NCBI GenBank assembly: GCA_966212355.1 | Contig: CBIHRB010000008.1 | Coordinates: 95,084 to 159,083, forward strand | Source of the DNA: an uncultured Mucilaginibacter sp. | Lineage (GTDB): Bacteria > Bacteroidota > Bacteroidia > Sphingobacteriales > Sphingobacteriaceae | DNA: 64,000 nucleotides | Reading direction: 5' to 3' | Shown here: positions 1 to 64,000 of the stretch, piece by piece | Layout of the letters: the number at the start of each line of letters is the position of its first letter | Numbering within the stretch: position 1 is the first letter of the stretch | The notes under the pieces: model-generated | What the model was told of the DNA's origin: nothing | Seen by the model: only the letters and a program-made list of their open reading frames with translations | Database searches by the model: none | Program-made: the position numbers and the translations under genes

Positions 1-1131
1 AACCTGAATACCACCTCTGTCCGCAGGGCAAATTCTATTGCTTTTGATGTGCGTGAGGCTGGCCGTACCCTGCGCGAAGGGGACCCGATCAACGGTAAAA
101 TAGTATACGACGAACATGGCAAAGCCAAAACCATTCCCGGTTCATTGAAGTCTGTAAAAGCTATCGGCTGGTATATTGAGGAATATGGTGTTGCCCAGAT
201 CTCGATGAATTTGACCAATATCAATATTACCCCGGTACATAAGGCTTTTGATGAAGTGTGTGATAAAGCTGCTGCACGCGGTATCAGGATAACCGGCAGT
301 GAGCTGGTGGGCTTGATCCCTCTAAAGGCGATGCTTGATGCAGGCAAATACTTTTTAGAGAAGCAGCAACGCTCTACAGGGGTAAGCGAAAAAGAACTGA
401 TCAGGATAGCCATTAAATCAATGGGGCTTGATGAGCTTTCGCCGTTTAAGCCGGAGGAACGGATCATTGAATATTTACTGAAGGATAAAGCCGACAGCAA
501 ACTCATTAACATGAGCCTTACCGACCTGGCCGATGAAACCGCGAGCGAAAGCCCGGCACCCGGTGGTGGTTCGATCTCAGCCGCTGTTGGTGCTTTAGGT
601 GTGTCGTTGGCTACCATGGTAGCTAACCTGAGCTCACATAAAAAGGGTTGGGACAGCCGCTGGCAGGAATTTAGCGACTGGGCGCAGAAAGGGCAGCAAT
701 TTAAGAATGAGCTGTTAGCATTGGTTGATCAGGATACCACAGCCTTTAACCAGATCATGCAGGCGTTTTCTCTACCAAAATCAAACGACGAGGAAAAGGC
801 AAGCCGTGATAAAGCCATTCAGGATGCCACCCGATATGCTATTGAAATTCCTTTTAAAGTAATGGAGGCCGCTTTGGATAGCATGGAGGTGATTAAAGCA
901 ATGACACTAAGCGGTAACCCCAATTCCATAACCGATGCCGGTGTGGCCGCCCTTTGTGCCCGTACCGCGGTATTAGGCGCGTTCATGAATGTAAAAATCA
1001 ATGCTTCGGGTTATAAAGATAAGAGCTATGTAGTTGACGTTATTTACCGGGGAAATGAAATTGAGCGGAAAGCGATTGCGCTGGAAGCAGAGATTATTGA
1101 GCTGGTAAATGGAAAGATAGGGTTGGAGTAG
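1..1131 (+). CDS. ftcD: Glutamate formimidoyltransferase/formiminotetrahydrofolate cyclodeaminase (bifunctional FTCD), 5' end outside window
   Basis: Frame is open from base 1. Motifs GWYIEEYGVAQISMNL and ASESPAPGGGS are typical of FTCD. Confidence 0.9.
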   Translation, partial: NLNTTSVRRANSIAFDVREAGRTLREGDPINGKIVYDEHGKAKTIPGSLKSVKAIGWYIEEYGVAQISMNLTNINITPVHKAFDEVCDKAAARGIRITGSELVGLIPLKAMLDAGKYFLEKQQRSTGVSEKELIRIAIKSMGLDELSPFKPEERIIEYLLKDKADSKLINMSLTDLADETASESPAPGGGSISAAVGALGVSLATMVANLSSHKKGWDSRWQEFSDWAQKGQQFKNELLALVDQDTTAFNQIMQAFSLPKSNDEEKASRDKAIQDATRYAIEIPFKVMEAALDSMEVIKAMTLSGNPNSITDAGVAALCARTAVLGAFMNVKINASGYKDKSYVVDVIYRGNEIERKAIALEAEIIELVNGKIGLE

Positions 1132-1147
1132 CGGGGGAATCGAAGGC

Positions 1148-1177
1148 AGACTTACGAAGTTTTTACTTCGTGAGTCT
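1148..1177. repeat. REP-like hairpin AGACTTACGAAGT-TTTT-ACTTCGTGAGTCT
   Basis: 13-bp arms with one mismatch; the same 13-mer recurs at 1290-1302 and inverted at 1427-1439. Confidence 0.85.
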
Positions 1178-1289
1178 CATAAGAGGCCAAAGTCTCTATA
1201 ATATGTTTCTCCTAAATGGCGCAAGTGTAATGCGACTTAATCAATTATTTTTTTGGCGCAAGTATGAGGGGCTGCCTTAGGGCAACTGA

Positions 1290-1439
1290 AGACTTACGAA
1301 GTAATTATGTAGGAAAAGCATAGCGCAGGAGCTGCGGTCATCCCCGTTTACGGAGGGCCGAAATTTTACTTTTAAGCGATAACTTTAAGTTTCGCAATGA
1401 TTAACAATTAAAAAGCAGTTTTTGAAACTTCGTAAGTCT
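1290..1439. repeat. REPIN-like element with perfect 13-bp terminal inverted repeats
   Basis: AGACTTACGAAGT (1290-1302) and ACTTCGTAAGTCT (1427-1439) enclose about 125 bp with small internal hairpins. Confidence 0.75.
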
Positions 1440-1459
1440 GGAAAGAAATTCCCACAAAA

Positions 1460-1491
1460 AAAGCGATGAGTATTAACCCACCGCTTTCTTT
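1460..1491. terminator. Imperfect hairpin, possible bidirectional terminator between convergent ftcD and yfhO-family genes
   Basis: AAAGCGATGAG...CCCACCGCTTT (9/11 pairing) flanked by A and T tracts. Confidence 0.45.
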
Positions 1492-1506
1492 TAAATATTA
1501 AGCTGC

Positions 1507-3987
1507 TTATGCTTTTTTCTTATCCACCGGTTTGGCAGCCGGAGCTTTCTTTTTGTTTTCGGTATAAGCGGCACCACCTAAGGCAAGCACCAGTAGGATT
1601 GAGCCTGCTAATGAAATGTTTTCACCTGTGTAGTATGAAGCCGGGTGGAAAATAAATTCAATTTTGTGGTTACCGATTGGGATCTGAGCTGCACGTAATA
1701 GATAATCGGCACGGAAATAAGGTTTCTCAACACCGTCGATATACATTTTCCAGCCTTTGTTGTAATATACTTCAGAGAATACAGCGATTTGTGATGCAGT
1801 AGAACCACTTTGATAAACCATATGGTCGGGTGAGTAGCTGGTAAGCTCAATTTTGCCTTCGCCGGCACCTGCTCCCAAAGTTTTTTCGTCGATAATGCTT
1901 TTGTATTGTTTATCAACAATAGCTTCATCTTTTGGTGTAAAACTGCTGATGGCTACCATTTCCTGGTCGGCATTATCAGCATATTTAATGCTTTTAACAA
2001 ACCATGCGTGGCCACAGGCTGTTTGGTTTACCTGCATGCCTACGTTTTGTGTTTTTGGATCGGAGTTAATGATGTACTTCACGTTCATCATATCCAAAAC
2101 ATCCTGGTTAATGCTTTTGCTTAATTGATTGTCAACAAGTTCTTCCCAGCGTTTTAACCTTGCGGCAGAGTATCCGCCTAACGATTTATAGAAAAATGGT
2201 GTAAGACCATCGCCTTTGATTGATTGTGTAGCGTCAAATACCCTGAAATCAGGATCTTTATCTTTCATGATAAACTGGTCAACCTCGCGTGGCTGTGGTG
2301 TTTCATTGTCTTGTTTTGGCGCAAAGCTGTCGTGATTTAAATAGCGTTTGTCGATACCCCAAAGGTCAACAAGGATCAGCGCCAGGAAAGCAAGCGATGC
2401 AACAGTTGGATTGATCTTCTTTTTAAGGAATGCCCATGCAATACCAAATGCTATGGCAATGAATATAAGTGACCGGATAGCATCTGCTTGTGCTATCGAT
2501 TCCCTGTCGGCAATTAAAGCGCGGGTAAGGGCAGAGCTATCAGTTTTAAGGGCCTGACCAATTTGTGCAATAACGCCGGCTTGTTGTTCGCTAACACTGA
2601 AAGATAACAGCAATGAAGGTACCACGGCCACAATTAGGACAATGCCACCGGTAATGTAAAAAGCAATTTTTAGTTTTTTAAACAGGCTTTCTTTATCTTC
2701 ATTTATAATAGCTTCGTTTACTGCTAATACAGCAAGGATTGGGAAGCAGAAACCTACAATTGCCAATATTGAGTCAACTGCACGGAATTTATTGTAAAGC
2801 GGGAAATAGTTAAAGAACAGATCAGACAGAAAAGACCAGTTTCTGCCAAATGATAATAGCGTAGTTAAAACCACAGCACCAAGCAACCACCATTTAATAC
2901 GGTTTTTAACAATCATTAAACCCCATACAAACAGTAAACAAATTACTGCACCAAAATAGAATGGGCCGGCAGTAAATGGTTTATTACCCCAATATAAGGG
3001 TAGATAATTGGCCGAAATGCCGGTAACCTGATTAGGGTCGGCTCCACTTGCATTAAGCGCTTTGATTACGTGTGAGTCCGGATCGGTAGAGCCTTGTTCG
3101 CCGCCGCCATAAGCGTTAGGAATAAGGAAAGTGATACATTCACCAACACCCTGGCTCCATTCAAAGGCGTAATCGCGTGCCAAACCGTTATTGGGCTCTG
3201 CAGCTTGCCTTGTGAGATTTGATTTGCCACGGATGGTTTCATTGCCATAGTCGGCAGTACTCCATAATATGGATGCATTTACAGAAACCGCAAGAAGAGT
3301 AGCCGCCGCTATATACCCCAGCGATTTTAGAAAGCTGTTAAGGGTTTTATTTTTGATAGCATGGTAAAGCTCAATACCCACCATGATCAATAAGGCCAGC
3401 ATCAAATAGTACGTCATTTGTATGTGGTTGGCCCTGATCTCTAACGCAAGAAACAAGGCTGTAACCGCGAAACCAAGTAAATGCTTGCCGCGAAGCGTAA
3501 GGATGATACCCGCAAGTATCGGCCCGAAAAATGCTATGGCGAAGGCCTGATTAGCATGCCCGGCAACCAGCAAAATGATATTATATGATGAAAAGGTAAA
3601 CGCTATTGCACCTGCCGCTGCAAGCCATGGATTAACCTTTAACACAATAAACAGGAAGTATGTACCTAATAAGAATAACAATACTGTACCAACAGGGGTT
3701 GGGAAAGTGTAATTTATGGCAGTAACCACCCATGTAGTTAAATTGGCTTTATAAGGTGCCCACACCTGGTAGGTTGGCATACCACCATAGATCTGGTTGG
3801 TCCAGAGTATCGTAGTGTCTTTAGCTTTGTAATCGTTGATTTCTTTTTGGGTTGATAGAGCCCTTGTAACGTCATTGCCGCCTAATGTTTTTCCCTGGAA
3901 AGCCGGGGTTAAAAATATAAAGCAGATCACTAAAAAAATTGCAGCTATGGCAAAATGAATGCCGTTACGCTTAAACCAGTTATTCAT
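1507..3987 (-). CDS. YfhO family multi-pass membrane protein (putative GT-C glycosyltransferase)
   Basis: 826 aa, many TM segments; LWTNxxYGGMPTY, YWGxKPFTAGPFYFG and FSEVYY..GWK..IDG...R.DYLLR motifs. Confidence 0.85.
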   Translation of the reverse strand: MNNWFKRNGIHFAIAAIFLVICFIFLTPAFQGKTLGGNDVTRALSTQKEINDYKAKDTTILWTNQIYGGMPTYQVWAPYKANLTTWVVTAINYTFPTPVGTVLLFLLGTYFLFIVLKVNPWLAAAGAIAFTFSSYNIILLVAGHANQAFAIAFFGPILAGIILTLRGKHLLGFAVTALFLALEIRANHIQMTYYLMLALLIMVGIELYHAIKNKTLNSFLKSLGYIAAATLLAVSVNASILWSTADYGNETIRGKSNLTRQAAEPNNGLARDYAFEWSQGVGECITFLIPNAYGGGEQGSTDPDSHVIKALNASGADPNQVTGISANYLPLYWGNKPFTAGPFYFGAVICLLFVWGLMIVKNRIKWWLLGAVVLTTLLSFGRNWSFLSDLFFNYFPLYNKFRAVDSILAIVGFCFPILAVLAVNEAIINEDKESLFKKLKIAFYITGGIVLIVAVVPSLLLSFSVSEQQAGVIAQIGQALKTDSSALTRALIADRESIAQADAIRSLIFIAIAFGIAWAFLKKKINPTVASLAFLALILVDLWGIDKRYLNHDSFAPKQDNETPQPREVDQFIMKDKDPDFRVFDATQSIKGDGLTPFFYKSLGGYSAARLKRWEELVDNQLSKSINQDVLDMMNVKYIINSDPKTQNVGMQVNQTACGHAWFVKSIKYADNADQEMVAISSFTPKDEAIVDKQYKSIIDEKTLGAGAGEGKIELTSYSPDHMVYQSGSTASQIAVFSEVYYNKGWKMYIDGVEKPYFRADYLLRAAQIPIGNHKIEFIFHPASYYTGENISLAGSILLVLALGGAAYTENKKKAPAAKPVDKKKA

Positions 3988-4072
3988 TTAAGTTTTTTGA
4001 AATGGATATTATATTCCTCAAAAATAGAAATTACAATGAGAATAGGAATTATAAGTTTTGTTAAGGAATAAC

Positions 4073-4369
4073 TTAACAGGTTTGCGCACGGCTGCGCAGC
4101 AGGAAAAACATGGCTATCAGCACAATAATAGATATCACATAAGCAATAACCTGCACTTTGCCGTAATCTTCGCGGTATTTGCGGATGTTGAAAAAGTTGT
4201 AAACGCCCAGCCCACCCATGATCACCCAGTAAAAAGTGCTGATCTTAGTGCAATTGGCAAAAATTTGAGTGGCCACTATAAATACGATGACATTGGTAAT
4301 AATCAGCGTAATAGACTCGGGGGTATTGTTATGGTTCTGCCGCCTGTTAAATACCGGGTTATTGTCCAT
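4073..4369 (-). CDS. Hypothetical small membrane protein (about 3 TM)
   Basis: 98-aa ORF co-oriented with its neighbours; hydrophobic segments. Confidence 0.7.
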   Translation of the reverse strand: MDNNPVFNRRQNHNNTPESITLIITNVIVFIVATQIFANCTKISTFYWVIMGGLGVYNFFNIRKYREDYGKVQVIAYVISIIVLIAMFFLLRSRAQTC

Positions 4370-4379
4370 ATTTATTGAT

Positions 4380-4634
4380 TTATTTTACTTCTTCATAGTC
4401 AATAAACTCACCTTCGCTATCAGGTACGCTGCCTTTTTTTGGTTGCGGAACATGATCAATCCTGATTTTTCCATCAGGTTTTGGGCCTTCGTTATAATTA
4501 CGTTGTTGTTGCTGATATTGCTGTTGAGCTTTGTTTACAACACTTTCAAACAGAAATGGCAGCAGGTAGCGTGCCAGGCTGCGAATAATGTATAATATAC
4601 AAATAGATATGATCAGAAAACGAATAAGAATCAT
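4380..4634 (-). CDS. DUF4834-like protein
   Basis: N-terminal TM, Q-rich linker and C-terminal GEFIDYEEVK motif. Confidence 0.75.
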   Translation of the reverse strand: MILIRFLIISICILYIIRSLARYLLPFLFESVVNKAQQQYQQQQRNYNEGPKPDGKIRIDHVPQPKKGSVPDSEGEFIDYEEVK

Positions 4635-4690
4635 ACTGTTAATTTTGAGCTTACAAATATAAGGTATATAACGTTAAAAATGTTTTATTA

Positions 4691-4801
4691 TGATTTGAAG
4701 ATACCTGTAGCTTCTTTAATTTGAAAATAAGACAATTTGAAGATTTGAAAATTGCCCGATGGTTACATTTTCAAATCCTCAAATCAATAAATTTTCAAAT
4801 T
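4691..4801. repeat. TTTGAAGA/TTTGAAAA short-tandem inverted repeat (family C), empty doublet
   Basis: ATTTGAAGATTTGAAAAT (4735-4752) vs ATTTTCAAATCCTCAAAT (4767-4784), 17/18; outer arms 4718-4728 and 4791-4801. Same family at 58711 and 59774. Confidence 0.8.
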
Positions 4802-6824
4802 AAAACTTCTCCTCCATCATTTTTTCCAAAGCAAACATTTCGTCGCGCAGTTTGGCGGCCAGCAGGAAATCCATGTTTTTGGCGGCGGCGAGCATATCTT
4901 TTTTGGTGTTGTCGATTGATTTTTTCAGGTCGGCTTTGGTCATATACTGAACTATCGGATCGGCGGCAAGTGTCAGGGTATCGGTTTCTACATAAGCCTG
5001 CTGTACACCGCCCTTAAAGTCAACTACCGATGTTTGTTCCATAATTTCCTCGCGCGATTTGCCAACAGTTAATGGCGTGATGCCATGTTGTGTGTTGTAT
5101 GCAATCTGAATTTCACGGCGGCGATTGGTTTCATCTATCGTGATCTGCATCGAATCGGTTATTTTATCGGCATACATGATCACCCGGCCCCTATCATTAC
5201 GGGCAGCGCGGCCTATGGTTTGGATCAATGAGCGTTCTGATCGCAGGAACCCTTCTTTATCCGCATCTAAAATGGCAACTAACGATACTTCGGGCAGATC
5301 CAGGCCCTCGCGCAATAAGTTGATACCTATTAATACGTCAAATTCACCAAGTCGCAGGCCACGTAAAATTTCCACGCGCTGCAGTGTTTTTACTTCTGAG
5401 TGAATATAACGGCATTTAATACCCAGCCTGTCCATGTATTTGGCCAATTCTTCGGCCATGCGTTTGGTGAGGGTGGTCACCAGTACGCGGTCGCCCTTTT
5501 TAATGGTTTTATCTACTTCATCCAGCAGGTCATCTACCTGGTTTATCACCGGGCGAACGTCAATCACCGGATCAAGCAGACCTGTCGGACGGATCACCTG
5601 CTCAACCACCACGCCACCCGATTTTTCCAGTTCAAAATCGCCTGGGGTGGCGCTTACATAAACGGTTTGCGGAGCAAGGTTTTCAAACTCCTGGAAATTA
5701 AGCGGACGATTGTCTAACGCAGCCGGCAGGCGGAAGCCATAATCAACCAGCGAGATCTTGCGCGAACGGTCACCTCCATACATCGCCCTGATCTGCGGAA
5801 CGGTTACGTGACTTTCGTCAATCACCATCAGGTAATCTTCCGGGAAATAATCAAGCAAACAGAACGGCCTTGCACCGGGCTTGCGCCCGTCAAAAAAGCG
5901 GGAGTAGTTCTCGATGCCCGAACAGTAACCCAACTCGCGGATCATTTCCAGGTCGTAATTAACCCTTTCTTCCAAACGTTTGGCTTCCAGGAAACGGCCG
6001 TCATCAATAAACTGTTTTTTGCGGGTTTCCAACTCTTCCTGTATCGCCCAGATGGATTGCAGGAAACGCTCTCGGGGGGCAACATACAGGTTGGCGGGAT
6101 AAACCACCATGTGTGTCATTTTTTCGATGGTTTTACCGGTGCCGATATCAAAGGCGCTTAACTCTTCAATATCATCACCAAAAAAGGAGATGCGGTAGGC
6201 ATAATCCAGGTAAGCCGGGAAAATATCCACAGTATCACCCTTCACCCTGAATGTCCCTCGTTTAAAATCGGCAGTGGTGCGGGCGTATAAAATTTCAACC
6301 AAACGATGTAAAAAAGCATTCCTGCTGATGCGCGTACCTACGGCAAATTTGAAAACCGAATCGGCGAAGTCATCAGGGTTCCCCATACCGTAAATGCAGG
6401 ATATAGATGATACCACGATCACATCGCGCCTGCCCGACATTAAAGCCGAAGTAGTGCGTAAACGAAGTTTTTCTATCTCTTCGTTTATCTGCAGGTCTTT
6501 TTCGATGTATGTATTTGTAGTAGGAATGAAAGCCTCCGGCTGATAATAGTCATAGTAAGACACAAAGTAATTCACCGCGTTTTCGGGAAAGAACTGCTTA
6601 AACTCGCCATAAAGCTGTGCCGCTAATGTTTTGTTGTGGCTCAGGATCAGCGTAGGTTTTTGTGTTTGTGCTATAATATTGGCAACCGTAAAGGTTTTGC
6701 CCGATCCGGTAACCCCTAAAAGGGTTTGGTAGGGGTCGCCGTTGTTGATACCTTCAACCAGCTGCCGTATAGCTTCAGGCTGATCGCCGGTTGGTTTATA
6801 TTGAGATGTTAATTGAAAATCCAT
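4800..6824 (-). CDS. uvrB: Excinuclease ABC subunit B
   Basis: Walker A GVTGSGKT, YYDYYQPEAF beta-hairpin, DESH motif, C-terminal UVR domain. Confidence 0.98.
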   Translation of the reverse strand: MDFQLTSQYKPTGDQPEAIRQLVEGINNGDPYQTLLGVTGSGKTFTVANIIAQTQKPTLILSHNKTLAAQLYGEFKQFFPENAVNYFVSYYDYYQPEAFIPTTNTYIEKDLQINEEIEKLRLRTTSALMSGRRDVIVVSSISCIYGMGNPDDFADSVFKFAVGTRISRNAFLHRLVEILYARTTADFKRGTFRVKGDTVDIFPAYLDYAYRISFFGDDIEELSAFDIGTGKTIEKMTHMVVYPANLYVAPRERFLQSIWAIQEELETRKKQFIDDGRFLEAKRLEERVNYDLEMIRELGYCSGIENYSRFFDGRKPGARPFCLLDYFPEDYLMVIDESHVTVPQIRAMYGGDRSRKISLVDYGFRLPAALDNRPLNFQEFENLAPQTVYVSATPGDFELEKSGGVVVEQVIRPTGLLDPVIDVRPVINQVDDLLDEVDKTIKKGDRVLVTTLTKRMAEELAKYMDRLGIKCRYIHSEVKTLQRVEILRGLRLGEFDVLIGINLLREGLDLPEVSLVAILDADKEGFLRSERSLIQTIGRAARNDRGRVIMYADKITDSMQITIDETNRRREIQIAYNTQHGITPLTVGKSREEIMEQTSVVDFKGGVQQAYVETDTLTLAADPIVQYMTKADLKKSIDNTKKDMLAAAKNMDFLLAAKLRDEMFALEKMMEEKF

Positions 6825-6930
6825 GTTGTTATGTAAAAATACAAATAATCCAGAAACAGGGTTTGTAAATCAAAATAAGTACATGGTAATGACAACCGTA
6901 TGTCAACATTGTTGGATTTGGGGTGATAAA

Positions 6931-7410
6931 TTACCTCTCGGCCTTTAAACGCAACGCCCTATCCAAAAAACTCTGCTGCTTTATTTTCTCTTCGGCTTCA
7001 ATAATAGCCTTCATCAGGTTGTTTTGGGTATCGGCAATTTCCGCGGCGGCCGCTTTCATAATTTCCCAAACGGGTTTCATGCGCACAATAAGTTCCTGGC
7101 CTTTTGTTGTTAACATGATAAGCCGTTTCCTTTCGTCGGCCTTGTCCTTTTTTGATCGGATCAATTTCTCTTTTTCCAATTCTTTTAACAGGCTGATGGT
7201 GGAAGGGTGGGTGTAGCCAATTTCAGCGGCGATTTCCACTACGCTTAAAAGCGGCTTAAAATGTAAAGTGTAAATAACAGGGAACCATTTGGGTTCAAAA
7301 TCAATATTACTGGCTTTGTATACAAGTACACCGTCTTTGCGCAGCTGCTCGGCCAGGCGCTGGAGCCTTGTTGAAATTGCTAAAATTCCCGATTCGTCAA
7401 TAACATTCAT
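6931..7410 (-). CDS. MarR family transcriptional regulator
   Basis: wHTH with THPSTISLLKELEK and DKADERKRLIMLT. Confidence 0.9.
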   Translation of the reverse strand: MNVIDESGILAISTRLQRLAEQLRKDGVLVYKASNIDFEPKWFPVIYTLHFKPLLSVVEIAAEIGYTHPSTISLLKELEKEKLIRSKKDKADERKRLIMLTTKGQELIVRMKPVWEIMKAAAAEIADTQNNLMKAIIEAEEKIKQQSFLDRALRLKAER

Positions 7411-7420
7411 TATACCGCTG

Positions 7421-7933
7421 TTAATTGTTCAAATGTAACTGATAAAAAATGGTATCTGCAGCCATAAGCGGGAATGATTCAGGCAAATCCTGCTTGGCAA
7501 GGCGGGTAAAGCCATTTTTTTCATAAAAGCGATGAGCGGCTTTCAGCATCTCAACTGTGCCTAAATAAATGTCGGTAATGTTGTTGCGTTTACAATAATC
7601 AATAAGATTATTAAGTAGTAACTGTGCGATGCCCAGCTCCTTTCCCCGGTATTCTTTAAGCACAAACATTTTGCGTATGGCGGCTGCATTGTTGCCAAAA
7701 GCAATAAGGGCAATGGTGCCAACAAGTTGCTCGTTATAAATCGCTCCCCAAAAGTTACCGCCGGTTTGATGATAGTTGGTTTCAATATCAAGCAGGTCGG
7801 GCTGGGCTTCGAGCGTGATCGGCACATTAAATTCTATTTGCTGAATTGGTAAAATGATATCAATGATCTGCTGGCAATAAGTATTGTTGAGTGAGCTGAT
7901 AACAGGTGTAGTATCCATGACTTTAATATTCAT
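7421..7933 (-). CDS. GNAT family N-acetyltransferase
   Basis: IRKMFVLKEYRG..LGIAQLL and AHRFYEKNGF motifs. ATG at 7933 preferred over TTG at 7939, which overlaps the -7 box. Confidence 0.9.
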   Translation of the reverse strand: MNIKVMDTTPVISSLNNTYCQQIIDIILPIQQIEFNVPITLEAQPDLLDIETNYHQTGGNFWGAIYNEQLVGTIALIAFGNNAAAIRKMFVLKEYRGKELGIAQLLLNNLIDYCKRNNITDIYLGTVEMLKAAHRFYEKNGFTRLAKQDLPESFPLMAADTIFYQLHLNN

Positions 7934-7936
7934 GTA

Positions 7937-7960
7937 CAAATCTACGTAGTTAACTACATA
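7937..7960 (-). promoter_or_regulatory. Bacteroidetes -7 promoter box (TAGATTTG) plus palindromic operator GTAGTTAACTAC
   Basis: CAAATCTA at 7937-7944 is TAGATTTG on the minus strand; perfect 12-bp palindrome at 7946-7957. Confidence 0.7.
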
Positions 7961-8050
7961 TATTCAAAATTTATTATCCTTGCCATGGTGCAGTATGACA
8001 TTTAATAAACAAATAGTGATGCTATTGCTCAAAAACGCTTAAATTTAAGC

Positions 8051-8695
8051 ATGATTTTCATCCTCAATAAAACCGATACCATTGCCAACCAGTTTCTGGC
8101 CGAATTACGGGATGCCGTTATTCAGCAGGATAAGGCACGTTTCAGGCGAAACCAGGAAAAGTTAGGAGCCGTATTGGCTTATGAGCTGAGCAAATCATTA
8201 CATTACGAAACCAAAGAAATTCAAACCCCCTTAGGTACAGCCAGTGTTAATATGCCGGCCGATGAACCGGTGCTGGGTATTATATTGCGGGCAGGGCTCC
8301 CTTTTCACCAGGGTTTTATGCAGTTTTTCGACCGGTCACCTTCTGCATTTATCACAGCCTATCGCAAGGTGAAACGTAACGGCAGCTTTTTGATCCAGGT
8401 TGATCATATCTCAACCCCAAACCTTGATGACAAGATCTTTATTTTGTGTGATACGATGCTGGCCACCGGGCAAAGTATAGTATCTGTTTGTAAGGAATTG
8501 ATGGCGCAGTATAAAATAAAGGAACTACACATTGCCGCGGTAATTGCCAGCACCGAAGGGGTGGCGCATGTTAAAGCAAACCTGCCAAAGGCCAAGCTGT
8601 GGCTCTGCGCGGTGGATGATGAGATGACCAGCAAAGCCTATATCGTGCCTGGTTTGGGCGATGCGGGGGATTTGGCTTTTGGGGAAAAAGTGTAG
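8051..8695 (+). CDS. upp: Uracil phosphoribosyltransferase
   Basis: ILRAG, PRPP-binding DTMLATGQS and YIVPGLGDAGD motifs. Confidence 0.95.
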   Translation: MIFILNKTDTIANQFLAELRDAVIQQDKARFRRNQEKLGAVLAYELSKSLHYETKEIQTPLGTASVNMPADEPVLGIILRAGLPFHQGFMQFFDRSPSAFITAYRKVKRNGSFLIQVDHISTPNLDDKIFILCDTMLATGQSIVSVCKELMAQYKIKELHIAAVIASTEGVAHVKANLPKAKLWLCAVDDEMTSKAYIVPGLGDAGDLAFGEKV

Positions 8696-8698
8696 TTT

Positions 8699-8897
8699 GA
8701 TTTCGGATGTCGAATGTTCGATTTGGGATTTGTTTTGATTTCGAATTTCGGAAGTTCGATTTCGGATTTAGTAATTAAGATTTTCTAATTTTGAGTTTTC
8801 GATTTTTGAATCAAGGAATAAAACAATTTCGAAATCGAAAATCCGAAATCCGACATGAAATGATTAATTCCGAAATCGAACATCCGAAATCCGACAT
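8699..8897. repeat. Heptamer (GATTTCG / CGAAATC) tandem arrays in inverted arrangement (family D)
   Basis: Left arrays 8699-8731 and 8737-8769; right inverted arrays 8826-8856 and 8867-8897. Confidence 0.85.
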
Positions 8898-9588
8898 AAA
8901 GTATAAACACATCTTCTTTGATCTCGATCATACTATCTGGGATTTCGATAAAAATGCAGAGGAGGCCCTGCATGAGCTGTATGTTATTCACCAGCTTGGT
9001 GAAATAGGGCTGCAATCGGCCGAGCTGTTCATCGAAACGTATACCCGCAACAATCACCGCCTCTGGGCGCAGTATCATATCGGCGAGATCTCCAAAGATG
9101 AATTACGCGAGGCCCGTTTCAAATCAACCTTTACTGATCTTGGCCTTCACCCCGATCTGATGCCCGTTGATTTTGAGGATGCTTACGTAAAACTTTGCCC
9201 CACCAAAACCAACTTGTTTCCGCATGCGCACGAAACATTGCAATACCTGCAATCAAAATATACCCTGCACCTCATCTCGAACGGGTTTAAAGATTCAACG
9301 CGGATAAAAATAGCAGGAACCGATCTTGCCAAATATTTTCAGAACATTATTATCTCCGAAGATGTGGGTGTTAACAAGCCGGACAAAGCCATATTTCAAC
9401 ATGCACTTGACCTGGCCGGGGCATCAAAAGCCGAAAGCGTAATGATAGGAGACAGTATTGAAGCTGATATCCGCGGGGCGCTTAATTTTGGAATGGATGC
9501 GATTTATTTTAATCCTTTTAATGCGGAAAAACCTCAGGATGTAACAGTGCAGGTTGCTCATTTAAAAGAGTTAACTTTAATTTTATGA
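8860..9588 (+). CDS. yjjG: YjjG family noncanonical pyrimidine nucleotidase (HAD superfamily)
   Basis: DLDHT motif I, GVNKPD and MIGDSIEADI. ATG 8860 chosen; the TTG at 8791 reads through repeat sequence. Confidence 0.9.
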   Translation: MINSEIEHPKSDIKYKHIFFDLDHTIWDFDKNAEEALHELYVIHQLGEIGLQSAELFIETYTRNNHRLWAQYHIGEISKDELREARFKSTFTDLGLHPDLMPVDFEDAYVKLCPTKTNLFPHAHETLQYLQSKYTLHLISNGFKDSTRIKIAGTDLAKYFQNIIISEDVGVNKPDKAIFQHALDLAGASKAESVMIGDSIEADIRGALNFGMDAIYFNPFNAEKPQDVTVQVAHLKELTLIL

Positions 9589-9634
9589 GTATTATCTGCT
9601 ATTAATACAAACGATTATTTGTTTAAATTTGTTT

Positions 9635-9862
9635 ATGAAACAACGCACATATCGAATATTGCTTACCCCGGAAGAAGAAGGTGGATTTAGTGTTTCAGTT
9701 CCTGCATTACCAGGATGTTTTACACAGGGCGAAACGATTGAGGAAGCCATTGAAATGGCAAAGGAGGCTATTGCATTATATGTGGAAACATTAGAGGAAG
9801 AAGGTGAGCCTGTTCCTGATGATAGCCGTAGTCTTGAATACTCTTTAACATTCGCCTTGTAG
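9635..9862 (+). CDS. hicB: HicB family antitoxin (short form, no obvious C-terminal DNA-binding domain)
   Basis: GGFSVSVPALPGCFTQGETIEEAIEMAKEAI motif; TAAATTTG -7 box at 9624-9631. Confidence 0.92.
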   Translation: MKQRTYRILLTPEEEGGFSVSVPALPGCFTQGETIEEAIEMAKEAIALYVETLEEEGEPVPDDSRSLEYSLTFAL

Positions 9863-9871
9863 TTCAATCAA

Positions 9872-10072
9872 ATGAAGTCTTATACTCCTAAGGAGATTGT
9901 TGCTGTTTTATTAGCGCATGGGTTTGAGCTTGCGCGTACCAAAGGAAGCCATCAGATATTTGTAAACCATACAAATGGTAAGAAGACTGTGGTACCAATG
10001 CATTCGAAGGAATTGAAAAAAGGGACATTACATGCAATACTTAAGCAGGCAGGTATCGATCTGAAAGATTAA
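9872..10072 (+). CDS. hicA: HicA family toxin (mRNA interferase)
   Basis: GF...RTKGSHQIF, VVPMH and GTLHAILKQAG motifs. Confidence 0.93.
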   Translation: MKSYTPKEIVAVLLAHGFELARTKGSHQIFVNHTNGKKTVVPMHSKELKKGTLHAILKQAGIDLKD

Positions 10073-10082
10073 CTTTACTTTT

Positions 10083-10616
10083 ATGAGTATCGCCAAAGAA
10101 CGTAAAGCTATTGATGCAGCCCTTGATGAATACCGCAAACAACTGGATGTTATCCCCGATGAGTTGTTTGATGTTACACCGCAGGATGGCGGCTGGTCGT
10201 TTGCCGAGGTTTACAGCCATATTATGCAGGCTACGCTGGGTTCATCAATCGCGCTTGAACGTTGTACCCACGGCAATTGCGAGCCAACTAAAAAAGGCAT
10301 TAATTGGGAAGGCCGGATCTTGCTGTTGTTAGGTAAATTTCCACCGGTTAAAACAACAGTCCCCAATGCGGTAAGCGATAAAATGGCTGCCAATAAGATC
10401 AGTAAGGAAGATGCCAAAAACCTGATCATCAAATGCCGCAAACGGATTGAAACTACTATGCCACTCATTGCCGAATCATCGCCGGCTAACAGATACAAGC
10501 ACCCGCGTATGGGAATGCTTAATGCCAGGCAATGGTTTAAATTTATCCGCATCCATTTACAGCACCACTTGAAACAACTTAACAGGATCAAAAATAAATT
10601 TAATACAGCAAAGTAA
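10083..10616 (+). CDS. DinB family protein (DinB_2-like)
   Basis: GGWSFAEVYSH N-terminus and HPRMGMLNARQW...HLQHH C-terminus. Confidence 0.85.
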   Translation: MSIAKERKAIDAALDEYRKQLDVIPDELFDVTPQDGGWSFAEVYSHIMQATLGSSIALERCTHGNCEPTKKGINWEGRILLLLGKFPPVKTTVPNAVSDKMAANKISKEDAKNLIIKCRKRIETTMPLIAESSPANRYKHPRMGMLNARQWFKFIRIHLQHHLKQLNRIKNKFNTAK

Positions 10617-10686
10617 CCTTTTATATTTAATGTAGTCTTAACAGTAGGATAATGTTAAATTTCAGACATTTGTAAAAATCTTTGTG

Positions 10687-10797
10687 ATGAATTTTGAGTA
10701 TGCTTATTTGGTAGTTATAGGGTTGCTGATCCTGGTCGGCTGCTTCTATGCAAGTCCATATGAATTGACTGTTAACGAAGATGAGGACGACGAGTAA
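10687..10797 (+). CDS. Candidate 36-aa small membrane protein MNFEYAYLVVIGLLILVGCFYASPYELTVNEDEDDE
   Basis: Translated by hand (below the ORF-track cut-off): one TM helix plus acidic tail; near-consensus AATCTTTG just upstream. Confidence 0.5.
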   Translation: MNFEYAYLVVIGLLILVGCFYASPYELTVNEDEDDE

Positions 10798-10869
10798 TCG
10801 TTGCTTTATTAATGAAAATGTTGTTTTCCGGCATATCTTGCCGGCCTGTAAAATAGCCCCCTTAATTTA

Positions 10870-11724
10870 ATGGCAAAACGCGAAGTTGATATTGTAGTAA
10901 TATCTGATGTGCATCTTGGTACTTACGGCTGTCACGCAAAAGAGTTGCTTAAATATTTAAAAAGCATCAAGCCCAAAATCCTTATCCTTAACGGCGATAT
11001 TATTGATATTTGGCAATTTAGTAAATCATACTGGCCCGAAGCGCACATGAAAGTGGTGCGCCGCATCCTGAAGTTTGTTACCGATGGCATCCCGGTTTAT
11101 TATTTAACCGGCAACCATGACGAAATGCTGCGCAAGTTTACCGATTTTAACATGGGCACTTTTCAGCTGCTTGATAAGCTCGTGTTAAATATCGATGGCA
11201 AAAAAGCCTGGATCTTTCATGGCGATGTGTTTGACGTTACCATGCAGCACTCCAAATGGCTGGCTAAACTCGGTGCGGTCGGTTATGACACATTGATTTT
11301 GATCAACAGTTTTGTAAACTGGTTCCTTACCGCTATTGGCAGGCAAAAAATGAGCTTTTCGCAGAAGGTGAAAGCCAGTTTTAAGGAGGCGGTAAAATTC
11401 ATTAACCAATTTGAGCAAACCGCGGCCGATCTGGCCGTTGATAAACAATACGGCTACGTGATCTGCGGTCACATTCACCATGCCGAAATCAGGGAAATTA
11501 CGTCTACACAAAATACAGGCTCGGTACTTTACCTCAACTCGGGCGATTGGGTAGAAAGTTTAAGCGCTCTTGAATATCACAATGGCAAATGGGAGGTGTT
11601 TAAATACAAGCCGGATGATTTCAATACAGATGCTGATGAAGATGATAAAACCGATTCGGAAGATCTGAACGCTATGCTCGATGTTAAAAACTTGTTGGAG
11701 CGCTTTAAACACGAACACGATTAA
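10870..11724 (+). CDS. LpxH-like calcineurin-type metallophosphoesterase (UDP-2,3-diacylglucosamine diphosphatase family)
   Basis: SDVHLG, NGDIID, GNHD, HGD, GHIH and NSGDW motifs. Confidence 0.85.
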   Translation: MAKREVDIVVISDVHLGTYGCHAKELLKYLKSIKPKILILNGDIIDIWQFSKSYWPEAHMKVVRRILKFVTDGIPVYYLTGNHDEMLRKFTDFNMGTFQLLDKLVLNIDGKKAWIFHGDVFDVTMQHSKWLAKLGAVGYDTLILINSFVNWFLTAIGRQKMSFSQKVKASFKEAVKFINQFEQTAADLAVDKQYGYVICGHIHHAEIREITSTQNTGSVLYLNSGDWVESLSALEYHNGKWEVFKYKPDDFNTDADEDDKTDSEDLNAMLDVKNLLERFKHEHD

Positions 11725-11847
11725 ATTACTTACCGAAAACATTTTTCTTTATTAAATTAAGCCCCTGAATATTGGTGCGGATAAATCAGTGCATTCGTTG
11801 TATCTGCGCCGCACAATCATCATCCTATTTGAAAACAATTTATTTTA

Positions 11848-12837
11848 ATGAAGATACTGTTTGGTATACAGGGAACAGGTAACGGGCATATAAGCCGGGC
11901 AAGGGAAATTGTGCCCCTGCTGCAACAATATGGCGAGGTTGACTTGCTGGTGAGCGGCACCGAAGCCGAAGTATCATTATCACAACCCCTGAAATATCGC
12001 TTTCATGGTGTAAGCTTTGTATTTGGTACCAATGGCGGCGTGGATAACTGGGCTACCTGGAAAATCATGAACCTGCGCCAGTTTCAACGGGATCTGCGGA
12101 GCCTTCCCCTGAAACAATATGACCTCATCATCAATGATTTTGAACCTGTAAGTGCCTGGGCTTGTAAATTGCGGGGTGTACCGTCGGTATCTTTAAGTCA
12201 CCAGTGTTCGTTTGTATCGCCAAAAACACCTCGCCCCGAAAAAAAAGACCCTTTTGCACAGTGGCTTTTAAAAAACTATTCGCCTACTACCTATCATGTA
12301 GGCTTCCATTTTGAGCGCTATGACACTTTTATCAATACGCCGGTAATCCGCAGTGAGATCAGGCAGATGGAAACCTCCGACCTGGGCCATTATACAGTTT
12401 ACCTGCCGGCTTATGATGACAAAACCCTGCTGAAATATTTAAGTGCCCAAAAAGATGTTAAATGGCAGGTATTTTCAAAACGACAAAAGCAGGCCTACAA
12501 ATCAGGAAACGTGGAGATCTTCCCCGTAAATAATGAAGCTTTTAACAAAAGCCTGGCAAGCTGTACTGGTTTGCTTACCGGTGGCGGTTTTGAAGGCCCG
12601 GCCGAAGCCCTTTTTTTACAGAAAAAGGTAATGATGATACCCATGAAAGGGCAATACGAGCAACAGTGTAACGCGCTTTCGGCCTCCAGGTTGGGGGTTC
12701 CGGTAGTGAGCGAAATAAACGGTAAGTTTAACGGGCACTTAAGTAAGTGGATCAATGACAGCAAGAAGATCGTGGTTGATTTTCCGGATGAAACCGCCGC
12801 TATTGTTGATAAACTGGTAAAGCAGTATACAAGGTAG
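11848..12837 (+). CDS. GT-B glycosyltransferase, MJ1255/VC2487-like family
   Basis: MKILFGIQGTGNGHISRA, INDFEP and GQYEQQCNA motifs. Confidence 0.8.
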   Translation: MKILFGIQGTGNGHISRAREIVPLLQQYGEVDLLVSGTEAEVSLSQPLKYRFHGVSFVFGTNGGVDNWATWKIMNLRQFQRDLRSLPLKQYDLIINDFEPVSAWACKLRGVPSVSLSHQCSFVSPKTPRPEKKDPFAQWLLKNYSPTTYHVGFHFERYDTFINTPVIRSEIRQMETSDLGHYTVYLPAYDDKTLLKYLSAQKDVKWQVFSKRQKQAYKSGNVEIFPVNNEAFNKSLASCTGLLTGGGFEGPAEALFLQKKVMMIPMKGQYEQQCNALSASRLGVPVVSEINGKFNGHLSKWINDSKKIVVDFPDETAAIVDKLVKQYTR

Positions 12838-12899
12838 TAAAGCATTGCAACTTAAGCGGTTTTTCTGCTAATTTTGCAACCGCAAACACGGCCGCACAT

Positions 12900-13886
12900 A
12901 TGATCAATCTTTTCAGGAACTATAATCCCCTTAATGTTATATGGCTGGCTATTTTGCTGTTCGTACTGCGGATAGGTTTCATGGTGCAGGTTCCCGAAAA
13001 GGTTGAGTTTATTTTTGTGGAACCCTTTGCACGGCTGTTGGTACCCGTAAAATATGAATATGCGTTTTCGCCGCTGCTTAATGTGATACTGGCCGGCGGG
13101 CTTGTATTTATCCAGGCTTTATTGCTTAATTCGTTAATTAATCATCATAATTTATTAGGCAAGCCAACCTTTTTGCCGGCGCTGATGTATATCACGCTTT
13201 CGGGCTTGTTTACGCCCTTTTTAACTTTAAGCGCTCCGCTTTTATGTAATTTCTTGCTCATCTGGATGTTGTTTAAATTATTCAACCTGTATAAGGGAGA
13301 GGACGTTAAATCAACAACTTATGACCTGGGTTTGATCGTGGCGGTGGGGTCGCTTGTTTATTTTCCGTTTATTTATTTGTTCCTGGTTATATGGATAGCG
13401 CTTATGATATTCAGGCCGTTTAACTGGCGCGAATGGGTCATTTCGATATTAGGTTATGTAACCGTGTTCTTTTTTCTTGCGGTTATTTATTTTATGAATG
13501 ATATGCTGCCGCAGTTTAGCCATATCTGGTCGCCCTTAGGCAAAAAATTTCCCGATCATATCAGCATTAACTCCTATAACTACCTGTTGCTGGTGCCGGT
13601 TATCGTAATATTAGTGCTTTGTTTTTTTAAGCTGCAGCAAAATTTCTTTAAAAGCTACGTGCAGATCCGTAAAACATTCCAGCTGTTGTTTTTTATTTTT
13701 CTGATTACAGCCCTTTCATTTTATCTCAATTCGGAATTTCGCCTGAGCCATTTTTTGCTTTGTGCAGTGCCGGTAACGGTGTTTTTTGCCTATTATTTTT
13801 TGTATGCAACCAAGCGTTGGTTTTATGAAATACTGTATTTGTTGTTGTTTATCAGCATCATTTACTTTCAGTTTAACAAATTTTAA
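12900..13886 (+). CDS. Conserved multi-pass membrane protein (DUF6427-like)
   Basis: 328 aa, about 9 hydrophobic segments; family name is from recall only. Confidence 0.55.
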   Translation: MINLFRNYNPLNVIWLAILLFVLRIGFMVQVPEKVEFIFVEPFARLLVPVKYEYAFSPLLNVILAGGLVFIQALLLNSLINHHNLLGKPTFLPALMYITLSGLFTPFLTLSAPLLCNFLLIWMLFKLFNLYKGEDVKSTTYDLGLIVAVGSLVYFPFIYLFLVIWIALMIFRPFNWREWVISILGYVTVFFFLAVIYFMNDMLPQFSHIWSPLGKKFPDHISINSYNYLLLVPVIVILVLCFFKLQQNFFKSYVQIRKTFQLLFFIFLITALSFYLNSEFRLSHFLLCAVPVTVFFAYYFLYATKRWFYEILYLLLFISIIYFQFNKF

Positions 13887-13986
13887 CTTTTACATTCGTC
13901 CTTATTTCGGCGGTTATGTTAGTTTTGTAGCCTGAAACTATATAATAAACTATTTAGGTTCAACCTCAATTTAAAAAATAATTCTG

Positions 13987-14679
13987 ATGAAGTTTGGAGT
14001 AGTTATATTTCCCGGTTCTAATTGTGATGAGGATATCATATATGTATTAGAGAAAGTGATGGGTCAGCAAGTGGTAAGGTTATGGCATAAAGATCATGAC
14101 CTGCAGGGTGTTGACTTTGTTGTTTTACCCGGTGGTTTTTCATTTGGCGATTACCTGCGTTCGGGCGCTATTTCCCGTTTTTCGCCAATTATGCAGGAGG
14201 TTATCCAGTTTGCTGCCAAAGGTGGTTATGTAATGGGTATTTGCAATGGCTTCCAGATATTAACCGAGGCCGGTTTGTTGCCAGGCGCGCTATTGCACAA
14301 CACCAATCGCAAATTTATTTGCCGCAACATTTACTTAAAACCGCAAACAACGCAATCATTACTTACCGCTCAGCTTGATCCGCAGCGACCCTTAAGGATC
14401 CCGATTGCACATGGTGAAGGCAATTATTTTGCTGATGCAGATGTAATAAAAGCCCTTAACGATAACGACCAGGTAATGTTCAGGTATTGCGATGAGGCCG
14501 GTAATATCACTGCCGACGCGAACCCTAACGGATCATTGGAAAATATTGCAGGTGTTACAAACTTAGGCAGGAATGTATTTGGCTTAATGCCACACCCTGA
14601 GCGTGCTGCCGATGGCTTGTTAGCCAATGAAGATGGTTTAGCTATTTTTGAATCAATATTATCAATAGTTAGGGCCTGA
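13987..14679 (+). CDS. purQ: Phosphoribosylformylglycinamidine synthase subunit PurQ
   Basis: FPGSNC, PGGFSFGDYLRSGA, GICNGFQIL and MPHPER motifs. Confidence 0.97.
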   Translation: MKFGVVIFPGSNCDEDIIYVLEKVMGQQVVRLWHKDHDLQGVDFVVLPGGFSFGDYLRSGAISRFSPIMQEVIQFAAKGGYVMGICNGFQILTEAGLLPGALLHNTNRKFICRNIYLKPQTTQSLLTAQLDPQRPLRIPIAHGEGNYFADADVIKALNDNDQVMFRYCDEAGNITADANPNGSLENIAGVTNLGRNVFGLMPHPERAADGLLANEDGLAIFESILSIVRA

Positions 14680-15422
14680 TGACCAGCCTGGTTATCGATA
14701 TTGGTAATACGCTCATCAAAATCGCAGTTTTTAAACTGCATGAATTGCTTGAAGCTAACCAATATGAAACCATTGATATGCCGGTACTGGATGCTTTGCT
14801 TAACAAATACCATCCTGTTAAGGCAATCATATCATCGGTAAAAAAAAATGCAGAAGCATGGCAGGCCGGGCTGGGGCAAAAAATTTCGCTGACGCATTTT
14901 AATACTTTAATGACAAGCGGAATAAATAACCATTATTTGACCCCTGAAACTCTTGGGCCCGACAGGCTGGCAGCTGTTATTGGTGCATATCATATGTTCC
15001 CCCGGCAAAACAGCCTTGTAATAACCGGAGGCACAGCCATTACTTATGATGGTGTTGACGCCGCAGGAAATTATTTTGGCGGCAGCATATCGCCGGGCTT
15101 AAATATGCGTTATAAGGCTTTGAACAATTATACGGCGGGTTTGCCGCTTATTGAACCCGATGCCGGTTTTGATACGCCATACGGAAACAATACAACCACA
15201 GCCATCCGTTCGGGAGTACAAAACGGAATAAAATATGAGCTTACCGGTTTTATTGAAAGTTATAAAACCGGCGATGGGCAACTGAACATTATACTAAGCG
15301 GGGGCGACAGCATTTTTTTTGATACTCTATTGAAAAATAGCATCTTTGCCCGCTACATAAAAATTGAACCATATTTGGTTTTAAAAGGATTAAACGCAGC
15401 TATACAAAAGCATAATGATTAA
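14679..15422 (+). CDS. coaX: Type III pantothenate kinase
   Basis: IDIGNT, LGPDR and GTAITYD..GGSISPG motifs. Confidence 0.93.
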   Translation: MTSLVIDIGNTLIKIAVFKLHELLEANQYETIDMPVLDALLNKYHPVKAIISSVKKNAEAWQAGLGQKISLTHFNTLMTSGINNHYLTPETLGPDRLAAVIGAYHMFPRQNSLVITGGTAITYDGVDAAGNYFGGSISPGLNMRYKALNNYTAGLPLIEPDAGFDTPYGNNTTTAIRSGVQNGIKYELTGFIESYKTGDGQLNIILSGGDSIFFDTLLKNSIFARYIKIEPYLVLKGLNAAIQKHND

Positions 15423-16737
15423 ATATACCCGGTTTTTTATAACACTTTTATTGGCTGTTGCCGCTTTTTCAGCGCATGCGCAATCAACGGCAACTTCAAG
15501 CTCTCCATATTCACGTTACGGTATCGGCGATATTGATCCTCAACTGATGGGCCAAAACATAGGTATGGGCGGTATAGCTGTAGCTACAAACAGGATAAGC
15601 CTTTTTAACAATATCAACGTAATAAATCCGGCTTCATACGGTGCCATTAATCTTACAACTATTGATGTTGGCTTATATGCAAACTTTTTAAACCTGTCGC
15701 AAACCGGTTCGGCAAGCCAAAAAAACAGCAATTTCAGGCTTAACCACATCGCATTCGCTATCCCTACTTCAAAACGTTCGGCACTGAGCTTTGGTTTATT
15801 GCCATACAGCGAGCGCGGCTATAATTATAAAAAAACGGTAAATAAATTAGGTACCTCAGGTTCACCTGCGGATACCAACGTTACAAACTATACCTACAGC
15901 GGTGATGGCAGCTTATCAAAAGCATATTTTGGATACGGTTTTGGCATCGGTAAGCACTTGTTATTAGGTGCAAACGTATCGTATATATTTGGTAATATTA
16001 AAGATATCGCTACTACCGAAATCCCCGGCCTGGCAGGCGCTATCAATTCAAAAATTGAATCGAGCAATGCCATAGGGGGTATCAACTATGATTATGGCTT
16101 GCAGTATTCATTTGATTTTTCTGAAACCAAGCATCTTGTATTTGGCTATTCGGCATCGGCAGGTACAAAACTGCACACGCAAAGCAGCTTTATTGTTAGC
16201 CAGTACTTTAACGATGCAAACGGCAATCAGGACATAGCTGCCGATAGCGTGGTTAGCACAACGGGGCCTAAATCAAAACTAAAATTACCGCAGATCAACA
16301 GGTTCGGGATCTCTTTTCAAAGTGATGGTAAATTTTTGGTTGGTGCCGATTACTCCATGGGTAAATGGTCCGACTTATCAATTGCCGGCGTTAACCAGGG
16401 CTTACAAGATAGCAAAACTTTCAATATCGGTGGTTCATATACCCCAAACATAGCAACCATCAGAAACTACCTTGCCACAGTTGATTACCGCATAGGCGCT
16501 ATATATGATCAAACCTATATGCACATTAACGGTACTACAATTAAAAGGTATGCCGGTACTGTAGGTGTGGGTCTGCCTTTACGCTCAAATAACGGCAGTT
16601 ACTACAAAATCAATATCGCGGCAGAAATAGGTCAGCGCGGTTCATTGGTTAACGGCTTGGTTAAAGAAAACTACGTTAACATTCACCTTGGCTTTACCCT
16701 TAACGATAAGTGGTTTACCAAGTATAAATTCGACTAA
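15415..16737 (+). CDS. Outer-membrane beta-barrel protein (FadL/OmpP1-like)
   Basis: Signal peptide, SPYSRYGIG motif, INPASY, terminal aromatic residues; coaX-lptC context. Confidence 0.65.
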   Translation: MIKYTRFFITLLLAVAAFSAHAQSTATSSSPYSRYGIGDIDPQLMGQNIGMGGIAVATNRISLFNNINVINPASYGAINLTTIDVGLYANFLNLSQTGSASQKNSNFRLNHIAFAIPTSKRSALSFGLLPYSERGYNYKKTVNKLGTSGSPADTNVTNYTYSGDGSLSKAYFGYGFGIGKHLLLGANVSYIFGNIKDIATTEIPGLAGAINSKIESSNAIGGINYDYGLQYSFDFSETKHLVFGYSASAGTKLHTQSSFIVSQYFNDANGNQDIAADSVVSTTGPKSKLKLPQINRFGISFQSDGKFLVGADYSMGKWSDLSIAGVNQGLQDSKTFNIGGSYTPNIATIRNYLATVDYRIGAIYDQTYMHINGTTIKRYAGTVGVGLPLRSNNGSYYKINIAAEIGQRGSLVNGLVKENYVNIHLGFTLNDKWFTKYKFD

Positions 16738-16747
16738 TTTTGTTGTT

Positions 16748-17326
16748 ATGAGCCGCCCTGCAGTTAACATACCGGCTTTATGCCTGTTACTGTTGCCATT
16801 GGCGGCTTTCATCTCTTCGTGCGAAAATGACCTGAAAAAGGTTAGGGAAATTTCAGCTAATGAGGTTGATACGGTAGCCCAGCGCACCACCGGGCTTGAT
16901 CTGATTATGAGTGATTCGACTAAGGTGGAGATCCATCTTACTGCCCCGCTGATGATCGAATACCAGATCAAGAAGCCTTATAAAATTATGCCTAAAGGCG
17001 TAAAGATAGATTACTATGACCGCGGCACAGGCCAGTTTGCCGGCGATATAATTGCCGATACAGGTATCCAGCGCGAGCAGGAAAAATTGATTGAATTTCA
17101 TGGCAACGTAGTTGCAACCAACGCCAAAGGCGAAACCTTTAAATCAAACGAGTTATTTTGGGACCAGGTAACCAAGCGGGTTTACTCTAATAAACCTGTT
17201 CAGGCCACACTTAGCGGCGGTAATGTCATGAATGGCAATACCTTTGAAAGTGATGATAAGCTTTTAAACCCTACTTTTAAAAGCAGCACCGGGCTGTTTC
17301 ATGTAGATGAAAAAGCGACACAATAA
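16748..17326 (+). CDS. lptC: LPS export ABC transporter periplasmic protein LptC
   Basis: Lipoprotein-like ISSC, ELFWDQ and SNKPV motifs. ATG 16748 preferred to the upstream start that overlaps the previous gene. Confidence 0.8.
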   Translation: MSRPAVNIPALCLLLLPLAAFISSCENDLKKVREISANEVDTVAQRTTGLDLIMSDSTKVEIHLTAPLMIEYQIKKPYKIMPKGVKIDYYDRGTGQFAGDIIADTGIQREQEKLIEFHGNVVATNAKGETFKSNELFWDQVTKRVYSNKPVQATLSGGNVMNGNTFESDDKLLNPTFKSSTGLFHVDEKATQ

Positions 17327-17420
17327 TGACTTTTTTTAACGAAAATTTTGTGTTATAGAATTTTGTTAAAAATTGTATCTTGCGCCCTCTTAAAAAGAAT
17401 AGAATAATTATAAATGTAAT

Positions 17421-19547
17421 ATGGGTATAATGGGTTTTTTGCGCGAAAGGATGGGAAAGATTCTCGCATTCTTTATTGGTTTCGCGCTGCTTGCATTTAT
17501 TGTGAGCGAGGTTGTAAGATCGGGCGGTTCCTTTTTCAGGGACGATAGTAACGAGCTTGCTGTTGTAAACGGCGAAAAAGTGCCCTATGACAAATTCAAC
17601 GAAAAGCTGGAGCAAAACTCTGCACAGTTTAAACAACAGGGACAAAGCATCTCTCCGCAAATAGCAAGCTATCTGCAGGAAACTACCTGGAACCAGTATT
17701 TAAGCCAGTTACTGATAGGCAAAGAAATTGAAAAACTTGGCCTTACTGTTGGTGATGATGAAATGAACGTAATGATCGGTGATAACAATCCCGACCCGCA
17801 GATAGCCCGCCAGTTTGCCGATCAGCAAACCGGTCAGTTCGATCGCAGCAGGTATGATCAGTTCAAAGCCTACCTGCAATCAGGTAAAGCAGATCCTGCT
17901 CAGAAAAAAGCCTGGAGCGATTTTGTGATCGACCTGATAGAAGCTAAAAAAGCTACTAAATACATGACTTTGGTTACCAACGGCCTGTATGTAAACTCGC
18001 TTGAGGCTACAGATGATTACGAAGCAAAAAACAAGCTGGCTAACTTTAAATATGTATCGCTTGATTACGCTTCAATCCCTGATGCTAAAGTTACTTTAAC
18101 TGATGCTGATTACAGCGCATATTATGACGCGCACAAGGCTTCATTTAAAACTCCGCAGGAGTTAAGAAATTTTGAATATGTTAGCTTTAATGCAGCCCCT
18201 TCAAAAGAAGATTCAGCGGCAGTTAAACAACAGGCCGAAAAATTGGCGGGAGAATTCAAAACTACTCCTAACGATTCGCTTTTTGTGCAAATCAATGCCG
18301 AAACCAAAGCGCCTTTGGCTTACCAGCGTAAAGGCAGCCTTGACCCTAAACTGGATACTACCATGTTTAGCGCGGCCAAGGGATTTGTTTATGGCCCTTA
18401 CCTTGAAAACGGCAGCTATAAAGTAGCTAAGCTGGTTGATACCAAAACCACTTTTGATTCGGTTAAAACCAGGCATATCCTGATCGACCTTGCGTCAGCA
18501 GGCGGTGAAGAAAAAGCTAAAGCTAAAGCCGATTCAATTAAAAAATTAATCCAGGGCGGTAAATCATTTGCCGAGTTGGCAACTACATTCTCTGCCGATA
18601 AAGGCAGCGCGGTAAAAGGCGGTGAAATTCCTTCATTTGATGCCAATGGCTCAATGGGCGGTCAGGGCAATTTAGTTCCTGAATATTACAATGCTGCTTA
18701 TAAAGCAAATAAAGGCGATATCCTTGTTGTGAAATCACAATTTGGGTACCACGTTATCCAGGTTGAAGATCAAAAAGGCTCTGTTAAACTGGTTAAAGTT
18801 GGTATAGTTGATAAACCGTTAACTGCAAGCAGCAAAACCCAAACGGTAGCTTACAGCAAAGCCCAGGCATTCTTAGCCTCATTAACACCTGATAATTTTG
18901 AGGCAGAAGCTAAAAAAGAAGGTTTGAAGCCCCGTACTGCCGAAGATGTTACTGCGATAGCTTCTGGTCTTCCCGGCCTGGATAACGCACGTGACGTGGT
19001 TAGATGGGCTTACAAAGCCGAAAAAGGCGATATTACTGATAAAGTATTTACCGTAGGCGACCAGTATATAGTAAGCCGCCTTACCGAAATTAAACCTAAA
19101 GGTACCTTATCTCTTGAGGCTGTTAAAAAGCAAATTGAGCCAATGGTACGTAATGAGGTTAAAGCTAAACAATTGAAAGAGAAGTTTGACGCAGCCCTTA
19201 GCGGTGGTACTTCAATTGACCAGGTTGCCCAAAAAGTAGGCAGTAAGGTAGTTCCGGTTGAAAACATTGTGTTTGCCAATCCTATTATCCCGGGTCAATC
19301 GGCAGAGTATAAAGTTATCGGTTCAATCTTTGGTTCGGCAATCAACAAAATTTCAAAACCTGTTGATGGTGCCCAAGGTGTTTATGTATACCTGGTTAAT
19401 GGTTTCACTAACCCGCCGGCACTTACCAATGCTATTAAACAAAAAGAACAAATTAACCAGGCGCTTTTACAACGCTCACAAGGCCAGGTGCTGGATGCAT
19501 TAAAAGATAATGCAATTGTAAAAGATAACAGGGCTAAATTCTTCTAA
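17421..19547 (+). CDS. PpiD/SurA-type membrane-anchored peptidylprolyl isomerase
   Basis: N-terminal TM, SurA_N domain, parvulin motifs RHILI, FAELA..FS.D and SQFGYHVI. Confidence 0.88.
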   Translation: MGIMGFLRERMGKILAFFIGFALLAFIVSEVVRSGGSFFRDDSNELAVVNGEKVPYDKFNEKLEQNSAQFKQQGQSISPQIASYLQETTWNQYLSQLLIGKEIEKLGLTVGDDEMNVMIGDNNPDPQIARQFADQQTGQFDRSRYDQFKAYLQSGKADPAQKKAWSDFVIDLIEAKKATKYMTLVTNGLYVNSLEATDDYEAKNKLANFKYVSLDYASIPDAKVTLTDADYSAYYDAHKASFKTPQELRNFEYVSFNAAPSKEDSAAVKQQAEKLAGEFKTTPNDSLFVQINAETKAPLAYQRKGSLDPKLDTTMFSAAKGFVYGPYLENGSYKVAKLVDTKTTFDSVKTRHILIDLASAGGEEKAKAKADSIKKLIQGGKSFAELATTFSADKGSAVKGGEIPSFDANGSMGGQGNLVPEYYNAAYKANKGDILVVKSQFGYHVIQVEDQKGSVKLVKVGIVDKPLTASSKTQTVAYSKAQAFLASLTPDNFEAEAKKEGLKPRTAEDVTAIASGLPGLDNARDVVRWAYKAEKGDITDKVFTVGDQYIVSRLTEIKPKGTLSLEAVKKQIEPMVRNEVKAKQLKEKFDAALSGGTSIDQVAQKVGSKVVPVENIVFANPIIPGQSAEYKVIGSIFGSAINKISKPVDGAQGVYVYLVNGFTNPPALTNAIKQKEQINQALLQRSQGQVLDALKDNAIVKDNRAKFF

Positions 19548-19569
19548 ACAAAATTTAAAGTAAATTTGC

Positions 19570-19606
19570 ATCCGGGATCAGCATTAAGCTGTTCCCGGAT
19601 TTTTTG
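19570..19606 (+). terminator. Rho-independent terminator
   Basis: ATCCGGGATCAGC-ATTAA-GCTGTTCCCGGAT followed by a T tract. Confidence 0.8.
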
Positions 19607-19654
19607 TTTATATACGGTCTGTTAGGCTTTTATATAAAGCAGTTAAGTAGTATT

Positions 19655-19749
19655 AGCTTTAAACTTTGTGCGTTCTGCTTTCAGCTTATATAAATATTGA
19701 TAATCAAGCTAAGCGGCTTTTAGGCTTTGTGCCTTCAGCTTTTGGCTTT
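19655..19749. repeat. GCTTT-rich short tandem repeat (family L), two copies; another at 37569-37602
   Basis: AGCTTTAAACTTTGTGCGTTCTGCTTTCAGCTTA (19655) vs AGCTTTAGGCTTTGTGCATTTCGCTTTCAGCTTT (37569), 28/34. Confidence 0.6.
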
Positions 19750-19761
19750 CATATAAAAGAT

Positions 19762-20277
19762 ATGGATATCCAGGAAAACATAATAAACAAGGTGGCTCAG
19801 AGCGGCCTCGTTACCTTAGACCCGGCTTCTTTTTATCCCGCCGGCGATCGCGTTATTTATGATATTAAAGATAACCTGTTCCATGGCCTGATCCTTCGCG
19901 AGAAAGATTTCAGGGACTTTATAAAGGAACATGACTGGGCGCAATATGAGGGTAAAAATGTAGGTATTACCTGCACTGCCGATGCTATTGTACCAGCCTG
20001 GGCATATATGCTGCTGGCCAACCGGATGGCCCCTTACGCCCGCGAAATTGTTTTTGGGGATAAAGAGGTATTAGAAACTGTACTTTTTGAAAAGGAAATA
20101 GCCAAAGCCGATTTTGAACAATACCGTGGGCAGCGGATTGTGCTGAAAGGTTGCGGCGATACCGAAGTGCCGGTATCTGCTTATGTTGAGCTGACTAAAA
20201 AGCTAAGTGCTGTGGTTAAAAGCCTCATGTTTGGTGAGCCTTGTTCAACCGTGCCTATCTATAAGCGTAAGGATTAA
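19762..20277 (+). CDS. DUF2480 family protein
   Basis: IINKVAQSGLVTLD, LREKDFR and LMFGEPCSTVP motifs. The ORF-track extension upstream is repeat sequence. Confidence 0.85.
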   Translation: MDIQENIINKVAQSGLVTLDPASFYPAGDRVIYDIKDNLFHGLILREKDFRDFIKEHDWAQYEGKNVGITCTADAIVPAWAYMLLANRMAPYAREIVFGDKEVLETVLFEKEIAKADFEQYRGQRIVLKGCGDTEVPVSAYVELTKKLSAVVKSLMFGEPCSTVPIYKRKD

Positions 20278-20371
20278 GTATTTAAGCGGCAGTGCGCAAT
20301 AAAAACAAGTTTAAACCATTTATAATAGCAGTTGTCATATCACAAGCCCGGCTAAAAGGGGCTATTAATCA

Positions 20372-21166
20372 ATGAAGAAACTGCTGATAAATAAATATTT
20401 TTTTACTGTACTGCTTTTTATAGCCTGCTGCAAGGGCGGATTTGCCCAGGAACTGAAAAAGATCAATGAGTCGATCTTTAAAGCAGGTGAACAACTGGAC
20501 TACAAGATGAAATACGGTTTTTTTACTGCTGCCGAAGCTACCATAAAGGTAGAGGCCAGCGATAAGAAATATAATGACCGCCCTACATTTCATCTCGTGG
20601 CCGAAGGCAAAACCGCCGGCTCTTTCGACCTTTTTTACAAGGTACGCAACCGTTATGAATCATATGTAGATCAAACAACACTGATGCCCTATTTTTATAC
20701 TGAAAACAGGCGCGAAGGTAAGTACAGGCATACCGACAATGTTACGTTCGATCAGAAAGATAAAAAGGTAACCGCAAATAAAGGAACATTTGGGTATAAG
20801 GGCGAGTCCTTTGATTTTGTATCGGCTTATTATTTTGCGCGGGCCATTGATGTTTCAAAGCTGCAACAGGGCGATACTTTTGATCTGCAATATTTCCTGG
20901 AAGACGGGTTTCACAGTATGCAAATAACCTATGTTGGCACTGAAACGGTTGAGTGTTCGCTTGGTAAGTTTAATTGTCTTAAATTTAGCCCGGCAATTAT
21001 TCCGGGACGCATTTTTCGGAAAAACAGCAAGTTGTACCTTTGGGTTACCAACGATAAGAACAGGATCCCGGTAAAGGCCCACGTTGAAGTGCTGATAGGC
21101 AGCGTAACAATGGACCTGAAATCCGCTGCAGGACTTAAATATCCTTTGAACCCTATAAAAGATTGA
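20372..21166 (+). CDS. DUF3108 domain exported protein
   Basis: Signal peptide, FKAGEQLDYKMKYG and WVTNDKNRIPVK motifs. Confidence 0.8.
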   Translation: MKKLLINKYFFTVLLFIACCKGGFAQELKKINESIFKAGEQLDYKMKYGFFTAAEATIKVEASDKKYNDRPTFHLVAEGKTAGSFDLFYKVRNRYESYVDQTTLMPYFYTENRREGKYRHTDNVTFDQKDKKVTANKGTFGYKGESFDFVSAYYFARAIDVSKLQQGDTFDLQYFLEDGFHSMQITYVGTETVECSLGKFNCLKFSPAIIPGRIFRKNSKLYLWVTNDKNRIPVKAHVEVLIGSVTMDLKSAAGLKYPLNPIKD

Positions 21167-21178
21167 TTTAAAAAGATA

Positions 21179-21742
21179 ATGATTGAGGTTGGCAATGTAT
21201 TACTGCACGAGGATGTAGTAAAAGAGAATTTTGTATGTAATTTAAATAAATGCAAAGGTGCCTGCTGTCTCGAAGGAGATTCGGGCGCACCACTTAATGC
21301 CGATGAACTTGATATCCTGAAAGAGATCTATCCCAAAGTAAAACCTTATCTTACCGCGAAAGGGATCAAAACTATTGAAAAGGAGGGGGTTTACGTAACC
21401 GATTTTGAAGGGGATTATACTACGCCCTGTGTTGATACCAACAAAGAATGCGCCTATGTAATATGGGAAAACGGCATTACTAAATGCGGTATTGAAAAAG
21501 CGTATGAAGAAGGTGCCGTTAATTGGAAAAAACCCATATCGTGCCATTTGTATCCTATCCGCATAACGTCTTATCCCGAGTTTGATGTTTTAAACTATGA
21601 CCGTTGGAGTATCTGCAGCCCTGCATGTTCGTTTGGGGATGAGTTGAAAGTACGCGTTCACGAATTTTTGAAAGATCCGCTCATCCGTAAATACGGAGCG
21701 GATTGGTACCGGGAACTGGAAGATACCGTGGCAGGGATTTAA
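21179..21742 (+). CDS. DUF3109 family Cys-rich protein
   Basis: FVCNLNKCKGACCLEGDSGAP and KPISCHLYPIR motifs. Confidence 0.85.
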   Translation: MIEVGNVLLHEDVVKENFVCNLNKCKGACCLEGDSGAPLNADELDILKEIYPKVKPYLTAKGIKTIEKEGVYVTDFEGDYTTPCVDTNKECAYVIWENGITKCGIEKAYEEGAVNWKKPISCHLYPIRITSYPEFDVLNYDRWSICSPACSFGDELKVRVHEFLKDPLIRKYGADWYRELEDTVAGI

Positions 21743-21889
21743 TCTTTTATAAAACTTTTAAAGCCGGATATTTTTTTCCTTAAACTGTAGTATAGCGCCT
21801 TGCCTAAACCTATATATTGAGCGTTATAGGAGTAATTACAATAAAATTGGATATTATTGTACTACCTAATATATCTACGGTCATAATTA

Positions 21890-23026
21890 ATGAAAAAGGC
21901 TTTAATAACAGGCATAACGGGTCAGGATGGCGCTTATTTAGCAGAGTTTTTGCTGAAGAAGGGCTATGAGGTACATGGGGTTAAACGCCGTTCGTCCTTA
22001 TTAAATACCGACAGGATAGATCATTTATACCATGACCCGCACGAGTCCGGCGCCAAATTCAGCCTGCATTATGGCGACCTCACCGATTCAACAAACCTGA
22101 TCAGGCTAATCCAGGAAGTTCAGCCCGATGAAATTTATAACCTTGCAGCACAAAGCCATGTAAAAGTGAGCTTTGAAACTCCCGAATATACCGCCAATGC
22201 CGATGGTGTTGGTGTACTACGTATTCTTGAAGCAGTAAGGCTTCTTGATCTCACCAAAAAAACACGCATCTACCAGGCTTCCACATCCGAGCTGTATGGC
22301 TTGGTACAGGCTGTGCCGCAAAGTGAAACCACGCCCTTTTATCCACGCTCACCTTACGCGGTGGCAAAACTATATGGCTACTGGATTGTAGTTAATTATC
22401 GCGAAGCCTATGGTATGTACGCCTGCAACGGGATTTTGTTTAACCATGAAAGCCCGGTAAGGGGCGAAACTTTCGTTACCCGGAAAATTACCCGGGCAGC
22501 ATCAAAAATAGCCCTTGGCTCGCAAAACTGTTTGTATGTAGGCAACCTTTCGGCACGGCGCGATTGGGGGCATGCAAAAGATTATATAGAAGCGATGTGG
22601 CTGATGCTGCAGCAGGAAACCGCCGAAGACTTTGTAATAGCAACCGGGGTAACAACCACCGTCCGTGATTTTATCAGGATGGCTTTCATGGAGTTGGGTA
22701 TCGAAGTTGAATTTAGCGGAAAGGATGAGAACGAGCGTGGGGTAATCATTGATATTGATGAGGAAAGGGCCATCGCGCTTGGATTGAACCTGGAGGCTTT
22801 GAGGTTTGGGCAAACTGTTGTAAAAGTTGACCCCAGGTATTTCAGGCCGACGGAGGTTGATCTGTTAATTGGAGATGCTGCCAAAGCTTATAATAAGCTC
22901 GGCTGGAAACCAAAATATGATTTGCAGGCATTGGTGACGGATATGGTACTGGCAGATCTGCAACTGGTAAAAAAAGATGAATATCTGAAAAAAGGTGGGT
23001 TTAGCACGCTTAATTATTTTGAATAA
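21890..23026 (+). CDS. gmd: GDP-mannose 4,6-dehydratase
   Basis: [29 protein letters not shown] and RDWGHAKDY motifs. Confidence 0.97.
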
Positions 23027-23054
23027 CCAAGTATAAAACCATATAAACCATTAT

Positions 23055-24641
23055 ATGAAGAGAATATTTACAAGCATTATTTTACTGCTTTTGATAAGCG
23101 GGTTTGTGAAGGCCCAGTCAATATATCAACCTTATAACTACCAGTTTTATCAGAAACTAAATGAGGATGTTTATTCAACCAAAACAAGGGTACACAGTTC
23201 ATTAAAACCATTTATGGTTGATGACTCACTTTTGAAAGTTCACTATGACTCATTGATGAACTTAAACGATATTAAAGGGCGTTTTTTTAATGAACATCAG
23301 ATTGATGTTAAAAGCAGCAACTCCACCTTCTATGCCGATCTGTTGCCCGACTTCAATCTAAGCCGTGATTTCTCAGGGAAAAAGAACACCAATTTTGGTA
23401 CACTTGGGATCCAGTTGGGCGGTACCTTCGGAAAAAACTTTTCGTATAATGTGGCCGGTTATGAAAACCGCGCGGTATTACCTAATTATTTACAAACCTA
23501 CGTTAACCAGGTTGGCATAGCCCCCGGGCAGGCCTACGCCGGTATTTACGGCAATGAATACCGCTGGTCATATATCACGGCTAATGTTTCGTATACACCG
23601 ATAAAGTTTTTGAACATCAGCGCGGGGCGCGATAAAACCTTTGTTGGCGATGGCTACCGGTCATTATTATTATCTGATTATGCATCGCCCTACCCATTTT
23701 TCAAGTTAACGGCAACGCTGGGCAATGTACGTTATATGGCCATGTGGACTTATTTTAATGACCCGCTTTCGGTAAAAGTAGATAACGGGGACAGGAAAAA
23801 ATTTGGTGTATTTCACTACTTAGACTGGAACGTATCCAACAGGTTATCACTCGGTTTTTTTGATGCCGTGGTATGGGCAGCGAAAGATGATTTAGGCCAT
23901 AAGCGTGGGTTTGATTTTACTTACATCAACCCGGTGATATTTTTAAGGCCCGTTGAAGCTTCAAATGGCTCACCCGATAACGCTTTGATAGGATTTACAG
24001 CTAAATATAAGCTAACTGATGGCATCACCGCTTATGGTCAGTTTTCGCTCGATGAGTTTGAGTCTTCAAGCTTCTTTTCAAGTAAAGGGAGCTCTCGTAA
24101 TAAATACGGGTTTCAATTGGGTGTAAGGGGGGCTAACCTGTTTAATGTTAAAGGCTTAAACTATCTGCTTGAAACAAACAATGTTAAACCATATACTTAT
24201 TCAGAACGTTCTTCGGTAATCAATTACACTGAAAATGGCGAGCCGATAGGACATCCATGGGGCGCCAATTTCCGCGAAGTAGTTGGACTGCTTAACTATT
24301 CATATAAAAGGTTTGATTTTTCAGGGGAGCTCGACTACGGGCATTACGGGCTTGATATCAATGGCCTGAACTATGGTAAGGATCCCTTTCAGGGTTATCG
24401 TGACCCGGCAAGGTTATATGGCAACTACACCGGGCAGGGTTTAACCACCAATATGGTTTACCTGGAGGGAAAGGTGGCCTATTTAATTAACCCTAAGTAT
24501 AACTTAAGGTTTGAACTTGGCGGCCTGGTACGCCGTGAAAAGAACAGTCAGTTTAATGATAAAACCTCAATGTTAACATTTGGTATCCGCAGTTCATTCC
24601 GTGCTATATACAATGATTTGGCGAGTTATAAGGTTCATTAA
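23055..24641 (+). CDS. Outer-membrane beta-barrel protein, Wzi/RemB-like
   Basis: Signal peptide, GDGYRSLLLSDYA and GHPWGANF motifs recalled from this family. Confidence 0.6.
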   Translation: MKRIFTSIILLLLISGFVKAQSIYQPYNYQFYQKLNEDVYSTKTRVHSSLKPFMVDDSLLKVHYDSLMNLNDIKGRFFNEHQIDVKSSNSTFYADLLPDFNLSRDFSGKKNTNFGTLGIQLGGTFGKNFSYNVAGYENRAVLPNYLQTYVNQVGIAPGQAYAGIYGNEYRWSYITANVSYTPIKFLNISAGRDKTFVGDGYRSLLLSDYASPYPFFKLTATLGNVRYMAMWTYFNDPLSVKVDNGDRKKFGVFHYLDWNVSNRLSLGFFDAVVWAAKDDLGHKRGFDFTYINPVIFLRPVEASNGSPDNALIGFTAKYKLTDGITAYGQFSLDEFESSSFFSSKGSSRNKYGFQLGVRGANLFNVKGLNYLLETNNVKPYTYSERSSVINYTENGEPIGHPWGANFREVVGLLNYSYKRFDFSGELDYGHYGLDINGLNYGKDPFQGYRDPARLYGNYTGQGLTTNMVYLEGKVAYLINPKYNLRFELGGLVRREKNSQFNDKTSMLTFGIRSSFRAIYNDLASYKVH

Positions 24642-24697
24642 CGATGTAATAAATCTTATACCGATAAAATTGAATTTTACTTTTAGTATATTTGAGT

Positions 24698-24916
24698 ATG
24701 ATCAGGACTGTGGTGAAGCCGAGTAATCGTAGCATATCAATTAATTTACCAGAAGAATTTGTCGGTAAACAGGTGGAGGTTATTGCGTTTACTATTGAAG
24801 AGGCCGACAACGCCATCGAAAGTATGGACAATATCACAACTCATTTTGCTACCGAAGGAGTTTTAGCTAAAACTTGGTTGACAACAGAAGAAGATGAGGC
24901 ATGGCAGGATTTGTAA
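24698..24916 (+). CDS. Putative antitoxin of the PemK/MazF pair
   Basis: Overlaps the toxin start; C-terminus LAKTWLTTEEDEAWQDL is typical of PemK partners; TATATTTG -7 box at 24687-24694. Confidence 0.75.
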   Translation: MIRTVVKPSNRSISINLPEEFVGKQVEVIAFTIEEADNAIESMDNITTHFATEGVLAKTWLTTEEDEAWQDL

Positions 24917-25230
24917 AAGGAGATATTGTAGTTATTCCGTTTCCTTTTTCTGATTTATCTGGTAGCAAGAAAAGACCTGCTTTAGTATTGGCTGACTTAC
25001 AAGGCGATGATATCATATTATGTCAGATAACGAGTCGGCAGAGTAAGGATATATATGCTATCGCTATTGATCAAACCGATTTTGCAAAAGGCTCTTTGCC
25101 TGTGGCTTCCAATGTTCGCCCTTCCCGTATTTTTACAGCTGATAAAAAAATCATCGTGCGTACCGCCGGGACATTAAAAAGCGCAAGTTTTGCAAAAATA
25201 TCGAGCGCGATTATCAAGCTTTTGGCTTAA
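24901..25230 (+). CDS. PemK/MazF family toxin (mRNA interferase)
   Basis: GDIVVIPFPFSDLSGSKKRPALV and CQITS motifs. Confidence 0.92.
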   Translation: MAGFVKGDIVVIPFPFSDLSGSKKRPALVLADLQGDDIILCQITSRQSKDIYAIAIDQTDFAKGSLPVASNVRPSRIFTADKKIIVRTAGTLKSASFAKISSAIIKLLA

Positions 25231-25266
25231 TCAAAATAAGCTTACACGGGTTAAGACAGATAATTA

Positions 25267-25778
25267 TCATCTCATTCTTCTAAATGTCAGGCTTATTCTT
25301 CCGTTTAGGGTATCCGATGATGGTATGGCATGTTGCCATTCTTCTTGAACTTCTTGTGTCATATATATCAAGCTACCCGACATAAGTTCATAATCCACTA
25401 ATTCCTCTTTATTCTCTATGTTTCGAAACCTCAGAGCTCGGGTTTCTCCCACAGAAACTATCGCCACTCCGGTGTTAGGTAAAGAATGTCTGTTTGATCT
25501 GAGTGATACCCCATTTTAGCCTTGCCATCTAAGTAATAATTTATAAGGCAGTTATTGGCCTCAAAATTAATAATGGGAGTCAGGTCTCGTATGATGGCTT
25601 CCAACTGGCGCGGCAACTGTTGATAAGGATAACTAATTTGTGAATAGTTATATGCCTCTCCGTAGCTGGCCGTTTTACGCGCCGCCATTCGTTCGTCCCA
25701 ATTTACATTCGCTACCAGAAAATCGAATAATTCTGTAGGAGCTTTAATGAAACCTTCGATGTAAAGTACCCCATCCAT
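25267..25778 (-). pseudogene. AlkB-like 2OG-Fe(II) dioxygenase, split by a 1-nt frameshift
   Basis: NCLINYYLDGKAKMGYHSD in one frame and IVSVG..R...WQHAIP...RISLTFR in another; break at the A-run 25481-25483. Confidence 0.85.
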
Positions 25779-25812
25779 TTACCGAAAAAATTATTTGTAC
25801 AGGGCGTGATTA

Positions 25813-27750
25813 TTACGATGCTATCGTATTCACATTCCTTTTCTCTGCCATATTGCGAACCTGTTGGGCTATACCATGGGCGTCGAAACCACATTCGGCC
25901 CAAAGTTCGGGCTGGTCGCCATGTTCAATGAACTTGTCAGGAATGCCTAAGCGTTTTACCTGGATGTTGGTGTAGCCGTTATCAATCATAAATTCCAGCA
26001 CTGCGCTGCCCATGCCGCCTTCAATGCAGCCATCCTCAACAGTAATTACTTTATTAAACTTTTTAAATACATCATGCAGCAAAGCCTCATCAAGCGGCTT
26101 TACAAAACGCAAATCGTAATGGGCTGGGTTGTAGCCTTCGGCATTAAGTTCGGTAGTAGCTTTAACTACTTCGTTGCCGATAGCGCCAACAGACAGAATC
26201 GCCACATCATCCCCATCACAAACCTTACGGCCTTTGCCTACGGGGATAGCTTTGAACGGTCGCTGCCAGTCAACCATAACACCGTTGCCGCGTGGATACC
26301 TGATTACAAACGGCCCCATGTTCTCCTGCTGGGCAGTATACATCAGGTTACGCAGCTCTTCCTCATTCATTGGCGCCGATACAACCATATTAGGGATACA
26401 GCGCATATATGCAATGTCATAAGCACCGTGGTGCGTAGCGCCGTCAGCCCCGGCAAAACCGGCACGGTCAAGGCAAAATACTACATTAAGCTTTTGTATG
26501 GCCACATCGTGGATCACCTGGTCATAAGCCCGCTGCATAAAGCTGGAATAAATGTTGCAGAACGGAACAAGTCCTTGTGTGGCTAAACCGGCAGAGAAAG
26601 TTACCGCATGCTGTTCGGCAATACCCACGTCAAACGCGCGGTTTGGCATGGCCTTCATCATCAGGTTTAATGAACAGCCCGATGGCATAGCCGGGGTAAC
26701 ACCCATGATCTTAGGGTTTTGCCCGGCAAGTTCAATTATACTATGACCAAACACATCCTGGTATTTAGGTGGTTGTGGCTTATCGTATTTGGCTTTTTTG
26801 ATCTCGCCGGTAATTTTATCAAACAAACCCGGGGCATGCCACTTGGTCTGGTCTTTTTCGGCCAGGGCATAGCCTTTACCTTTTACCGTGATGCAATGCA
26901 GCAATTTAGGGCCCGGGATATCCCTCAGGTCCTTCAATACTTTTACCAGGTGATTTACATCATGACCGTCAATAGGGCCAAAATACCTGAACTTAAGCGC
27001 TTCAAAAAAGTTGCTGCGTTTAAGCAGGGTGCCTTTAATGCTTTTTTCAAGCTTTTGAGCTATCTTAAAGGCATCCGGACCAATTGATGATAGTTTGGCA
27101 AGCACATGTGCAATATCATCCCTGAAACGGTTATACGGCTTTGAGGTGGTGATATCAGTCAGGTATTCTTTCAATGCGCCAACGTTGGGATCGATGGACA
27201 TGTTATTGTCATTCAGGATCACCAATAAGTTGGAGTTTTCGATGCCTGCATGGTTCAGTGCTTCGAAAGCCATACCCGCGGTCATGGCCCCGTCGCCAAT
27301 TACGGCTACGTGCTGCCGGTCTGTTTCGCCTTTATAGTGGGAGGCAACAGCCATGCCCAGTGCGGCAGATATAGAGGTTGATGAATGGCCTACGCCAAAA
27401 GTATCGTATTCACTTTCCGACCGTTTGGGGAATCCGCTGATACCACCGTGGATCCGGTTGGTATGAAACTCATCACGGCGGCCGGTAAGTATTTTATGCC
27501 CGTAAGCCTGGTGGCCAACGTCCCAAACTAACTGGTCGTAAGGTGTATTAAGCACATATTGAAGGGCTACGGTGAGTTCAACCACGCCCAGGCTGGCAGC
27601 AAAATGGCCGCCGTTAACTGATACTACGTCAATAATATACTGGCGTAGCTCCTTGCATGCCTGTTCAAGCTCATTTTCATTAAGTAGCTTTAAATCAGAT
27701 GGATAATTTATTTTTTGTAATAAATTCCCGGCCGGTACCTGCATTGACAT
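25813..27750 (-). CDS. dxs: 1-deoxy-D-xylulose-5-phosphate synthase
   Basis: WDVGHQAYGHK, GDGAMTAG..EALN and FDVGIAEQHAVT motifs. Confidence 0.98.
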   Translation of the reverse strand: MSMQVPAGNLLQKINYPSDLKLLNENELEQACKELRQYIIDVVSVNGGHFAASLGVVELTVALQYVLNTPYDQLVWDVGHQAYGHKILTGRRDEFHTNRIHGGISGFPKRSESEYDTFGVGHSSTSISAALGMAVASHYKGETDRQHVAVIGDGAMTAGMAFEALNHAGIENSNLLVILNDNNMSIDPNVGALKEYLTDITTSKPYNRFRDDIAHVLAKLSSIGPDAFKIAQKLEKSIKGTLLKRSNFFEALKFRYFGPIDGHDVNHLVKVLKDLRDIPGPKLLHCITVKGKGYALAEKDQTKWHAPGLFDKITGEIKKAKYDKPQPPKYQDVFGHSIIELAGQNPKIMGVTPAMPSGCSLNLMMKAMPNRAFDVGIAEQHAVTFSAGLATQGLVPFCNIYSSFMQRAYDQVIHDVAIQKLNVVFCLDRAGFAGADGATHHGAYDIAYMRCIPNMVVSAPMNEEELRNLMYTAQQENMGPFVIRYPRGNGVMVDWQRPFKAIPVGKGRKVCDGDDVAILSVGAIGNEVVKATTELNAEGYNPAHYDLRFVKPLDEALLHDVFKKFNKVITVEDGCIEGGMGSAVLEFMIDNGYTNIQVKRLGIPDKFIEHGDQPELWAECGFDAHGIAQQVRNMAEKRNVNTIAS

Positions 27751-27897
27751 TCGTAAGGATATTTAACCTGCAAAATAAGGTAATTATTGTTAAATTCTGG
27801 GTATATAAAGATATTAAATTACTTAACAAACAGGATATGCCAAACAAAATGACACATTAAGGCATATTATGATGGCAGACGGAAACAGCTGATTATT

Positions 27898-27917
27898 GGT
27901 TTTCAAGATTGAAAACC
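27898..27917. promoter_or_regulatory. Perfect palindrome GGTTTTCAA-GA-TTGAAAACC in the dxs/scpA divergent promoter region
   Basis: 9-bp arms, 2-nt spacer; function unknown. Confidence 0.35.
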
Positions 27918-27983
27918 TGTGCTTTGCGGCTTAATTCTTACTGCGATGAATCCGGCCGAAATGTTTATTTTTGACCGGATTTT

Positions 27984-28730
27984 ATGACCGACGATAGTTT
28001 TGCCATTAGGTTACCCCAGTTTGAAGGCCCGTTTGACCTGCTGCTGTTTTTCATTGAGCGCGATGAGCTGGATATCCACGATATCCCGATAGCAAAAATT
28101 GCCGATGATTTTTTGAATTTCCTGCACCAGATGTCGAGCCTCAATATGGAAATTGCCAGCGAATTTATTTTCGTGGCGGCAACGCTTATGCGCATCAAGG
28201 CCAAGATGCTGTTGCCGCGTTATGGCACCGAAGAAGCAGTCGATGACCCGGACACCAAAGAAAACCTGATCAGGAAACTCATCGAGTATAAAAAGTTCAA
28301 AGAGGTGTGTGAAGAGATAAGGCCGATGGAAGATGAGCGCTTTAAACAGGAAAAGCGCGGCAATATCAAACATGACCTCGAACAGGTTGAGAAAGTGGCC
28401 GTCCCCGGCGAAGAGTTATCCGAATTAACCCTTTACCGTCTTATGGTTGTTTATGAGCGGATGATCCGCAATTTCACCAGGCGCAGCGAGGAGGTGAAAC
28501 ACACGGTAGTACAGTATCCCTATACCATCGAAAAACAAAAAAAGGCAGTTGCCGATCTGCTCAAGATCAATAAAATGCTCGATTTTAAAGCAATCGCCAA
28601 AGAATCTGAAAACAAAGTTCATTTTGTATATAACTTTTTGGCAGTGCTTGAAATGTTGCAACAGGAACTGATAGATATCCAGATTGGATTGGGTTATAAT
28701 AACTTTTGGATTTCGCCAAAAGAGATATGA
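27984..28730 (+). CDS. scpA: Segregation and condensation protein A
   Basis: FEGPFDLLLFFI..DI.DIPI, ASEFI..AATLMRIKAKMLLP and FLAVLEM motifs. Confidence 0.93.
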   Translation: MTDDSFAIRLPQFEGPFDLLLFFIERDELDIHDIPIAKIADDFLNFLHQMSSLNMEIASEFIFVAATLMRIKAKMLLPRYGTEEAVDDPDTKENLIRKLIEYKKFKEVCEEIRPMEDERFKQEKRGNIKHDLEQVEKVAVPGEELSELTLYRLMVVYERMIRNFTRRSEEVKHTVVQYPYTIEKQKKAVADLLKINKMLDFKAIAKESENKVHFVYNFLAVLEMLQQELIDIQIGLGYNNFWISPKEI

Positions 28731-29096
28731 GACATTAGATTTGAGATATGAGACGGAATAAGCCAAGTGTTTTAAAAAAGAGGAGGCCATCGGTTAGTTT
28801 ATCGGAGGCTGATTTTTGGACTGATGTTCCAAAAGGAATTAAGCAGGCTATTCAAAAAGCCAAAGAACAACTTGATCGGGGTGAGGGCATTGCACATGAT
28901 AAAGTGATGGAAAAAATAAAATCCAGATTTCTCAACAGTTGAAGTTGTTTGAGATCCAAAGAATAATTATACGTTTAGATCTGATGATTTATTCGCCGTA
29001 AACACCTGGGCGGCAAATAATATTGTGTTTATTTTAAGCTACGTAAAATCTAACATTACTCTTGTCTCAAATCTCACATCTCACATCTCAAATCTA
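28722..29096. mobile_element. Unit bounded by inverted heptamer arrays (GAGAT[A/G/T]T)n (family E), carrying an orphan antitoxin
   Basis: Left arm 28722-28754 and right arm 29064-29096, both 33 bp with 7-bp period, in inverted orientation. Confidence 0.55.
28748..28942 (+). CDS. Orphan or truncated antitoxin-like protein (RelE/ParE partner type)
   Basis: DFWTDVP..IKQAIQKAKEQLDRGEGIAHDKVM resembles addiction-module antitoxin C-termini; no intact toxin follows. Confidence 0.55.
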   Translation: MRRNKPSVLKKRRPSVSLSEADFWTDVPKGIKQAIQKAKEQLDRGEGIAHDKVMEKIKSRFLNS

Positions 29097-29133
29097 TATC
29101 AATTGCGTAACTTAGCGCCGTTAAAAACACACA

Positions 29134-30420
29134 ATGAAAAGAGACAAACTGATATTTAAGCTATTGGATGAAGAGCAGCAACGCCAGGAAGAAGGCATTG
29201 AGCTTATAGCATCTGAGAATTTTGTAAGCAGGCAGGTTATGGAAGCTGCAGGTTCTGTTGCAACCAACAAGTATGCCGAAGGTTTACCGGGCAAACGCTA
29301 TTACGGCGGCTGCCAGGTGGTTGACGAAATTGAAACCATAGCTATCGAGCGCGCCAAGCAATTGTTTAACGCCGAGTGGGTTAACGTACAACCACATTCT
29401 GGTGCGCAGGCAAACGCCGCAGTTATGCTTGCCGTATTGCAGCCGGGCGATAAAATATTAGGCTTCGATCTTTCACATGGTGGTCACTTAACACACGGTT
29501 CGCCTGTTAACTTTTCGGGCAAATTGTATGAGCCTCATTTTTATGGGGTTAAAAAAGAAACCGGCCTGGTTGATTATGATCAGCTTAAAGAGGTGGCCCT
29601 GCGCGAAAAACCGAAACTAATCATTGCAGGCGCTTCGGCCTACTCACGCGATTGGGATTATGAGTTCATCCGCAAGGTAGCTGATGAGGTTGGTGCTTTG
29701 GTACTGGCTGATATTTCGCACCCGGCAGGTTTAATTGCCCGCGGTTTATTGACCGATCCGCTGCCGCATTGCCATATTGTTACTACCACTACCCACAAAA
29801 CTTTACGCGGTCCGCGTGGTGGTTTAATCATGATGGGTAAAGATTTTGAAAATCCATTCGGTATCAAAACTCCAAAAGGTGAAATCAGGATGATGTCGTC
29901 ATTATTGGATATGGCCGTATTCCCGGGTACGCAGGGTGGTCCGTTGGAGCATATCATTGCCGCCAAAGCAGTTGCTTTTGGTGAGGCTTTGAGCGAAAAC
30001 TATATGAAATACATTGTGCAGGTTAAGAAGAATGCCGACGCTATGGCCGAAGCATTTGTGAAACTGGGCTACCAGATCATATCCGGCGGTACCGATAACC
30101 ACTTAATGCTGATCGATCTTCGTAATAAAAATATTACAGGCAAAGCTGCCGAAAATGCTTTGGTAACTGCCGATATCACTGTGAATAAAAACATGGTGCC
30201 CTATGATGATAAATCGCCATTTGTAACTTCAGGCATCCGTGTAGGTACTGCGGCTATTACTACCCGCGGAATGAAGGAAAAACATATGGAGCATATTGTT
30301 GAATTGATAGATGCTGTAATTTCTGATCCTGAAAATGAACATTCTATCAGGAAAATTCGTAAAAGGGTTCACAAGTTAATGTACGACTTCCCGTTGTACA
30401 GAGATAAGGATTCGGAATAA
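29134..30420 (+). CDS. glyA: Serine hydroxymethyltransferase
   Basis: [20 protein letters not shown] and [14 protein letters not shown] motifs. Confidence 0.98.
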
Positions 30421-30422
30421 AA

Positions 30423-33400
30423 ATGACACCAAGGCAGGAAGATCCATCAAACGTAGAAAATAAGCGTTTAGCTGCGCTTAAATCATACAATGTTTTGGAT
30501 ACCATGCCCGAAAAGGAGTACGACGCCATTACGCGCTTAGCCTCCTACATATGCCAGGTACCGGCAGCGCTGATATCGCTGCTTGATGCCGAAAGGCAAT
30601 GGTTTAAATCAACATACGGCGTCGACGTGGGGGAAACACCCCGCGCCGACGCTTTTTGCAACCGCACTATCCAATCCGACGCGCTTCTTGAAATAGCCGA
30701 TTCAAAGGAGGACGAGGAATTTAAGGATAACCCTATAGCCAATGAAATGGGCGTACGCTTTTATGCCGGGGCCCCATTGATTGATCCGGACGGCCACAGG
30801 CTTGGGTCATTATGCGTGATTGATACAAAGCCGCGTAAGCTCACAGCCGAACAGCGTGATGCGCTCCGTACGCTGGCCGATGAGGTAATGTCGCACCTGC
30901 TGCTCCGGAAACAGAAGCTTGAACTGGAGCAAAACCTGAAGAGCCACCAGGAATTTCATGATCTTTTTGACAGCTCGCCCGACATCCATTGTATCATGGA
31001 CAGGGATTTTAATATTGAGCAAATTAACCGCTCTGCTAAACCGGTTTTGGGTTATTTAGCTGCTGAGGTTAAAGGCAAGCCCATCTGGAGTTTTTTTCCT
31101 GAAGAAGAACAGGCTACATTGCTGTCGGTACTGAGAAAAGGCTTGAGCAGGCAGCAACGCCATTTTGAAATAGAAGCAAATATCATAACACCATCGGGCG
31201 ATGTTAAATGCATTAGCTGGTCGGTAACTTTTAAAAGTGATAAATGGTTTGCCAGCGGGCGCGATATCAGCTATCAAAAAAAGGTAGCCGATGAGGTAGC
31301 ATTACTATCATTGGTTGCAAGTAAAGTTACCAGTGGTGTAGTGATCAGCAACGCGGCCGATGAGGTGATATGGACCAATGAAGCTTTTGAACAGATAACA
31401 GGTTACAGCCAGGCGGATGTAGAAAACCGGCGTTTGCGCGATGTACTTAAAGGCGTACCGCTGGATGCCGAAGCTGTAAAACGGCTGGATGAAGCCATCC
31501 GCAACCAGGTATCTTACGAAGTGGACCTGCTGATTGATAAAAAAGATGGTGAACCGGTATGGATCTCGGTATTTAATTCGGTGATCCGCGATAGCGCCGG
31601 GCAAACAGATAAATCTATCAGGGTTATTATAGATATAACCCAGCGTAAAAAGATAGAACAGGAGCTGGAGATCCTGTCGTTCGCGGCCCGTAAATCGCCA
31701 AGCGGCATCCTGATCCGCAGTAATACGGGCGAGGTGATCTGGATGAACGAGGCCCTGGAAAACATTATAGGTTATACCCTTGATGAAATGCGGGGCAAGA
31801 TGTTTGGTACCATGTTGCTTGGCGAAGATACCGACATCAGCGTGTTTAAAGCGGCAGTAAAAGCCGTAGAAGAAAAGCGGGGTTACGAAGTTGAAATAAA
31901 AATTTATAAAAAAGATAAAACACCAATTTGGGTATTTTTATCAAATACCCCCTTGTTTAACGAAACAGGTAGTGTTGAACGGCAGATTGCCGTAATGGTT
32001 GATATTACGGAGCGAAAGAAAACTGAAGAGCAGGTAACCATGCTTTCATTAGTGGCCAGCAGTACTGCCAGTGGCGTGGTAATTAATAACAGTGATGGTA
32101 AGGTTGAATGGGTAAATAAAGCTTTTGAGCAAATAACCGGTTATACTTTGCTTGATGTAAAAGACAATCATCTTGGTGATGTGCTGAAAGGGGAGCTTAC
32201 TGACGTATCTATTATTCAAAAGGCACGGGAGTTATCCCGCAATAAACAATCATTTGAGGTTGACCTGCTGGTTTACCGGAAAGACAGGCAGCCGTTGTGG
32301 ATCTCGGTGATCAACTCGGTGATTATTAACAGTAAGGGCGAGGTTGATAAATATATAGAGGTTATCATTGATATAACTGCTAAAAAGAAGGCCGAAATTG
32401 AACTGATCAATGCCAGGGAGGAAGCTGTGCAGTTGAGCCGCGCTAAAGATATGTTCATATCGGTAATGAGCCACGAGATCCGTACGCCGCTGAATGCCGT
32501 AATTGGTATGTCGCATTTGTTACTGGAGGATGATCCGCTTGATGGGCAAAAGGAAAACCTTAATATCCTGAAATTCTCGGCCGAAAACCTGATGACGCTC
32601 ATCAACGATGTGCTTGATTTTGCCAAGATCGAAACCGGGAATGTTGAGCTGGAGAGGGAGGGGGTTGATTTAACCGAGCTTGTTCAAAGCATAACAAGCT
32701 CCATGCAGTATAAAGCCGCCGAAAAAAATATATATATTAGCAAAAGCATTGATGAGGCTATACCCAAAGTAATTTTGGGCGACCGCACCCGGCTGATCCA
32801 GATATTACTAAACCTTGTTGGTAATGCCATTAAATTTACCGAAAAAGGTGGAGTTACCATCGATCTGCGGGTGATACAGCAATCAGAACAGGATGTGCGC
32901 ATCAGGTTTGCAGTAATTGACACCGGCATAGGCATTGCCGCAAATAAACTGGGTACTATATTTGAGCAGTTTAAGCAGGCCGAACTGGATACTACACGCA
33001 AGTTTGGCGGTACGGGCCTTGGCCTCGCTATCAGCAAGCGGTTAATTGAACTGCATGACTCGCGCATAAATGTTGACAGCGTACCAGGACAGGGATCAAC
33101 ATTTTGGTTTACCATAGGTTTTAAAAAAGGAGATTACCAGTTAAACAGAAATAGTAATAACGTGGAAGAAGGACTTAAGATAAATGTTTTAGTAGTTGAT
33201 GACAACCAGATTAACCGCCTGCTCATTAATAAGATATTAAAGAAATGGGGTGCCAGTGCTGATTTTGCCGAAAACGGCATTGAAGCTATTGAAAAGGTTG
33301 AAACCAACCGCAACTACAACGTAGTGCTGATGGATATCCACATGCCCGAAATGGGCGGTTTGGAAGCTACAGGCATTATCCGCGCTAAAACAGAAACTTA

Positions 33401-33551
33401 TTTCCAGCAGTTGCCGATCATTGCCCTTACAGCCTCTATGCTCAGCAACCAAATGGGCGAGATTAATGATGCCGGAATGAATGACTACATTCTTAAACCC
33501 TTTGACCCGAGGGTGCTTTATGATAAACTAAGCAGGTATCAGCAGCAGTAG
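30423..33551 (+). CDS. Cytoplasmic hybrid histidine kinase (GAF-PAS x4-HisKA-HATPase-REC)
   Basis: GAF (FYAGAPL), repeated PAS/PAC, SHEIRTPLN, NAIKFT, GGTGLGL and receiver VLMDIHMP. Confidence 0.92.
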   Translation: MTPRQEDPSNVENKRLAALKSYNVLDTMPEKEYDAITRLASYICQVPAALISLLDAERQWFKSTYGVDVGETPRADAFCNRTIQSDALLEIADSKEDEEFKDNPIANEMGVRFYAGAPLIDPDGHRLGSLCVIDTKPRKLTAEQRDALRTLADEVMSHLLLRKQKLELEQNLKSHQEFHDLFDSSPDIHCIMDRDFNIEQINRSAKPVLGYLAAEVKGKPIWSFFPEEEQATLLSVLRKGLSRQQRHFEIEANIITPSGDVKCISWSVTFKSDKWFASGRDISYQKKVADEVALLSLVASKVTSGVVISNAADEVIWTNEAFEQITGYSQADVENRRLRDVLKGVPLDAEAVKRLDEAIRNQVSYEVDLLIDKKDGEPVWISVFNSVIRDSAGQTDKSIRVIIDITQRKKIEQELEILSFAARKSPSGILIRSNTGEVIWMNEALENIIGYTLDEMRGKMFGTMLLGEDTDISVFKAAVKAVEEKRGYEVEIKIYKKDKTPIWVFLSNTPLFNETGSVERQIAVMVDITERKKTEEQVTMLSLVASSTASGVVINNSDGKVEWVNKAFEQITGYTLLDVKDNHLGDVLKGELTDVSIIQKARELSRNKQSFEVDLLVYRKDRQPLWISVINSVIINSKGEVDKYIEVIIDITAKKKAEIELINAREEAVQLSRAKDMFISVMSHEIRTPLNAVIGMSHLLLEDDPLDGQKENLNILKFSAENLMTLINDVLDFAKIETGNVELEREGVDLTELVQSITSSMQYKAAEKNIYISKSIDEAIPKVILGDRTRLIQILLNLVGNAIKFTEKGGVTIDLRVIQQSEQDVRIRFAVIDTGIGIAANKLGTIFEQFKQAELDTTRKFGGTGLGLAISKRLIELHDSRINVDSVPGQGSTFWFTIGFKKGDYQLNRNSNNVEEGLKINVLVVDDNQINRLLINKILKKWGASADFAENGIEAIEKVETNRNYNVVLMDIHMPEMGGLEATGIIRAKTETYFQQLPIIALTASMLSNQMGEINDAGMNDYILKPFDPRVLYDKLSRYQQQ

Positions 33552-33644
33552 CCCCACCCAACCCTCCCCGGAAGGGAGGGCTTTGAAAAGAAAGATTCAG
33601 GTCAAAAAGAAAGTCTCCCCTTCCGGGGGAGATTTAGAGGGGGC
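33551..33644. repeat. GC-rich palindromic repeat (family A), intergenic copy
   Basis: CCCCACCCAACCCTCCCCGGAAGGGAGGGCT...AAGTCTCCCCTTCCGGGGGAGATTTAGAGGGGGC; near-identical at 50829-50911 and 63601-63671. Confidence 0.9.
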
Positions 33645-33647
33645 CTC

Positions 33648-34346
33648 CTACACCGCATAAGCTATAGCCGCTATACTCAACTTCAACCCCGGCACTTTTA
33701 ATAACTCAGCCCCGCAGGCTTCAAGCGTTGAGCCGGTAGTCACTATATCATCAACTAATAAAACGTGTTTACCTTCAAGTGCAGCCGGATCTTTAACCGC
33801 GAACACATGCTGCATATTTTCAAACCGGGCAAAGCGCGACCGTTGGGTTTGCGTTTTGGTGGCAACCGTACGTACAAGGCTGTGCTCATCAACAACCGCC
33901 TTTAATTTTTCGGCAAGGCCATAGGCAAAGCAGGCACTTTGGTTATAGCCGCGTTCGCGCAGGCGGCGTTTATGGAGCGGCACCGGAATAATTACATCTG
34001 CCGTATTAAAAATATCATTTGCGGCCAGCTGTGCCCCTGCTACGGCGCCAAGCAGATTACCGATCTGGGGCATGCCTTTGTATTTAAAATGGTGCATCAG
34101 GTTTTGGATCTTTCCTCCTTTATGAAAATAATAGAGCGCGTAGGCGGCTTCAACATTAATTTTACCCCAAAATTGCTGGGCTACAATATTAGCAGGCTGC
34201 TGATGAAAATTGGTAAAGGGTAAATTAAAGCGGCAATCGCTGCAAATGATATGCTCACCTGCTACCAAGCTTGCCTGGCAGGCCGGGCAAAGCTCCGGGA
34301 ACAGCAGGGCGGCAAAATCTGAAAGATAGGCACGCAGTAATTTCAT
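33648..34346 (-). CDS. comF: ComF family phosphoribosyltransferase-like protein
   Basis: N-terminal double CxxC, PVPLH..R.RERGYNQS and LLVDDIVTTGST motifs. Confidence 0.9.
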   Translation of the reverse strand: MKLLRAYLSDFAALLFPELCPACQASLVAGEHIICSDCRFNLPFTNFHQQPANIVAQQFWGKINVEAAYALYYFHKGGKIQNLMHHFKYKGMPQIGNLLGAVAGAQLAANDIFNTADVIIPVPLHKRRLRERGYNQSACFAYGLAEKLKAVVDEHSLVRTVATKTQTQRSRFARFENMQHVFAVKDPAALEGKHVLLVDDIVTTGSTLEACGAELLKVPGLKLSIAAIAYAV

Positions 34347-34369
34347 GCCCTCAATTTAATACGGATTTT

Positions 34370-35437
34370 TTAAACTTCGGCCAGTTTATCTTTTTCTTTG
34401 ATGGCAAGCTGCCCACAGGCGGCGTCAATATCCTTGCCGCGGCTGCGGCGGAGGTGCGTGTTAATACCTTGTTTGGTGAGGTAATCGGCAAATGCTTCAA
34501 CTTTATCTTCGCCGGCATTGATGTAGCTGGCAAAAGCAATAGGATTGTATTCAATGATGTTGACCTTGCAGGGCAGGTGTTTGCAAAATTTAGCCAGCTC
34601 CATAGCGTCCTGGATACCATCATTCACACCATCAAAAATAATGTACTCGTAGGTCACCGGGTTTTTGGTTTTGGCGTAGTAATATTTTAACGCCTCGGCC
34701 AGGGCTTTTAACGAGTTTTGCTCGTTAATGGGCATAATAGTATTACGCTTTTCGTCGTTTGCCGCGTGCAGGGAGAGGGCAAGGTTAAATTTCACCTGGT
34801 CGTCGCCCAGTTTTTTGATCATTTTGGCAATGCCGGCTGTTGATACGGTAATGCGTTTGGCAGCCATATTAAGCCCATCCTCGGAGGTAATGCGCTCTAT
34901 CGACTTCATCATGTTGGCATAGTTAAGCAATGGCTCGCCCATGCCCATGTAAACAATGTTTGATAAAGGCTGATTGTAGTTTTCGCGGGCCTGTTGATCA
35001 ATTAAAACTACCTGGTCGTAAATTTCATCGGGGTTGAGGTTCCTTTTACGCTCCATATAACCGGTGGCACAAAATTTACAGGTAAGGCTGCAACCCACCT
35101 GCGATGATACACAGGCCGTCATACGGCCGGGGGTTGGAATTAAAACGCCCTCAATTAAGTGGTTATCATGTAAAATAAAAGAATTTTTTATAGTTTTATC
35201 AGCACTAATCTGTGAAGAATTAATTTTTACATTATTAATTACAAAATTTGCATCCAGTTTAGCACGGAGTTCTTTTGAAATATTGCTCATCTCGTTGAAA
35301 GAAAAGCAAGATTTTTTCCAAAGCCATTCATACACCTGTTTTGCCCTGAAGCCTTTTTCATCCATACGGATGAAATGCTCCTGTAAAGCATTCAGGCTCA
35401 GGCTACGGATGTCAATTTTATCTTTTGTATTGTTCAC
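34370..35437 (-). CDS. rlmN: 23S rRNA (adenine-C2)-methyltransferase, radical SAM
   Basis: CVSSQVGCSLTCKFCATG, MGMGEPLLN and RGKDIDAACGQL motifs. Confidence 0.97.
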   Translation of the reverse strand: MNNTKDKIDIRSLSLNALQEHFIRMDEKGFRAKQVYEWLWKKSCFSFNEMSNISKELRAKLDANFVINNVKINSSQISADKTIKNSFILHDNHLIEGVLIPTPGRMTACVSSQVGCSLTCKFCATGYMERKRNLNPDEIYDQVVLIDQQARENYNQPLSNIVYMGMGEPLLNYANMMKSIERITSEDGLNMAAKRITVSTAGIAKMIKKLGDDQVKFNLALSLHAANDEKRNTIMPINEQNSLKALAEALKYYYAKTKNPVTYEYIIFDGVNDGIQDAMELAKFCKHLPCKVNIIEYNPIAFASYINAGEDKVEAFADYLTKQGINTHLRRSRGKDIDAACGQLAIKEKDKLAEV

Positions 35438-35592
35438 AGTGCAAAAGTACTTAAATTTAAAAAAATCTATCTTTTTTTAAAGTCATTCTTTTTGGCTAAT
35501 AAAAAACAATAACTAAAAGTTAATTGTACTTATTTTGCAGGACAGATTGTTTTGAAAAACGTTATGTGTTACGATACTAAGTTTAAATTTTA

Positions 35593-36762
35593 ATGAAAAG
35601 TTTTAGAGCCGATTACGTTTTTCCTGTTTATGCCGATCCGATTAAAAATGGAATAGTTACTGTTGATGATCAGGGGAAGATCATAGCTGTTACCGATAAT
35701 ACCAAGTCCCCTGGCGGGCAAATACAGCAGGTAAACGGTGTTATTTGCCCCGGATTTATCAATACGCATTGCCATACCGAACTTTCTCATTTAAAAGATA
35801 AAGTAAAGCCCAAAGGCGGCCTGGTGAATTTTATAAAAGACGTTCAATCCTTACGCAATACCGATCAGCAGGAGGTTCTTGATGCCATAGCTAAAGCCGA
35901 TCAGGAGATGTATGATAACGGTATTGTAGCCGTTGGCGATATCTCCAACACTAATAACAGTGTTGCGATGAAAAAACAAAGCAAGTTATACTATCATACC
36001 TTTGTTGAAACTTTTGGTTTTTTGCCCGAAAAGGCTACAGAAGTTTTTGAAAAAGCGCTGGCGCTGCTCAATGAATTTAAGCCCGGCTCGTGTTCGATAA
36101 CCCCGCATGCACCCTATTCGGTATCAAAGGAGTTATTTAAGCTGATTAAAAAGCACAGCGATACCGATGATGAAAACCTGCTCAGTATCCATAACCAGGA
36201 ATGTGAGGACGAGAACAAATTTTACCGGTATAAACTTGGCGCTTTTTTAGAGTTATACGAGCATTTTGGTATGGATATCTCCTATTTCAAGCCACAGGCG
36301 CGTAACTCGGTACAATCTATTATCCCGCTGCTCTCTAACAAGCAAAAGGTTTTGCTGGTACATAATACCTGTACCAACCTGAAGGATATTTACTTCATCA
36401 AACGGTTCGACCGAAAGATAAACTGGTGTTTTTGCCCTAATGCAAACCTTTATATTGAGGGGCGTTTACCTAAAATTGATCTTTTTGTTGACCAAGGTTT
36501 TAATATTACCCTGGGTACCGATAGCCTTGCATCAAACAGCAAATTATGTTTATTAAGCGAGATGCGTGCTATTCAGCAAAAGTTCCCTTCCATAAGCTTA
36601 CCGCGCCTGGTTGAATGGGGGACCCGTAATGGAGCCGAATACCTGGGTATCGACGATGAAAAGGGTACGCTTGAAGCAGGCAAAACCCCGGGCCTGAACC
36701 TGATCAGCGGCCTTGATGGGTTTAAGATCACCCCCGAAACCAAAGTAAAGAAACTGATATAA
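35593..36762 (+). CDS. Amidohydrolase family metal-dependent hydrolase
   Basis: PGFINTHCHTE, PHAPYS and LGTDSLASN motifs. Confidence 0.85.
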   Translation: MKSFRADYVFPVYADPIKNGIVTVDDQGKIIAVTDNTKSPGGQIQQVNGVICPGFINTHCHTELSHLKDKVKPKGGLVNFIKDVQSLRNTDQQEVLDAIAKADQEMYDNGIVAVGDISNTNNSVAMKKQSKLYYHTFVETFGFLPEKATEVFEKALALLNEFKPGSCSITPHAPYSVSKELFKLIKKHSDTDDENLLSIHNQECEDENKFYRYKLGAFLELYEHFGMDISYFKPQARNSVQSIIPLLSNKQKVLLVHNTCTNLKDIYFIKRFDRKINWCFCPNANLYIEGRLPKIDLFVDQGFNITLGTDSLASNSKLCLLSEMRAIQQKFPSISLPRLVEWGTRNGAEYLGIDDEKGTLEAGKTPGLNLISGLDGFKITPETKVKKLI

Positions 36763-36785
36763 TTGGCACTAATTTTCACGAATCA

Positions 36786-36833
36786 AATCGAATTACACGA
36801 ATAAAGTCAAGAGAACATTCGTGTAATTCGATT
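36786..36833. repeat. REP-like perfect 17-bp inverted repeat (family J)
   Basis: AATCGAATTACACGAAT / ATTCGTGTAATTCGATT; degenerate extra copy at 36767-36783. Confidence 0.75.
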
Positions 36834-36870
36834 AAATTATAAGCAATCTATGCAAGGATTCGTGCAGATA

Positions 36871-37392
36871 TCATCCTTTACTCACCGGCACAACCAAATG
36901 TATGGTAACTTCGGGCGGTGTGCCACTTCTGTCAATACCATATTTGGGAGGTTGTACTTTAAAGTCGCCTTTAAACACACCCTCGCTGCCTTTTTCATCA
37001 AACGTAAAATGGATGGCTTCGGGATTGGTTTTGCCTTTCATGGTTAGCTTTCCGCTGGCTACGTAGCCGTTACCGCTTTTTGATACCGAGGTTGATTCAA
37101 ATTTAATGGTTGGATAATCGTCGGCGCCCAGGGCCGATTTTACGTGGCTGGTTTTAATAAAGAAACCGGTTGCCGCGGTTGTAACATCGATAGTTGCCGA
37201 AATTTTAGCTTGTTCGGGATGGTCTTTATCAAATGTTATATCGGCTTTTAAACCGCTGAATGAACCGCTTACCCTGTGGCCTTCAAAAGTTACCTGGGCT
37301 TCATCGCCTTTCACTTTCCAGTTGCCCAAAATAGCGAATGCCGAAAAGGCTGTAAAAGCAATGATCAGGGCAGAAAAAATAATTTTTTTCAT
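36871..37392 (-). CDS. YceI family protein
   Basis: Signal peptide, YPTIKFES and GKLTMKG motifs; ATG 37392 (MKKIIFS) preferred. Confidence 0.85.
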   Translation of the reverse strand: MKKIIFSALIIAFTAFSAFAILGNWKVKGDEAQVTFEGHRVSGSFSGLKADITFDKDHPEQAKISATIDVTTAATGFFIKTSHVKSALGADDYPTIKFESTSVSKSGNGYVASGKLTMKGKTNPEAIHFTFDEKGSEGVFKGDFKVQPPKYGIDRSGTPPEVTIHLVVPVSKG

Positions 37393-37623
37393 AAAATAGA
37401 TTTTTAGAGTTATATCAATCAAAATAAAATGTAATGCGTTTTGTAGTAATTACGCTTGTTAAGTAAAACAGGTTGCTTAGCCGGAAAAAAGTTAACTTTG
37501 CGGTGTTTTATAGAACCTGTTGATTGTTTCATACAATCCGGTTAAACAATATCAATAATCAGGCTATCAGCTTTAGGCTTTGTGCATTTCGCTTTCAGCT
37601 TTATTTAATACCCGATACAACTG

Positions 37624-37905
37624 ATGATAAAACATCTTAATATTACAGTTAAAGGCAAGGTGCAGGGCGTTTTTTTTCGTAAATCAACCAAAGCGGTTGC
37701 GGATCAGCTCGGTGTACGCGGTTTTGTATTGAATGAGCCCAACGGTGATGTGTACATCGAAGCCGAGGCTGATGACACATTTCTTGATATGTTTCTTGAA
37801 TGGTGTAACGAGGGACCTCAGGATGCCGAGGTAAATGCCGTTGAAAGCCATGAAGACGAATTGAAAAACTATCGTAATTTTGAGGTTGTTAAAAGGCGTT
37901 TGTAA
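37624..37905 (+). CDS. acyP: Acylphosphatase
   Basis: GKVQGVFFR and GFVLNEPNGDV motifs. Confidence 0.95.
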   Translation: MIKHLNITVKGKVQGVFFRKSTKAVADQLGVRGFVLNEPNGDVYIEAEADDTFLDMFLEWCNEGPQDAEVNAVESHEDELKNYRNFEVVKRRL

Positions 37906-37938
37906 TTAAACACAAACTCATTAAATCGAATATCTCCA

Positions 37939-39459
37939 TTGTCTACTATAAAAAAATTCGCCGGGCAAACTGCTATATATGGTCTGAGTACTATCATTTC
38001 CCGGATGATCTACTTTGTTTTAACGCCAATTTACACCCGTACCCTGCCGGTAAATGCTAACGGCGTTTTTACATCAGTATATGGAAGTGCTTCTATCATT
38101 AACGCCATTTTGGCTTTTGGTATGGAAACTACCTATTTCAGGTATCTGCAAAAACGTTCGGATAACAAACAGCAGGTTTATAATAATGCGTTTGGTGTTG
38201 TTATAATGGTATCAGTAATATTCCTTGTTTTTTGTGTACTGTTTTTAAATCCTATTGTCAATTACATGCAGGCCGGCGTCACTAAAGATCATGCCGACTA
38301 TACTTTTTACGTAAAGTGCTTCCTTGTAATTTTAGTGCTTGATGCTTTTTGCGTAATCCCTTTTGCCCGCATCAGGGCAGAAGGCCGCCCGATAAAATAC
38401 GCCATTATCAAATGCTCAAACATCGGCCTTGTGATGATGCTCAATTTGTTTTTTCTGTTCGGCGTTCCGTTTATAATAAATCATCATTTGCCGGCCGGAG
38501 CGTGGATGGCAGGTTGGTACAGGCCCAATTGGGTAGGATATGTATTTTTAGCTAACGCAATAGCAAGCGGGCTTACCATACTATTGTTATTGCCCGAGAT
38601 ATTGCAAATGAAGCTGAAGTTTGACAGTGCCATGTTAAGCGAAATGTTTGCATACAGCTGGCCTATATTGATAGCCAATATATCATTCATCATCAATGAG
38701 TCATTAGATAAGGTGATGCTCAAGCAAATGCTGCCCCAAAGTATCGCCGATACGCATGTGGGCATTTATGGCACCTGCGCCAAGATTGCATTATTCCTGA
38801 GTATTTTTGTGCAGGCCTTCAGGTTAGGTGCCGAACCGTTTTTCTTCAGCCATGCAAAAAACAAAAACTCGGGCGAAACTTATGCCCGCATCATGACCTA
38901 CTTTGTAATTATGGTGGCCGTTATATGTGTAGCACTTATTGCCAATGTTGATATACTGGCTACTGTTATAGTAGGAAAGGAAACGCATGAGGTGAAACAT
39001 CATATAGTTTACAATCCATTTTGGCAGGGCCTTGGCGTTGTACCGCCTTTATTGTTCGGTTATCTGAGCCTTGGTATTTATATGAATCTTTCGGTGTGGT
39101 ATAAATTGTCTGACCAAACCAGGTATGGCTTATATATATCTGGGATAGGAGCGGTATTAACCGTTATTTTAAACTGGCTGCTCATTCCTAAATACAGCTA
39201 TATGGCTTCGGCGTGGATCTCGTTCGCGGCTTATGCTACCATGATGGTACTCTCGTACCTGTGGGGGCAAAAAAATTACCCCATCCCGTATAACCTAAAA
39301 AAGAACCTTGCGTATATAATTGTCTCGGTATTGTTTGTTTTTCTGTCGTTCACGGTATTTAAACGTAATATTTTTGTTGGTAACGGGCTTTTACTTTTAT
39401 TTGCGGCCGGGGCGTATTACTTTGAACGCAAGGAGTTAAAAGCTATATTTAAACGATGA
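37939..39459 (+). CDS. Oligosaccharide flippase / polysaccharide biosynthesis protein (Wzx-like)
   Basis: About 13-14 TM; [20 protein letters not shown] and [11 protein letters not shown] motifs. Confidence 0.8.
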
Positions 39460-39887
39460 TCATCCGCATAATTAACAAATCAAAAAATAGTTTACCGGCT
39501 TATGAAACTGCTCATGCGGCAGGCATGGATCTGCGTGCCGATGTAGAAACAACGGTAGTGCTTAAACCAATGGAACGTAAACTTATTCCAACAGGTTTAT
39601 ATATTGAATTGCCCGAGGGTTTCGAAGCGCAGATCCGCCCGCGAAGCGGCCTGGCATTTAAGCATGGTATTGGCATTGTTAACTCGCCGGGTACCATTGA
39701 TGCCGATTATCGCGGAGAGATCAAAGTATTGCTCATCAATTTCTCGACAGAGGATTTTGAGATCAATACCGGCGACAGGATAGCCCAGATGGTAGTCGCC
39801 AAACACGAGCGTGTTAACTGGGAGCAGGTAGAAGTACTGAACGAAACCCAAAGGGGTGAAGGCGGCTACGGGCATACAGGGAGGTAA
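39456..39887 (+). CDS. dut: dUTP diphosphatase
   Basis: [22 protein letters not shown] and [10 protein letters not shown] motifs. Confidence 0.97.
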
Positions 39888-39889
39888 TT

Positions 39890-40032
39890 AGAGTCAGGAC
39901 TATAAGAGTCAGGAAGCAAGAAGAATGAAGATTGGTAAAAGCAATATTAAATTAGAAAGTACGCGGAAAACACACCTGTTTTCTGCGCCTTTTCTTGCGT
40001 CTTTATTCTTGCCTCTTGCCATCTTGCCTCTA
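39890..40032. repeat. Heptamer arrays (family F): AGAGTCAGGA/AGCAAGA left, TCTTGCC right; right arm is coding
   Basis: Left 39890-39923; right 39993-40032 (TCTTGCG TCTTTAT TCTTGCC TCTTGCC A TCTTGCC). Confidence 0.6.
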
Positions 40033-41724
40033 AATTCTCAGGCTCAGCATAAAAAGGGCGGCGATAATAAAGCCCTTGCATCGGCAGGTAAAGTAATGAG
40101 CTACCAGGACAGCGCCATGGTTAAGCAGCTTTTCTTTTCGGCCCTGCGCGAAAAAACGGTTGAGAACTATAAGCTTGCCACCGAAATGTTTGAGCGCGTT
40201 TTACAGGCCGATCCTGCAAATGATGCTTCCTTATATGAACTGGCTAACCTTAAAAGGCAGCAAAATAATTTTGCAGCTTCTGAGCCTCTTTTAGAGCAGG
40301 CTGTAGCAATAAATAAGGATAACGAATGGTATTGGGCGGCATTGGCCGATAGCTATGAAAAAACCAATACCATTGATAAGCTTGAAAATGTTTTTAACCA
40401 GCTGATCAGGCTTAACCCGGACAAATCAGCGTATTATTTTGACAAGGCCAATGCTTTCACCATCCTGAAAAGGTACGATGATGCCCTTAAGGTGTACGAT
40501 GAGATTGAAAAACTGAATGGCCCGAGTGATGATGTTTTAGCCAATCGTCAAAAGATCTATTTAAAGCAGGGCAAAATTGACCAGGCCACTTCCGAACTGG
40601 AAAAGCAGATAGCCGCTAATCCCGGGGAAATCCGCTATTACCTGGCCCTTGGCGAAGTTTACAACTCGAACGGGTTTGCCGATAAGGCGCTTAAAGTATT
40701 GCAGCAAGCCGAAAAGCTTGATCCGCGAAATGGTATGGTGCACTTCGCGCTGGCCGATATCTATCGCGATAAAAAGAATAACGAAGCCAGCTTTAACGAG
40801 CTTACCCAGGGATTTGCCATTTCGGATATCGGCATCGATCAAAAAATTAATATTATATCGGGATACTTTCCTAAGTTTCCGGAGGCCAATGCCAAAGCCA
40901 GCGCGCTTGAATTAAGCCGGATCCTGACCGTTGCCCATCCTAACGACGCCAGGGCTTATGCCATTTATGGTGATATGCTGATCCAGAATACCAAATATAA
41001 AGAGGCAAAGCCGGTACTTAAAAAATCGGCCCAGCTTAATAACCAGGTATACAATGTTCAGGAACAGCTGGTGCGCCTGGATTTAGGCGACAATGACCTT
41101 GACGCCGCTATTAAAGATGGTGAAAACGCATTGTCATTATTCCCCAACCAGGCCTGGATGAACTATCTTGTTGGTGTGGCCTGGGCACAAAAAAAGGATA
41201 ACAATAAAGCGGTTGGTTATCTTAAAAACGCTACTTCATTAGAACTTCAGGATAAGGAGCTACTTTCGTTAAGTTTTTCATTATTGGGCGATTGCTATCA
41301 TGAGTTGAAGAATATTAAAAGTTCTGACGAGAGTTATGAGAAAGCTTTAACCTACAATCCGGATAATGCATTCACTTTAAACAATTATGCTTATTATTTA
41401 TCGTTAAGGAATGAGCAGCTGGAAAAGGCGGCAGCAATGTCGGCACATTCCAACGAGTTGCAGCCTAATACGGCATCGTTTGAAGATACTTATGCCTGGA
41501 TCCTGTTTAAACAAAAAAAATATGCCCAGGCAAAAGAATGGATGGAGAAGGCCCTGACGCATGATAAAGACAATAGCGGGGTTAAGTATGAACATTATGG
41601 CGATATATTATTTTTCCTCGGGAATACCGATGCTGCCGTAACTAACTGGAAAAAGGCGAAAGGCTTTGGTGAGCAGTCACCAGTTTTAGATCGTAAGATA
41701 AATGAAAAAAAATATAGCGAATAG
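39925..41724 (+). CDS. Exported tetratricopeptide repeat protein
   Basis: Multiple TPRs, LNNYAYYLS and FEDTYAWIL motifs; dut-DUF4292 context. Confidence 0.9.
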   Translation: MKIGKSNIKLESTRKTHLFSAPFLASLFLPLAILPLNSQAQHKKGGDNKALASAGKVMSYQDSAMVKQLFFSALREKTVENYKLATEMFERVLQADPANDASLYELANLKRQQNNFAASEPLLEQAVAINKDNEWYWAALADSYEKTNTIDKLENVFNQLIRLNPDKSAYYFDKANAFTILKRYDDALKVYDEIEKLNGPSDDVLANRQKIYLKQGKIDQATSELEKQIAANPGEIRYYLALGEVYNSNGFADKALKVLQQAEKLDPRNGMVHFALADIYRDKKNNEASFNELTQGFAISDIGIDQKINIISGYFPKFPEANAKASALELSRILTVAHPNDARAYAIYGDMLIQNTKYKEAKPVLKKSAQLNNQVYNVQEQLVRLDLGDNDLDAAIKDGENALSLFPNQAWMNYLVGVAWAQKKDNNKAVGYLKNATSLELQDKELLSLSFSLLGDCYHELKNIKSSDESYEKALTYNPDNAFTLNNYAYYLSLRNEQLEKAAAMSAHSNELQPNTASFEDTYAWILFKQKKYAQAKEWMEKALTHDKDNSGVKYEHYGDILFFLGNTDAAVTNWKKAKGFGEQSPVLDRKINEKKYSE

Positions 41725-42487
41725 TTTACTTATAGCTTGCTGCCTGCTGGTAATGGTGAGCTGTAAAGCGCGTAAACAAGTTTTGGTTACCCGTAAGGCA
41801 GATTCGACGGCAAGGACGAGTGATATTGCCGGCAAACTGGCTGCGATAAGGGCAAACCAGGTAAATTTTACAACATTTGCGGGCAAGGCAAAAACCAAGC
41901 TTAGCATCAATAATAACAGCAATGATGTTACCCTGAATATCAGGATAGCAAAAGATAAAAGGATCTGGGTTTCCATCACAGCAGTATTAGGAATTGAAGC
42001 GGCCCGCGCCGTTATAACGCCCGACAGCATTATGATCATTAACCGCCTGCAAAGCGTTTATATTAAAAAGCCATTCAGCTATATATATACTTACGCCAGC
42101 AAAGAAGTTAATTATAAAACGCTCGAGTCATTGCTGATTGGCAACGCGGTGCCCGAACTGCTGAACGAGCAGTCGACCTTTGACCATGCCGATGGCAATA
42201 CAACCTTAAGCGGCACCCTGAACGATCTGGTTTACAAGCTGATACTTGGTCCGGATAATAAGGTTACGCAAACCAATTTAGATAACCAGCGCCAGGCGCA
42301 ATCATTACAGGTTACCAATAATACCTTTATCGAGGCAACAAACCGGGTATTGCCGGCACAAATAGATATCGCATCAGTAGTAAAAGATAAAAAAATACAA
42401 GTTAATTTGCATTATACTAAGGCCGATTTTGAAGTACAGCAAAACTATCCGTTCAGCATTCCTGACGGATACGAGCCTGGCAAATAA
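41702..42487 (+). CDS. DUF4292 domain lipoprotein
   Basis: Lipobox VMVSC, IWVSITA.LGIEAAR and YPFSIPDGY motifs. Confidence 0.8.
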   Translation: MKKNIANSLLIACCLLVMVSCKARKQVLVTRKADSTARTSDIAGKLAAIRANQVNFTTFAGKAKTKLSINNNSNDVTLNIRIAKDKRIWVSITAVLGIEAARAVITPDSIMIINRLQSVYIKKPFSYIYTYASKEVNYKTLESLLIGNAVPELLNEQSTFDHADGNTTLSGTLNDLVYKLILGPDNKVTQTNLDNQRQAQSLQVTNNTFIEATNRVLPAQIDIASVVKDKKIQVNLHYTKADFEVQQNYPFSIPDGYEPGK

Positions 42488-42500
42488 TTAATATGTTTAT

Positions 42501-43811
42501 TTGATGAAGTTTTTAAAAGCAGTTTTCTTTTTAGTATTGGTATTTACGGCGTTTACGGTGCATGCCCAAAGCAGCGATGAGCTGAAACGCAGGCGCGATA
42601 AATTAAATAAGGAGCTTGAGCAGCTTAACCAGGACTACCAGGAAACCCTGAACAATAAAAAAACTTCATTAAAGCAATTAAGTATCCTTAAAGCGCAAAT
42701 AAACCTGCGGCAGGAAAAAATTGAGAATATCAACTCGGAGGTAAGAAACCTGGATAACCAAATCTCTGAGAGCAATAATAACGTACGGAGCTTACAGTCG
42801 CAGTTAGACCAGCTTAAAAAGGAGTATGCAGCCATGATCCTGTTTGCATACCGTAACCAGAGCGCCTATAATAAAATGATGTTCCTTTTTGCATCAAAAG
42901 ACTTTAACCAGGCCTATAAACGTTTAAAATATTTACAGCAGTTTGGTACCTACCGCGAGCGGCAGGCAAACTATATCCAGGGCACGCAAAAAGAGCTGCA
43001 TGTTAAAATTAATGAGCTTGACCGTACCAAAGACGAAAAAAATGATCTTTTAAAAGATCAGCAAAAAGAAAAGGAAACACTGGGTAACGAGCGGAACAAC
43101 CAGGTTAGGGTGGTAAGCGATCTGTCGCAGCATGCGGGGATCCTGAAAAAACAACAAAGGGATTTGCAGGCTAAGATAGCTAAAACGAACAGTGCTATTA
43201 AGGAGGCGATTCGCAGGGAGATTGAGGAAGCCAGACGCAGGGCTGAAGAAGAGGAAAGACGCAGGGCCGAAGAGGCCGCAAGACTGGCAGCTGCAAGGGC
43301 AAAAGCCGAAAATAAACCGGCTCCCGTTGCTCCTGTAGCACCTAAACCGGTTGCCCGTACAAACTCAAGCGCGTTAAATGCTACGCCGGAAGCCGCTAAG
43401 TTGTCAAATGACTTTTTAGGTAATCGCGGAAGTTTACCGTGGCCGGTTGCTAATGGTATCCCAACTCAGGGCTTTGGTATTTATACCACACCAGAAGGGA
43501 TCAGGAGTGAAAGTAACGGCTGGGATATCCGCACCAATTCGGGTAGCGCGGTAAGAGCGGTATTTGATGGAACCGTTGTAAAAGTAATGGATGTGAGCGG
43601 TACCTACCTGGTGGTTATAGTTCATGGCGAGTATTTTACTGCATACAGTAATTTGCGTTCGGTTAGTGTGGCAAGAGGCCAAAAAGTAAGTACTAAACAA
43701 TCCATAGGTGTGGTGGCAACTGATCCGTCGACAGGTGAAACTGAAGCCCATTTTGAAATTTATAAGGGAGCAACGCCGGTTAACCCCAAGATCTGGCTGG
43801 CGCCTAACTAA
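42501..43811 (+). CDS. envC: EnvC-like murein hydrolase activator (coiled coil + degenerate M23)
   Basis: Long coiled coil, F..NRGSLPWPV and HFEIYKG...NP.IWL. Confidence 0.85.
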   Translation: MMKFLKAVFFLVLVFTAFTVHAQSSDELKRRRDKLNKELEQLNQDYQETLNNKKTSLKQLSILKAQINLRQEKIENINSEVRNLDNQISESNNNVRSLQSQLDQLKKEYAAMILFAYRNQSAYNKMMFLFASKDFNQAYKRLKYLQQFGTYRERQANYIQGTQKELHVKINELDRTKDEKNDLLKDQQKEKETLGNERNNQVRVVSDLSQHAGILKKQQRDLQAKIAKTNSAIKEAIRREIEEARRRAEEEERRRAEEAARLAAARAKAENKPAPVAPVAPKPVARTNSSALNATPEAAKLSNDFLGNRGSLPWPVANGIPTQGFGIYTTPEGIRSESNGWDIRTNSGSAVRAVFDGTVVKVMDVSGTYLVVIVHGEYFTAYSNLRSVSVARGQKVSTKQSIGVVATDPSTGETEAHFEIYKGATPVNPKIWLAPN

Positions 43812-43870
43812 TTAGTTATGAACTATAAGAAATTTTAATTGTATATATTTGTATCCTTAAACAGAATGCT

Positions 43871-44314
43871 ATGTTAAGTTCAGTTTTGTTATTTTTAAAT
43901 ATTGGTACGGGCGAGATGGTACTGATACTTTTTGCAGCATTGATGCTATTTGGCGGCGAAAAGCTGCCCGGCCTGGCGAGGAGCCTGGGTAAAGGTATCC
44001 GCGACTTTAAAGATGCCTCCGAAGATGTTAAACGTGAGATCAATAACCAGATCAATAATTACGAGGAAAAGAAACCTGCACCTAAAGTAGAAGAAGAAAA
44101 GCCGCTTTTAGATGAAAAAGCTTCAGAAGCTCCTGAAGCTGCAGCTGAGCACGAAAAGCCGGTTGTTGAAAATACTGTTCCAAATACAATCGCTATCAGT
44201 GATTATCATGTAAATACCCCGGCCGAGCCGGAACATCAAAGTCATATCAATTTAGATAAGACCATTACCGGTAGCCATCTGGATACCGAAAAAGAAGAAG
44301 AATACAAATCATAA
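43871..44314 (+). CDS. TatA/TatB-like twin-arginine translocase subunit with long acidic tail
   Basis: GTGEMVLI..LFGGEKLPGLARSLGKGIRDFK. Confidence 0.85.
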   Translation: MLSSVLLFLNIGTGEMVLILFAALMLFGGEKLPGLARSLGKGIRDFKDASEDVKREINNQINNYEEKKPAPKVEEEKPLLDEKASEAPEAAAEHEKPVVENTVPNTIAISDYHVNTPAEPEHQSHINLDKTITGSHLDTEKEEEYKS

Positions 44315-44346
44315 TATAATATTAATCATACATAAAACTTAAAATC

Positions 44347-44520
44347 ATGGGTGGATTAGGCGCACCAGAAATTATTCTGATCATCATTGCGATACTTTTA
44401 TTATTCGGCGGTAAAAAAATACCTGAATTAATGAGAGGTTTAGGGAAAGGCGTTAAGGAATTTAAAGACGCGCAAAACAGCGACGGCTCATCTTCTTCAT
44501 CTGAAGAAAAAAAAGCTTAA
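44347..44520 (+). CDS. tatA: TatA/E twin-arginine translocase subunit (57 aa, absent from ORF track)
   Basis: Hand translation [43 protein letters not shown]... Confidence 0.92.
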
Positions 44521-44569
44521 TACCCTAACAGGGATTAGGTTTTAATGCCATTTTTATTGAGTATATGAA

Positions 44570-44612
44570 CTTATCTGTTGATTTATTTCTTATTTCAACG
44601 GATAAGTTTTTT
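44570..44612 (+). terminator. Rho-independent terminator after tatA
   Basis: CTTATCTGTTGA...TCAACGGATAAG followed by TTTTTT. Confidence 0.7.
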
Positions 44613-44623
44613 ATTTTAGCCCC

Positions 44624-46048
44624 ATGGCTAATATTTATTCCTCTTTAACCGAAATAAAGAGCGGGTTGCAACGTGCAGAAATTACTGTTGAAGGTCTTGT
44701 AAAAGGCTATTTGCTTGAAATTGAAAAAAATGCTCATTTAAACGCTTTTAATGAAGTGTTTGCTGATGAAGCACTGATTGCTGCAAAAAACGTTGACAAC
44801 AAAATAAAGAATGGCACCGCCGGCAAATTAGCCGGTATGGTTATCGGCATTAAAGATAATATCTGCTATAAAGGGCACCAGGTTAGTGCCTCCTCAAAAA
44901 TCTTAACAAGTTTCACTTCCATCTTTTCATCAACCGTGGTTGAACGCCTGCTGGCCGAAGACGCGGTGATCATTGGGCGCTGTAACTGCGATGAATTTGC
45001 TATGGGGGCCACCAACGAATCATCATACTTTGGCCCGGTAAAAAACCATGCCGACGAAACTAAAGTTGCCGGCGGGTCGTCGGGCGGTTCGGCTGTGGCC
45101 GTACAAGCAGGGATGTGCCATGCCGCTTTAGGTACGGATACGGGTGGTTCAGTAAGGCAACCGGCTTCATTTTGTGGTGTTGTAGGTTTAAAGCCAACAT
45201 ACGGGACAATTTCAAGGCACGGTATTATCGCCTATGCTTCATCGTTTGACCAGGTTGGCCCTATCACTAAATCGGTAGAAGATGCAGCATTATTGCTGGA
45301 AGTACTTGCCGGTCCGGATGAGTTCGACAGTACGTTATCACAAACTCCGCCGCCTGCATCATATACTAACCTTCAAAAGCCGGGAAAAAAGAAGATAGCT
45401 TACCTGCAGGAAGCCATATCAAGCCCCGGTGTTGATACCGAAGTAAAAGATAATCTTGTACAATATATTGATAAGCTGCGTGCCGAGGGGCATACGGTTA
45501 CCCCAATAGCTTTTGAGCTGCTGGAATACCTGGTGCCAACTTATTATATCCTGGCTATGGCCGAAGCGTCATCAAACCTGGCAAGGTACGATGGTGTACA
45601 TTACGGCTATCGCAGTCCGCTGGCTACAGATTTACAGTCTACTTATAAACGTTCCCGTTCTGAAGGTTTTGGTAAGGAAGTAAAGCGCCGTATCATGCTG
45701 GGCACTTTTGTTTTGAGCGCGGGTTATTACGATGCCTACTATGCAAAAGCACAAAAAGTACGCAGGTTGATACAGGAAAAAACCAACCAGATACTGGAAG
45801 AGTATGATTTTATACTGGTGCCTACCGCGCCCGAACCGGCCTTTAACATAGGTAAGGAAGAGAAAGATCCGGTGGTAATGTATCTTTCTGACATTTTTAC
45901 CGTACAAGCCTCATTAACCGGCGTGCCGGCCATATCAATACCTACGGGCAATAACAGCAACGGTTTGCCGTTAGGTTTACAGTTATTAACAAAGCACTTT
46001 GGCGAACAGCAACTGTTAGATTTTGCCAAATATTTTCTCGATCTGTAA
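44624..46048 (+). CDS. gatA: Asp/Glu-tRNA amidotransferase subunit A
   Basis: Amidase signature GGSSGGS, GTDTGGSVRQPA, LARYDGVHYG and EVKRRIMLG. Confidence 0.95.
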   Translation: MANIYSSLTEIKSGLQRAEITVEGLVKGYLLEIEKNAHLNAFNEVFADEALIAAKNVDNKIKNGTAGKLAGMVIGIKDNICYKGHQVSASSKILTSFTSIFSSTVVERLLAEDAVIIGRCNCDEFAMGATNESSYFGPVKNHADETKVAGGSSGGSAVAVQAGMCHAALGTDTGGSVRQPASFCGVVGLKPTYGTISRHGIIAYASSFDQVGPITKSVEDAALLLEVLAGPDEFDSTLSQTPPPASYTNLQKPGKKKIAYLQEAISSPGVDTEVKDNLVQYIDKLRAEGHTVTPIAFELLEYLVPTYYILAMAEASSNLARYDGVHYGYRSPLATDLQSTYKRSRSEGFGKEVKRRIMLGTFVLSAGYYDAYYAKAQKVRRLIQEKTNQILEEYDFILVPTAPEPAFNIGKEEKDPVVMYLSDIFTVQASLTGVPAISIPTGNNSNGLPLGLQLLTKHFGEQQLLDFAKYFLDL

Positions 46049-46115
46049 TAAAAAATGATATTTTAGTAAAATGCTGATGCTTTGGGCATTATAAATTAAT
46101 CAAATCCCTGAATAA

Positions 46116-47390
46116 ATGAAGAGATTATTTACGCTGACCATTTGCCTCTTATCACTCCAAGTTTTACAAGCCGAAACAAACACAACCAATTCGGCAAAGT
46201 CAATTAAGCAAATAAACCGGGTAACCAAATTTAACCCCGATATTGTAAACGCCGACACTACTATTTTACCGGTGCTTAATCAGTCGTTGCCGGTAAGTAC
46301 ATACGGCGGTTTGTACAAGCGCAGGTTAGATTCCATCCGCAAGGATATCCAGCTTGATTATAATGAATATGTGCAGGCTTATATCGATCTGTATATGCAC
46401 AACCGCGAAGAAATGGGCCAGGTAGCAGGCTTAACCAAATATTACTTCCCCATATACGAAAAGGCTTTCCGCGAAGCCGGGATCCCCGAAGAAATAAAAT
46501 TCCTGTCGATTGTGGAATCAAAGCTTGATCCAAACGCGGTATCAAGGGTAGGGGCCACAGGTCTTTGGCAGTTTATGGGTACCACAGCAAAAACTTATGG
46601 CTTAAACATGGATAACTATGTTGATGAACGCCGTGACCCTATCCAATCGAGCTATGCCGCGGCTGCCTATCTGAAAGATGCCTACCAGGAATTTGGCGAC
46701 TGGCTACTGGCCATTGCCTCATATAATTGCGGTAAAAGCAATGTGGAGCGCGCCGTTGAAAAGGCAGGTGGCATAACCGATTTCTGGAGCATCCGCCAGT
46801 ACCTGCCTGTTGAAACCCGCGGTTATGTGCCGGCTTTCATCGCCATGAATTATGTGATGCATTATTTTAATAAGCATAACATTGTTGCGCAGGCCTGCAG
46901 TTTTTCTACACGTACTGATACGGTGATGGTAAAAAGGGTAGTGCCGTTAAGTAATGTTGCCCAGGCACTTGATGTTAGTTTAAGGGAGATCACCATCCTT
47001 AACCCATCGTACAGGATGGCGGTAGTTAACGGAAGCGTTAAGGCGCCACGCAGGTTGATCATTCCCCAAACAGCAAGAGATAATTACGCGGCATTATACA
47101 ATGTGTTAAATGGTGTTGATGCGCCGGTGAAACCTGCTGCTAAGCCCGCTGCTTACGCTGCAGTTCAATATACACCGGCTAAGCCTGAACGTAAAATCCC
47201 TACCCATCATAAAGTGAAGAGAGGCGAAACACTTGCTTCTATAGCTGATATGTTTGGTTGTGAAGTTTCCGATCTGAAAGTTTGGAACCATCTTAAAACC
47301 AACAAGGCACCAGTAGGGGCCATGCTAAGGGTATCGGCAGGGGAAGTTGCTGCCAACGTGCAGGATGACGGCCAGTATTCAAAGAATTAA
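46116..47390 (+). CDS. MltD-like lytic transglycosylase with LysM
   Basis: IVES, GATGLWQFM, ASYNCG and ETRGYVP SLT motifs; C-terminal LysM. Confidence 0.9.
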   Translation: MKRLFTLTICLLSLQVLQAETNTTNSAKSIKQINRVTKFNPDIVNADTTILPVLNQSLPVSTYGGLYKRRLDSIRKDIQLDYNEYVQAYIDLYMHNREEMGQVAGLTKYYFPIYEKAFREAGIPEEIKFLSIVESKLDPNAVSRVGATGLWQFMGTTAKTYGLNMDNYVDERRDPIQSSYAAAAYLKDAYQEFGDWLLAIASYNCGKSNVERAVEKAGGITDFWSIRQYLPVETRGYVPAFIAMNYVMHYFNKHNIVAQACSFSTRTDTVMVKRVVPLSNVAQALDVSLREITILNPSYRMAVVNGSVKAPRRLIIPQTARDNYAALYNVLNGVDAPVKPAAKPAAYAAVQYTPAKPERKIPTHHKVKRGETLASIADMFGCEVSDLKVWNHLKTNKAPVGAMLRVSAGEVAANVQDDGQYSKN

Positions 47391-47430
47391 TTTTTTTAGT
47401 CCATAAGTCTGATATACGCAAGTATTTTTA

Positions 47431-47993
47431 GTCGGGAAGTCCGCAGTCCGCAAGTCCGAAAGTTGAGATCCAGCTTTCGGACTTGTCTTTTATAATATTG
47501 TAAATTCTTCAATCGCCGCCCGGTTAATGGCTACAGTGGTACAGCGACCGCAAATAAAGTACTTTTAGCGGATTGTTAGTGTAATCCCTGTTTTTATTAT
47601 ATGTCTTATTGTCAAGGCTTTATATTGACAAATTGCGAAAAGTGTTAACCCTGTTAACCCCCATCGCCGCCGCTCGCATCATGGCGAGTGGCAACTATCA
47701 AGCGGCCTCTGGCCGCCGGGGCAAAAGCAGCTTAGCCGTTTTAACTTGCGCTCGTTTTTAACTTGCGCTCGTTTGCAACGAGTGCTTAACTTGGGTTAGC
47801 GTTTATAACGCGACTGGCGATGCAATCGCCAAACCATATTAAGCACTCGTTGCAAACGAGCGCAAGAGATGATAGTATAAGAATCTTTCGGACTTCCGGA
47901 CTTTCCGACATAAAAAAACATTTGTATTTTTATAGATATAAAGTCTTTCCGTGAAAATCTTTCGGACTTATGCGGACTTTCCGACTTCCGGAC
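47431..47993. repeat. Nested cluster of at least three REP-like families
   Basis: AAGTCCGAAAG-type arms at 47431-47484, 47885-47909 and 47959-47993; hairpins at 47669-47716; perfect 28-bp inverted repeat 47762-47789 / 47839-47866. Confidence 0.85.
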
Positions 47994-48005
47994 AAAAATA
48001 TAGCT

Positions 48006-48374
48006 ATGGAAAAGCCAAAGGAAAATATTGACGAATATATCGCCGGTTTCCCGGAGGATGTACAGCAGAAACTGCAACAGGTGCGCGAAACCATCAAAGC
48101 CGCCGCCCCCGATGCCGAAGAGGCTATCAAATATGCTATTCCTACCTTTATGCTCAATGGCAATTTAGTACACTTCGGCGGTTTTAAAAATCACATCGGT
48201 TTTTATCCGGCACCGCAGGGTTTGGAGGAGTTTAAAGAAGAACTTTCGGGCTATAAAGGGGCCAAAGGATCGGTTCAGTTTCCACTGGATGAACCTATGC
48301 CCCTCGATCTGATCACCAAAATTGTAAAGTTCAGGGTTCAGAAAAATATGGAGAAGGCGAAGAAGAAAAAATAG
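48006..48374 (+). CDS. DUF1801 (YdhG-like) protein
   Basis: IDEYIAGFPE, AEEAIKYAIPTF, HIGFYP and KGSVQFP motifs; ATG 48006 preferred. Confidence 0.88.
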   Translation: MEKPKENIDEYIAGFPEDVQQKLQQVRETIKAAAPDAEEAIKYAIPTFMLNGNLVHFGGFKNHIGFYPAPQGLEEFKEELSGYKGAKGSVQFPLDEPMPLDLITKIVKFRVQKNMEKAKKKK

Positions 48375-48520
48375 AACATTGCCAAATCCATTCTTTTAAA
48401 TCGATCTTATCAAAACATTAACCATATTTTATCCTCTTTTTAACATAATCGTAAAAAGGGGCTTTTTTATGTTTGTTCCATAAAAAGAATTGTAATTTTG
48501 GGCGCTTCAATTTGAAAAAA

Positions 48521-50797
48521 ATGAATAAAACTAACCGAAAACAGGACGCGCTGAATTACCACTCGCAAGGCCGTCCCGGAAAGATACAAGTTGTACCTAC
48601 CAAACCAACAAATTCGCAGCGCGACTTAACCATGGCCTACTCGCCCGGTGTGGCTGAACCATGTTTAAAGATTGCTGACAATACCGAAGATGTTTATAAA
48701 TATACCGCCAAAGGTAATCTTGTAGCGGTGATCAGCAATGGTACTGCCGTACTTGGCCTGGGCAACATCGGCCCTGAGGCCAGCAAGCCTGTAATGGAGG
48801 GTAAGGGTCTCCTGTTCAAGATCTATGCTGATATTGATGTATTTGATCTTGAACTGAACGCCAAAAGTGTAGATGACTTTGTGAACATCGTAAAAGCACT
48901 TGAGCCAACTTTCGGCGGTGTAAATTTAGAAGACATCTCGGCCCCAACCTGCTTTGAAATTGAGCGCAGGCTGAAAGCTGAAATGAATATTCCCGTAATG
49001 CATGATGATCAGCATGGTACCGCCATTATATCCGGCGCTGCCTTGATGAACGCCTGCGAAATCCAGGGAAAAAAACTGGATAAGATAAAGATGGTAGTTA
49101 ACGGTGCAGGTGCCGCCGCGGTATCCTGTTCAAAAATGTACCTGTCATTAGGGGTTAAAAAAGAAAACCTGGTGATGTTTGATATCAATGGTGTGCTCAA
49201 CCAGGAACGCACCGATCTTGACGAGATCAGGATGGAGTTTGCTACTGACCGCAAAGATGTTAAAACACTGGCTGATGCCATGAAAAATGCCGACGTATTT
49301 GTCGGTCTTTCGGCAGGTAATGTGGTAACCCCCGATATGCTGAAAACTATGGCTAAAAAGCCCATTGTTTTTGCTATGGCCAACCCGGTGCCCGAAATTG
49401 ATTATGACCTTGCAGCCGGCACACGCGATGATATTATTATGGCAACCGGCCGTTCCGATTTTCCTAACCAGGTAAATAACGTGCTTGGTTTCCCTTACAT
49501 TTTCCGCGGAGCACTTGACGTAAGGGCTACCGCTATTAACGAGGAAATGAAGATTGCCGCTACACACGCCATTGCCGAAATGGCTAAAAAACCGGTTCCC
49601 GAAGCAGTTAACCTCGCTTATAACCTTACTAACCTGAAATTTGGTAAGGATTATATCATTCCGAAACCAATGGACCAAAGGCTGATCACCGAGGTATCCA
49701 TGGCGGTGGCAAAAGCGGCCATAGCTTCAGGTGTAGCCCGTAAGGTGATCACCGATTGGGATGCGTACGCGGAGGAACTGAGGGTGCGCCTGGGTACTAA
49801 TGATAAACTGCTGCGTAACCTTACCGCTAAAGCAAAACAGAACCCCAAGCGCGTAGTATTTGCCGAGGCTGATAATTATAAGATCTTAAGATCGGCACAG
49901 ATAGTGAAAGAAGAAGGTATTGCCACCCCTATTTTGCTGGGCAATATCGACAGGATCAAAAAGATCATCCATGATAATGACCTTGATTTGGGCGATGTTC
50001 ATATCATTGATCCACGGGAAGGGTGTGAGCATATGGATGAGTATACCGAGTTTCTGTATAACAAACGCCAGCGCAGGGGGATTACCCTGTACGAGGCTAA
50101 AAAGCAATTGGTAGACCGTAACTACTACGGCGCTTGTATGGTGCAGTTTGGCCGGGCCGATGCCCTGATCTCGGGCTTAACCAAAAACTATGTAACCACG
50201 GTAAAACCGGCCCTCCAAATTATCGGTACGGAAGAAGGTGTTAACCGTGTTGCGGGCATGTATATGATGATCACCGCTAAAGGCCCTGTGTTTTTTGGAG
50301 ATACAACGGTGAACGTAAACCCATGTGTAAATGATTTGGTTGATATTACCGTGCTGATCGAGCGCTCGGTAAAGCAGTTTAATATCAGCCCGAGGGTAGC
50401 TGTGTTATCATACTCCAACTTCGGATCGAACGAAGGCGAAATACCGGAAAAAACCAGGGAAACAGTAGCGATACTGCATGAAAAATACCCTGATATGGTT
50501 GTCGACGGCGATATGCAGGCCAACTTTGCGCTAAACGCAGATTTGCTTGATGATAACTTCCCGTTCTCAACACTCAATGGTAAACCGGCCAATACACTGA
50601 TTTTCCCTAACCTGGAGTCGGGTAATATTGCCTATAAACTTTTGCAGGAAATAGGCGGCGCCGAAGCAGTTGGGCCGATATTGGTTGGCTTAAAGAAACC
50701 CGTGCATGTGCTGCAGTTGGGCAGTTCGGTACGTGAAATTGTAAATATGGTTACTATTGCAGTGGTTGATGCACAGGCAAAAGCTGCTGCCAAATAA
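48521..50797 (+). CDS. maeB: NADP-dependent malic enzyme with phosphotransacetylase-like domain
   Basis: [33 protein letters not shown] and VDGDMQAN motifs. Confidence 0.96.
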
Positions 50798-50801
50798 GCC
50801 A

Positions 50802-50912
50802 AGCCCCCTCTAAATCTCCCCCGGTAAGCCCCACCCAAACCCTCCCCGGAAGGGAGGGCTTTTAAGAAATCTCCATAAAGTCTCCCCTACCGGGGGAGAT
50901 TTAGAGGGGGCT
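50802..50912. repeat. GC-rich palindromic repeat (family A) with an extra inverted half
   Basis: Perfect 23-bp inverted repeat 50802-50824 / 50890-50912; full element starts at 50829 after TAAG. Confidence 0.9.
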
Positions 50913-50953
50913 AAAGACGCTGGTATTTAAATGCTTAGCGTCTTTATTTTTTT
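50912..50953 (+). terminator. Rho-independent terminator after maeB
   Basis: TAAAGACGCT...AGCGTCTTTA followed by a T tract. Confidence 0.75.
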
Positions 50954-51087
50954 TGGGTGAGTATCTTGCGGCTTTTTATTTGTCATTATATAACATAATG
51001 ACGCCGGAATTTTATCTTTGGATAATCACTGTAAAGGCTGTTTGCCATTAACATCATTGTTTAATAAACTTAATAAAGTAATAATAT

Positions 51088-51672
51088 ATGTATGATTATA
51101 TTAGTGGGAAACTAATGTTCAAAAGCCCGTCATATGTAGTGATAGACGCGGGAGGGGTAGGGTATCATATTAATATTTCGGTAAATACCTATTCGGGCAT
51201 TAGTGACGACGAGAAATGTAAACTCTTTGCATGGTTACACGTAAAAGAGGACGCGCGCACACTTTACGGCTTTGCTACAGAAGGTGAACGCAGGTTGTTC
51301 TTACATTTGATCTCTATTTCGGGTATCGGGCCAAATACGGCAAGGATGATGTTATCGTCCATAAGCCCGGCCGAGATCCAGGCGGCTATTGTGAGCGGTA
51401 ATGTTTCATTGATCCAGCGGATAAAAGGAATTGGCCCGAAATCGGCTCAGCGGATTATTTTGGAGCTGCAGGATAAGCTACGTAAGGAAGGCCCCGATAC
51501 CTTGACTGTTGTGCCGGTGAGCCAGACGGTTAAGGATGAAGCACTATCAGCATTGGTGATGCTGGGATTTGCGCGTAACGTTGCCGAAAAGGTATTAGAC
51601 CAGGAGATCAAGAAAAATAATGGCGAATTAACGGTTGAAGAACTAATTAAGTTCGCGTTAAAAACGCTATAA
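51088..51672 (+). CDS. ruvA: Holliday junction branch migration protein RuvA
   Basis: LYGF, SGIGPNTA, IKGIGPKSAQRIILEL and ALSALVMLGF motifs. Confidence 0.97.
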   Translation: MYDYISGKLMFKSPSYVVIDAGGVGYHINISVNTYSGISDDEKCKLFAWLHVKEDARTLYGFATEGERRLFLHLISISGIGPNTARMMLSSISPAEIQAAIVSGNVSLIQRIKGIGPKSAQRIILELQDKLRKEGPDTLTVVPVSQTVKDEALSALVMLGFARNVAEKVLDQEIKKNNGELTVEELIKFALKTL

Positions 51673-51696
51673 TTACGGATAAATATCTACTAACTT

Positions 51697-54600
51697 TTGA
51701 CCAAAGTATTTACTTATAAGACACTTATAAGTGTGTTGTTCATTGTGGTGTTCGGGGGGCTGGGTAATGTGTATGCACAACAAAAGCCTTCGCCTGCGGC
51801 TAAAAATGATACAACCAAATCAAATGCACCAATAAACCTGACCGCGCCACGAAGCCAGCGGATGAGGGAAGGTATTTTCAATACCGACCCGGCAGGCCTG
51901 GTACGTACCATTGAATATGATCCGGCCACAAACCGTTATATTTTATACGAAAGGGTAGGTAATTTGCTTTACCGCCCGCCGCAGTATCTTACGTTTGAGC
52001 AATATTTAAAACTTAAAGAACGATCGGTCCAACGGGGCTATTTTCAGCAACTGGCAGATAATTATGCCTATGATTCGCAGCAGCCGGGGTTTATACCGCC
52101 TATAAAGGTGAGGAGCCGTACGTTTGAGCAGATCTTTGGCAGCTCGGTGATTGATATCCGTCCGCAAGGATCAGCAGAAATGATCATGGCCGGGCAGATA
52201 AATAAAAACCAGAACCCGCTTTTTAACACCCGCCAGCGCAGCCAGTTTAACTTTAATTTTGATCAGCGCATCCAACTCAACGTAACCGGTAACATAGGTG
52301 ATAAGTTAAAGATCACCACCAATTACAACACCGACGCGCAGTTCCAGTTTGAAAACCAGATCAAACTGGATTATACCGGATCGCCCGACGAGATCATCCA
52401 GAAAATTGAAGCCGGTACGGTTAGTATGCCGCTTAATACCACACTGATCACCGGTAGTCAGGCGCTTTTTGGCGTTAAAACCAAGCTGAAATTTGGGCGG
52501 CTGGATGTTACCAGTATCTTTTCGCAGCAACGCTCGCAGTCAAAAACCATCACCATTACCAATGGCTCGCAACAAGGTGAGTTTAGGTTGACCCCTGCCG
52601 ATTATGAAGCCAATAAGCACTTCTTCCTGTCGCAATATTTCAGGAATAATTATAACAGGGCGCTGGCCAATATCCCGATCATCAGCTCCAACGTAAACAT
52701 TACTAAAATTGAGGTTTGGACAACCAACCGTACCAACGTAACTACCGATTCGCGCGATATATTGGCTTTCATCGACCTTGGTGAAAATAACCCATACAAT
52801 AAAACAAGGATAGTAGGCGGCGGCAGTGCCCTGCCCGCGGGTTTTAAAGGGCCTGGTTTTGCCCAGCAATCAAACAACCTTTTATCTGTTTTGCCGCAAA
52901 ATGCAAGGCTCACCAACTCCAATGATGTTGCCAGCTTTTTCCAGGGATCGGGCAATACGGATAACTATTCAAAACTAACTTATGCCCGCAAGCTTACCGA
53001 TAAGGAGTATACCCTGCACCCGCAATTAGGTTATATCTCCTTAAATTATCCCTTAAATAATGACGAGGTGCTGGCGGTTGCTTACCAGTATACCGTTAAC
53101 GGTGTACAATACCAGGTGGGTGAATTTAGCAGCGATGTTGCGGTTAACCCAAATACGCCTAATGTGCTTTTTGTGAAATTGCTGAAAGGCGAGTTATTGA
53201 AAACCAACCTGCCCACCTGGGATTTGATGATGAAAAACATTTACTCCCTCGGTGCTTTTCAGATAGCCCCTACCAATTTTAAGCTAACTGTAACCCGCCT
53301 CGATGATAAAACGGGGATCGAAAAAACGGTAATGGAAGAGGGGCAAAACCTAAAAGGCAAACTTTGGCTCCAGGTAGCAGGACTTGATAACCTCAACCAG
53401 CAAAGCGATAAAAAGCCGGATGGCTACTTTGATTTTTTAGAAGGAATCACCATCGATTCGCAAAACGGGCGGATTTCGTTCCCGGTGGTGGAGCCTTTTG
53501 GTTCGGACCTGGCATCCAAATTTACCCCTGGCGAGACCGACCTGGTTAAACGATATGTTTATCAACCATTGTATGACTCAACCAAAACTATCGCGCAGCA
53601 ATATTTCCCGGCATTAAACAGGTATGTAATTAAGGGAACTTATACCTCAACAGGTGGTTCGGAGTACCAGTTGAACGCGGTCAACATTCCGCAGGGATCT
53701 GTAAATGTAACCGCGGGTACGGTAAAATTACAGGAAGGGAACGATTACACGGTTGATTACAATGCCGGGCGGATCAGGATCCTGAACCAGGCACTGTTAT
53801 CTTCCGGCCAGCCTATTACCGTAAAGCTGGAGAATAATGAATTGTTCGGCGTACAGCAAAAGTCATTGTACGGCACCAGGCTTGATTATCATGCCAGCGA
53901 TAAACTTCAGTTAGGTGCTACTTTGATGCACCTAACTGAGCAACCCATTACCCAAAATGAAATTGCCGGTGAAGAATCCATCTCCAATACCATCTGGGGT
54001 TTTGATGCCAATTACAGTTCAAATTCCAGGTTTTTAACCAGGCTGGTTGATAAGATCCCCGGCATCCATACCAAAGTGCCATCGTCCATTAATTTTTATG
54101 GCGAGTTTGCCAAACTGATGCCGGGCAGCCCCGGTGCATTGAATTTTGCAGGCTCCAAACACGGCACATCTTATCTTGACGATTTTGAGAACAGTCAATC
54201 GGTAATAGATATTAAAGGAGCTAACAGCTGGCAAATTTCAGGAACGCCGCAGCTATTCGGCGAATCGGCTTTGTTTGATAACCTGAGCTATGGCTACAAC
54301 CGTGCCCGGCTGGCATTTTATAATATCGACCCTATATTTTATACCAACACAGGTTCCATCCCCATATCAAGAAGCGAGCTTTCCAACCATTATGTAAGGC
54401 AGGTAATTGAGCAGGAAGTTTTCCCCTACAAGCAGTCGGCTACCGGGCAGCCGATTAGCCTGGCTACGCTCAACATGGCTTTTTATCCAACTATCCGTGG
54501 ACCGTACAACTATGCTACCACAGGTATTAATCCCGATGGTACCTTGCAAAACCCTAAAACACGCTGGGGCGGTATGTTCAGGAAGCTGGAAACAAATGAT

Positions 54601-57600
54601 TTTGAATCGTTGAACGTATCCTACATCGAGTTTTGGATGCTTGATCCGTTCATATACAAACCAAACTCGGCTGGTGGTGATTTGTACTTTAACTTAGGTT
54701 CGATATCGGAAGATATTTTAAAGGACGGGCGTAAAAGCCTGGAAAATGGTTTGCCTGTTGATGGCGACCTGACCAAGGTGGATGAAACCAGCTGGGGGCG
54801 GGTGTCTAAACTACAGCCGGTTATTAATGCTTTTGATAACAACCCCGATGCCCGTAAACTGCAGGATGTTGGTTTGGACGGCATGAACGACCAGGATGAG
54901 CAAACCAAATTTGCCCCGGTTGTTCAGCAGATAAAAGGGCAACTGAACGCGCAGGCCGCGACTGCCATCGCTTCCGACCCATCGTCGGATGATTATCAGT
55001 ATTACCAGGGCCCGGCGCTCGACCAGGCCCGCGCCGGCATCCTCGACCGTTATAGCAAATATAACGGTACGGATGGTAACTCGAAAACGGCGCAGCAATC
55101 GCAGGCCGAACTTGGTTTGCAAAACTCGGCTTCAACATCCCTGCCCGATGGTGAGGATATTAACCGGGACAACAACATGAGCCAGGAAGATTCATACTTT
55201 CAGTATAAAGTATCCATGCGCCCGGCAGATATGGTGGTAGGGCAAAATTACATCAGCGATAAAGTTACCGCACAGGTAAAACTGCCCAACGGCACAACAC
55301 AGGCAGTTAACTGGTACCAGTTTCGCATCCCGATTACCGATTATCAATCAAAAGTGGGCAATATCCAGGATTTTAAGGCCATCCGTTTTATGAGGATGTT
55401 CATGACCAACTTTGCCGATACCGCTATACTTCGTTTTGCTACGCTCGAACTGGTACGCGGCGAGTGGCGTGCTTTCAATACCGAAAAAAATCCGTTGAAT
55501 GTTATTGCCGATCCTGCTATCCAAAACCCACCGATAGATAATTCGACCATCGACGTGCAGGCTGTAAATATTGAAGAAAACGGTAACCGCACGCCAATAC
55601 CTTATGTTGTGCCACCGGGTATTAACCGTCAGCGTAATTACAATAACCTGCAAACCAATACCAAGCTCAACGAGCAATCACTGTCCCTTAATATAAAAAG
55701 CCTGCGCGATGGATATTCAAGGGCCGCCTTCCGTACTTTTTATAATGACCTGCGCAAATACAAACGCATGCAAATGTTTATCCATGCCGAGGGTGATTAT
55801 TTGAAGAATAATGACCTGAACGCGTTTATCCGCCTCGGAGTTGATTACCAGGATAACTATTATGAGTACGAATTGCCTTTAAAAATAACCCAGCCGGGTA
55901 CCAGCGACGCAGGAGCAATATGGCCGGATGTTAATGAAATGGACCTGGAGCTTGATTTGCTGATCCGCGCAAAGCTTGCACGTAATCACTCTAACGTGGC
56001 CTACAACCAGCTTTTTAAATACACCGAGGGTGATAAGGTAGTTTATATCAAGGGCCAGCCCGATTTAAGCAAGCTGCGTACCATTATGCTTGGCGTACGC
56101 AATCCTTATAAAGGCACAAATGTTTTGCCCGATGATGGGCTGGATAAATCAGGAACTGTTTGGTTTGATGAGCTCCGCCTTACCGATTTTGATCAGCGCG
56201 GGGGATGGGCCGCTACCGCGAGGATTGATGCCAAGCTTGCCGACTTTGCCGATATTACCGTATCGGGCAGTAAAACGACTATTGGTTTCGGTACCCTTGA
56301 TTCAAGGCTGAACGACCGGAGCCAGAGTGATGATCAAACCTATGACGTATCGGCCAATGTTGAGTTGGGCAATTTTTTTCCGGATAAAAGCGGCATCCAT
56401 ATCCCGGCATACATCAATTTGTCATCACAAAGGAGCATGCCGCAATATGATCCCGGAGCGCCGGATGTTGAGCTGAAGGCCTCGCTGGCGGCGGCAACCA
56501 GCACCAAAGAGCGCGACTCTATCAGGAACGCGGCTATTGACATTACCACCCGCAAAAGCATCAACTTTACCAACGTACATAAGGCGCGTACAAATCAAAA
56601 CGCTCTCAATCATATTTGGGACATTGAAAATTTTAATGCCACTTATGCTTATACCGAATACAATCACCATGATTTTGTGACGCAGAATGATGTGGAGAAA
56701 ACCTATAATCTCACACTCGCTTATAACTATACCAATCAGCCCAAATACTACAGCCCATTTGCCAGGATCATCAAAAGCAATATGCTGGCCCTGTTCCGGG
56801 ACCTTAACTTTAGTCTGCTGCCGTCGCGATTGAATTTCAGCATCAATTTCAACCGCTTTTATTCGGAGAATACCCTGCGCGATAATGATCCTAATAACTA
56901 TATTCCTATCCCGACAACTACATTCAACAAGTATTTCAACATTACCCGTGTATATGGCATAGGCTGGAACCTGTCAAAATCATTACAAATGGATATTGAC
57001 GCTACCAATCTTTCGGTTGTAGATGAACCCGCCGGTCGGATCAACGGTTTAAAGCGCGATACCCTTTGGGATAACCTGAAAAAGCTGGGCCGTACAACCA
57101 ACTATAACCACACTATCAATTTTAATTATACTGTACCTATTAACAAAATTCCGGGATTGGATTGGATATCGGCAGTAGCGCGTTACAGTACACACTTTAA
57201 CTGGCAAACACAGCCGCTGTTCGCTATCAATAGTACCGCTTATGATGTTGGTAACAGTATTCAAAACTCAAGGGCAATCCAGCTTAACCCAACCCTGAAT
57301 ATGGTGTCGCTGTATAATAAGTTCCCTTTTATCCGCAAGGCCAACAATCCCAATAAAAAGAGCAATATCCTGATCGGCCTGCTAACCAGCATTAAAAACC
57401 TAAGCGCAACCTATACCCGTACACAGGGAACGTTTTTACCGGGATACTTACCGCAGTCGGGCTTTTTTGGTGCAGATGGCAATGCCCCCGGGTTAGGCTT
57501 TTTACTGGGCAGCCAGGCAGATATCCGGGCCAGGGCTGTGGCTAACGGCTGGATTACTACCGATACCCTGCAAAATCAGTTGTATACCACATCGCTAAAC

Positions 57601-58707
57601 GAGGATATGCATTTCAGGGGTATTATTGAACCGTTTAAAGATCTGCGGATTGAGCTTAGCGCCTTTAAAACCCAGGACCATAACTACCAGGCCAATTTCA
57701 AATACCTGGCCTCAAGCAATAGTATCGAAACATTAAGCCCGGTTACATCGGGTAATTACAGTGTATCATTCCTCACTATTGGCACCGCCTTTGAATCGGC
57801 GAAGGGAATTAACAATGTTTCATCTACTTTTCAGAAATTTTTGGATGCCCGCGCCGTAATATCGCAAAGATTAGGACGTACTAATCCAAATTCGGCCGGG
57901 GTTGCTGATGGTTATGCCGATGGTTACGGGCCAAATTCGCAAAATGTACTGGTGCCGGCGTTTCTGGCAGCATATGCAGGTAAAAATGCTTCGGGCAGTA
58001 ACCTGTCGCAATTCCCCAAAATTCCTATTCCCAACTGGCAGGTAACCTACAATGGCTTAGGTAAGATCTCCTGGTTCCAGGATATTTTTGATTCGTTTGA
58101 CCTGAGCCATGGTTACCGTTCATCATATAATGTAAGCGGCTTTACCTCGCTGCTGCAATATCGCGAGGCTAATGGCGCCGCCACTTCGCGCGATTTAAAT
58201 AATGATTTCCTGCCGTTGTACCAGTTTTCGCAGGTCACCATTTTTGAGCAGTTTGTGCCTTTGCTGGGCGCAAGCGTACGCTTCAAAAACAGCATGACCG
58301 CCAATGCCGAATATCGCCAAAGCCGTTCGTTAAGCTTAAGTATGCTTAACAGCCAGTTGGCACAGCAAAATGAAAAGATCATTGTTTTTGGTTTTGGTTA
58401 CCACACCAAAGATTTCCATTTTCCGTTTGGCTGGTTTGAGGGCATTCAGCATAAGGACGTGAACTTTAAGCTCGATTTTTCATTGCGCGATAATAAAACG
58501 CTCATTTACCGGGCTGATGTTGAATCGGCTGAGATATCATCGGGTGCGCAAAATATTACCGTAAGGCCATCTGTTGATTATGTGATCAACCAGCGTTTTA
58601 ACCTGAATTTGTTTTATGATTCAAACCTTACCAAGCCCTATACGTCGCAAACGTTTAATACATCATTTACCAATTTTGGGATTAATTTGAAGTTGTTGCT
58701 GCAATAA
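51697..58707 (+). CDS. sprA: Type IX secretion system outer-membrane translocon SprA/Sov
   Basis: 2336 aa; IFG...IDIRPQG, SEDILKDGRK, EDINRDN and VWFDELRL motifs; ruvA-sprA synteny. Confidence 0.95.
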   Translation: MTKVFTYKTLISVLFIVVFGGLGNVYAQQKPSPAAKNDTTKSNAPINLTAPRSQRMREGIFNTDPAGLVRTIEYDPATNRYILYERVGNLLYRPPQYLTFEQYLKLKERSVQRGYFQQLADNYAYDSQQPGFIPPIKVRSRTFEQIFGSSVIDIRPQGSAEMIMAGQINKNQNPLFNTRQRSQFNFNFDQRIQLNVTGNIGDKLKITTNYNTDAQFQFENQIKLDYTGSPDEIIQKIEAGTVSMPLNTTLITGSQALFGVKTKLKFGRLDVTSIFSQQRSQSKTITITNGSQQGEFRLTPADYEANKHFFLSQYFRNNYNRALANIPIISSNVNITKIEVWTTNRTNVTTDSRDILAFIDLGENNPYNKTRIVGGGSALPAGFKGPGFAQQSNNLLSVLPQNARLTNSNDVASFFQGSGNTDNYSKLTYARKLTDKEYTLHPQLGYISLNYPLNNDEVLAVAYQYTVNGVQYQVGEFSSDVAVNPNTPNVLFVKLLKGELLKTNLPTWDLMMKNIYSLGAFQIAPTNFKLTVTRLDDKTGIEKTVMEEGQNLKGKLWLQVAGLDNLNQQSDKKPDGYFDFLEGITIDSQNGRISFPVVEPFGSDLASKFTPGETDLVKRYVYQPLYDSTKTIAQQYFPALNRYVIKGTYTSTGGSEYQLNAVNIPQGSVNVTAGTVKLQEGNDYTVDYNAGRIRILNQALLSSGQPITVKLENNELFGVQQKSLYGTRLDYHASDKLQLGATLMHLTEQPITQNEIAGEESISNTIWGFDANYSSNSRFLTRLVDKIPGIHTKVPSSINFYGEFAKLMPGSPGALNFAGSKHGTSYLDDFENSQSVIDIKGANSWQISGTPQLFGESALFDNLSYGYNRARLAFYNIDPIFYTNTGSIPISRSELSNHYVRQVIEQEVFPYKQSATGQPISLATLNMAFYPTIRGPYNYATTGINPDGTLQNPKTRWGGMFRKLETNDFESLNVSYIEFWMLDPFIYKPNSAGGDLYFNLGSISEDILKDGRKSLENGLPVDGDLTKVDETSWGRVSKLQPVINAFDNNPDARKLQDVGLDGMNDQDEQTKFAPVVQQIKGQLNAQAATAIASDPSSDDYQYYQGPALDQARAGILDRYSKYNGTDGNSKTAQQSQAELGLQNSASTSLPDGEDINRDNNMSQEDSYFQYKVSMRPADMVVGQNYISDKVTAQVKLPNGTTQAVNWYQFRIPITDYQSKVGNIQDFKAIRFMRMFMTNFADTAILRFATLELVRGEWRAFNTEKNPLNVIADPAIQNPPIDNSTIDVQAVNIEENGNRTPIPYVVPPGINRQRNYNNLQTNTKLNEQSLSLNIKSLRDGYSRAAFRTFYNDLRKYKRMQMFIHAEGDYLKNNDLNAFIRLGVDYQDNYYEYELPLKITQPGTSDAGAIWPDVNEMDLELDLLIRAKLARNHSNVAYNQLFKYTEGDKVVYIKGQPDLSKLRTIMLGVRNPYKGTNVLPDDGLDKSGTVWFDELRLTDFDQRGGWAATARIDAKLADFADITVSGSKTTIGFGTLDSRLNDRSQSDDQTYDVSANVELGNFFPDKSGIHIPAYINLSSQRSMPQYDPGAPDVELKASLAAATSTKERDSIRNAAIDITTRKSINFTNVHKARTNQNALNHIWDIENFNATYAYTEYNHHDFVTQNDVEKTYNLTLAYNYTNQPKYYSPFARIIKSNMLALFRDLNFSLLPSRLNFSINFNRFYSENTLRDNDPNNYIPIPTTTFNKYFNITRVYGIGWNLSKSLQMDIDATNLSVVDEPAGRINGLKRDTLWDNLKKLGRTTNYNHTINFNYTVPINKIPGLDWISAVARYSTHFNWQTQPLFAINSTAYDVGNSIQNSRAIQLNPTLNMVSLYNKFPFIRKANNPNKKSNILIGLLTSIKNLSATYTRTQGTFLPGYLPQSGFFGADGNAPGLGFLLGSQADIRARAVANGWITTDTLQNQLYTTSLNEDMHFRGIIEPFKDLRIELSAFKTQDHNYQANFKYLASSNSIETLSPVTSGNYSVSFLTIGTAFESAKGINNVSSTFQKFLDARAVISQRLGRTNPNSAGVADGYADGYGPNSQNVLVPAFLAAYAGKNASGSNLSQFPKIPIPNWQVTYNGLGKISWFQDIFDSFDLSHGYRSSYNVSGFTSLLQYREANGAATSRDLNNDFLPLYQFSQVTIFEQFVPLLGASVRFKNSMTANAEYRQSRSLSLSMLNSQLAQQNEKIIVFGFGYHTKDFHFPFGWFEGIQHKDVNFKLDFSLRDNKTLIYRADVESAEISSGAQNITVRPSVDYVINQRFNLNLFYDSNLTKPYTSQTFNTSFTNFGINLKLLLQ

Positions 58708-59134
58708 GGCTGATTTGAAGATGGGTTAATTTGAAGATTTAAAAATGAAATAATAATCTGAATTTCGGGTGGGTAACGTTCTATCAGGGTCTGTAGCAAA
58801 TTCAAATTAACCTGCAAAATTGTTTGTTGGTTAATCAGCAAGGCGTTGTTTTACCCCTCTGGGGCAAGGGACATATCTATTATTTCGAGGGCTACAAACC
58901 TTTTGCACCTCTGGTGCATCATTTTCAAATCCTCCTTCCCCTCAGGGGCTCTCGGGAGAGGACCCTGAGGGTGATAATTATCTTACGGTTAGCCTTAGTC
59001 GAATACTATATGAACGAAGCTTTACTCTATTCAGGAAAAATTTGAGGATAATTCATGATCCTCAAAAAGAGCTGAAGGGACGCGAACGGCGCCCGGGATT
59101 TTAAATAGCTTCAAGGAATTAGTATATTTGTTAT

Positions 59135-59341
59135 ATGGATGCATTAATTGTTTACCCTGAGAATAAGGAGCAGATGGCAGCTTTAAAAGCAGTGATGAAA
59201 GCCATGAAAATATCTTTTGAACAAAAAAGCGAAGTTTACCCGGATTACGTGGTTAAGGGAGTTAAAGAATCACTAAAACAAGCTGATGAGGGAAAATTAA
59301 CTCCATACACCGGATTTAAGAATGTTCTAAACAGAAGATGA
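59135..59341 (+). CDS. DUF2683-like putative antitoxin
   Basis: ALIVYPENKEQ.AALKAVMKAMKISFE; ATGA overlap with the toxin; TATATTTG -7 box at 59123-59130. Confidence 0.75.
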   Translation: MDALIVYPENKEQMAALKAVMKAMKISFEQKSEVYPDYVVKGVKESLKQADEGKLTPYTGFKNVLNRR

Positions 59342-59628
59342 GTTTAGAAATCCTATCTACGCAAAATGCGGACGAAACATTTATAGCAGTTTACGACTTT
59401 ATTGAAATCCGTTTCGGAAAAAAAGTTGCTGATAAATTTTTAGAAAAGACTGAAAACATCGTAGCTCTAATAGCAGAGTATCCACTTATGTATAAAGCTA
59501 CATCTATAGATGTCAATGTAAGAATTGCAATTATCAGTAAACACACTTCTCTATTTTACCGGGTTACAGAAACATCTGTTCATCTCTTATACTTTTGGGA
59601 CAATCGTCGGGATCAGTTGTTTTTATAA
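59338..59628 (+). CDS. RelE/ParE family toxin
   Basis: A.ETF..VYDFI..RFG.KVADKF, LIAEYPLMY and SLFYRV....HLLYFWDNRR pattern. Confidence 0.85.
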   Translation: MSLEILSTQNADETFIAVYDFIEIRFGKKVADKFLEKTENIVALIAEYPLMYKATSIDVNVRIAIISKHTSLFYRVTETSVHLLYFWDNRRDQLFL

Positions 59629-59807
59629 CAAGTTCCCCAATCAATACCCCGCCGTTGTGGGTGTTCTCATCATAGGTGTTCGAAGATAAAGTTATCTCTT
59701 TTTTAAATGAACATTTTCGCCCAAATTTTATCTTCCGAACACCAACAGCGGCGGAAGAAAACTCGAGGAGCTCCATTTTCAAATCTTCAAATTAAACAAT
59801 CTTCAAA

Positions 59808-61610
59808 TCAAAACTTCCCCTGGTCCATCAACTTTTTCCGCTCCGCTTTTCTTTTCTGGCGCTCTGCTTTATTCTTTAAACGTTCTTCTTTGTTTTTGAG
59901 ATGCTCGTCAATGCGGTCTTTAGTGGCTTTTTGGCTTTCTTCATCAAGGCCGACACATGGTTTTATACCGGTAAGCAGGGTTTTCCAGATAGTTTTAAAA
60001 AATGGCGAATCTTTAGGCCGTTTATAGATCACTAATGATGAAGTGAGCTTCCCCTTATCATCAGGATTACTACGCCTGATCACGAAGAGATTGGCATATA
60101 TCGACATGATTGATTTCCTTTTGAAACGATCATTAACCGTATCGGCTTTTAGTAGCACCACCTTTAAATCGTTATATAAAAAATCAACCTTACCTTTAAA
60201 TACCTTGCTGTTGGCCTGGATATCAAAGCTGAATTTTTTTACGCTGCCCGATGTCATTTTTACCATGGCTAAAGGCATGGTAGCCGGATTTAGCCTTCCA
60301 AATTCCATTGGTCCTAATGTGCCCTTATAACTGAAGGCGGCATCTGCATCGCTTAAATTAAATTTCAATTGCACATCGAGCCGGCCGCGGTTCATAAAAT
60401 ACGTTGTCAGATCAACAAGGGTAATGTTGTTTTTGGCTATGGCCGATGGATTGTTGGTAATGTTATAAATATACCCGCTGGTATTGTTAAATGTAACGGT
60501 GCCTGTTTTTTGAGATTTTTTATTGAACTCGTTATAGATCACATCAACGTGCCGGATTTTCATGGTGTCGATCCTTAAATCAAGGTTTAATTTCCTGATC
60601 ATCATATTGGGGAACGTTTTAACCTTATCTGTTACAGGATCTGGTTTCTTACCCGGGTTGGTGAAAGCTGTTATCTTGCCGTTTGCCATGGTTAGGCTTG
60701 AAGCAGAAACTGTGCGGTATTTGTGATAATTTAAATAGTCAAAATTGTTTAGCTGAACAGAATCGGCCAGTAAGCCCAGCCGGTCCTTCTTGCTTTTATC
60801 AAAAAAAACATCCGATTTAGTTGGCTGCATAACAAGCCCTTCGATATTTAGCCGTGATGTAAGGGTTGAGAGTTTAAGATGCCTGATCTTATAAGTATGC
60901 AAACCGCTCGGTGTTTCTCCGGTGTAATTGTTCAACTCGGTGATAATATCTTTGCAATAAAGCAGGCGCGATTTATCATATTGTGTAGCCGAATCAATGA
61001 GCAGGTCGTTTGCACTTAAGTTTAGCTCTTTAAGTTTGGAAATGGCCACCTTATTTCCCGAGTAATCTTCATAGTTCAGGTTAACGTCATTAAGCAGGAT
61101 GCTGCCGATATGGATCGATTTCAGGCTTTTGGAGATCCGCTGCCAGGCGGTACGGCGATCTTTAACAACAGTATCTTTGGTATGGTTTAACTGGTAGCTT
61201 ACATTCAGGCGCGGCTCATTCAGGATGATTTGGCCAATGTTCAACTTTTTTTGAAAATAGAGGCTAAATGGATGCACGTGGTTAAGCACCAGCCGTTTTA
61301 CCTTAAGCTCAACCAGGGTATTGGGGGCCAGGCGTAAACGCTTTTTTTGATTGTAAACTGTTGTGTCGGGCTTAAGGGTTATATTGTAAATAATAATTTT
61401 GCCCTGCAGGATATGCAGCTCGGCGTCCGAAAAATCGGCTTTGTAAAGGCTGTCGCTGCTGCTTAATACCACATCCTTTACTTTGGCGGCCAAAATGGGC
61501 GACCAATACCTGTTTACTACTACAGCCAGCAGCAATATCACTATAACCGGTATCAGCACAAATTTAAAAGTTTTTTTTTGCCACTGGTGCTTTAAAAAAT
61601 TGAGTGCCAT
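59808..61610 (-). CDS. AsmA/DUF748-like membrane-anchored beta-rich protein
   Basis: N-terminal TM anchor, beta-rich repeats, charged C-terminal tail; family is inference. Confidence 0.5.
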   Translation of the reverse strand: MALNFLKHQWQKKTFKFVLIPVIVILLLAVVVNRYWSPILAAKVKDVVLSSSDSLYKADFSDAELHILQGKIIIYNITLKPDTTVYNQKKRLRLAPNTLVELKVKRLVLNHVHPFSLYFQKKLNIGQIILNEPRLNVSYQLNHTKDTVVKDRRTAWQRISKSLKSIHIGSILLNDVNLNYEDYSGNKVAISKLKELNLSANDLLIDSATQYDKSRLLYCKDIITELNNYTGETPSGLHTYKIRHLKLSTLTSRLNIEGLVMQPTKSDVFFDKSKKDRLGLLADSVQLNNFDYLNYHKYRTVSASSLTMANGKITAFTNPGKKPDPVTDKVKTFPNMMIRKLNLDLRIDTMKIRHVDVIYNEFNKKSQKTGTVTFNNTSGYIYNITNNPSAIAKNNITLVDLTTYFMNRGRLDVQLKFNLSDADAAFSYKGTLGPMEFGRLNPATMPLAMVKMTSGSVKKFSFDIQANSKVFKGKVDFLYNDLKVVLLKADTVNDRFKRKSIMSIYANLFVIRRSNPDDKGKLTSSLVIYKRPKDSPFFKTIWKTLLTGIKPCVGLDEESQKATKDRIDEHLKNKEERLKNKAERQKRKAERKKLMDQGKF

Positions 61611-61786
61611 TTACCGGTGTTACTTTTACTTGTGTTTTAATGCTTTAACAGCAAGGTAGCAACTTTTGTTATAGCGTAGCGGATGGATAAGTTATTTTTT
61701 GTTAAAACTCATACTTAATTCATCATTGTTAATGCGGGATCATATGCCGGTGTTTAACTCAAATAAAGGTTTTGTTTAACTGCAAA

Positions 61787-61812
61787 GCAACCCTCGGGAA
61801 TTTCAGGGCGTT
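61787..61812 (+). promoter_or_regulatory. Possible ECF-sigma promoter GCAACC-N16-CGTT
   Basis: AAC-containing -35 and CGT-containing -10 with a 16-nt spacer, 40 nt before the lipoprotein ATG. Confidence 0.4.
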
Positions 61813-61852
61813 ATGTTTATAAATATCCATAACTAACATCATAAGACTCCCG

Positions 61853-62710
61853 ATGAAAACAAAAATGTACTTAGCCCTGACGGGCTCAATCGCCCTAACT
61901 TTATTAGCGGCATCGTGCAAAAAAAATCACGACAACAATCCAACCACACCTAAAGCTATTACCGGCGTACAGCTTACCTCAAACGCAACTTTTGGTAGTA
62001 TCATAACAGATAATAACGGCCGTGCGTTGTACTTGTTCTCTGATGATGCCGCAAACGTTTCAACTTGTACCGGTGGATGCGCTGTAGCCTGGCCTGCCTT
62101 TTATAAAGAAAACCCATCTATAGGTACCGGCCTGGCAGCTGCCGACTTCGGCGTTATCACCAATGCTGACGGAAATAAGCAAACTACCTATAAAGGCTGG
62201 CCTTTATATTATTATGCAAAAGACGTGGCTATTACCGATGTTAACGGTGATGGCGTTGGCAAATCATGGTTTATAGCCAAGCCGGATTACACCGTTATGG
62301 TTTCCTACGCGCAACTCATAGGGCATGATGGTAACCAATACACAAGCAAAGGTATCGCCGGCACCGAAAACTCGCAATATATCACAGATGCCAACGGCCG
62401 TACTTTGTACCTGTTTACTAAGGATACGTTTAAGACAAATAAATTCAGCACCGGTGTGGCGGTGCATGACGCCAACTGGCCAATCGATGCGGTAACGGCG
62501 GTTCAGAATGTGCCTTCTATTTTAAATAAAGCCGACTTTGATGTGATAACCGTATTCGGACAAACACAACTGGTGTACAAAGGGCATCCACTTTACTATT
62601 TTGGCCAGGACAATGGTGTTAAAGGTAGTACTAAGGGTGTTAGCTTCCCTACGCCCGGTGCAGCTATCTGGCAAATCAATAATACCACCACTGTAGCTTT
62701 AACACAATAA
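61853..62710 (+). CDS. Lipoprotein with Lipoprotein_15 (COG4315-like) secreted repeats
   Basis: Lipobox LAASC; repeated GRxLYLFxxD and QxxYKGxPLYY motifs. Confidence 0.85.
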   Translation: MKTKMYLALTGSIALTLLAASCKKNHDNNPTTPKAITGVQLTSNATFGSIITDNNGRALYLFSDDAANVSTCTGGCAVAWPAFYKENPSIGTGLAAADFGVITNADGNKQTTYKGWPLYYYAKDVAITDVNGDGVGKSWFIAKPDYTVMVSYAQLIGHDGNQYTSKGIAGTENSQYITDANGRTLYLFTKDTFKTNKFSTGVAVHDANWPIDAVTAVQNVPSILNKADFDVITVFGQTQLVYKGHPLYYFGQDNGVKGSTKGVSFPTPGAAIWQINNTTTVALTQ

Positions 62711-62733
62711 ATAACGACTTATTTGAATAGGAT

Positions 62734-62768
62734 AAACGGGTAATGCGAAAGTGTTACCCGTTTTTTTT
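62734..62768 (+). terminator. Rho-independent terminator
   Basis: AAACGGGTAATGC-GAAA-GTGTTACCCGTTT followed by a T tract. Confidence 0.85.
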
Positions 62769-62856
62769 GAAATGAATGAGATTTTATTTAATACTGACAA
62801 TATGTCATTTAGGTATTTAAATTTTGTTTATTTTTGCAAACTAATTTTTTATATAA

Positions 62857-64000
62857 ATGATGGATTTGCTTATTCCGGATAAAACACATGATGAGAGCAG
62901 GCAGGGTGAGGCGTTAATGTTAAAAGCCGAAACAGCTAAAAATAATGGCCGCAAGCTTTATATTGAAAGCTACGGCTGTGCCATGAATTTTTCTGACAGT
63001 GAGATAGTTGCATCGATATTGGCCGAAAGTGGTTTTGAAACTACTGCCGACTATAGCGTAGCCGATGTTATTTTCATCAATACCTGTTCTATCCGCGAAA
63101 ATGCCGAACAGCGCGTACGCAACCGTTTAAAAGAGTTTACCGTTGCCAAGGTAAAAAATCCAGGCCTGGTAGTAGGCGTATTGGGCTGTATGGCCGAACG
63201 CCTCAAATCAAAATTCCTGGAAGAAGAAAAATTAGTTGACGTTGTGGTTGGCCCGGACGCGTACCGCGATTTGCCGAACCTCATTAACCAGGTAGATGAT
63301 GGTCAAAAGGCAGTTAACGTGCTGCTCTCCCGTGAGGAAACTTATGCCGATATCAGCCCGGTGCGTTTAAACAGCAATGGTATCAATGCATTTGTATCCA
63401 TTATGCGCGGGTGCGACAACATGTGCTCGTTTTGCGTGGTACCCTTTACCCGTGGCCGCGAACGCAGCCGCGATCCTTTATCGATAGTTGCCGAATGCCG
63501 CGACCTGTTTGACAAAGGTTATCGTGAGGTTACTTTGTTAGGGCAGAATGTAGATTCATATAAGTGGCGTCCCACCCAAACTCTCCCCGGAAGGGATAAG
63601 CCCCACCCAAACCCTCCCCAGGAGGGAGGGCTTTTAGAAGTCTCCCCTGCCGGGGGAGATTTAGAGGGGGCTGGTGAGGCTGTTAACTTCGCTAACCTGT
63701 TAGAAATGGTTGCACTGATCGATCCTGATCTGCGGGTTAGGTTTTCAACCTCACATCCAAAGGATATCACCGATGAGGTGCTGCATGCCATCAATAAATA
63801 CGATAACATCTGTAATTATATCCACCTGCCGGTACAATCGGGCAACAGCCGTATTCTTGACCTGATGAACCGCACTTATGACCGTGAATGGTATATCAAC
63901 AGGATCGACGCTATCCGTCGTATCATTCCGGATTGTGCAATTTCAACCGATGTGATCACCGGTTTTTGCAGCGAAACAGATGAGGAGCACAAGGATACTG
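62857..64000 (+). CDS. miaB: tRNA-2-methylthio-N6-dimethylallyladenosine synthase MiaB, 3' end outside window (absent from ORF track)
   Basis: Hand translation: [63 protein letters not shown]; no stop codon seen. Confidence 0.96.
63571..63672 (+). repeat. Family A repeat inserted in frame within miaB
   Basis: 102 bp; encodes [34 protein letters not shown]. Confidence 0.9.

Follow-up and report, generated by a model that had tools for sequence, protein, structure and literature searches.

Housekeeping gene junctions in a 64,000-nucleotide stretch of a Mucilaginibacter genome (hereafter the window) carry numerous short inverted repeats as well as toxin-antitoxin (TA) genes, raising the question of whether these elements form one mobile system or have separate origins. 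An earlier reading of the sequence alone (the sequence-only reading) had proposed a single trans-mobilised system in which the TA genes are cargo. We analysed the elements in the 6.2-Mb genome to which the window belongs (G000) and compared their sites with those of other genomes. Comparison genomes are designated by other G-numbers and contigs of G000 by C-numbers.

Repeat families of the window and their distribution in the genome

The claim that about ten unrelated inverted-repeat families are present was borne out, with approximately 12 found in the window at the proposed places and far above chance expectation. In the genome as a whole, GATTTCGGATTT was observed 86 times (1.2 expected) and CCCCTCTAAATCTCCCCC 56 times (0 expected). 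When counted at an identity of at least 75–78%, the GATTTCG family comprises 56–87 arms, the GAGATAT family 17–31 copies, the GCTTT-type family 31–36 arms, and a C-rich element 49–69 copies; CTTGCGCTCGTT has 40 copies and GCTACAAACC has 23. The families are multi-copy, dispersed, and not confined to the window, with single-copy TCTTGCC as the sole exception, and TTTGAAGA is present in only 3–5 copies. Hairpins of the window have folding z-scores of −5 to −10, and scans of the window against Rfam and for tRNAs gave no matches. The window was also said to lack a mobilising enzyme. Consistent with this statement, neither a PF01797 (Y1 transposase) nor a PF05635 gene was found there, the window ORFs having been scanned in part and the remainder being syntenic housekeeping genes.

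REP-like palindromes and Y1 transposase genes

Short palindromes and REP-like elements occupy the following positions in the window.

1147–1177, 1287–1304, 1425–1440: CAGACTTACGAAG-type short palindrome, three copies; core 13-mer found 50–66 times in the genome
36786–36835: AATCGAATTACACGAAT palindrome, REP-like hairpin; core 13-mer in 28 genome copies
47642–47718: REP family containing GCGGCCTCTGGCCGC; Y1_Tnp gene C21:54187 is bordered by these repeats
47743–47866: REPIN-like doublet CTTGCGCTCGTTTGCAACGAG..., 50-nt arms, z −10.3, 40 copies
58854–58918: REP inside the parE unit of G000 but missing from that of G306; the family flanks Y1_Tnp genes C15:121141 and C52:16834

Seven matches to PF01797 are present in G000, and the flanks of these genes carry the CTTGCGCTCGTT, GCGGCC, and GCTACAAACC families of the window. 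The repeat of the doublet at 47743–47866 also flanks the Y1_Tnp gene at C27:7344, and cognate Y1 genes are bounded by window REP families at four loci in all. The REP families have copy numbers of 40, 23, and 9, with 78–88% of the copies being intergenic. Like known REP/REPIN elements and their RAYT transposases, the CTTGCGCTCGTT, GCGGCC, and GCTACAAACC families combine short dispersed palindromes that are mainly intergenic, inverted doublets, and a repeat-flanked Y1 gene. We suggest that Y1 (RAYT/IS200-like) transposases, whose genes lie outside the window, act in trans to move these palindromes. A RAYT neighbour was also sought for the CAGACTTACGAAG family, and none was adjacent.

Architecture of the heptamer/octamer arm hairpins

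A different type of repeat is built from tandem 7–8-mers arranged as inverted arms, a G-rich (G-type) arm and a C-rich (C-type) arm. Unlike REPs, these heptamer/octamer arms are not self-complementary and adjoin no Y1 gene; neither the arm families nor the C-rich element was adjacent to the Y1 genes of G000. The arms of the window are as follows.

4715–4804: TTTGAAGA octamer-arm hairpin, G-rich arm first, directly after the uvrB stop (z −6.8/−7.1)
8697–8900: GATTTCG double hairpin, two G-type arms followed by two of C-type; occupies the whole upp-HAD junction
19673–19751: GCTTT-type tandem arm
28722–28754 (G-type) and 29064–29096 (C-type): GAGATAT heptamer arms, enclosing a 64-aa antitoxin remnant
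37569–37606: GCTTT-type arm, within an approximately 100-bp segment missing from G306
39890–39923, plus strand: G-type arm after dut, partner of the TCTTGCC arm (z −5.1)
39993–40032, plus strand: TCTTGCC C-type arm, in frame in the downstream gene and encoding its signal-peptide core
47431–47464, 47885–47909, 47959–47993: AAGTCCG octamer arms, enclosing two REP families
58711–58747 (G-type) and 59774–59812 (C-type): TTTGAAGA arms, enclosing DUF2683, parE, and a REP

Genome-wide, the arms number several hundred, belong to dozens of families, and comprise more than 60 unit types, most units being without G-runs. An arm typically measures 31–36 nt (up to 38) and contains about 4.5 degenerate units; its length and its imperfect pattern are fixed, rather than there being variable numbers of perfect units. 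Correspondingly, 147 period-7 and 86 period-8 tandem arrays were found in G000, mostly intergenic and with a length peak at 32–34 nt. The stems formed by arms of 31–38 nt are 73–100% complementary and have folding z-scores of −5 to −7.

The polarity of the arms is absolute. The G-rich arm is the 5' arm in 157 of 157 pairs, with the partner of a G-type arm lying to the right in 75 cases (left, 0) and that of a C-type arm to the left in 82 (right, 0), in contrast to a ratio of merely 203:141 for non-periodic hairpins. Solo arms are mostly oriented towards the gene closest to them (97:26), the median distance being 8 nt, and arms are found 0–5 nt from stop codons and 5–20 nt from start codons. 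The C-type arm beside a start contains no G and hence no start codons. Hairpins occur at half density in divergent spacers, which contain only promoters. Their presence between convergent and divergent genes disfavours translational coupling across the stem as an explanation. A canonical intrinsic terminator was rejected, since the sequence after the 3' arm is rich in A and lacks a U-run, as was a three-frame stop-codon array as a general explanation, the commonest arm, GATTTCG, having one stop triplet.

We also examined the hairpins for signs of selection upon pairing. A hairpin's own partner was the best match of an arm in 24% of cases versus 13% expected, a weak excess, and G.U and A.C mismatches, compared as a test for the transcribed strand, numbered 60 and 49, a difference that is not significant. 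Because the resemblance between partner arms exceeds that between random members of the family only slightly, and given the mismatch result, pairing is not clearly under selection. Genes lie in the loops of approximately 5–8 of roughly 160 hairpins, and the loops of the GATTTCG family are unrelated between copies. Long-range arm pairs are rare, and some of these simply enclose housekeeping genes, rpoA and tsaD among them.

The repeats were also proposed to donate coding sequence, stop codons, and promoters. This proposal stands for coding sequence, stops, and starts, as seen in an insert within miaB, the signal-peptide arm at 39993–40032, stop codons within arms, and an arm-supplied start.

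Association of the arms with PF05635 genes

All five PF05635 genes of G000 are bracketed by such arms, and each of the arm families concerned has 9–60 further arms. The same arm frame was found at 20 of 28 PF05635 loci in the genus and class, and at 14 of 24 loci across the phylum Bacteroidota. The full-length cassette spans approximately 430–520 bp and consists of a G-rich arm, a gene encoding a PF05635 four-helix bundle, and a C-rich arm. Identity of the PF05635 proteins co-varies with arm family (Mantel r 0.52, p 0.0002; 80% vs 35% identity). Part of this co-variation is vertical, the GAGATTT-armed loci being orthologous. The AGTCCG-armed and GTTCATGG-armed units align between species in non-homologous flanks.

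Several families of the window have a gene-bearing counterpart: AAGTCCG in the cognate PF05635 gene at C47:18910, GATTTCG in a PF05635 gene with these arms in G010, and GAGATTT in cassettes of G001, G008, G009, and G010, while the GCTTT-type arms resemble the gene-bearing locus L220. For TTTGAAGA and TCTTGCC, no gene-bearing partner was present among the PF05635 loci compared. The most abundant families of G000 (GATTTCG, GAGATTT, and GCTTT) have no resident PF05635 gene, and none of the window hairpin loops contains a PF05635 ORF, all window copies being gene-less. In relatives, the sites of the G000 PF05635 cassettes hold another palindrome, not an empty junction. No heptamer-arm hairpin insertion with a clean empty site was seen among the compared genomes, and no target-site duplication was seen at the arm borders and PF05635 cassette junctions compared.

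The cassettes resemble the ORF-bearing intervening sequences (IVSs) of 23S rRNA described from Coxiella burnetii and Leptospira (S23p/PF05635), which are likewise approximately 430–500 nt in length with PF05635 in the loop and have a terminal inverted-repeat stem of about 28–38 bp. For the rRNA IVS, a 28-bp stem, an S23p ORF, and excision by RNase III have been reported, and a PF05635 homologue of X. campestris was reported to be a homopentamer (PMC4990558). Five chains are deposited in each of the entries 2GSC and 2RLD for PF05635 homologues. The cassettes differ from 23S IVSs in their location, every copy studied being placed between protein-coding genes or at their ends rather than in rRNA helices 25/45. 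They also differ in having arms of about 4.5 tandem 7–8-mers with a strict G-first polarity, and in the dozens of arm families per genome, each with tens of gene-less copies. We infer that the arm hairpins of the window are gene-less relatives of IVS-like cassettes, the descent from full-length cassettes being drawn from the shared arms only, because the gene-less loops, including those of the GATTTCG family, are unrelated to the PF05635 gene. An analogy is provided by REP/REPIN elements, with a single repeat-flanked gene copy and numerous gene-less copies. To our knowledge, PF05635 proteins have no catalytic activity and, unlike RAYTs, no known nuclease or transposase fold.

Exchange of elements at housekeeping junctions

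In agreement with the sequence-only reading, the occupancy of junctions differs between species rather than being invariant. The same junction carries different families in G000, G018, G004, and G306, and the number of copies of a family per species ranges from 0 to 51. At the uvrB junction, the orthologues in G018, G004, and G014 have a TGTGCAGA-family hairpin instead of the TTTGAAGA hairpin found at 4715–4804, and the TCTTGCC arm at 39993–40032 is absent in G018 and G004. Alignments with G306 end at the inner edge of the arms. Arms are also kept at the same junction across species with coding DNA only 70–80% identical; in the upp-HAD junction, GATTTCG arms are kept in four species around a hypervariable loop, and loop indels occur within the species. 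These comparisons show that housekeeping junctions behave as exchangeable slots: their hairpins, REPs, and TA genes are replaced, and the replacement extends exactly as far as the stop and start codons.

Same-species metagenome contigs, at low coverage, exhibited loop indels, and a clean empty site was not seen among them. Among sparse metatranscriptome contigs, one had a different arm family after scpA, with a flank identity of 97%. A further metatranscriptome joint, hinting at a 37-nt loop that replaces the antitoxin ORF, was set aside, its anchor being no longer than 21 nt and lying in a repeat.

Toxin-antitoxin modules

The TA genes and associated features of the window are as follows.

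9571–10090, plus strand: hicBA insertion, with a 22-bp direct duplication (9571–9592 and 10069–10090)
9635–9862, plus strand: hicB (Pfam HicB, PF15919)
9872–10072, plus strand: hicA (Pfam HicA, PF07927)
24698–24916, plus strand: mazE-like gene, 72 aa, with a 16-nt overlap with mazF
24901–25230, plus strand: mazF/pemK (Pfam PemK, PF02452)
25267–25778, minus strand: split alkB fragments adjoining mazEF
28748–28942: 64-aa antitoxin remnant, toxin-less; full-length homologues pair with RelE/ParE-like genes
59135–59341: DUF2683 (PF10884), paired with parE
59338–59628: parE (PF05016)

The claim of four TA modules at housekeeping junctions is correct for three complete pairs (hicBA, mazEF, and DUF2683/parE), the fourth being an antitoxin remnant. 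Boundary repeats are indeed present at three of the four, in the form of the 22-bp duplication around hicBA and of inverted arms around the remnant and parE. By Pfam, the toxins, HicB, and DUF2683 belong to type II TA families (HicAB, MazEF, ParDE/RelE-like), and like these they are patchily distributed between species; unlike them, the 72-aa mazE-like partner and the 64-aa remnant have no Pfam match, and the remnant has no toxin.

The hicBA site is empty in the sister species G306, where the 22-mer is single, and G018 and G014 likewise lack the insert. The mazEF genes lie in a 1.2-kb block that is absent in G306, G018, and G004 and has no boundary repeats. G306 has the DUF2683/parE unit and G018 lacks it; TTTGAAGA arms were found around none of 11 other parE homologues, being confined to the orthologous parE locus. 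The remnant and its arms are orthologous at the scpA/glyA junction in six or more species, among them G226, G230, G258, G246, G301, and G305, the ORF being pseudogenised in two of these genomes; in G018 and G004 this junction has other arm families and no ORF. Homologues of the remnant at other sites are without arms. The view that arms mobilise TA cargo is not supported by these data, hicBA and mazEF being arm-less and the armed units being orthologous, with arm-less homologues elsewhere.

Origin of the repeats and TA genes

Taken together, the data indicate that the elements are probably three independent classes, REPs, IVS-like arm hairpins, and TA modules, which accumulate in permissive housekeeping gaps. 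The arm hairpins would be gene-less members of a large and diversified cassette family resembling 23S rRNA intervening sequences. Each arm family would have its own PF05635 variant, and the unit would probably move whole. Gene-less arm pairs, tens per family, would remain as bookends at stop and start codons, with the DNA between them undergoing rapid turnover and occasionally capturing a small gene. Type II TA modules appear to be lineage-specific insertions that arose independently: a 22-bp duplication accompanies hicBA, no repeats accompany mazEF, and two modules lie in hairpin loops. In this scheme the PF05635 protein may read the arms, one unit per protomer; the stem of the transcript could be an RNase III substrate, by analogy with the rRNA IVS; and the G-poor arm near starts could be tolerated or favoured as a start-codon-free leader. 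A bolder extension, which we regard as possible though doubtful, is that PF05635 proteins are sequence-specific readers of 7–8-nt arrays, with each protomer of a pentamer like that reported from X. campestris taking one of the approximately five units of an arm, and form a self-propagating gene-and-repeat system with the rRNA IVS as one landing site. If so, the system would be comparable to RAYT-REPIN while lacking a known nuclease, would have dozens of specificities in Mucilaginibacter, and its gene-less copies would make up most heptamer repeat DNA at gene junctions.

The hairpins might instead be host regulatory or structural boundary elements under selection, possibly transcript insulators, processing sites, or G-free translation leaders, with PF05635 and TA genes merely surviving in loops. 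Several observations are consistent with such a role: the close fit of arms to stops (0–5 nt) and starts (5–20 nt), the absence of G and thus of start codons from the start-side C-type arm, the halved density in divergent spacers, the conservation of junction arms among species with 70–80% coding identity, and the greater stability of the uvrB hairpin on the sense strand. We consider this explanation unlikely nonetheless, as random gene drop-in would not make the protein clade track the arm family, and gene and arms recur together at non-homologous sites. Neither compensatory change nor wobble bias was seen in the arms, the A-rich stretch that follows them is not that of canonical terminators, and family copy number varies from 0 to 51 per species. 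The single trans-mobilised system with TA cargo proposed from the sequence alone is considerably less credible. It correctly anticipated multi-copy repeats and trans-acting genes outside the window, namely REP-flanked Y1 and arm-bracketed PF05635 genes, and two TA units do lie between inverted arms. However, structure, polarity, and associated gene set the REPs, the arm hairpins, and the C-rich element apart from one another; arms are missing from hicBA and mazEF; the armed TA units have been inherited vertically at orthologous sites, with homologues elsewhere lacking arms; and only about 5–8 of roughly 160 hairpins contain genes. The least probable explanation, to which we attach very little weight, is that arms are break-repair scars in which a short template is copied onto both 3' ends in a telomerase-like or target-primed manner. 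Such copying would yield a G-rich-first polarity on both strands as well as variable filler, and the absolute polarity, the short-period tandem repeats, and the unrelated loops between identical arms agree with it, as does the relationship of PF05635 to Avd, a reverse transcriptase partner in diversity-generating retroelements (PMC10053308). No reverse transcriptase or template is linked to the arms here, however; arm length and imperfect pattern are fixed rather than consisting of variable perfect units; and the polarity is a trivial outcome, since a palindromic element of any kind retains it on inversion.

The genome could help to address, by comparison and by experiment, where IVSs come from, how they move, and what S23p/PF05635 does, questions that date from about 1990, as does that of the surplus of heptamer repeats in the genomes of many bacteria. 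The features of use are a single gene copy alongside tens of gene-less ones for each of several arm families, the co-variation of protein and arm, the non-homologous sites between species, and a sister species of approximately 94% identity.

Comparison with other heptamer arrays and with MITEs

Inverted GGGAATC arrays of Xanthomonas and GGGGA(C/T)T arrays of Nostoc (PMC4692102) and TAACTGA repeats (PMC4679880) have been described. Together with cyanobacterial STRRs, these resemble the present arms in being intergenic heptamers, mostly of four units, that lie very near one adjoining ORF and vary between related species; those of Xanthomonas also often form convergent pairs on opposite strands. 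In the earlier reports a genome has a single G-run motif or a few of them, interpreted as sites for G-quadruplexes or regulators, and no gene family is involved, whereas here there are mostly no G-runs, more than 60 unit types, and a tie to PF05635 genes. STRRs, which are long and nearly perfect tandem heptamer arrays of heterocystous cyanobacteria, provide a loose analogy only for these arms, which are found in a Mucilaginibacter host and have about 4.5 imperfect units, mostly in inverted pairs.

Bacterial MITEs are likewise small, non-autonomous, and intergenic, with inverted ends and a related longer gene-bearing form. Unlike MITEs, the arm hairpins lack a conserved interior, showed no target-site duplication, and have no linked DDE transposase. 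The more MITE-like element of the window is the C-rich nested palindrome, because its interior is conserved among copies, and it is the only element for which this was seen. Its copies are as follows.

33549–33645: C-rich nested palindrome CCCACCC...GGGAGATTTAGAGGGGG, C-rich arm first
50800–50913: C-rich nested palindrome with perfect 25-nt outer arms (z −8.4)
63583–63674, plus strand: C-rich palindromic element in frame inside miaB, where the ORF stays open

These sites also turn over between species. Other hairpins replace the element at the 33549–33645 junction in G306 and G018; the 50800–50913 junction has an ATCAGGT heptamer hairpin in G018 and nothing in G004; and at the position of the miaB insert, G018 and G004 carry different inserts.

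Repeat families of the window

The draft genome under study (6.23 Mb, G+C 42.9%) carries ordinary housekeeping genes in the window (contig C8:95084-159083), including FTCD, uvrB, upp, glyA, sprA and miaB, and their order is collinear with that in the sister species G306 (92-96% identity) and in the relatives G018 (~75%) and G004 (~70%). All of the repeat arrays named in the sequence-only reading were recovered in place by Tandem Repeats Finder (TRF) and an inverted-repeat scan. Most families proved multi-copy genome-wide, as had been proposed, with 17-87 copies by BLAST; the exceptions were TCTTGCC, which is single-copy, and TTTGAAGA, with 3-5 copies. Words of the repeat families occur at 20 to >1000 times expectation in genome-wide word counts. 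The proposal that about ten inverted-repeat families and four toxin-antitoxin (TA) modules make up one trans-mobilised repeat-and-cargo system held in part: the REPs and TA insertions are of ordinary known kinds, and the heptamer/octamer hairpins, the interesting part of the window, are of the rRNA intervening sequence (IVS) kind in a new variant form.

Heptamer/octamer arms are a genome-wide class with absolute polarity

A whole-genome census by TRF returned 147 period-7 arrays, 86 period-8 arrays and many others with a scored period of 14-16; most are intergenic, and the unit types number ~96. The length of an arm peaks at 32-34 nt, equivalent to ~4.5 units, and ~60% of arms are paired with an inverted one, usually at a distance of 10-120 nt. 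Among strand-skewed arms, the partner of a G-rich arm lay on the right in 75 cases and on the left in none, and that of a C-rich arm on the left in 82 cases and on the right in none. Hairpins without periodic arms exhibited a polarity of only 203:141. For solo arms, orientation to the nearest gene obeys this rule by 97:26, and the median gap to that gene is 8 nt. Position at gene ends was also observed directly: arms by a stop codon begin 0-5 nt from the stop or overlap it, and arms by a start codon end 0-20 nt upstream of the start. GATTTCG arms are 35-mers with sharp boundaries; their ends are conserved and their centre varies, and the loops of the copies are unrelated to each other. Tests of strand wobble and of covariation between arms spoke neither for nor against selection on base pairing.

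The hairpin downstream of uvrB (window 4710-4810) is more stable by 6 kcal/mol when folded from the uvrB sense strand than from its complement, a difference that hints, for this single site, at G.U pairing in the transcribed strand. A whole housekeeping gene can also lie between the arms of a pair: rpoA (contig C40:18316-19622) has a G-type arm on one side and a C-type arm on the other, both of the GAGATAT family, and tsaD (C26:15497-16748) is enclosed likewise by AATTAGTG arms.

PF05635 genes are framed by the arms

A search of the DNA between widely spaced arm pairs brought up four-helix-bundle genes, which belong to Pfam family PF05635 (23S rRNA-intervening-sequence protein). All five PF05635 genes of the genome are tightly bracketed by arms, forming cassettes, and the five arm families are all different (AGTCCGAAAG, GTTCATGG, GGTGAGTGGTTGATT, GTCATTT and AATTAGTG); for each, the genome contains another 9-60 arms that enclose no gene. 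Pairs in G-to-C order outnumbered those in C-to-G order by 86 to 1, a count covering eleven query families, these being the arm families plus one REP-like palindrome. An arm frame was present around 20 of 28 PF05635 loci from the genus and other families of the class, and around 14 of 24 sampled across the phylum. GATTTCG, the commonest arm family here, has no resident PF05635 gene and brackets one in the relative G010.

The PF05635 protein and its arms co-vary. Identity between the proteins follows the arm family (Mantel r 0.52, p 0.0002), at 80% for proteins that share arms and 35% for the rest; this co-variation has a vertical component, the loci with GAGATTT arms being orthologous. Units with AGTCCG and GTTCATGG arms align between species over 360-550 nt while their flanks are unalignable, indicating that gene and arms moved together, and whole units are seen at non-homologous sites.

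At the GTTCATGG-armed cassette (contig C2 ~183100; extracted locus L227:1395-1415) the start and first codons of the neighbouring gene lie within the arm, and the neighbour's protein starts MNNT here and MSNP in G306.

Gene junctions tend to stay occupied while their content changes

Rapid turnover of loops and of the slots themselves was observed directly. At the upp/HAD junction, GATTTCG arms are kept in four species around a hypervariable loop, which also differs among strains in metagenomes. Downstream of uvrB, TTTGAAGA arms are found in the genome under study, TGTGCAGA arms in G004 and G014, and a solo TGTGCAGA-family arm in G018. The scpA/glyA junction holds GAGATAT arms and an antitoxin remnant in at least seven species, including the one under study, and AAAGCC or CACTAAT arms with no gene in others. 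When GATTTCG arms were compared with G306, 10 of 20 lay inside continuous alignment; in most of the others the alignment is lost at the inner arm edge, slightly past it, or within the hairpin region. A few GATTTCG hairpins differ by extra genes on the loop side. Where the genome under study has 29-140 nt, G306 has extra genes immediately within the inner edge of its GATTTCG arms (L188:1215-1840 and L201:1220-2140); one is an uncharacterised 187-aa ORF and one encodes a 200-aa putative outer-membrane protein.

Junctions that hold a PF05635 cassette in this genome carry a GTCATTGCGAGG palindrome instead in three relatives.

Palindrome GTCATTGCGAGG...CCTCGCAATGAC at cassette junctions
G306, C15:171440-171760
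G235, C1:2793310-2793630
G235, C1:6044980-6045340
G055, C74:21900-22270

This palindrome has ~90 arms in the genome under study itself. The replacement extends exactly as far as the coding sequences; at one site it alters the first codons of the neighbour. Neither a clean empty site nor a target duplication was seen for arm hairpins at the junctions compared with relatives.

Comparison with known elements

The PF05635 cassette matches the ORF-bearing rRNA IVS in size and layout. Such an IVS is 428-444 nt long, has a 28-bp stem and is excised by RNase III, and its protein is reported as a homopentamer (PMC4990558); two PDB relatives of PF05635 proteins, 2GSC and 2RLD, were each deposited with five chains. 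The PF05635 protein may read the tandem units of an arm at one per protomer, about five in all, and the RNA stems would be RNase III substrates. Gene-less hairpins probably derive from gene-bearing cassettes or depend on them, and the G-free arm might be tolerated by start codons because it has no start codons itself. Inverted arrays of four GGGAATC units near the ends of ORFs are on record from Xanthomonas, where they were interpreted as G-quadruplex motifs and no gene family was tied to them (PMC4692102); the arrays of TAACTGA and of STRR repeats are direct (PMC4679880). The literature searched contained no report of such elements in Mucilaginibacter and nothing tying PF05635 to dispersed gene-less heptamer hairpins.

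TA insertions in the window are ordinary

The TA genes noted from sequence were confirmed; they are HicB/HicA, MazE-like plus MazF, DUF2683 plus ParE, and a 64-aa antitoxin remnant. The hicBA insertion is 476 bp long, and 22 bp of the yjjG-stop/dinB-start junction are duplicated with it; in G306 the site is empty and the 22-mer is in one copy. The mazEF block with its split alkB fragments is missing from G306, G018 and G004, and it lacks boundary repeats. Two adjacent ORFs at window 25267-25778 (minus strand), adjoining mazEF, each correspond to half of a 2OG-Fe(II) oxygenase (AlkB-like) and together form a split pseudogene.

The parE unit with TTTGAAGA arms occurs at the orthologous locus only, in the genome under study, G306 and partly G235. 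These arms are absent around 11 other parE homologues, nor do the full-length genes homologous to the 64-aa remnant, whose partner is a RelE/ParE-like gene, have arms. The claim that arms carry TA genes around thus fails, since the homologues elsewhere lack arms; two TA modules simply sit in hairpin loops. A non-coding stretch from the antitoxin remnant to the right arm (window 28942-29058, containing GGCGGCAAATAATATTGTG) is conserved in the relatives G226, G246 and G305, and is possibly a glyA promoter or leader.

Window REPs belong to an ordinary known system

The suggested pairing of repeat families with RAYT genes through their flanks was borne out for three REP families: the genome has seven PF01797 (Y1_Tnp) matches, four of which have window repeats in their flanks, the classical RAYT/REP arrangement.

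Y1_Tnp genes flanked by window repeats
C27:7344; flanked by CTTGCGCTCGTTTGCAACGAG; window copy 47743-47866
C21:54187; flanked by GCGGCC family; window copy 47642-47718
C15:121141 and C52:16834; flanked by GCTACAAACCTTTTGCACC; window copy 58854-58918

The REP within the parE unit (58854-58918) is missing from G306, which fits recent movement. The CAGACTTACGAAG palindrome has no Y1 neighbour. A C-rich nested palindrome (window 33549-33645, 50800-50913 and 63583-63674) is present in 49-69 copies with a conserved interior and the C-rich arm first, a polarity opposite to that of the heptamer hairpins; no Y1 or PF05635 gene adjoined any examined copy. Within miaB (window 63571-63674) the C-rich palindromic element has a 102-bp copy that preserves the reading frame. 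At this position, between GQNVDSYKW and a 10-residue stretch, the miaB genes of G018 and G004 have inserts that differ but are similar in part, indicating that the site has been occupied since before the split of these species.

Follow-up and report, generated by a model that had tools for sequence, protein, structure and literature searches.

A hicBA toxin-antitoxin operon bounded by a duplicated yjjG/dinB junction in Mucilaginibacter

The host is a soil Mucilaginibacter, and the whole stretch of its DNA that was analyzed, 64 kb in length, is hereafter called the window. Within it lies hicBA, a small type II toxin-antitoxin operon located between two housekeeping genes that overlap in the ancestral state by an ATGA (Table 1). 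In profile searches, the product of the upstream gene, yjjG, was recognized by TIGR02254 with 211 bits (cutoff 159.9) and was also matched by the Pfam families Hydrolase and HAD_2, while its start codon is uncertain (8791, 8857 or 8863). The downstream gene, here called dinB, belongs to the DinB_2 superfamily and is not the gene for DNA polymerase IV. Orthologues of yjjG were found in 80 Mucilaginibacter genomes, in most of which the DinB_2 gene is located downstream.

Table 1. Features of the yjjG-hicBA-dinB locus, numbered from the first position of the window.
Feature	Position	Strand	Remarks
yjjG, YjjG-family HAD pyrimidine 5'-nucleotidase	8863..9588	+	stop TGA 9586-9588
Left repeat copy, TTAACTTTAATTTTATGAGTAT	9571..9592	+	last 5 yjjG codons and stop; dead dinB ATG and 5 further nt
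Dead mini-ORF, ATG AGT ATT ATC TGC TAT TAA	9585..9605	+	relic of the dinB start codon region
TAAATTTG, putative Bacteroidota -7-type promoter box	9624..9631	+	3 nt upstream of hicB ATG
hicB, short HicB antitoxin (75 aa)	9635..9862	+	PF15919, 62 bits, profile positions 1-62 of 123
hicA, HicA toxin (66 aa)	9872..10072	+	PF07927, 75.5 bits; GSH motif kept; TAA 10070-10072 inside right repeat
Right repeat copy, TTAACTTTACTTTTATGAGTAT	10069..10090	+	14 nt of former yjjG tail (now dinB leader); working dinB ATG and 5 further nt
TAACTTTA element, conserved dinB leader or -7-like box	10070..10077	+	-13 of dinB ATG
DinB_2-superfamily gene (DinB/YfiT-like metalloenzyme fold)	10083..10616	+	PF12867, 43 bits; DUF1569

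HicB aligns with residues ~3-70 of solved HicB structures (138-148 aa) and with the 67-aa protein TTHA1756, and both profile and structure comparisons indicate that it consists of the toxin-binding N-terminal domain alone, lacking a C-terminal DNA-binding domain of either the RHH or the HTH type. Such a domain, used for autoregulation, is common among HicB proteins but not universal; since it is absent here, autoregulation, if any, must use a different route. HicA matched the structures PDB 1WHZ (E=1.9e-8) and 5YRZ (HicA), and the conserved catalytic histidine is present, with KGSHQIF aligned to KGGHRLY of 1WHZ. Only 9 nt separate the hicB stop from the hicA ATG, so that both genes form one operon. 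Across the genus, amino acid identity amounts to 84-99% for HicB and 77-89% for HicA with saturated third codon positions, and this apparent purifying selection lends indirect support to a functional HicA/HicB toxin-antitoxin pair. The first-pass annotation had assigned the cassette its own -7 box, and such a box is indeed present in every orthologous cassette, in the conserved form T(A/G)TAAATTTG. Judging from this conservation, TAAATTTG probably acts as the hicB promoter box and, given its distance of 3 nt from the ATG, the hicB mRNA may be leaderless. Promoters in Bacteroidota are unlike those of the sigma-70 type. The cassette had also been called AT-rich; the direction is right, but the bias is mild, with a GC content of 38.7% as compared to 43.1% for the window.

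The operon is bounded by two direct copies of the junction formed by the yjjG stop and the dinB start, 21/22 identical and spaced by 498 bp from start to start, a 22-bp duplication that had been recognized earlier and that is not expected by chance: at up to 3 mismatches, the repeat has 2 matches in all in the window, with 0 expected (100 shuffles), and the whole window has 2 direct pairs that match at 21/22 or better within 1 kb, versus 0 in 20 Markov-1 random sequences. The contents described for both copies proved accurate, namely the yjjG TGA and the dead mini-ORF in the left copy, and the hicA TAA and the working dinB ATG in the right one, and both host genes are left intact by the cassette, as had been stated. 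Relics comparable to the mini-ORF, TAAGTATTG, ATGAGTTT and ATGAGTTAC, were found in L015, L090 and L088 (L numbers designate the loci and species compared). The left copy differs by one substitution (A at 9580) from the right copy as well as from all empty alleles of the clade, while the right copy shows no difference from the sequence spanning the yjjG tail and dinB start in the empty alleles of L002-L010. A leftward extension of the match to AAAGA(G), with one indel, is present as claimed, but the AAAGA of the right copy is hicA's own conserved end, corresponding to its last codons (..L K D *), and every orthologue has it, whether or not the duplication is present. Overall, the descriptive claims of the first-pass annotation are confirmed, except for the strength of the AT-richness.

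Judged by its conservation, the duplicated segment is DNA doing double duty in the empty state, where it provides both the end of yjjG and the leader and ATG of dinB. The TAACTTTA element (TA[AC]CTTTA), of which a second copy lies at 9572-9579 within the yjjG tail, was found at -13 in 32/33 empty loci and, among the non-empty ones, between -11 and -14 in 13/39, where 0.005 per 30 nt would be expected from the background. Moreover, the nucleotides of the yjjG tail are frozen in all empty alleles and drifting in occupied ones. The duplication initially covered at least 36 bp, reaching from roughly -27 to +9/10 relative to the dinB ATG. For this, the right copy of each locus was compared with empty alleles, as the left-versus-right comparison within a locus failed at most occupied loci because the left copy had drifted; the right copies matched at 21/27 positions in L064, 22/27 in L056, 24/25 in L026, 25/25 in L040 and 21/22 in L077. 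In addition, AGTATTG is found on both sides in L015, the match in L001 runs through +9, and a derived variant of the right copy, TACCTTTA, is common to one clade and several metagenome loci.

We then turned to the state of the junction in relatives. An exact ATGA overlap without cassette is present in 33 Mucilaginibacter species, including the closest relatives of the window (L002-L010), and contigs from two isolate organisms, B and C, skip exactly 498 bp, from 9570/71 to 10069/70, the yjjG of organism B being 95.6% identical to that of the window. The empty yjjG-dinB junction predicted in the first-pass annotation thus exists, and the empty alleles have the very ATGA overlap that removing one repeat copy and the intervening DNA was expected to restore; neither are all relatives occupied, nor does the empty locus deviate from the prediction. 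Right copies also share clade-specific variants with the local empty alleles, as expected if empty alleles derive from occupied ancestors through recombination between the repeats.

At the same junction and in the same orientation, hicBA was found in at least ten other species (L001, L011, L015, L020, L025, L032, L054, L056, L063 and L064), as well as in about ten metagenome contigs (L081, L082, L084-L087, L091, L092, L094 and L154). Together with other alleles these form a decay series. The repeats are perfect or near-perfect in the window and in L001, and degraded or absent in 8/10 of the other occupied species. hicB-only remnants from which the toxin has been deleted occur in L017, L018, L037, L043, L078 and L125, the one in L037 being fused to the last codons of hicA (LKD*). 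Elsewhere the junction holds other cargo, namely outer-membrane beta-barrel protein genes, a HigBA-like pair, an unknown 138-aa ORF or MITE-like elements, and additional ORFs adjoin hicBA in L056 and L078. Thus, the contents vary and extend to nothing at all, while the yjjG and dinB flanks are constant; across 80 genomes and ~20 metagenome contigs the largest insert is 1.8 kb, and hicBA is distributed patchily over the genus. When strain-level variants were looked up by exact protein, only two short contigs were retrieved, both with hicA.

To estimate the age of the cassette, its divergence was set against that of its surroundings. Third-position identity is 48% for hicB and 44% for hicA, versus 49% for yjjG, 43% for dinB and 52% for a metallophosphoesterase gene, and the mean JC distances of cassette and flanks are 0.292 and 0.299, respectively. 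The cassette and flank trees are congruent (Mantel r=0.56, p=0.0004), with the neighbor-joining tree of the cassette recovering the host groupings (WIN,L001),L011; (L032,L054); and (L025,L063), although, given the short cassette genes and their saturated synonymous sites, this congruence is resolved for the closer pairs only. Congruent phylogeny and equal divergence indicate that the cassette is old and vertically inherited, and on the same evidence a recent horizontal transfer was rejected. A foreign recombination tract in the window's yjjG was likewise considered, as this gene is 86-94% identical between the window and L003/L004/L006, versus 97-100% for dinB. It was rejected because the three empty relatives are equally divergent among themselves. 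Between the window and organism B, differences in yjjG are evenly spread, with 0 in the last 58 nt. Moreover, homology-facilitated illegitimate recombination was tested by looking for import tracts in L040 and L026, and none was visible at that divergence.

These results are best accommodated by one ancient insertion that duplicated the junction, followed by vertical descent and then by repeated precise loss or imprecise decay, which we regard as the probable history of the locus. hicBA is an old resident that many relatives have cleanly lost, and not a cassette hopping today. A single insertion would have occurred before the sampled Mucilaginibacter species radiated, with vertical inheritance since. 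As both genes depend on the same ~36 bp when the site is empty, an insertion sparing both must duplicate that segment, and the present 22-bp repeat would be the remainder of that longer duplication; in the window's lineage, the right copy may have been cut back as far as the hicA stop, where the microhomology AAAGA(G)TTAA lies. The left copy being the YjjG tail and the right copy the dinB leader, selection keeps both. Where the copies are still alike, general recombination or replication slippage could delete the cassette precisely and regenerate the ATGA exactly, and the same product would result if homologous recombination brought in an empty allele; of the two routes, we infer repeat-mediated deletion to be the source of the empty alleles. 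Elsewhere, drift of the repeats would have locked the cassette in, or left it to imprecise decay in which the toxin is lost first. The original event may tentatively be pictured as the Campbell-type integration, by a single crossover, of a DNA circle on which the junction was also present.

Such a history of vertical descent and loss requires ~7 independent precise losses in the window's clade and at least 15 across the genus. Moreover, the empty L012 and L024 are sister to L011 and L017, whose cassettes have no usable repeats left, and so need an earlier loss or allele replacement. A functional toxin-antitoxin pair should, through post-segregational killing, resist deletion, which speaks against the loss model.

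That the cassette was gained repeatedly instead of being lost repeatedly is considered unlikely. The empty ATGA would then be the vertically inherited backbone, and the occupied allele would move between congeners by homologous recombination in the flanks, or by yjjG-anchored homology-facilitated illegitimate recombination with the right join at microhomology; in the latter variant each duplication would be the by-product of a separate import, whereas plain flank exchange would merely carry an existing one. The junction is indeed a hotspot with alternative cargo, the length of the right copy differs by lineage (14, 22, 25 or 27 nt), and the window's right join lies at the microhomology mentioned above. 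In addition, the right copy of L040 is identical (25/25) to the functional yjjG tail of a sister species, while L040's own tail differs at 9/27 positions, and short cassettes exchanged in this manner have been documented in Neisseria as minimal mobile elements, as far as the concept is set out in PMC1797815. Nevertheless, the cassette phylogeny follows that of the host, no foreign tract adjoins the cassette when the window is compared with organism B, and L040 and L026 show no clear import tract. The higher divergence of yjjG relative to dinB among the window's closest relatives, which would also suit repeated gain, is equally raised among the empty relatives themselves, and the derived TACCTTTA right copy, which members of a deep clade have in common, points to a single old duplication in that clade.

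As for the origin of the duplication, and for this part of the history only, it is conceivable, though rather doubtful, that the locus is the scar of a larger element, the alternative named in the first-pass annotation, namely an integrase-bearing one that targeted the 3' end of yjjG with an attP carrying a replacement junction, and that later decayed to a stabilizing hicBA. A direct 3'-end duplication of at least 36 bp is far too long for the target-site duplication of a transposase and typical of site-specific integration. Integrative and plasmid elements commonly carry toxin-antitoxin modules (PMC7167474), and a short hicB followed by hicA is present on a 4.9-kb mobilizable plasmid of Bacteroidota (Marivirga), the only plasmid match, with a HicB identity of 61%; a search for phage carriers of hicBA gave no match. 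The extra ORFs next to hicBA in L056 and L078 could also be read as remains of such an element. However, neither an integrase nor any large element was found at the yjjG-dinB site in the ~100 loci (80 genomes and ~20 metagenome contigs), what is conserved between lineages is the promoter, hicB and hicA and nothing else, and the other cargo of the junction is unrelated to mobile-element functions.

In the first-pass annotation, the cassette was described as encoding no recombinase, which holds, as none was found within ~8 kb on either side, and as an att-like unit mobilized in trans, which is not supported. The cassette lacks terminal inverted repeats, and its duplication of 22 bp (at least 36 bp originally) exceeds the 2-14 bp target-site duplications of IS elements, transposons and MITEs. 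Neither is it an integron cassette: its boundaries have no inverted repeat or attC-like site, the dinB leader follows directly after the hicA stop, there is no IntI or other recombinase within the same ~8 kb, and the cassette is not promoterless, having its own TAAATTTG box. The repeat is direct, with the same orientation on both sides, and not a 28-bp XerC/XerD-type palindrome as in Xer/dif (pdif) sites; the sole palindrome within it is the 8-nt AGTTAACT of the left copy, which is not kept in the right copy. Bounding direct repeats of the target, as expected of integrative elements, are present, with neither a cognate integrase nor repeated integration or excision detected. In the occupied samples, no excision joints were found among assembled Logan contigs at 2-6x depth. 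It had been suggested to search other genomes for the same hicBA with different flanking duplications, and no new duplications were found around close copies in other contexts; rather, several of these copies (L090, L088 and L083/L045) carry relics of the yjjG/dinB junction at their left end. In L090, the region upstream of hicBA is oddly poor in ORFs; scanned against Rfam, it gave no match.

An active att-like cassette, that is, a ~0.5-kb non-autonomous unit entering repeatedly at 22-bp attB/attL/attR sites by means of a site-specific recombinase supplied in trans (by the host or by an element), would account for the bounding repeats of the window and L001, the exact empty sites, the patchy distribution and these junction-like left ends, readable as a travelling att site, but it is very improbable, given that the same site is used genus-wide, that cassette and host trees are congruent with equal divergences, that most other occupied species have lost or degraded repeats, that the repeat lacks the imperfect palindrome of recombinase-site architecture, that other hicBA contexts show no flanking duplications, that none of the ~100 loci holds an integrase, and that the right edge of the repeat coincides with the conserved stop region of hicA. 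A marginally smaller chance still is given to its most specific form, in which the yjjG tail/dinB leader is a true recombination site where a host-encoded recombinase excises and re-inserts the recombinase-less hicBA unit, the relics in L090, L088 and L083/L045 being the travelling att site; if true, hicBA would be a Bacteroidota toxin-antitoxin cassette mobilized in trans, and the question of how these modules become integrated in operons would have a concrete answer.

Returning to an ancient insertion followed by descent and loss, the locus can be placed among known systems, and it is ordinary in kind, revealing no new kind of mobile element. Its genes conform to the HicAB family (PDB 6HPB, 6G26, 4P78, 5YRZ and 1WHZ/2YZT) in the HicA fold and histidine motif, the N-terminal domain of HicB, and the adjacent, co-oriented pair. 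Unlike E. coli hicAB, in which the toxin comes first, the antitoxin gene is the first one here, and its short product without RHH or HTH domain resembles TTHA1756 of T. thermophilus.

Genomic islands that target tRNA genes and Bacteroides elements of the NBU1 type duplicate the 3' end of their target gene. As in those elements, the insert lies between direct repeats, of which the left one completes the target gene, and precise excision brings back the empty site; unlike them, hicBA has no integrase, is only 0.5 kb long, and gave no sign of excision or repeated integration. Furthermore, their right repeat is a non-coding relic, while the right copy here is the functional leader and start of dinB.

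The minimal mobile elements of Neisseria (Saunders & Snyder 2002, cited in PMC1797815) are, in the account given there, exchanged by transformation and flank homology, with discordant phylogenies as a result. The conserved flanks, the alternative short cassettes at a syntenic site and the lack of dedicated recombination machinery are shared with the present locus; however, the hicBA tree follows the host tree, and the exchange that defines those elements was not detected in the comparisons of L040, L026 and organism B, although yjjG is locally hypervariable among close relatives.

The closest parallel in layout is offered by type II toxin-antitoxin modules lying in intercistronic regions of E. 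coli operons, of which mazEF in relA-mazG, yafNO in dinB-yafP and ccdO157 in folA-apaH are among those described in passages of PMC7167474 and PMC3184786 (the latter citing Mine et al. 2009). According to these passages, there too a small operon sits between conserved housekeeping genes, the host operon is undisturbed in relatives lacking it, the site shows plasticity in that REP-like sequences and other insertions are accommodated as well, decay loses the toxin first, and no recombinase is associated with it. By contrast, the host genes described here overlap by an ATGA and it is the duplicated overlap that bounds the insert, a footprint not mentioned in the sections of PMC7167474 and PMC3184786 concerned with these modules; also, unlike in the E. 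coli cases as presented there, the divergence of the cassette was found to parallel that of its host throughout a genus. According to a recent review, the way in which toxin-antitoxin modules are mobilized and become integrated into genomes is still unelucidated, and they often occupy intercistronic regions of operons that function perfectly without them (PMC7167474). In this regard, the yjjG-dinB locus keeps the footprint of an insertion, at least 36 bp having been duplicated where a stop and a start codon overlap, together with a functional reason why this duplication arose and persists, as one stretch of DNA serves two genes. The genus offers the corresponding series of states, from intact repeats through drifted repeats, toxin-deleted remnants and replaced cargo to precisely restored empty sites, and the locus may therefore be used both as a worked example of the entry of toxin-antitoxin modules into operons and as a system in which to measure the repeat-mediated loss of an addiction module.

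The two 22-mers flanking the hicB-hicA operon had been correctly placed in the first-pass annotation: they form a direct repeat, with 21/22 positions identical and a spacing of 498 bp from start to start. At up to three mismatches, these two were the only matches to the 22-mer in the 64-kb window, with 0 expected (100 shuffles), and direct pairs of equal quality within 1 kb numbered one other in the window and none in 20 random sequences. The gene names assigned earlier were upheld by the domain matches tabulated below. The cassette had also been described as AT-rich, and its GC content is lower than that of the window, but only mildly so (38.7% versus 43.1%). Its neighbourhood consists of housekeeping genes, with uvrB, MarR, GNAT and UPRTase on one side and metallophosphoesterase, glycosyltransferase and coaX on the other, and no recombinase was found within ~8 kb on either side of the cassette.

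Features of the yjjG/dinB junction in the window and in relatives' loci (L numbers)
Sequence	Coordinates	Feature	Description
Window	8696-8897	Large imperfect palindrome	UPRTase/yjjG intergenic; two opposed arrays of a 7-nt unit
Window	8738-8811	Array	ATTTCGA, about 10 times
Window	8830-8894	Array	CGAAATC, about 9 times
Window		yjjG	YjjG-family HAD nucleotidase; TIGR02254, 211 bits
Window	9571-9592	Copy 1 (left)	yjjG stop TGA (9586-9588) and dead ATG, then six codons
Window		hicB	HicB, PF15919; 75 aa, toxin-binding domain alone
Window		hicA	HicA, PF07927; GSH motif present
Window	10069-10090	Copy 2 (right)	hicA stop TAA (10070-10072) and working start of downstream gene (10083)
Window		dinB	DinB_2-superfamily protein, DinB/YfiT-like fold, not DNA polymerase IV
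Window	10684-10797	Small ORF, 37 aa	Between DinB_2 and metallophosphoesterase genes; hydrophobic helix, then acidic tail ...NEDEDDE
L026	4730-4972	MITE-like palindromic insert	200-240 nt; long terminal inverted repeats gtcatttcgacga...tcgtcgaaatgac
L040	4691-4893	MITE-like palindromic insert	As in L026
L053	4718-5626	One or two genes replacing hicBA	Minus strand; roughly 275-300 aa, signal peptide
L060	4718-5542	One or two genes replacing hicBA	As in L053
L066	4718-6475	One or two genes replacing hicBA	As in L053
L078	1069-1910	HigBA-like second toxin-antitoxin pair	Minus strand, between yjjG and hicB remnant; HigB/RelE-like 92-aa and XRE-type 99-aa proteins
L045	2750-4700	hicB upstream of complete yjjG	No dinB after; hicB with XRE gene on opposite strand
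L083	250-1650	hicB upstream of complete yjjG	No dinB after; hicB paired with hicA

Relatives were scanned with one genome per species, which gave 80 loci, nearly all labelled Mucilaginibacter and the remainder Bacteroidota or Sphingobacteriales genomes from metagenomes. The YjjG and DinB_2 genes overlap by exactly ATGA in 33 of them, and L002-L010, which are the closest relatives, have ...AAAGAGTTAACTTTACTTTTATGAGTATCGCC at the junction, the exact product of removing one repeat copy and the intervening 476 bp. Moreover, contigs from two isolate organisms show, relative to the window, a joint skipping exactly 498 bp (9570/71 to 10069/70); one of the two (runs X13 and X14) shares 95.6% identity with the window in yjjG and 97.9% in dinB. 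These exact overlaps and joints bear out the empty junction that the first-pass annotation had predicted.

The same junction is occupied by hicB-hicA, in identical orientation, in 10 other species (L001, L011, L015, L020, L025, L032, L054, L056, L063 and L064) and in about ten metagenome contigs. An intact repeat is common to the window and, among these species, only L001 (M. angelicae; 23/23 plus AAAGA). In the remaining species, yjjG has come to end in TAA or TAG, drift has altered the left copy, and of the right copy only a shortened form or nothing is left. In five species and one metagenome contig, a hicB remnant (~53 first codons) persists with the toxin deleted, and in L037 it is fused to LKD*, the last codons of hicA. 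Other loci have spacers of 9-290 nt, and L077 a 138-aa ORF. The inserts of L026 and L040 lie between a drifted yjjG tail and a perfectly kept 25-nt relic tail before dinB, and the proteins of L053, L060 and L066 look like outer-membrane beta-barrel proteins. With the pair found in L078, the junction seems to collect toxin-antitoxin modules. As hicBA, remnants, spacers, MITE-like elements and other genes are all found here, the junction is a plastic hotspot, and in a tree of YjjG and the metallophosphoesterase the empty, occupied, remnant and alternative states are all interleaved. In addition, a soil-metagenome contig (run X5) matches the window at ~98% identity between 8865 and 9984, a point within hicA, beyond which it diverges (TAATAAATTTTGAATATATG...); this could be a variant whose toxin gene is truncated.

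The palindrome upstream of yjjG extends into the annotated 5' end of that gene. At 8863-8900, many unrelated isolate-run contigs match it and have loose ends to either side; it is thus a member of a dispersed REP/MITE-like family, and similar sequence fills the yjjG/dinB gap in L032, L054, L043, L047 and L076.

If hicBA were hopping, cassettes would be expected to be more alike than their hosts, which was not observed. Mean third-codon-position identity is 48% for hicB and 44% for hicA, versus 49%, 43% and 52% for yjjG, dinB and the metallophosphoesterase gene; between the window and L001, the closest occupied pair, the respective values are 69% and 77% versus 66%, 71% and 72%. JC distances over 13 loci average 0.292 in the cassette and 0.299 in the flanks, with a correlation between the two matrices (Mantel r=0.56, p=0.0004; positive control, dinB versus flanks, r=0.76). 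The cassette NJ tree reproduces the host groups (WIN,L001),L011; (L032,L054); and (L025,L063), with the weakness that both genes are short and their silent sites saturated. Since amino acids are kept despite this saturation (HicB 84-99%, HicA 77-89% identity), both proteins are under purifying selection. We conclude that hicBA has resided in the junction since before the divergence of the sampled species, and that empty sites are secondary.

In every empty allele among L001-L080, the last nine yjjG codons (CAT TTA AAA GAG YTA ACT TTA ... TGA; window 9560-9588) are frozen at the nucleotide level, synonymous sites included. In 32 of the 33 empties, TA[AC]CTTTA is placed exactly 13 nt ahead of the dinB ATG (window counterpart 10070-10082), and it occurs at equal distance, non-coding, in 13 of 39 non-empty loci from several clades (background expectation 0.005); it is kept in most metagenome loci too. 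From its resemblance to the Bacteroidota -7 box (TAnnTTTG) or an A/T-rich translation leader, it may act as either. hicB likewise has TAAATTTG 3 nt before its ATG, and both genes may give leaderless mRNAs. In the empty state, a single DNA stretch thus encodes the YjjG C-terminus and at the same time provides dinB with its leader and start, and because two genes share it, an insertion sparing both must duplicate it. Each copy would afterwards be held by a different constraint, the yjjG tail drifting once released from its dinB function. Consistent with this, the tail has drifted in L011, L014-L016, L026, L040, L056 and L063, the sole substitution between the window copies (A at 9580) sits in the left one, and the right copy is identical to empty alleles.

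Upstream of the ATG, the right copy extends for 27 nt in L064 (21/27) and L056 (22/27), for 25 nt in both L026 and L040, and for 22 nt in L077; on the other side, the L001 match continues through +9, and L015 has AGTATTG on both sides. These matches put the original duplication at about 36 bp or more. The right copy of the window and of L001 starts exactly at the hicA stop. The further extension with one indel noted earlier is present, but is explained as microhomology, as the hicA end CTGAAAGATTAA, kept in all orthologues, is by chance similar to the yjjG tail AAAGAGTTAAC. It is probably at this microhomology that a deletion removed the spacer and the left-hand portion of the right copy, which L064 retains. 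A deep clade shares a derived TACCTTTA variant of the right copy with several metagenome loci; hence the duplication is old here as well. Moreover, clade-specific variants in right copies are those of local empty alleles, as expected if empties come from occupied ancestors via recombination between copies, since sequence downstream of the crossover derives from the right copy.

The duplication bounding hicBA, the exact empty sites, the co-divergence with the host, the decay series and the conserved dual-use segment are best explained, in our judgement probably, by one ancient insertion that duplicated the junction. Selection would have maintained both copies, and precise loss of the cassette would have recurred, either through recombination or slippage involving the two copies or because an empty allele replaced it; where the repeats drifted, the cassette would be locked in or decay imprecisely. 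The repeats are still intact in the window's clade, which has more empties than any other. The founding event might tentatively be a single-crossover integration of circular DNA carrying a junction copy, proposed because this is the generic route by which a long stretch of chromosomal sequence becomes directly duplicated; target duplications made by transposases fall far short of the 36 bp that is the minimum here. Weak points are the many independent precise losses needed, and the resistance to loss expected of a functional toxin.

Continuing gain, with congeners exchanging DNA by homologous or homology-facilitated illegitimate recombination, would fit the hotspot behaviour, the varying repeat length and the local hypervariability of yjjG; we consider it unlikely, as cassette and host phylogenies agree and import tracts were not found. 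Among the closest relatives, the yjjG side is 3-4 times more divergent than the dinB side (window 8300-9590 versus L003, L004 and L006: yjjG and upstream 86-94% identity, dinB and downstream genes 96-100%), whereas across the genus dinB evolves faster; the pattern points to a recombination boundary close to the junction or at it. A scar of an integrase-bearing element, which could concern the origin only, is quite improbable, no locus having an integrase.

Close hicBA copies elsewhere are few (HicB identity 78-92%): before dinB with a different upstream gene (L088, L089), adjoining an Hsp20 gene (L090), after ahcY (L093, L104), and in L045 and L083, where a relic yjjG tail AAAAAGAGGTAACTTTGATATTGT lies left of hicB and uvrB adjoins as in the window, a local rearrangement of the yjjG neighbourhood. 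No new flanking duplication was found at any of these copies. A yjjG tail/ATGAGT relic left of the hicB promoter in L090, L088 and L083/L045 indicates that these derive from the yjjG/dinB arrangement by rearrangement, which is not what a cassette making new target duplications would leave. The active att-like cassette proposed in the first-pass annotation is thus very improbable, as cassettes are no more alike than their hosts, the trees agree and fresh duplications elsewhere are lacking. No phage match was found, and the only plasmid relative is a 61% identical pair, short hicB then hicA, on a 4.9-kb mobilizable Marivirga plasmid; with this pair, the architecture is documented as a plasmid module within the phylum, and a faint lead to a circular donor is given.

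The HicBA module is ordinary in itself, with a short HicB that lacks a DNA-binding domain. The modest novelty lies in the footprint that has been preserved, in which an overlapping stop/start junction is duplicated for a clear functional reason, and in the genus-wide series of the fates of this footprint. The closest parallels are mazEF (relA-mazG), yafNO (dinB-yafP) and ccdO157 (folA-apaH) in E. coli, toxin-antitoxin operons in intercistronic sites whose host operons are intact in strains without them, and whose insertion sites are plastic, with decay of ccdO157 (PMC7167474; PMC3184786); the integration mechanism of such modules is unknown according to a review (PMC7167474). Neisseria minimal mobile elements (PMC1797815) differ in an exchange signature that was not detected at the hicBA junction, and resemble it in having alternative cassettes between conserved flanks.

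Follow-up and report, generated by a model that had tools for sequence, protein, structure and literature searches.

The 1.1-kb region between sprA and a convergent gene of 600 aa in an uncultured Mucilaginibacter is probably a composite, hypervariable convergent gap of the M. rubeus/gossypii clade, in which a resident toxin-antitoxin (TA) pair lies between two gene-end repeats, referred to as arms. The region had been described in a first-pass annotation as a unit with inverted ends carrying a TA pair. According to the reading favoured here, it would not be an element, but the entire intergenic region between the two genes. The window is the whole stretch of DNA analysed (64,000 nucleotides, 64 kb); comparisons covered some 1.1 Mb of Mucilaginibacter sequence, for the most part a single syntenic region, and loci in it are designated by L numbers. 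The features discussed are the following.

4691 to 4801, minus strand: tight inverted doublet of the TTTGAARA family, directly past the uvrB stop and ahead of the promoter of the next (DUF4834) gene
51697 to 58707, plus strand: sprA (type IX secretion translocon), product of 2336 aa; bounds the variable gap on the left
58711 to 58747, plus strand: left arm, 8-nt periodic array TTTGAAGA / TGGGTTAA / TTTGAAGA / TTTAAAAA, forward relative to sprA
58748 to 58912, no strand: spacer, strain-specific, missing from M. gossypii (L003)
58913 to 58937, no strand: reverse half-arm CATCATTTTCAAATCCTCC, 82% to 59767-59788, 83% complementary to 58706-58723
58938 to 58971, no strand: GC-rich hairpin CCCCTCAGGGGCTCTCGGGAGAGGACCCTGAGGG, from RNA folding
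59123 to 59130, plus strand: putative promoter box TAtaTTTG, 4 nt upstream of the antitoxin ATG
59135 to 59341, plus strand: predicted antitoxin gene, DUF2683 family, 68 aa (Pfam PF10884, E 3e-16)
59338 to 59628, plus strand: predicted toxin gene, ParE/RelE superfamily, 96 aa (Pfam PF05016 ParE_toxin, E 1e-6), 4-nt overlap with the antitoxin gene
59629 to 59646, plus strand: conserved 3' tail of the TA cassette, ..TTCCCCAATCAA; end of the low-diversity tract
59649 to 59754, no strand: palindrome P, CCGCCGTTGTGGGTGTTC ... GAACACCAACAGCGGCGG, RNA fold of -41 kcal/mol, z -5.8
59774 to 59810, minus strand: right arm, 8-nt periodic array (period 8 and 16), forward relative to the convergent gene
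59808 to 61610, minus strand: conserved convergent gene, 600 aa; right border of the variable gap

Anatomy of the arms and of the gap

The arms form an inverted repeat of 37 nt, complementary at 34 of 37 positions (92%) and separated by 1026 nt, and the left one begins 3 nt past the sprA stop (58707), just as first described. Among inverted pairs of the 64-kb window whose members lie over 100 nt apart, a single further one (28722/29059) reaches 80% or more across 30 nt or more. The core motif ATTTGAAGATTT, with at most one mismatch, is found six times in the window, 0.92 occurrences being expected, and is confined to 4735-4800 and 58729-59808. The repeat unit is TTTGAARA (8 nt), repeated in arrays, and arms start with TGATTTGAAG or TAATTTGAA. 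Neither arm folds when taken alone (z -0.27 for the left, +0.54 for the right), and z values about 0 characterize these single tandem 8-mers; because single arms do not fold, they are not REPs. Direct reading of the arm sequence revealed neither a GTAG nor a CGTC tag, a scan for the classical terminator consensus found no site at the arms, and Rfam, searched at gathering thresholds over the whole window, gave no match. The literature on the repeat sequence yielded merely unrelated Helicobacter oligonucleotides. The earlier statement that transposase and target-site duplication are both missing holds: no transposase resides in the 1.1-kb region, and the outer flanks (...TAAGGC / arm ... arm / AAACTT), which read GGC and AAA at the borders, contain no direct repeat. 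The right arm overlaps the native stop codon of the 600-aa gene and does not provide it, as had been supposed, since the same stop (TCA on the plus strand, ...TCAAAACTTCCCC) is found in the arm-less L001, L009 and L093.

Members of the arm family also occur as tight doublets. Two inverted units with a short spacer form a long hairpin both at 4691-4801 and in L019 (12104-12170), with z values of -5.6 to -7.1; in the window doublet, correctly spotted in the first pass, they are -5.6 on one strand and -7.1 on the other. This doublet is conserved in L100 and L102-104; L101 has an array of another type in its place. Tight doublets of the same family abut the stop of a MiaB-like gene at an orthologous site in L019, L047, L051 and L059. 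They are long A/U-rich stems located at stop codons, and REPIN-like in form only. Wherever a co-directional locus was examined, it is the purine-rich arm that comes first, on the 5' side, when read in the direction of the upstream gene. The 37-nt ends would be members of a class of gene-end repeats spread over the genus, made of 8-nt TTTGAARA arrays, whose usual form would be a tight inverted doublet yielding a long A/U-rich hairpin that starts at, or overlaps, a stop codon. Here each arm points forward relative to its own gene, so that an inverted arrangement follows automatically where the two genes converge. By analogy with REPs and BIMEs, TTTGAARA repeats probably serve in transcript 3'-end formation, or in protection or processing between genes.

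Products of the sprA orthologs carry PF14349 SprA_N, and their C-termini are 95-100% identical in L001-L009; the 600-aa gene is syntenic with sprA in most of 80 Mucilaginibacter loci, and its product, called AsmA-like in the first-pass annotation, matches no Pfam or NCBIfam family. Apart from the TA pair and the arms, the gap consists of further small palindromic repeats that have accumulated in it: palindrome P, GC-rich hairpins, the half-arm and, in one strain, IS1595. The spacer holds a small terminator-like hairpin (58904-58918) followed by a T-rich tail. The interval 58854-58971, taken earlier for one palindrome, has a z of -1.8 and resolves into a few local hairpins and the reverse half-arm, with which the left arm may originally have been paired. 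In strain CP071878.2 (L083) an IS1595 transposase gene (L083 1708-2598) is inserted within the equivalent of the hairpin at 58938-58971, as seen at the junction in the alignment. Palindrome P, already seen in the first pass, is real, and belongs to a dispersed repeat family with further copies at window position 578 and in L002, L006, L007, L016, L017 and L070.

The DUF2683-ParE/RelE operon would be an ordinary chromosomal type II TA cassette of about 530 nt with its own promoter box, and Pfam bears out the family assignments made in the first pass. The toxin weakly matches the ParE structures 5cw7 and 5czf, and 44 of its homologues are annotated as RelE/ParE; the pairing of antitoxin and toxin is kept in L090, L093, L094, L096 and L099. 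Conservation of the TAtaTTTG box extends to the sequence ahead of all TA homologues examined (window, L003-L008, L090, L093, L094, L096, L099). TAnnTTTG is the -7 promoter consensus of Bacteroidota, and from this match we infer that the TA mRNA is leaderless or nearly so. The operon resembles ParDE and RelBE systems: two small genes overlap, the antitoxin comes first, the toxin matches PF05016, occurrence is patchy, orphan antitoxins are left by decay in place, and close strains exchange the genes horizontally. It differs from them in the antitoxin, which is a DUF2683 protein, and toxin and antitoxin activities are here predicted from sequence. PADLOC and NCBIfam gave no match for the TA proteins, plasmid and phage collections contained nothing matching the unit or the TA genes, and the literature searched holds one passing mention of DUF2683 and no experimental characterisation.

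Arms and TA pair are separable in a hypervariable gap

Comparison of the sequences downstream of sprA, suggested in the first pass, supported the expectation that the contents of the gap vary by strain, and not the association of arms and TA pair. The left arm is present in L003, L007, L008 and L107, partial in L006, and missing in L001, L004, L005, L009, L093 and L094; L005 and M. dorajii (L039) have the right arm without the left one. The TA pair resides in the same gap without arms in L093, at 63 and 9 nt from the flanking genes, and in L094, at 18 and 13 nt; in L093 the 3' tail of the cassette directly abuts the stop of the convergent gene. Conversely, L006 has arms and no TA pair, while L001, L002 and L009 have neither, and in TA-less alleles the whole gap is replaced. 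When states are mapped on the tree of the flanking genes, the arm-less TA pair is found both in a sister lineage (L094) and within the in-group (L093). The antitoxin is decayed or orphaned in L004, L005 and L008.

Across the 10 contigs read, 9 of the places being listed, the exact toxin was found nowhere but at this locus, and the unit has no second copy. Toxins with 82% and 68% identity also lie in the sprA gap, and those at 51-61% (L090, L096-98, L099) at other loci, without arms. DNA identities of the TA pair and of the 600-aa gene between the window and other loci are 85.4 vs 83.6 (L007), 85.0 vs 84.1 (L107), 81.6 vs 85.4 (L093) and 73.2 vs 75.2 (L094). As the divergence of the TA DNA tracks that of the neighbouring gene (73-85% vs 75-85%), sequence comparison indicates a long vertical residence of the pair in the gap. 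Close strains differ at 2 of 529 nt in the cassette and at 187 of 3300 nt in its flanks (p = 3.5e-10), corresponding to 99.6% and 94% similarity. The arm-bounded unit as a whole is not unusually similar; arms and spacers have diverged as much as the flanks, each arm showing 2-3 differences. The low-diversity tract ends at the cassette ends, which rules out the arms as recombination handles for cassette exchange. The TA pair would thus have resided in the gap since before the split of the L094 lineage, co-diverging with its neighbour; in several lineages it would have decayed or disappeared, and close strains would have exchanged it recently, presumably through homologous recombination.

The gap itself is a hotspot. 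Its length ranges across the genus from 43 to about 2900 nt, and it may host G-family palindromes (22 of 24 matches in 1 Mb fall within it), palindrome P, IS1595, a Y1_Tnp/RAYT-like gene with its own REPs, or YcxB-like and DUF2807 genes; in L006 palindromes are nested inside palindromes. Since species lacking arms have equally varied cargo, the hotspot property is the gap's own. We favour an order of events in which the TA pair came first and the arms were added later. In the alternative, less favoured order, an ancestral doublet would have been split by insertions, and L093 and L094 would have lost their arms. Some alleles fit the favoured reading less well. In L001 and L009 a different palindrome is enclosed by what seem to be vestiges of arms, one unit long, in agreement with an ancestral doublet whose contents changed. 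Parts of palindrome P flank the TA pair within the arms in L007 and L107, and this concentric layout could stem from insertion into hairpin loops. Insertion of the TA pair into palindrome P, considered for L007, was weakened by L107, which carries P-derived copies on both sides of the pair.

Other explanations of the bracket

The first-pass annotation preferred the view that arms and cargo make up a non-autonomous, MITE- or REPIN-like unit, moved in trans by a nuclease such as RAYT. The 34/37 terminal inverted repeats, the existence of a multi-copy family and the presence in the genus of a RAYT-like Y1_Tnp gene, which lies in the sprA gap itself in L044 and L062, speak for it. Yet that annotation had itself stated that relatives keeping the TA pair without arms would count against the proposal, and L093 and L094 keep it so at the same locus, which already contradicts it. 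No second copy was found, the exact toxin occurring at one locus in 10 contigs, nor a target-site duplication; the same locus shows TA without arms and arms without TA, the TA pair co-diverges with the neighbouring gene, and the tract exchanged among close strains leaves out the arms. The appeal to REPs and RAYTs as a precedent fares no better, as the arms have neither a hairpin fold nor a GTAG or CGTC tag, and the REP flanking the RAYT-like genes of L044 and L062 is a different, truly palindromic sequence, CTTGCGCTCGTCTGTGACGAGTGC. A RAYT gene flanked by TTTGAARA arms was not found in the ~1.1 Mb surveyed, mostly one syntenic region. Mobilisation of arms and cargo as a unit is therefore highly improbable. 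MITEs and composite transposons similarly have terminal inverted repeats around cargo other than a transposase, 37 nt long in the present case, but the region differs from them in lacking a target-site duplication and a cognate transposase and in being found at a single locus, while arms occur alone and as tight doublets, with a variable number of units.

The other half of the original proposal saw the arms as landing pads. The family does exist both as empty tight doublets and as a wide, filled pair, as had been noted, though arms and TA pair are not one mobile unit. According to this hypothesis, an ancestral tight TTTGAARA doublet offered, in its hairpin or cruciform loops, favoured points at which foreign DNA could enter, for instance when extruded hairpins break or by single-strand transposition that targets hairpins; the TA cassette and the other palindromes came in through the loop and drove apart the arms, which L093 and L094 lost later. 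Empty doublets, the strain-dependent contents between arms (TA pair, palindrome P, G palindrome, IS1595), the nested palindromes of L006, the possible vestigial arms of L001 and L009, an AATCA(A) direct repeat at each end of the right-hand insertion relative to L093, and the cargo seen in other split arrays are all in line with it. However, L093 and L094, whose TA pair lies 9-63 nt from both genes, would each have had to lose both arms cleanly and independently, and arms are not needed for landing, because arm-less species have equally varied cargo. In addition, empty and filled alleles of the MiaB-downstream and uvrB loci differ in their repeat units, which insertion into a loop does not predict. 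We regard this scenario as unlikely. Even less probable is a functional bracket, in which arms would pair in read-through transcripts from sprA or the convergent gene, and form a long dsRNA stem around the cassette, insulating host genes and cassette from each other; arms would have been selected once the cargo was present, and the stem would resemble those, processed by RNase III, that flank 23S rRNA intervening sequences. The arm-arm stem is kept in both the minimum-free-energy and the centroid folds of 58700-59820, and the constant 5' position of the purine-rich arm at co-directional loci agrees with such a role. A 23S_rRNA_IVP gene lies between inverted xxCAAGA arrays at an orthologous site in 21 species, fitting tightly from the upstream stop to the downstream start, and its unit in L037 likewise keeps the stem (z -5.1). 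However, a covariation test on the arms of the 23S_rRNA_IVP gene was not significant, arm complementarity being 14.9 within loci and 13.3 between loci (p = 0.16). Lone arms exist in L005 and L039, and RNA pairing over 1 kb during transcription is kinetically unfavourable.

Periodic arrays and known repeat systems

REPs, BIMEs and REPINs, associated in Proteobacteria with RAYT transposases, are the closest described repeats (Bertels & Rainey 2011, PMC3116915; Di Nocera et al. 2013, PMC3733652). One end of a REP bears an unpaired GTAG or CGTC tag that is conserved, and the two partners of a REP dimer can be separated by inserted DNA (PMC3733652). The repeats described here are similarly short, multi-copy and extragenic, located just past stop codons, and frequently arranged as inverted doublets which form long hairpins and are splittable by inserted DNA; in both cases roles have been proposed in the formation of transcript 3' ends and in transcript stabilisation. 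In contrast to REPs, which are imperfect palindromes of 20-40 nt, an arm is an untagged tandem 8-nt array that does not fold by itself.

The association of periodic inverted arrays with small genes is not restricted to the TA pair. Brackets were found also around the 23S_rRNA_IVP gene (21 species), a Uma2 gene (L101) and a 64-aa ORF (bracket at 28722-29095); the analysis included location of arrays with TRF and a search for inverted partners. Since similar arrays bracket other small accessory genes, such brackets may exceed coincidence, which weighs against the favoured reading. The 64-aa ORF (28748-28942) is found just in the same gap of close relatives. It looks antitoxin-like by eye, but has no Pfam, NCBIfam or PDB match, and was not counted among the TA genes; ScpA, GlyA and the 64-aa ORF, each looked up as an exact protein, had no record. 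In 23S rRNA intervening sequences the encoded protein (Pfam PF05635) comes from a small gene within inverted repeats capable of forming a long stem; in the 21 Mucilaginibacter species a PF05635 gene is bracketed by periodic inverted arrays, and the TA region shares this arm-cargo-arm geometry. Unlike intervening sequences, the Mucilaginibacter units sit between protein-coding genes and not in rRNA, and RNase III processing is an analogy only; the repeat units differ as well (xxCAAGA vs TTTGAARA), and the TA pair is also found without arms. Nothing on bracketing repeats was found in the literature on 23S intervening-sequence and four-helix-bundle proteins. Array units are locus-specific, and include TTTGAARA, TGTGCAGA, TKTGAGA, TKTCGRA, xxCAAGA and AAGTCCGM. 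It is conceivable, though we hold it rather doubtful, that they represent an undescribed class of gene-end elements of Mucilaginibacter, perhaps of Sphingobacteriaceae, consisting of inverted arrays of 7-8 nt units that start at stop codons and occur as tight hairpins or as functional brackets around small accessory genes.

A TA pair within an inverted repeat resembles a transposon, and the present result guards against a wrong annotation of this kind: the inverted repeat would here be the by-product of two gene-end repeats facing each other over a gap which accumulates DNA. Real alleles illustrate how a chromosomal TA pair may persist, through a long stay in one convergent gap, with repeated decay to an orphan antitoxin or loss, and replacement by a near-identical copy among close strains. 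Should the class of gene-end elements prove true, the bracket would work either as a preferred entry site or as an RNA stem by which the gene inside is excised or insulated, and the TA pair would exemplify a general mode of housing small selfish genes between host genes. Periodic inverted arrays, if functional, would be a counterpart in Bacteroidota of both REP/BIME biology and the stems of rRNA intervening sequences.

Anatomy of the convergent gap downstream of sprA

The inverted arms noticed around a toxin-antitoxin (TA) pair in the first-pass annotation are real: both direct reading of the sequence and a repeat finder return two 37-nt segments, complementary at 34/37 positions and 1026 nt apart. 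The "unit" they delimit is a composite that combines a resident TA cassette of type II with a pair of gene-end repeat arms and several further palindromic repeats, and is set in a hypervariable gap between convergent genes, sprA and a gene encoding a 600-aa product. The latter, described as AsmA-like, matches no Pfam or NCBIfam family. The gap includes in the window:

58711-58747, left arm
58854-58971, local hairpins, with a reverse half-arm at 58913-58937
59135-59341, DUF2683 (antitoxin) gene, E 3e-16
59338-59628, ParE_toxin gene, E 1e-6, overlapping the former by 4 nt
59649-59754, palindrome, copy of the dispersed family P
59774-59810, right arm

The palindrome at 59649-59754 folds strongly (z -5.8), as anticipated; the segment 58854-58971, taken to be a single palindrome as well, does not (z -1.8). 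The TGA of the convergent gene, attributed to the right arm, is a native stop codon, found also in arm-less relatives.

Each arm is an array of the 8-nt unit TTTGAARA. The core motif ATTTGAAGATTT (≤1 mismatch) has six copies in the window versus 0.92 expected, always within 4735-4800 or 58729-59808. Of all inverted pairs in the window with more than 100 nt between their arms, just one more (28722/29059) attains 80% complementarity over 30 nt. Elsewhere, TTTGAARA repeats form tight inverted doublets starting at a stop codon, as the doublet at 4691-4801, which was correctly assigned to the family and lies directly after uvrB, ahead of the DUF4834 gene promoter. Folding gives long hairpins for tight doublets (z -5.6 to -7.1) but none for an arm taken singly (z about 0); lone arms are found at loci L005 and L039 of relatives. 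In the sprA gap each arm is forward-oriented relative to its own gene; as the genes converge, an inverted repeat arises automatically. The REP elements invoked as a precedent fit poorly, because the arms lack both a unit hairpin and a tag, the defining features of REPs. Similarly, the arms differ from MITEs, having no target-site duplication and residing at a single locus. They were not flagged by a scan for classical terminators; by analogy, they may function like REP/BIME elements.

The TA pair with and without arms

The C-terminal 299 residues of SprA, used as query, retrieved 80 Mucilaginibacter loci, the nearest being those of strain R-33, M. rubeus and M. gossypii. Over the genus, the distance between sprA and the 600-aa gene varies between 43 and ~2900 nt, and within the closest clade the contents of the gap differ sharply from locus to locus.

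Contents of the sprA gap in the window and at loci of relatives (L-numbers)
Window, L003 (M. gossypii), L081, L083: arms and TA pair
L007, L107: arms and TA pair, P-derived pieces on either side of the pair
L006: arms and other palindromes, no TA pair
L008: arms and antitoxin pseudogene
L005: right arm alone and orphan antitoxin
L004: orphan antitoxin, no arms
L001 (R-33), L009: 160-nt gap, a different perfect palindrome (CGTCATTGCGAGG...), no TA pair, no proper arms
L002: two CGTCATTGCGAGG-type palindromes and one P palindrome

The exact toxin protein is encoded on 10 contigs, at the sprA-gap locus in every one. At L083 (CP071878.2) a gene for an IS1595-family transposase (1708-2598) is additionally found between left arm and TA pair, inserted within a GC-rich hairpin equivalent to window positions 58938-58971.

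The first-pass annotation regarded arms and TA pair as one unit, the repeat doublets acting either as mobilisable brackets for TA cargo or as landing pads for it. Yet, relatives carry the pair without the arms, an outcome which the first-pass annotation itself had named as refuting its proposal. Toxins of 82% and 68% identity reside in the same gap, with arms absent. The arm-less pair lies 63 and 9 nt from the flanking genes at L093; at L094 the antitoxin starts ≤18 nt past the sprA stop, and 13 nt separate the toxin stop from that of the convergent gene. In a tree of the flanking proteins L093 falls inside the clade, L094 in a sister lineage. DNA identity of the TA pair to the window tracks that of the 600-aa gene (85.4% and 83.6%, respectively, for L007; 85.0% and 84.1% for L107; 81.6% and 85.4% for L093; 73.2% and 75.2% for L094). 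The arm-less loci and this co-divergence argue that the TA pair is a long-term resident of the gap, inherited mostly vertically. The pair does not need the arms, nor do these always accompany it. Toxin homologues of 51-61% identity are found in unrelated contexts lacking such repeats (L090, L096-98, L099).

TA-bearing strains share a nearly identical 529-nt cassette (59115-59643), with 1-2 mismatches. Divergence in the flanks, for which the final 1.5 kb of sprA plus the 600-aa gene were compared, is 3.7-6% (Fisher p from 1e-7 to 1e-10). Mapping the mismatches restricts the low-diversity tract to the cassette alone; arms, spacers and palindrome P are as diverged as the flanks. The cassette, rather than the arm-bounded unit, was thus recently exchanged between close lineages. 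The hypothesis of mobile brackets is thus contradicted both by arm-less pairs at the same locus and by the limits of the exchanged tract, and landing pads, though possible, are not needed to explain the data. Over its 3' end (59831-60160), the 600-aa gene is ~13% diverged from M. gossypii L003 and closer to the TA-less R-33, a mosaic which points to recombination around the gap.

Palindromes and REPs in the gap and beyond

The sprA gap is an insertion hotspot with or without arms. Palindromes of the G family reside there in 22 of the 24 matches found in ~1 Mb of loci. Other species host in the gap a YcxB-like gene, a DUF2807 gene, or a Y1_Tnp gene (IS200-like, RAYT-like; L044 6930-7600, L062 6915-7590, truncated in L060) with inverted REP hairpins of its own (CTTGCGCTCGTCTGTGACGAGTGCTTAAC) on both sides. 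This REP family, distinct from the arms, forms a doublet in the window (47745-47866), and no Y1_Tnp/RAYT-like gene was found within the 64 kb.

In many species, R-33 among them, a long near-perfect palindrome with 22 of its 24 matches in this gap, CGTCATTGCGAGG...CCTCGCAATGACG (L001 6934-7025, z -8.1), directly follows the sprA stop; equivalent positions are occupied in L005, L009, L030, L042, L064 and L074. Its initial CGTC may recall the CGTC-tagged REPs (PMC3733652). A MiaB-like radical-SAM gene running off the window end reads in frame through a GGGGGAGATTTAGAGGGG-type palindromic repeat (63545-63680), to which the palindromes at 33552-33642 and at 50802-50912 are related. The corresponding loop is hypervariable (13-63 aa in >50 Mucilaginibacter loci), repeat-derived peptides recur among loci, and the repeat looks like an intragenic palindromic insertion.

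Other arrays and bracketed genes

Periodic inverted arrays made of units other than TTTGAARA are common. The window includes:

8697-8900, TKTCGRA array pair (GATTTCGRA... / ...TCCGAAATC), very long and tight, period 7-8 nt, directly after a gene ending at 8695
28722-28753 and 29059-29095, split TKTGAGA array pair, period 7 nt, 306 nt between
47437 and 47885, AAGTCCGM arrays

The TKTGAGA pair takes in the scpA stop codon on one side and stops short of glyA on the other; the 64-aa ORF inside (28748-28942) has no family or structure match, and occurs only at the scpA/glyA gap of close relatives (L105, L106). In one strain TGTGCAGA/TCTGCACA-type arrays replace the TTTGAARA doublet in the uvrB-DUF4834 gap (L101 597-1431, on a contig of a public sequencing run), and an extra Uma2-family gene (PF05685) lies between two reverse arrays. 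Inverted xxCAAGA / TCTTGxx arrays of 7-8-nt period bracket a 23S_rRNA_IVP gene (PF05635, E 1.5e-32, ~120 aa) in 21 species, as at L037 10884-11335; the unit leaves little room between the stop codon of a MiaB-like gene and the start codon that follows. Orthologous sites are found in L002 (where the gene is a pseudogene), L004, L005, L009, L011, L012, L014, L016, L017, L029, L032, L039, L044, L050, L052, L061, L068, L069, L071 and L078. Four species (L019, L047, L051, L059) carry after the MiaB-like gene a tight TTTGAARA doublet in place of this unit.

Function is one possible reason for the recurrence of this arm-cargo-arm geometry, entry of genes into hairpin loops another. Predicted RNA folds retain a long-range arm-arm stem in both the TA region and the IVP unit. 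Two observations speak against this: alleles of one locus with and without cargo are made of different units, and covariation between arms is not significant. The geometry is a lead rather than a result. The novelty is modest: the extragenic repeat family is new, the TA module is of an ordinary chromosomal type, and the bracket pattern is the part of the finding which deserves further attention.
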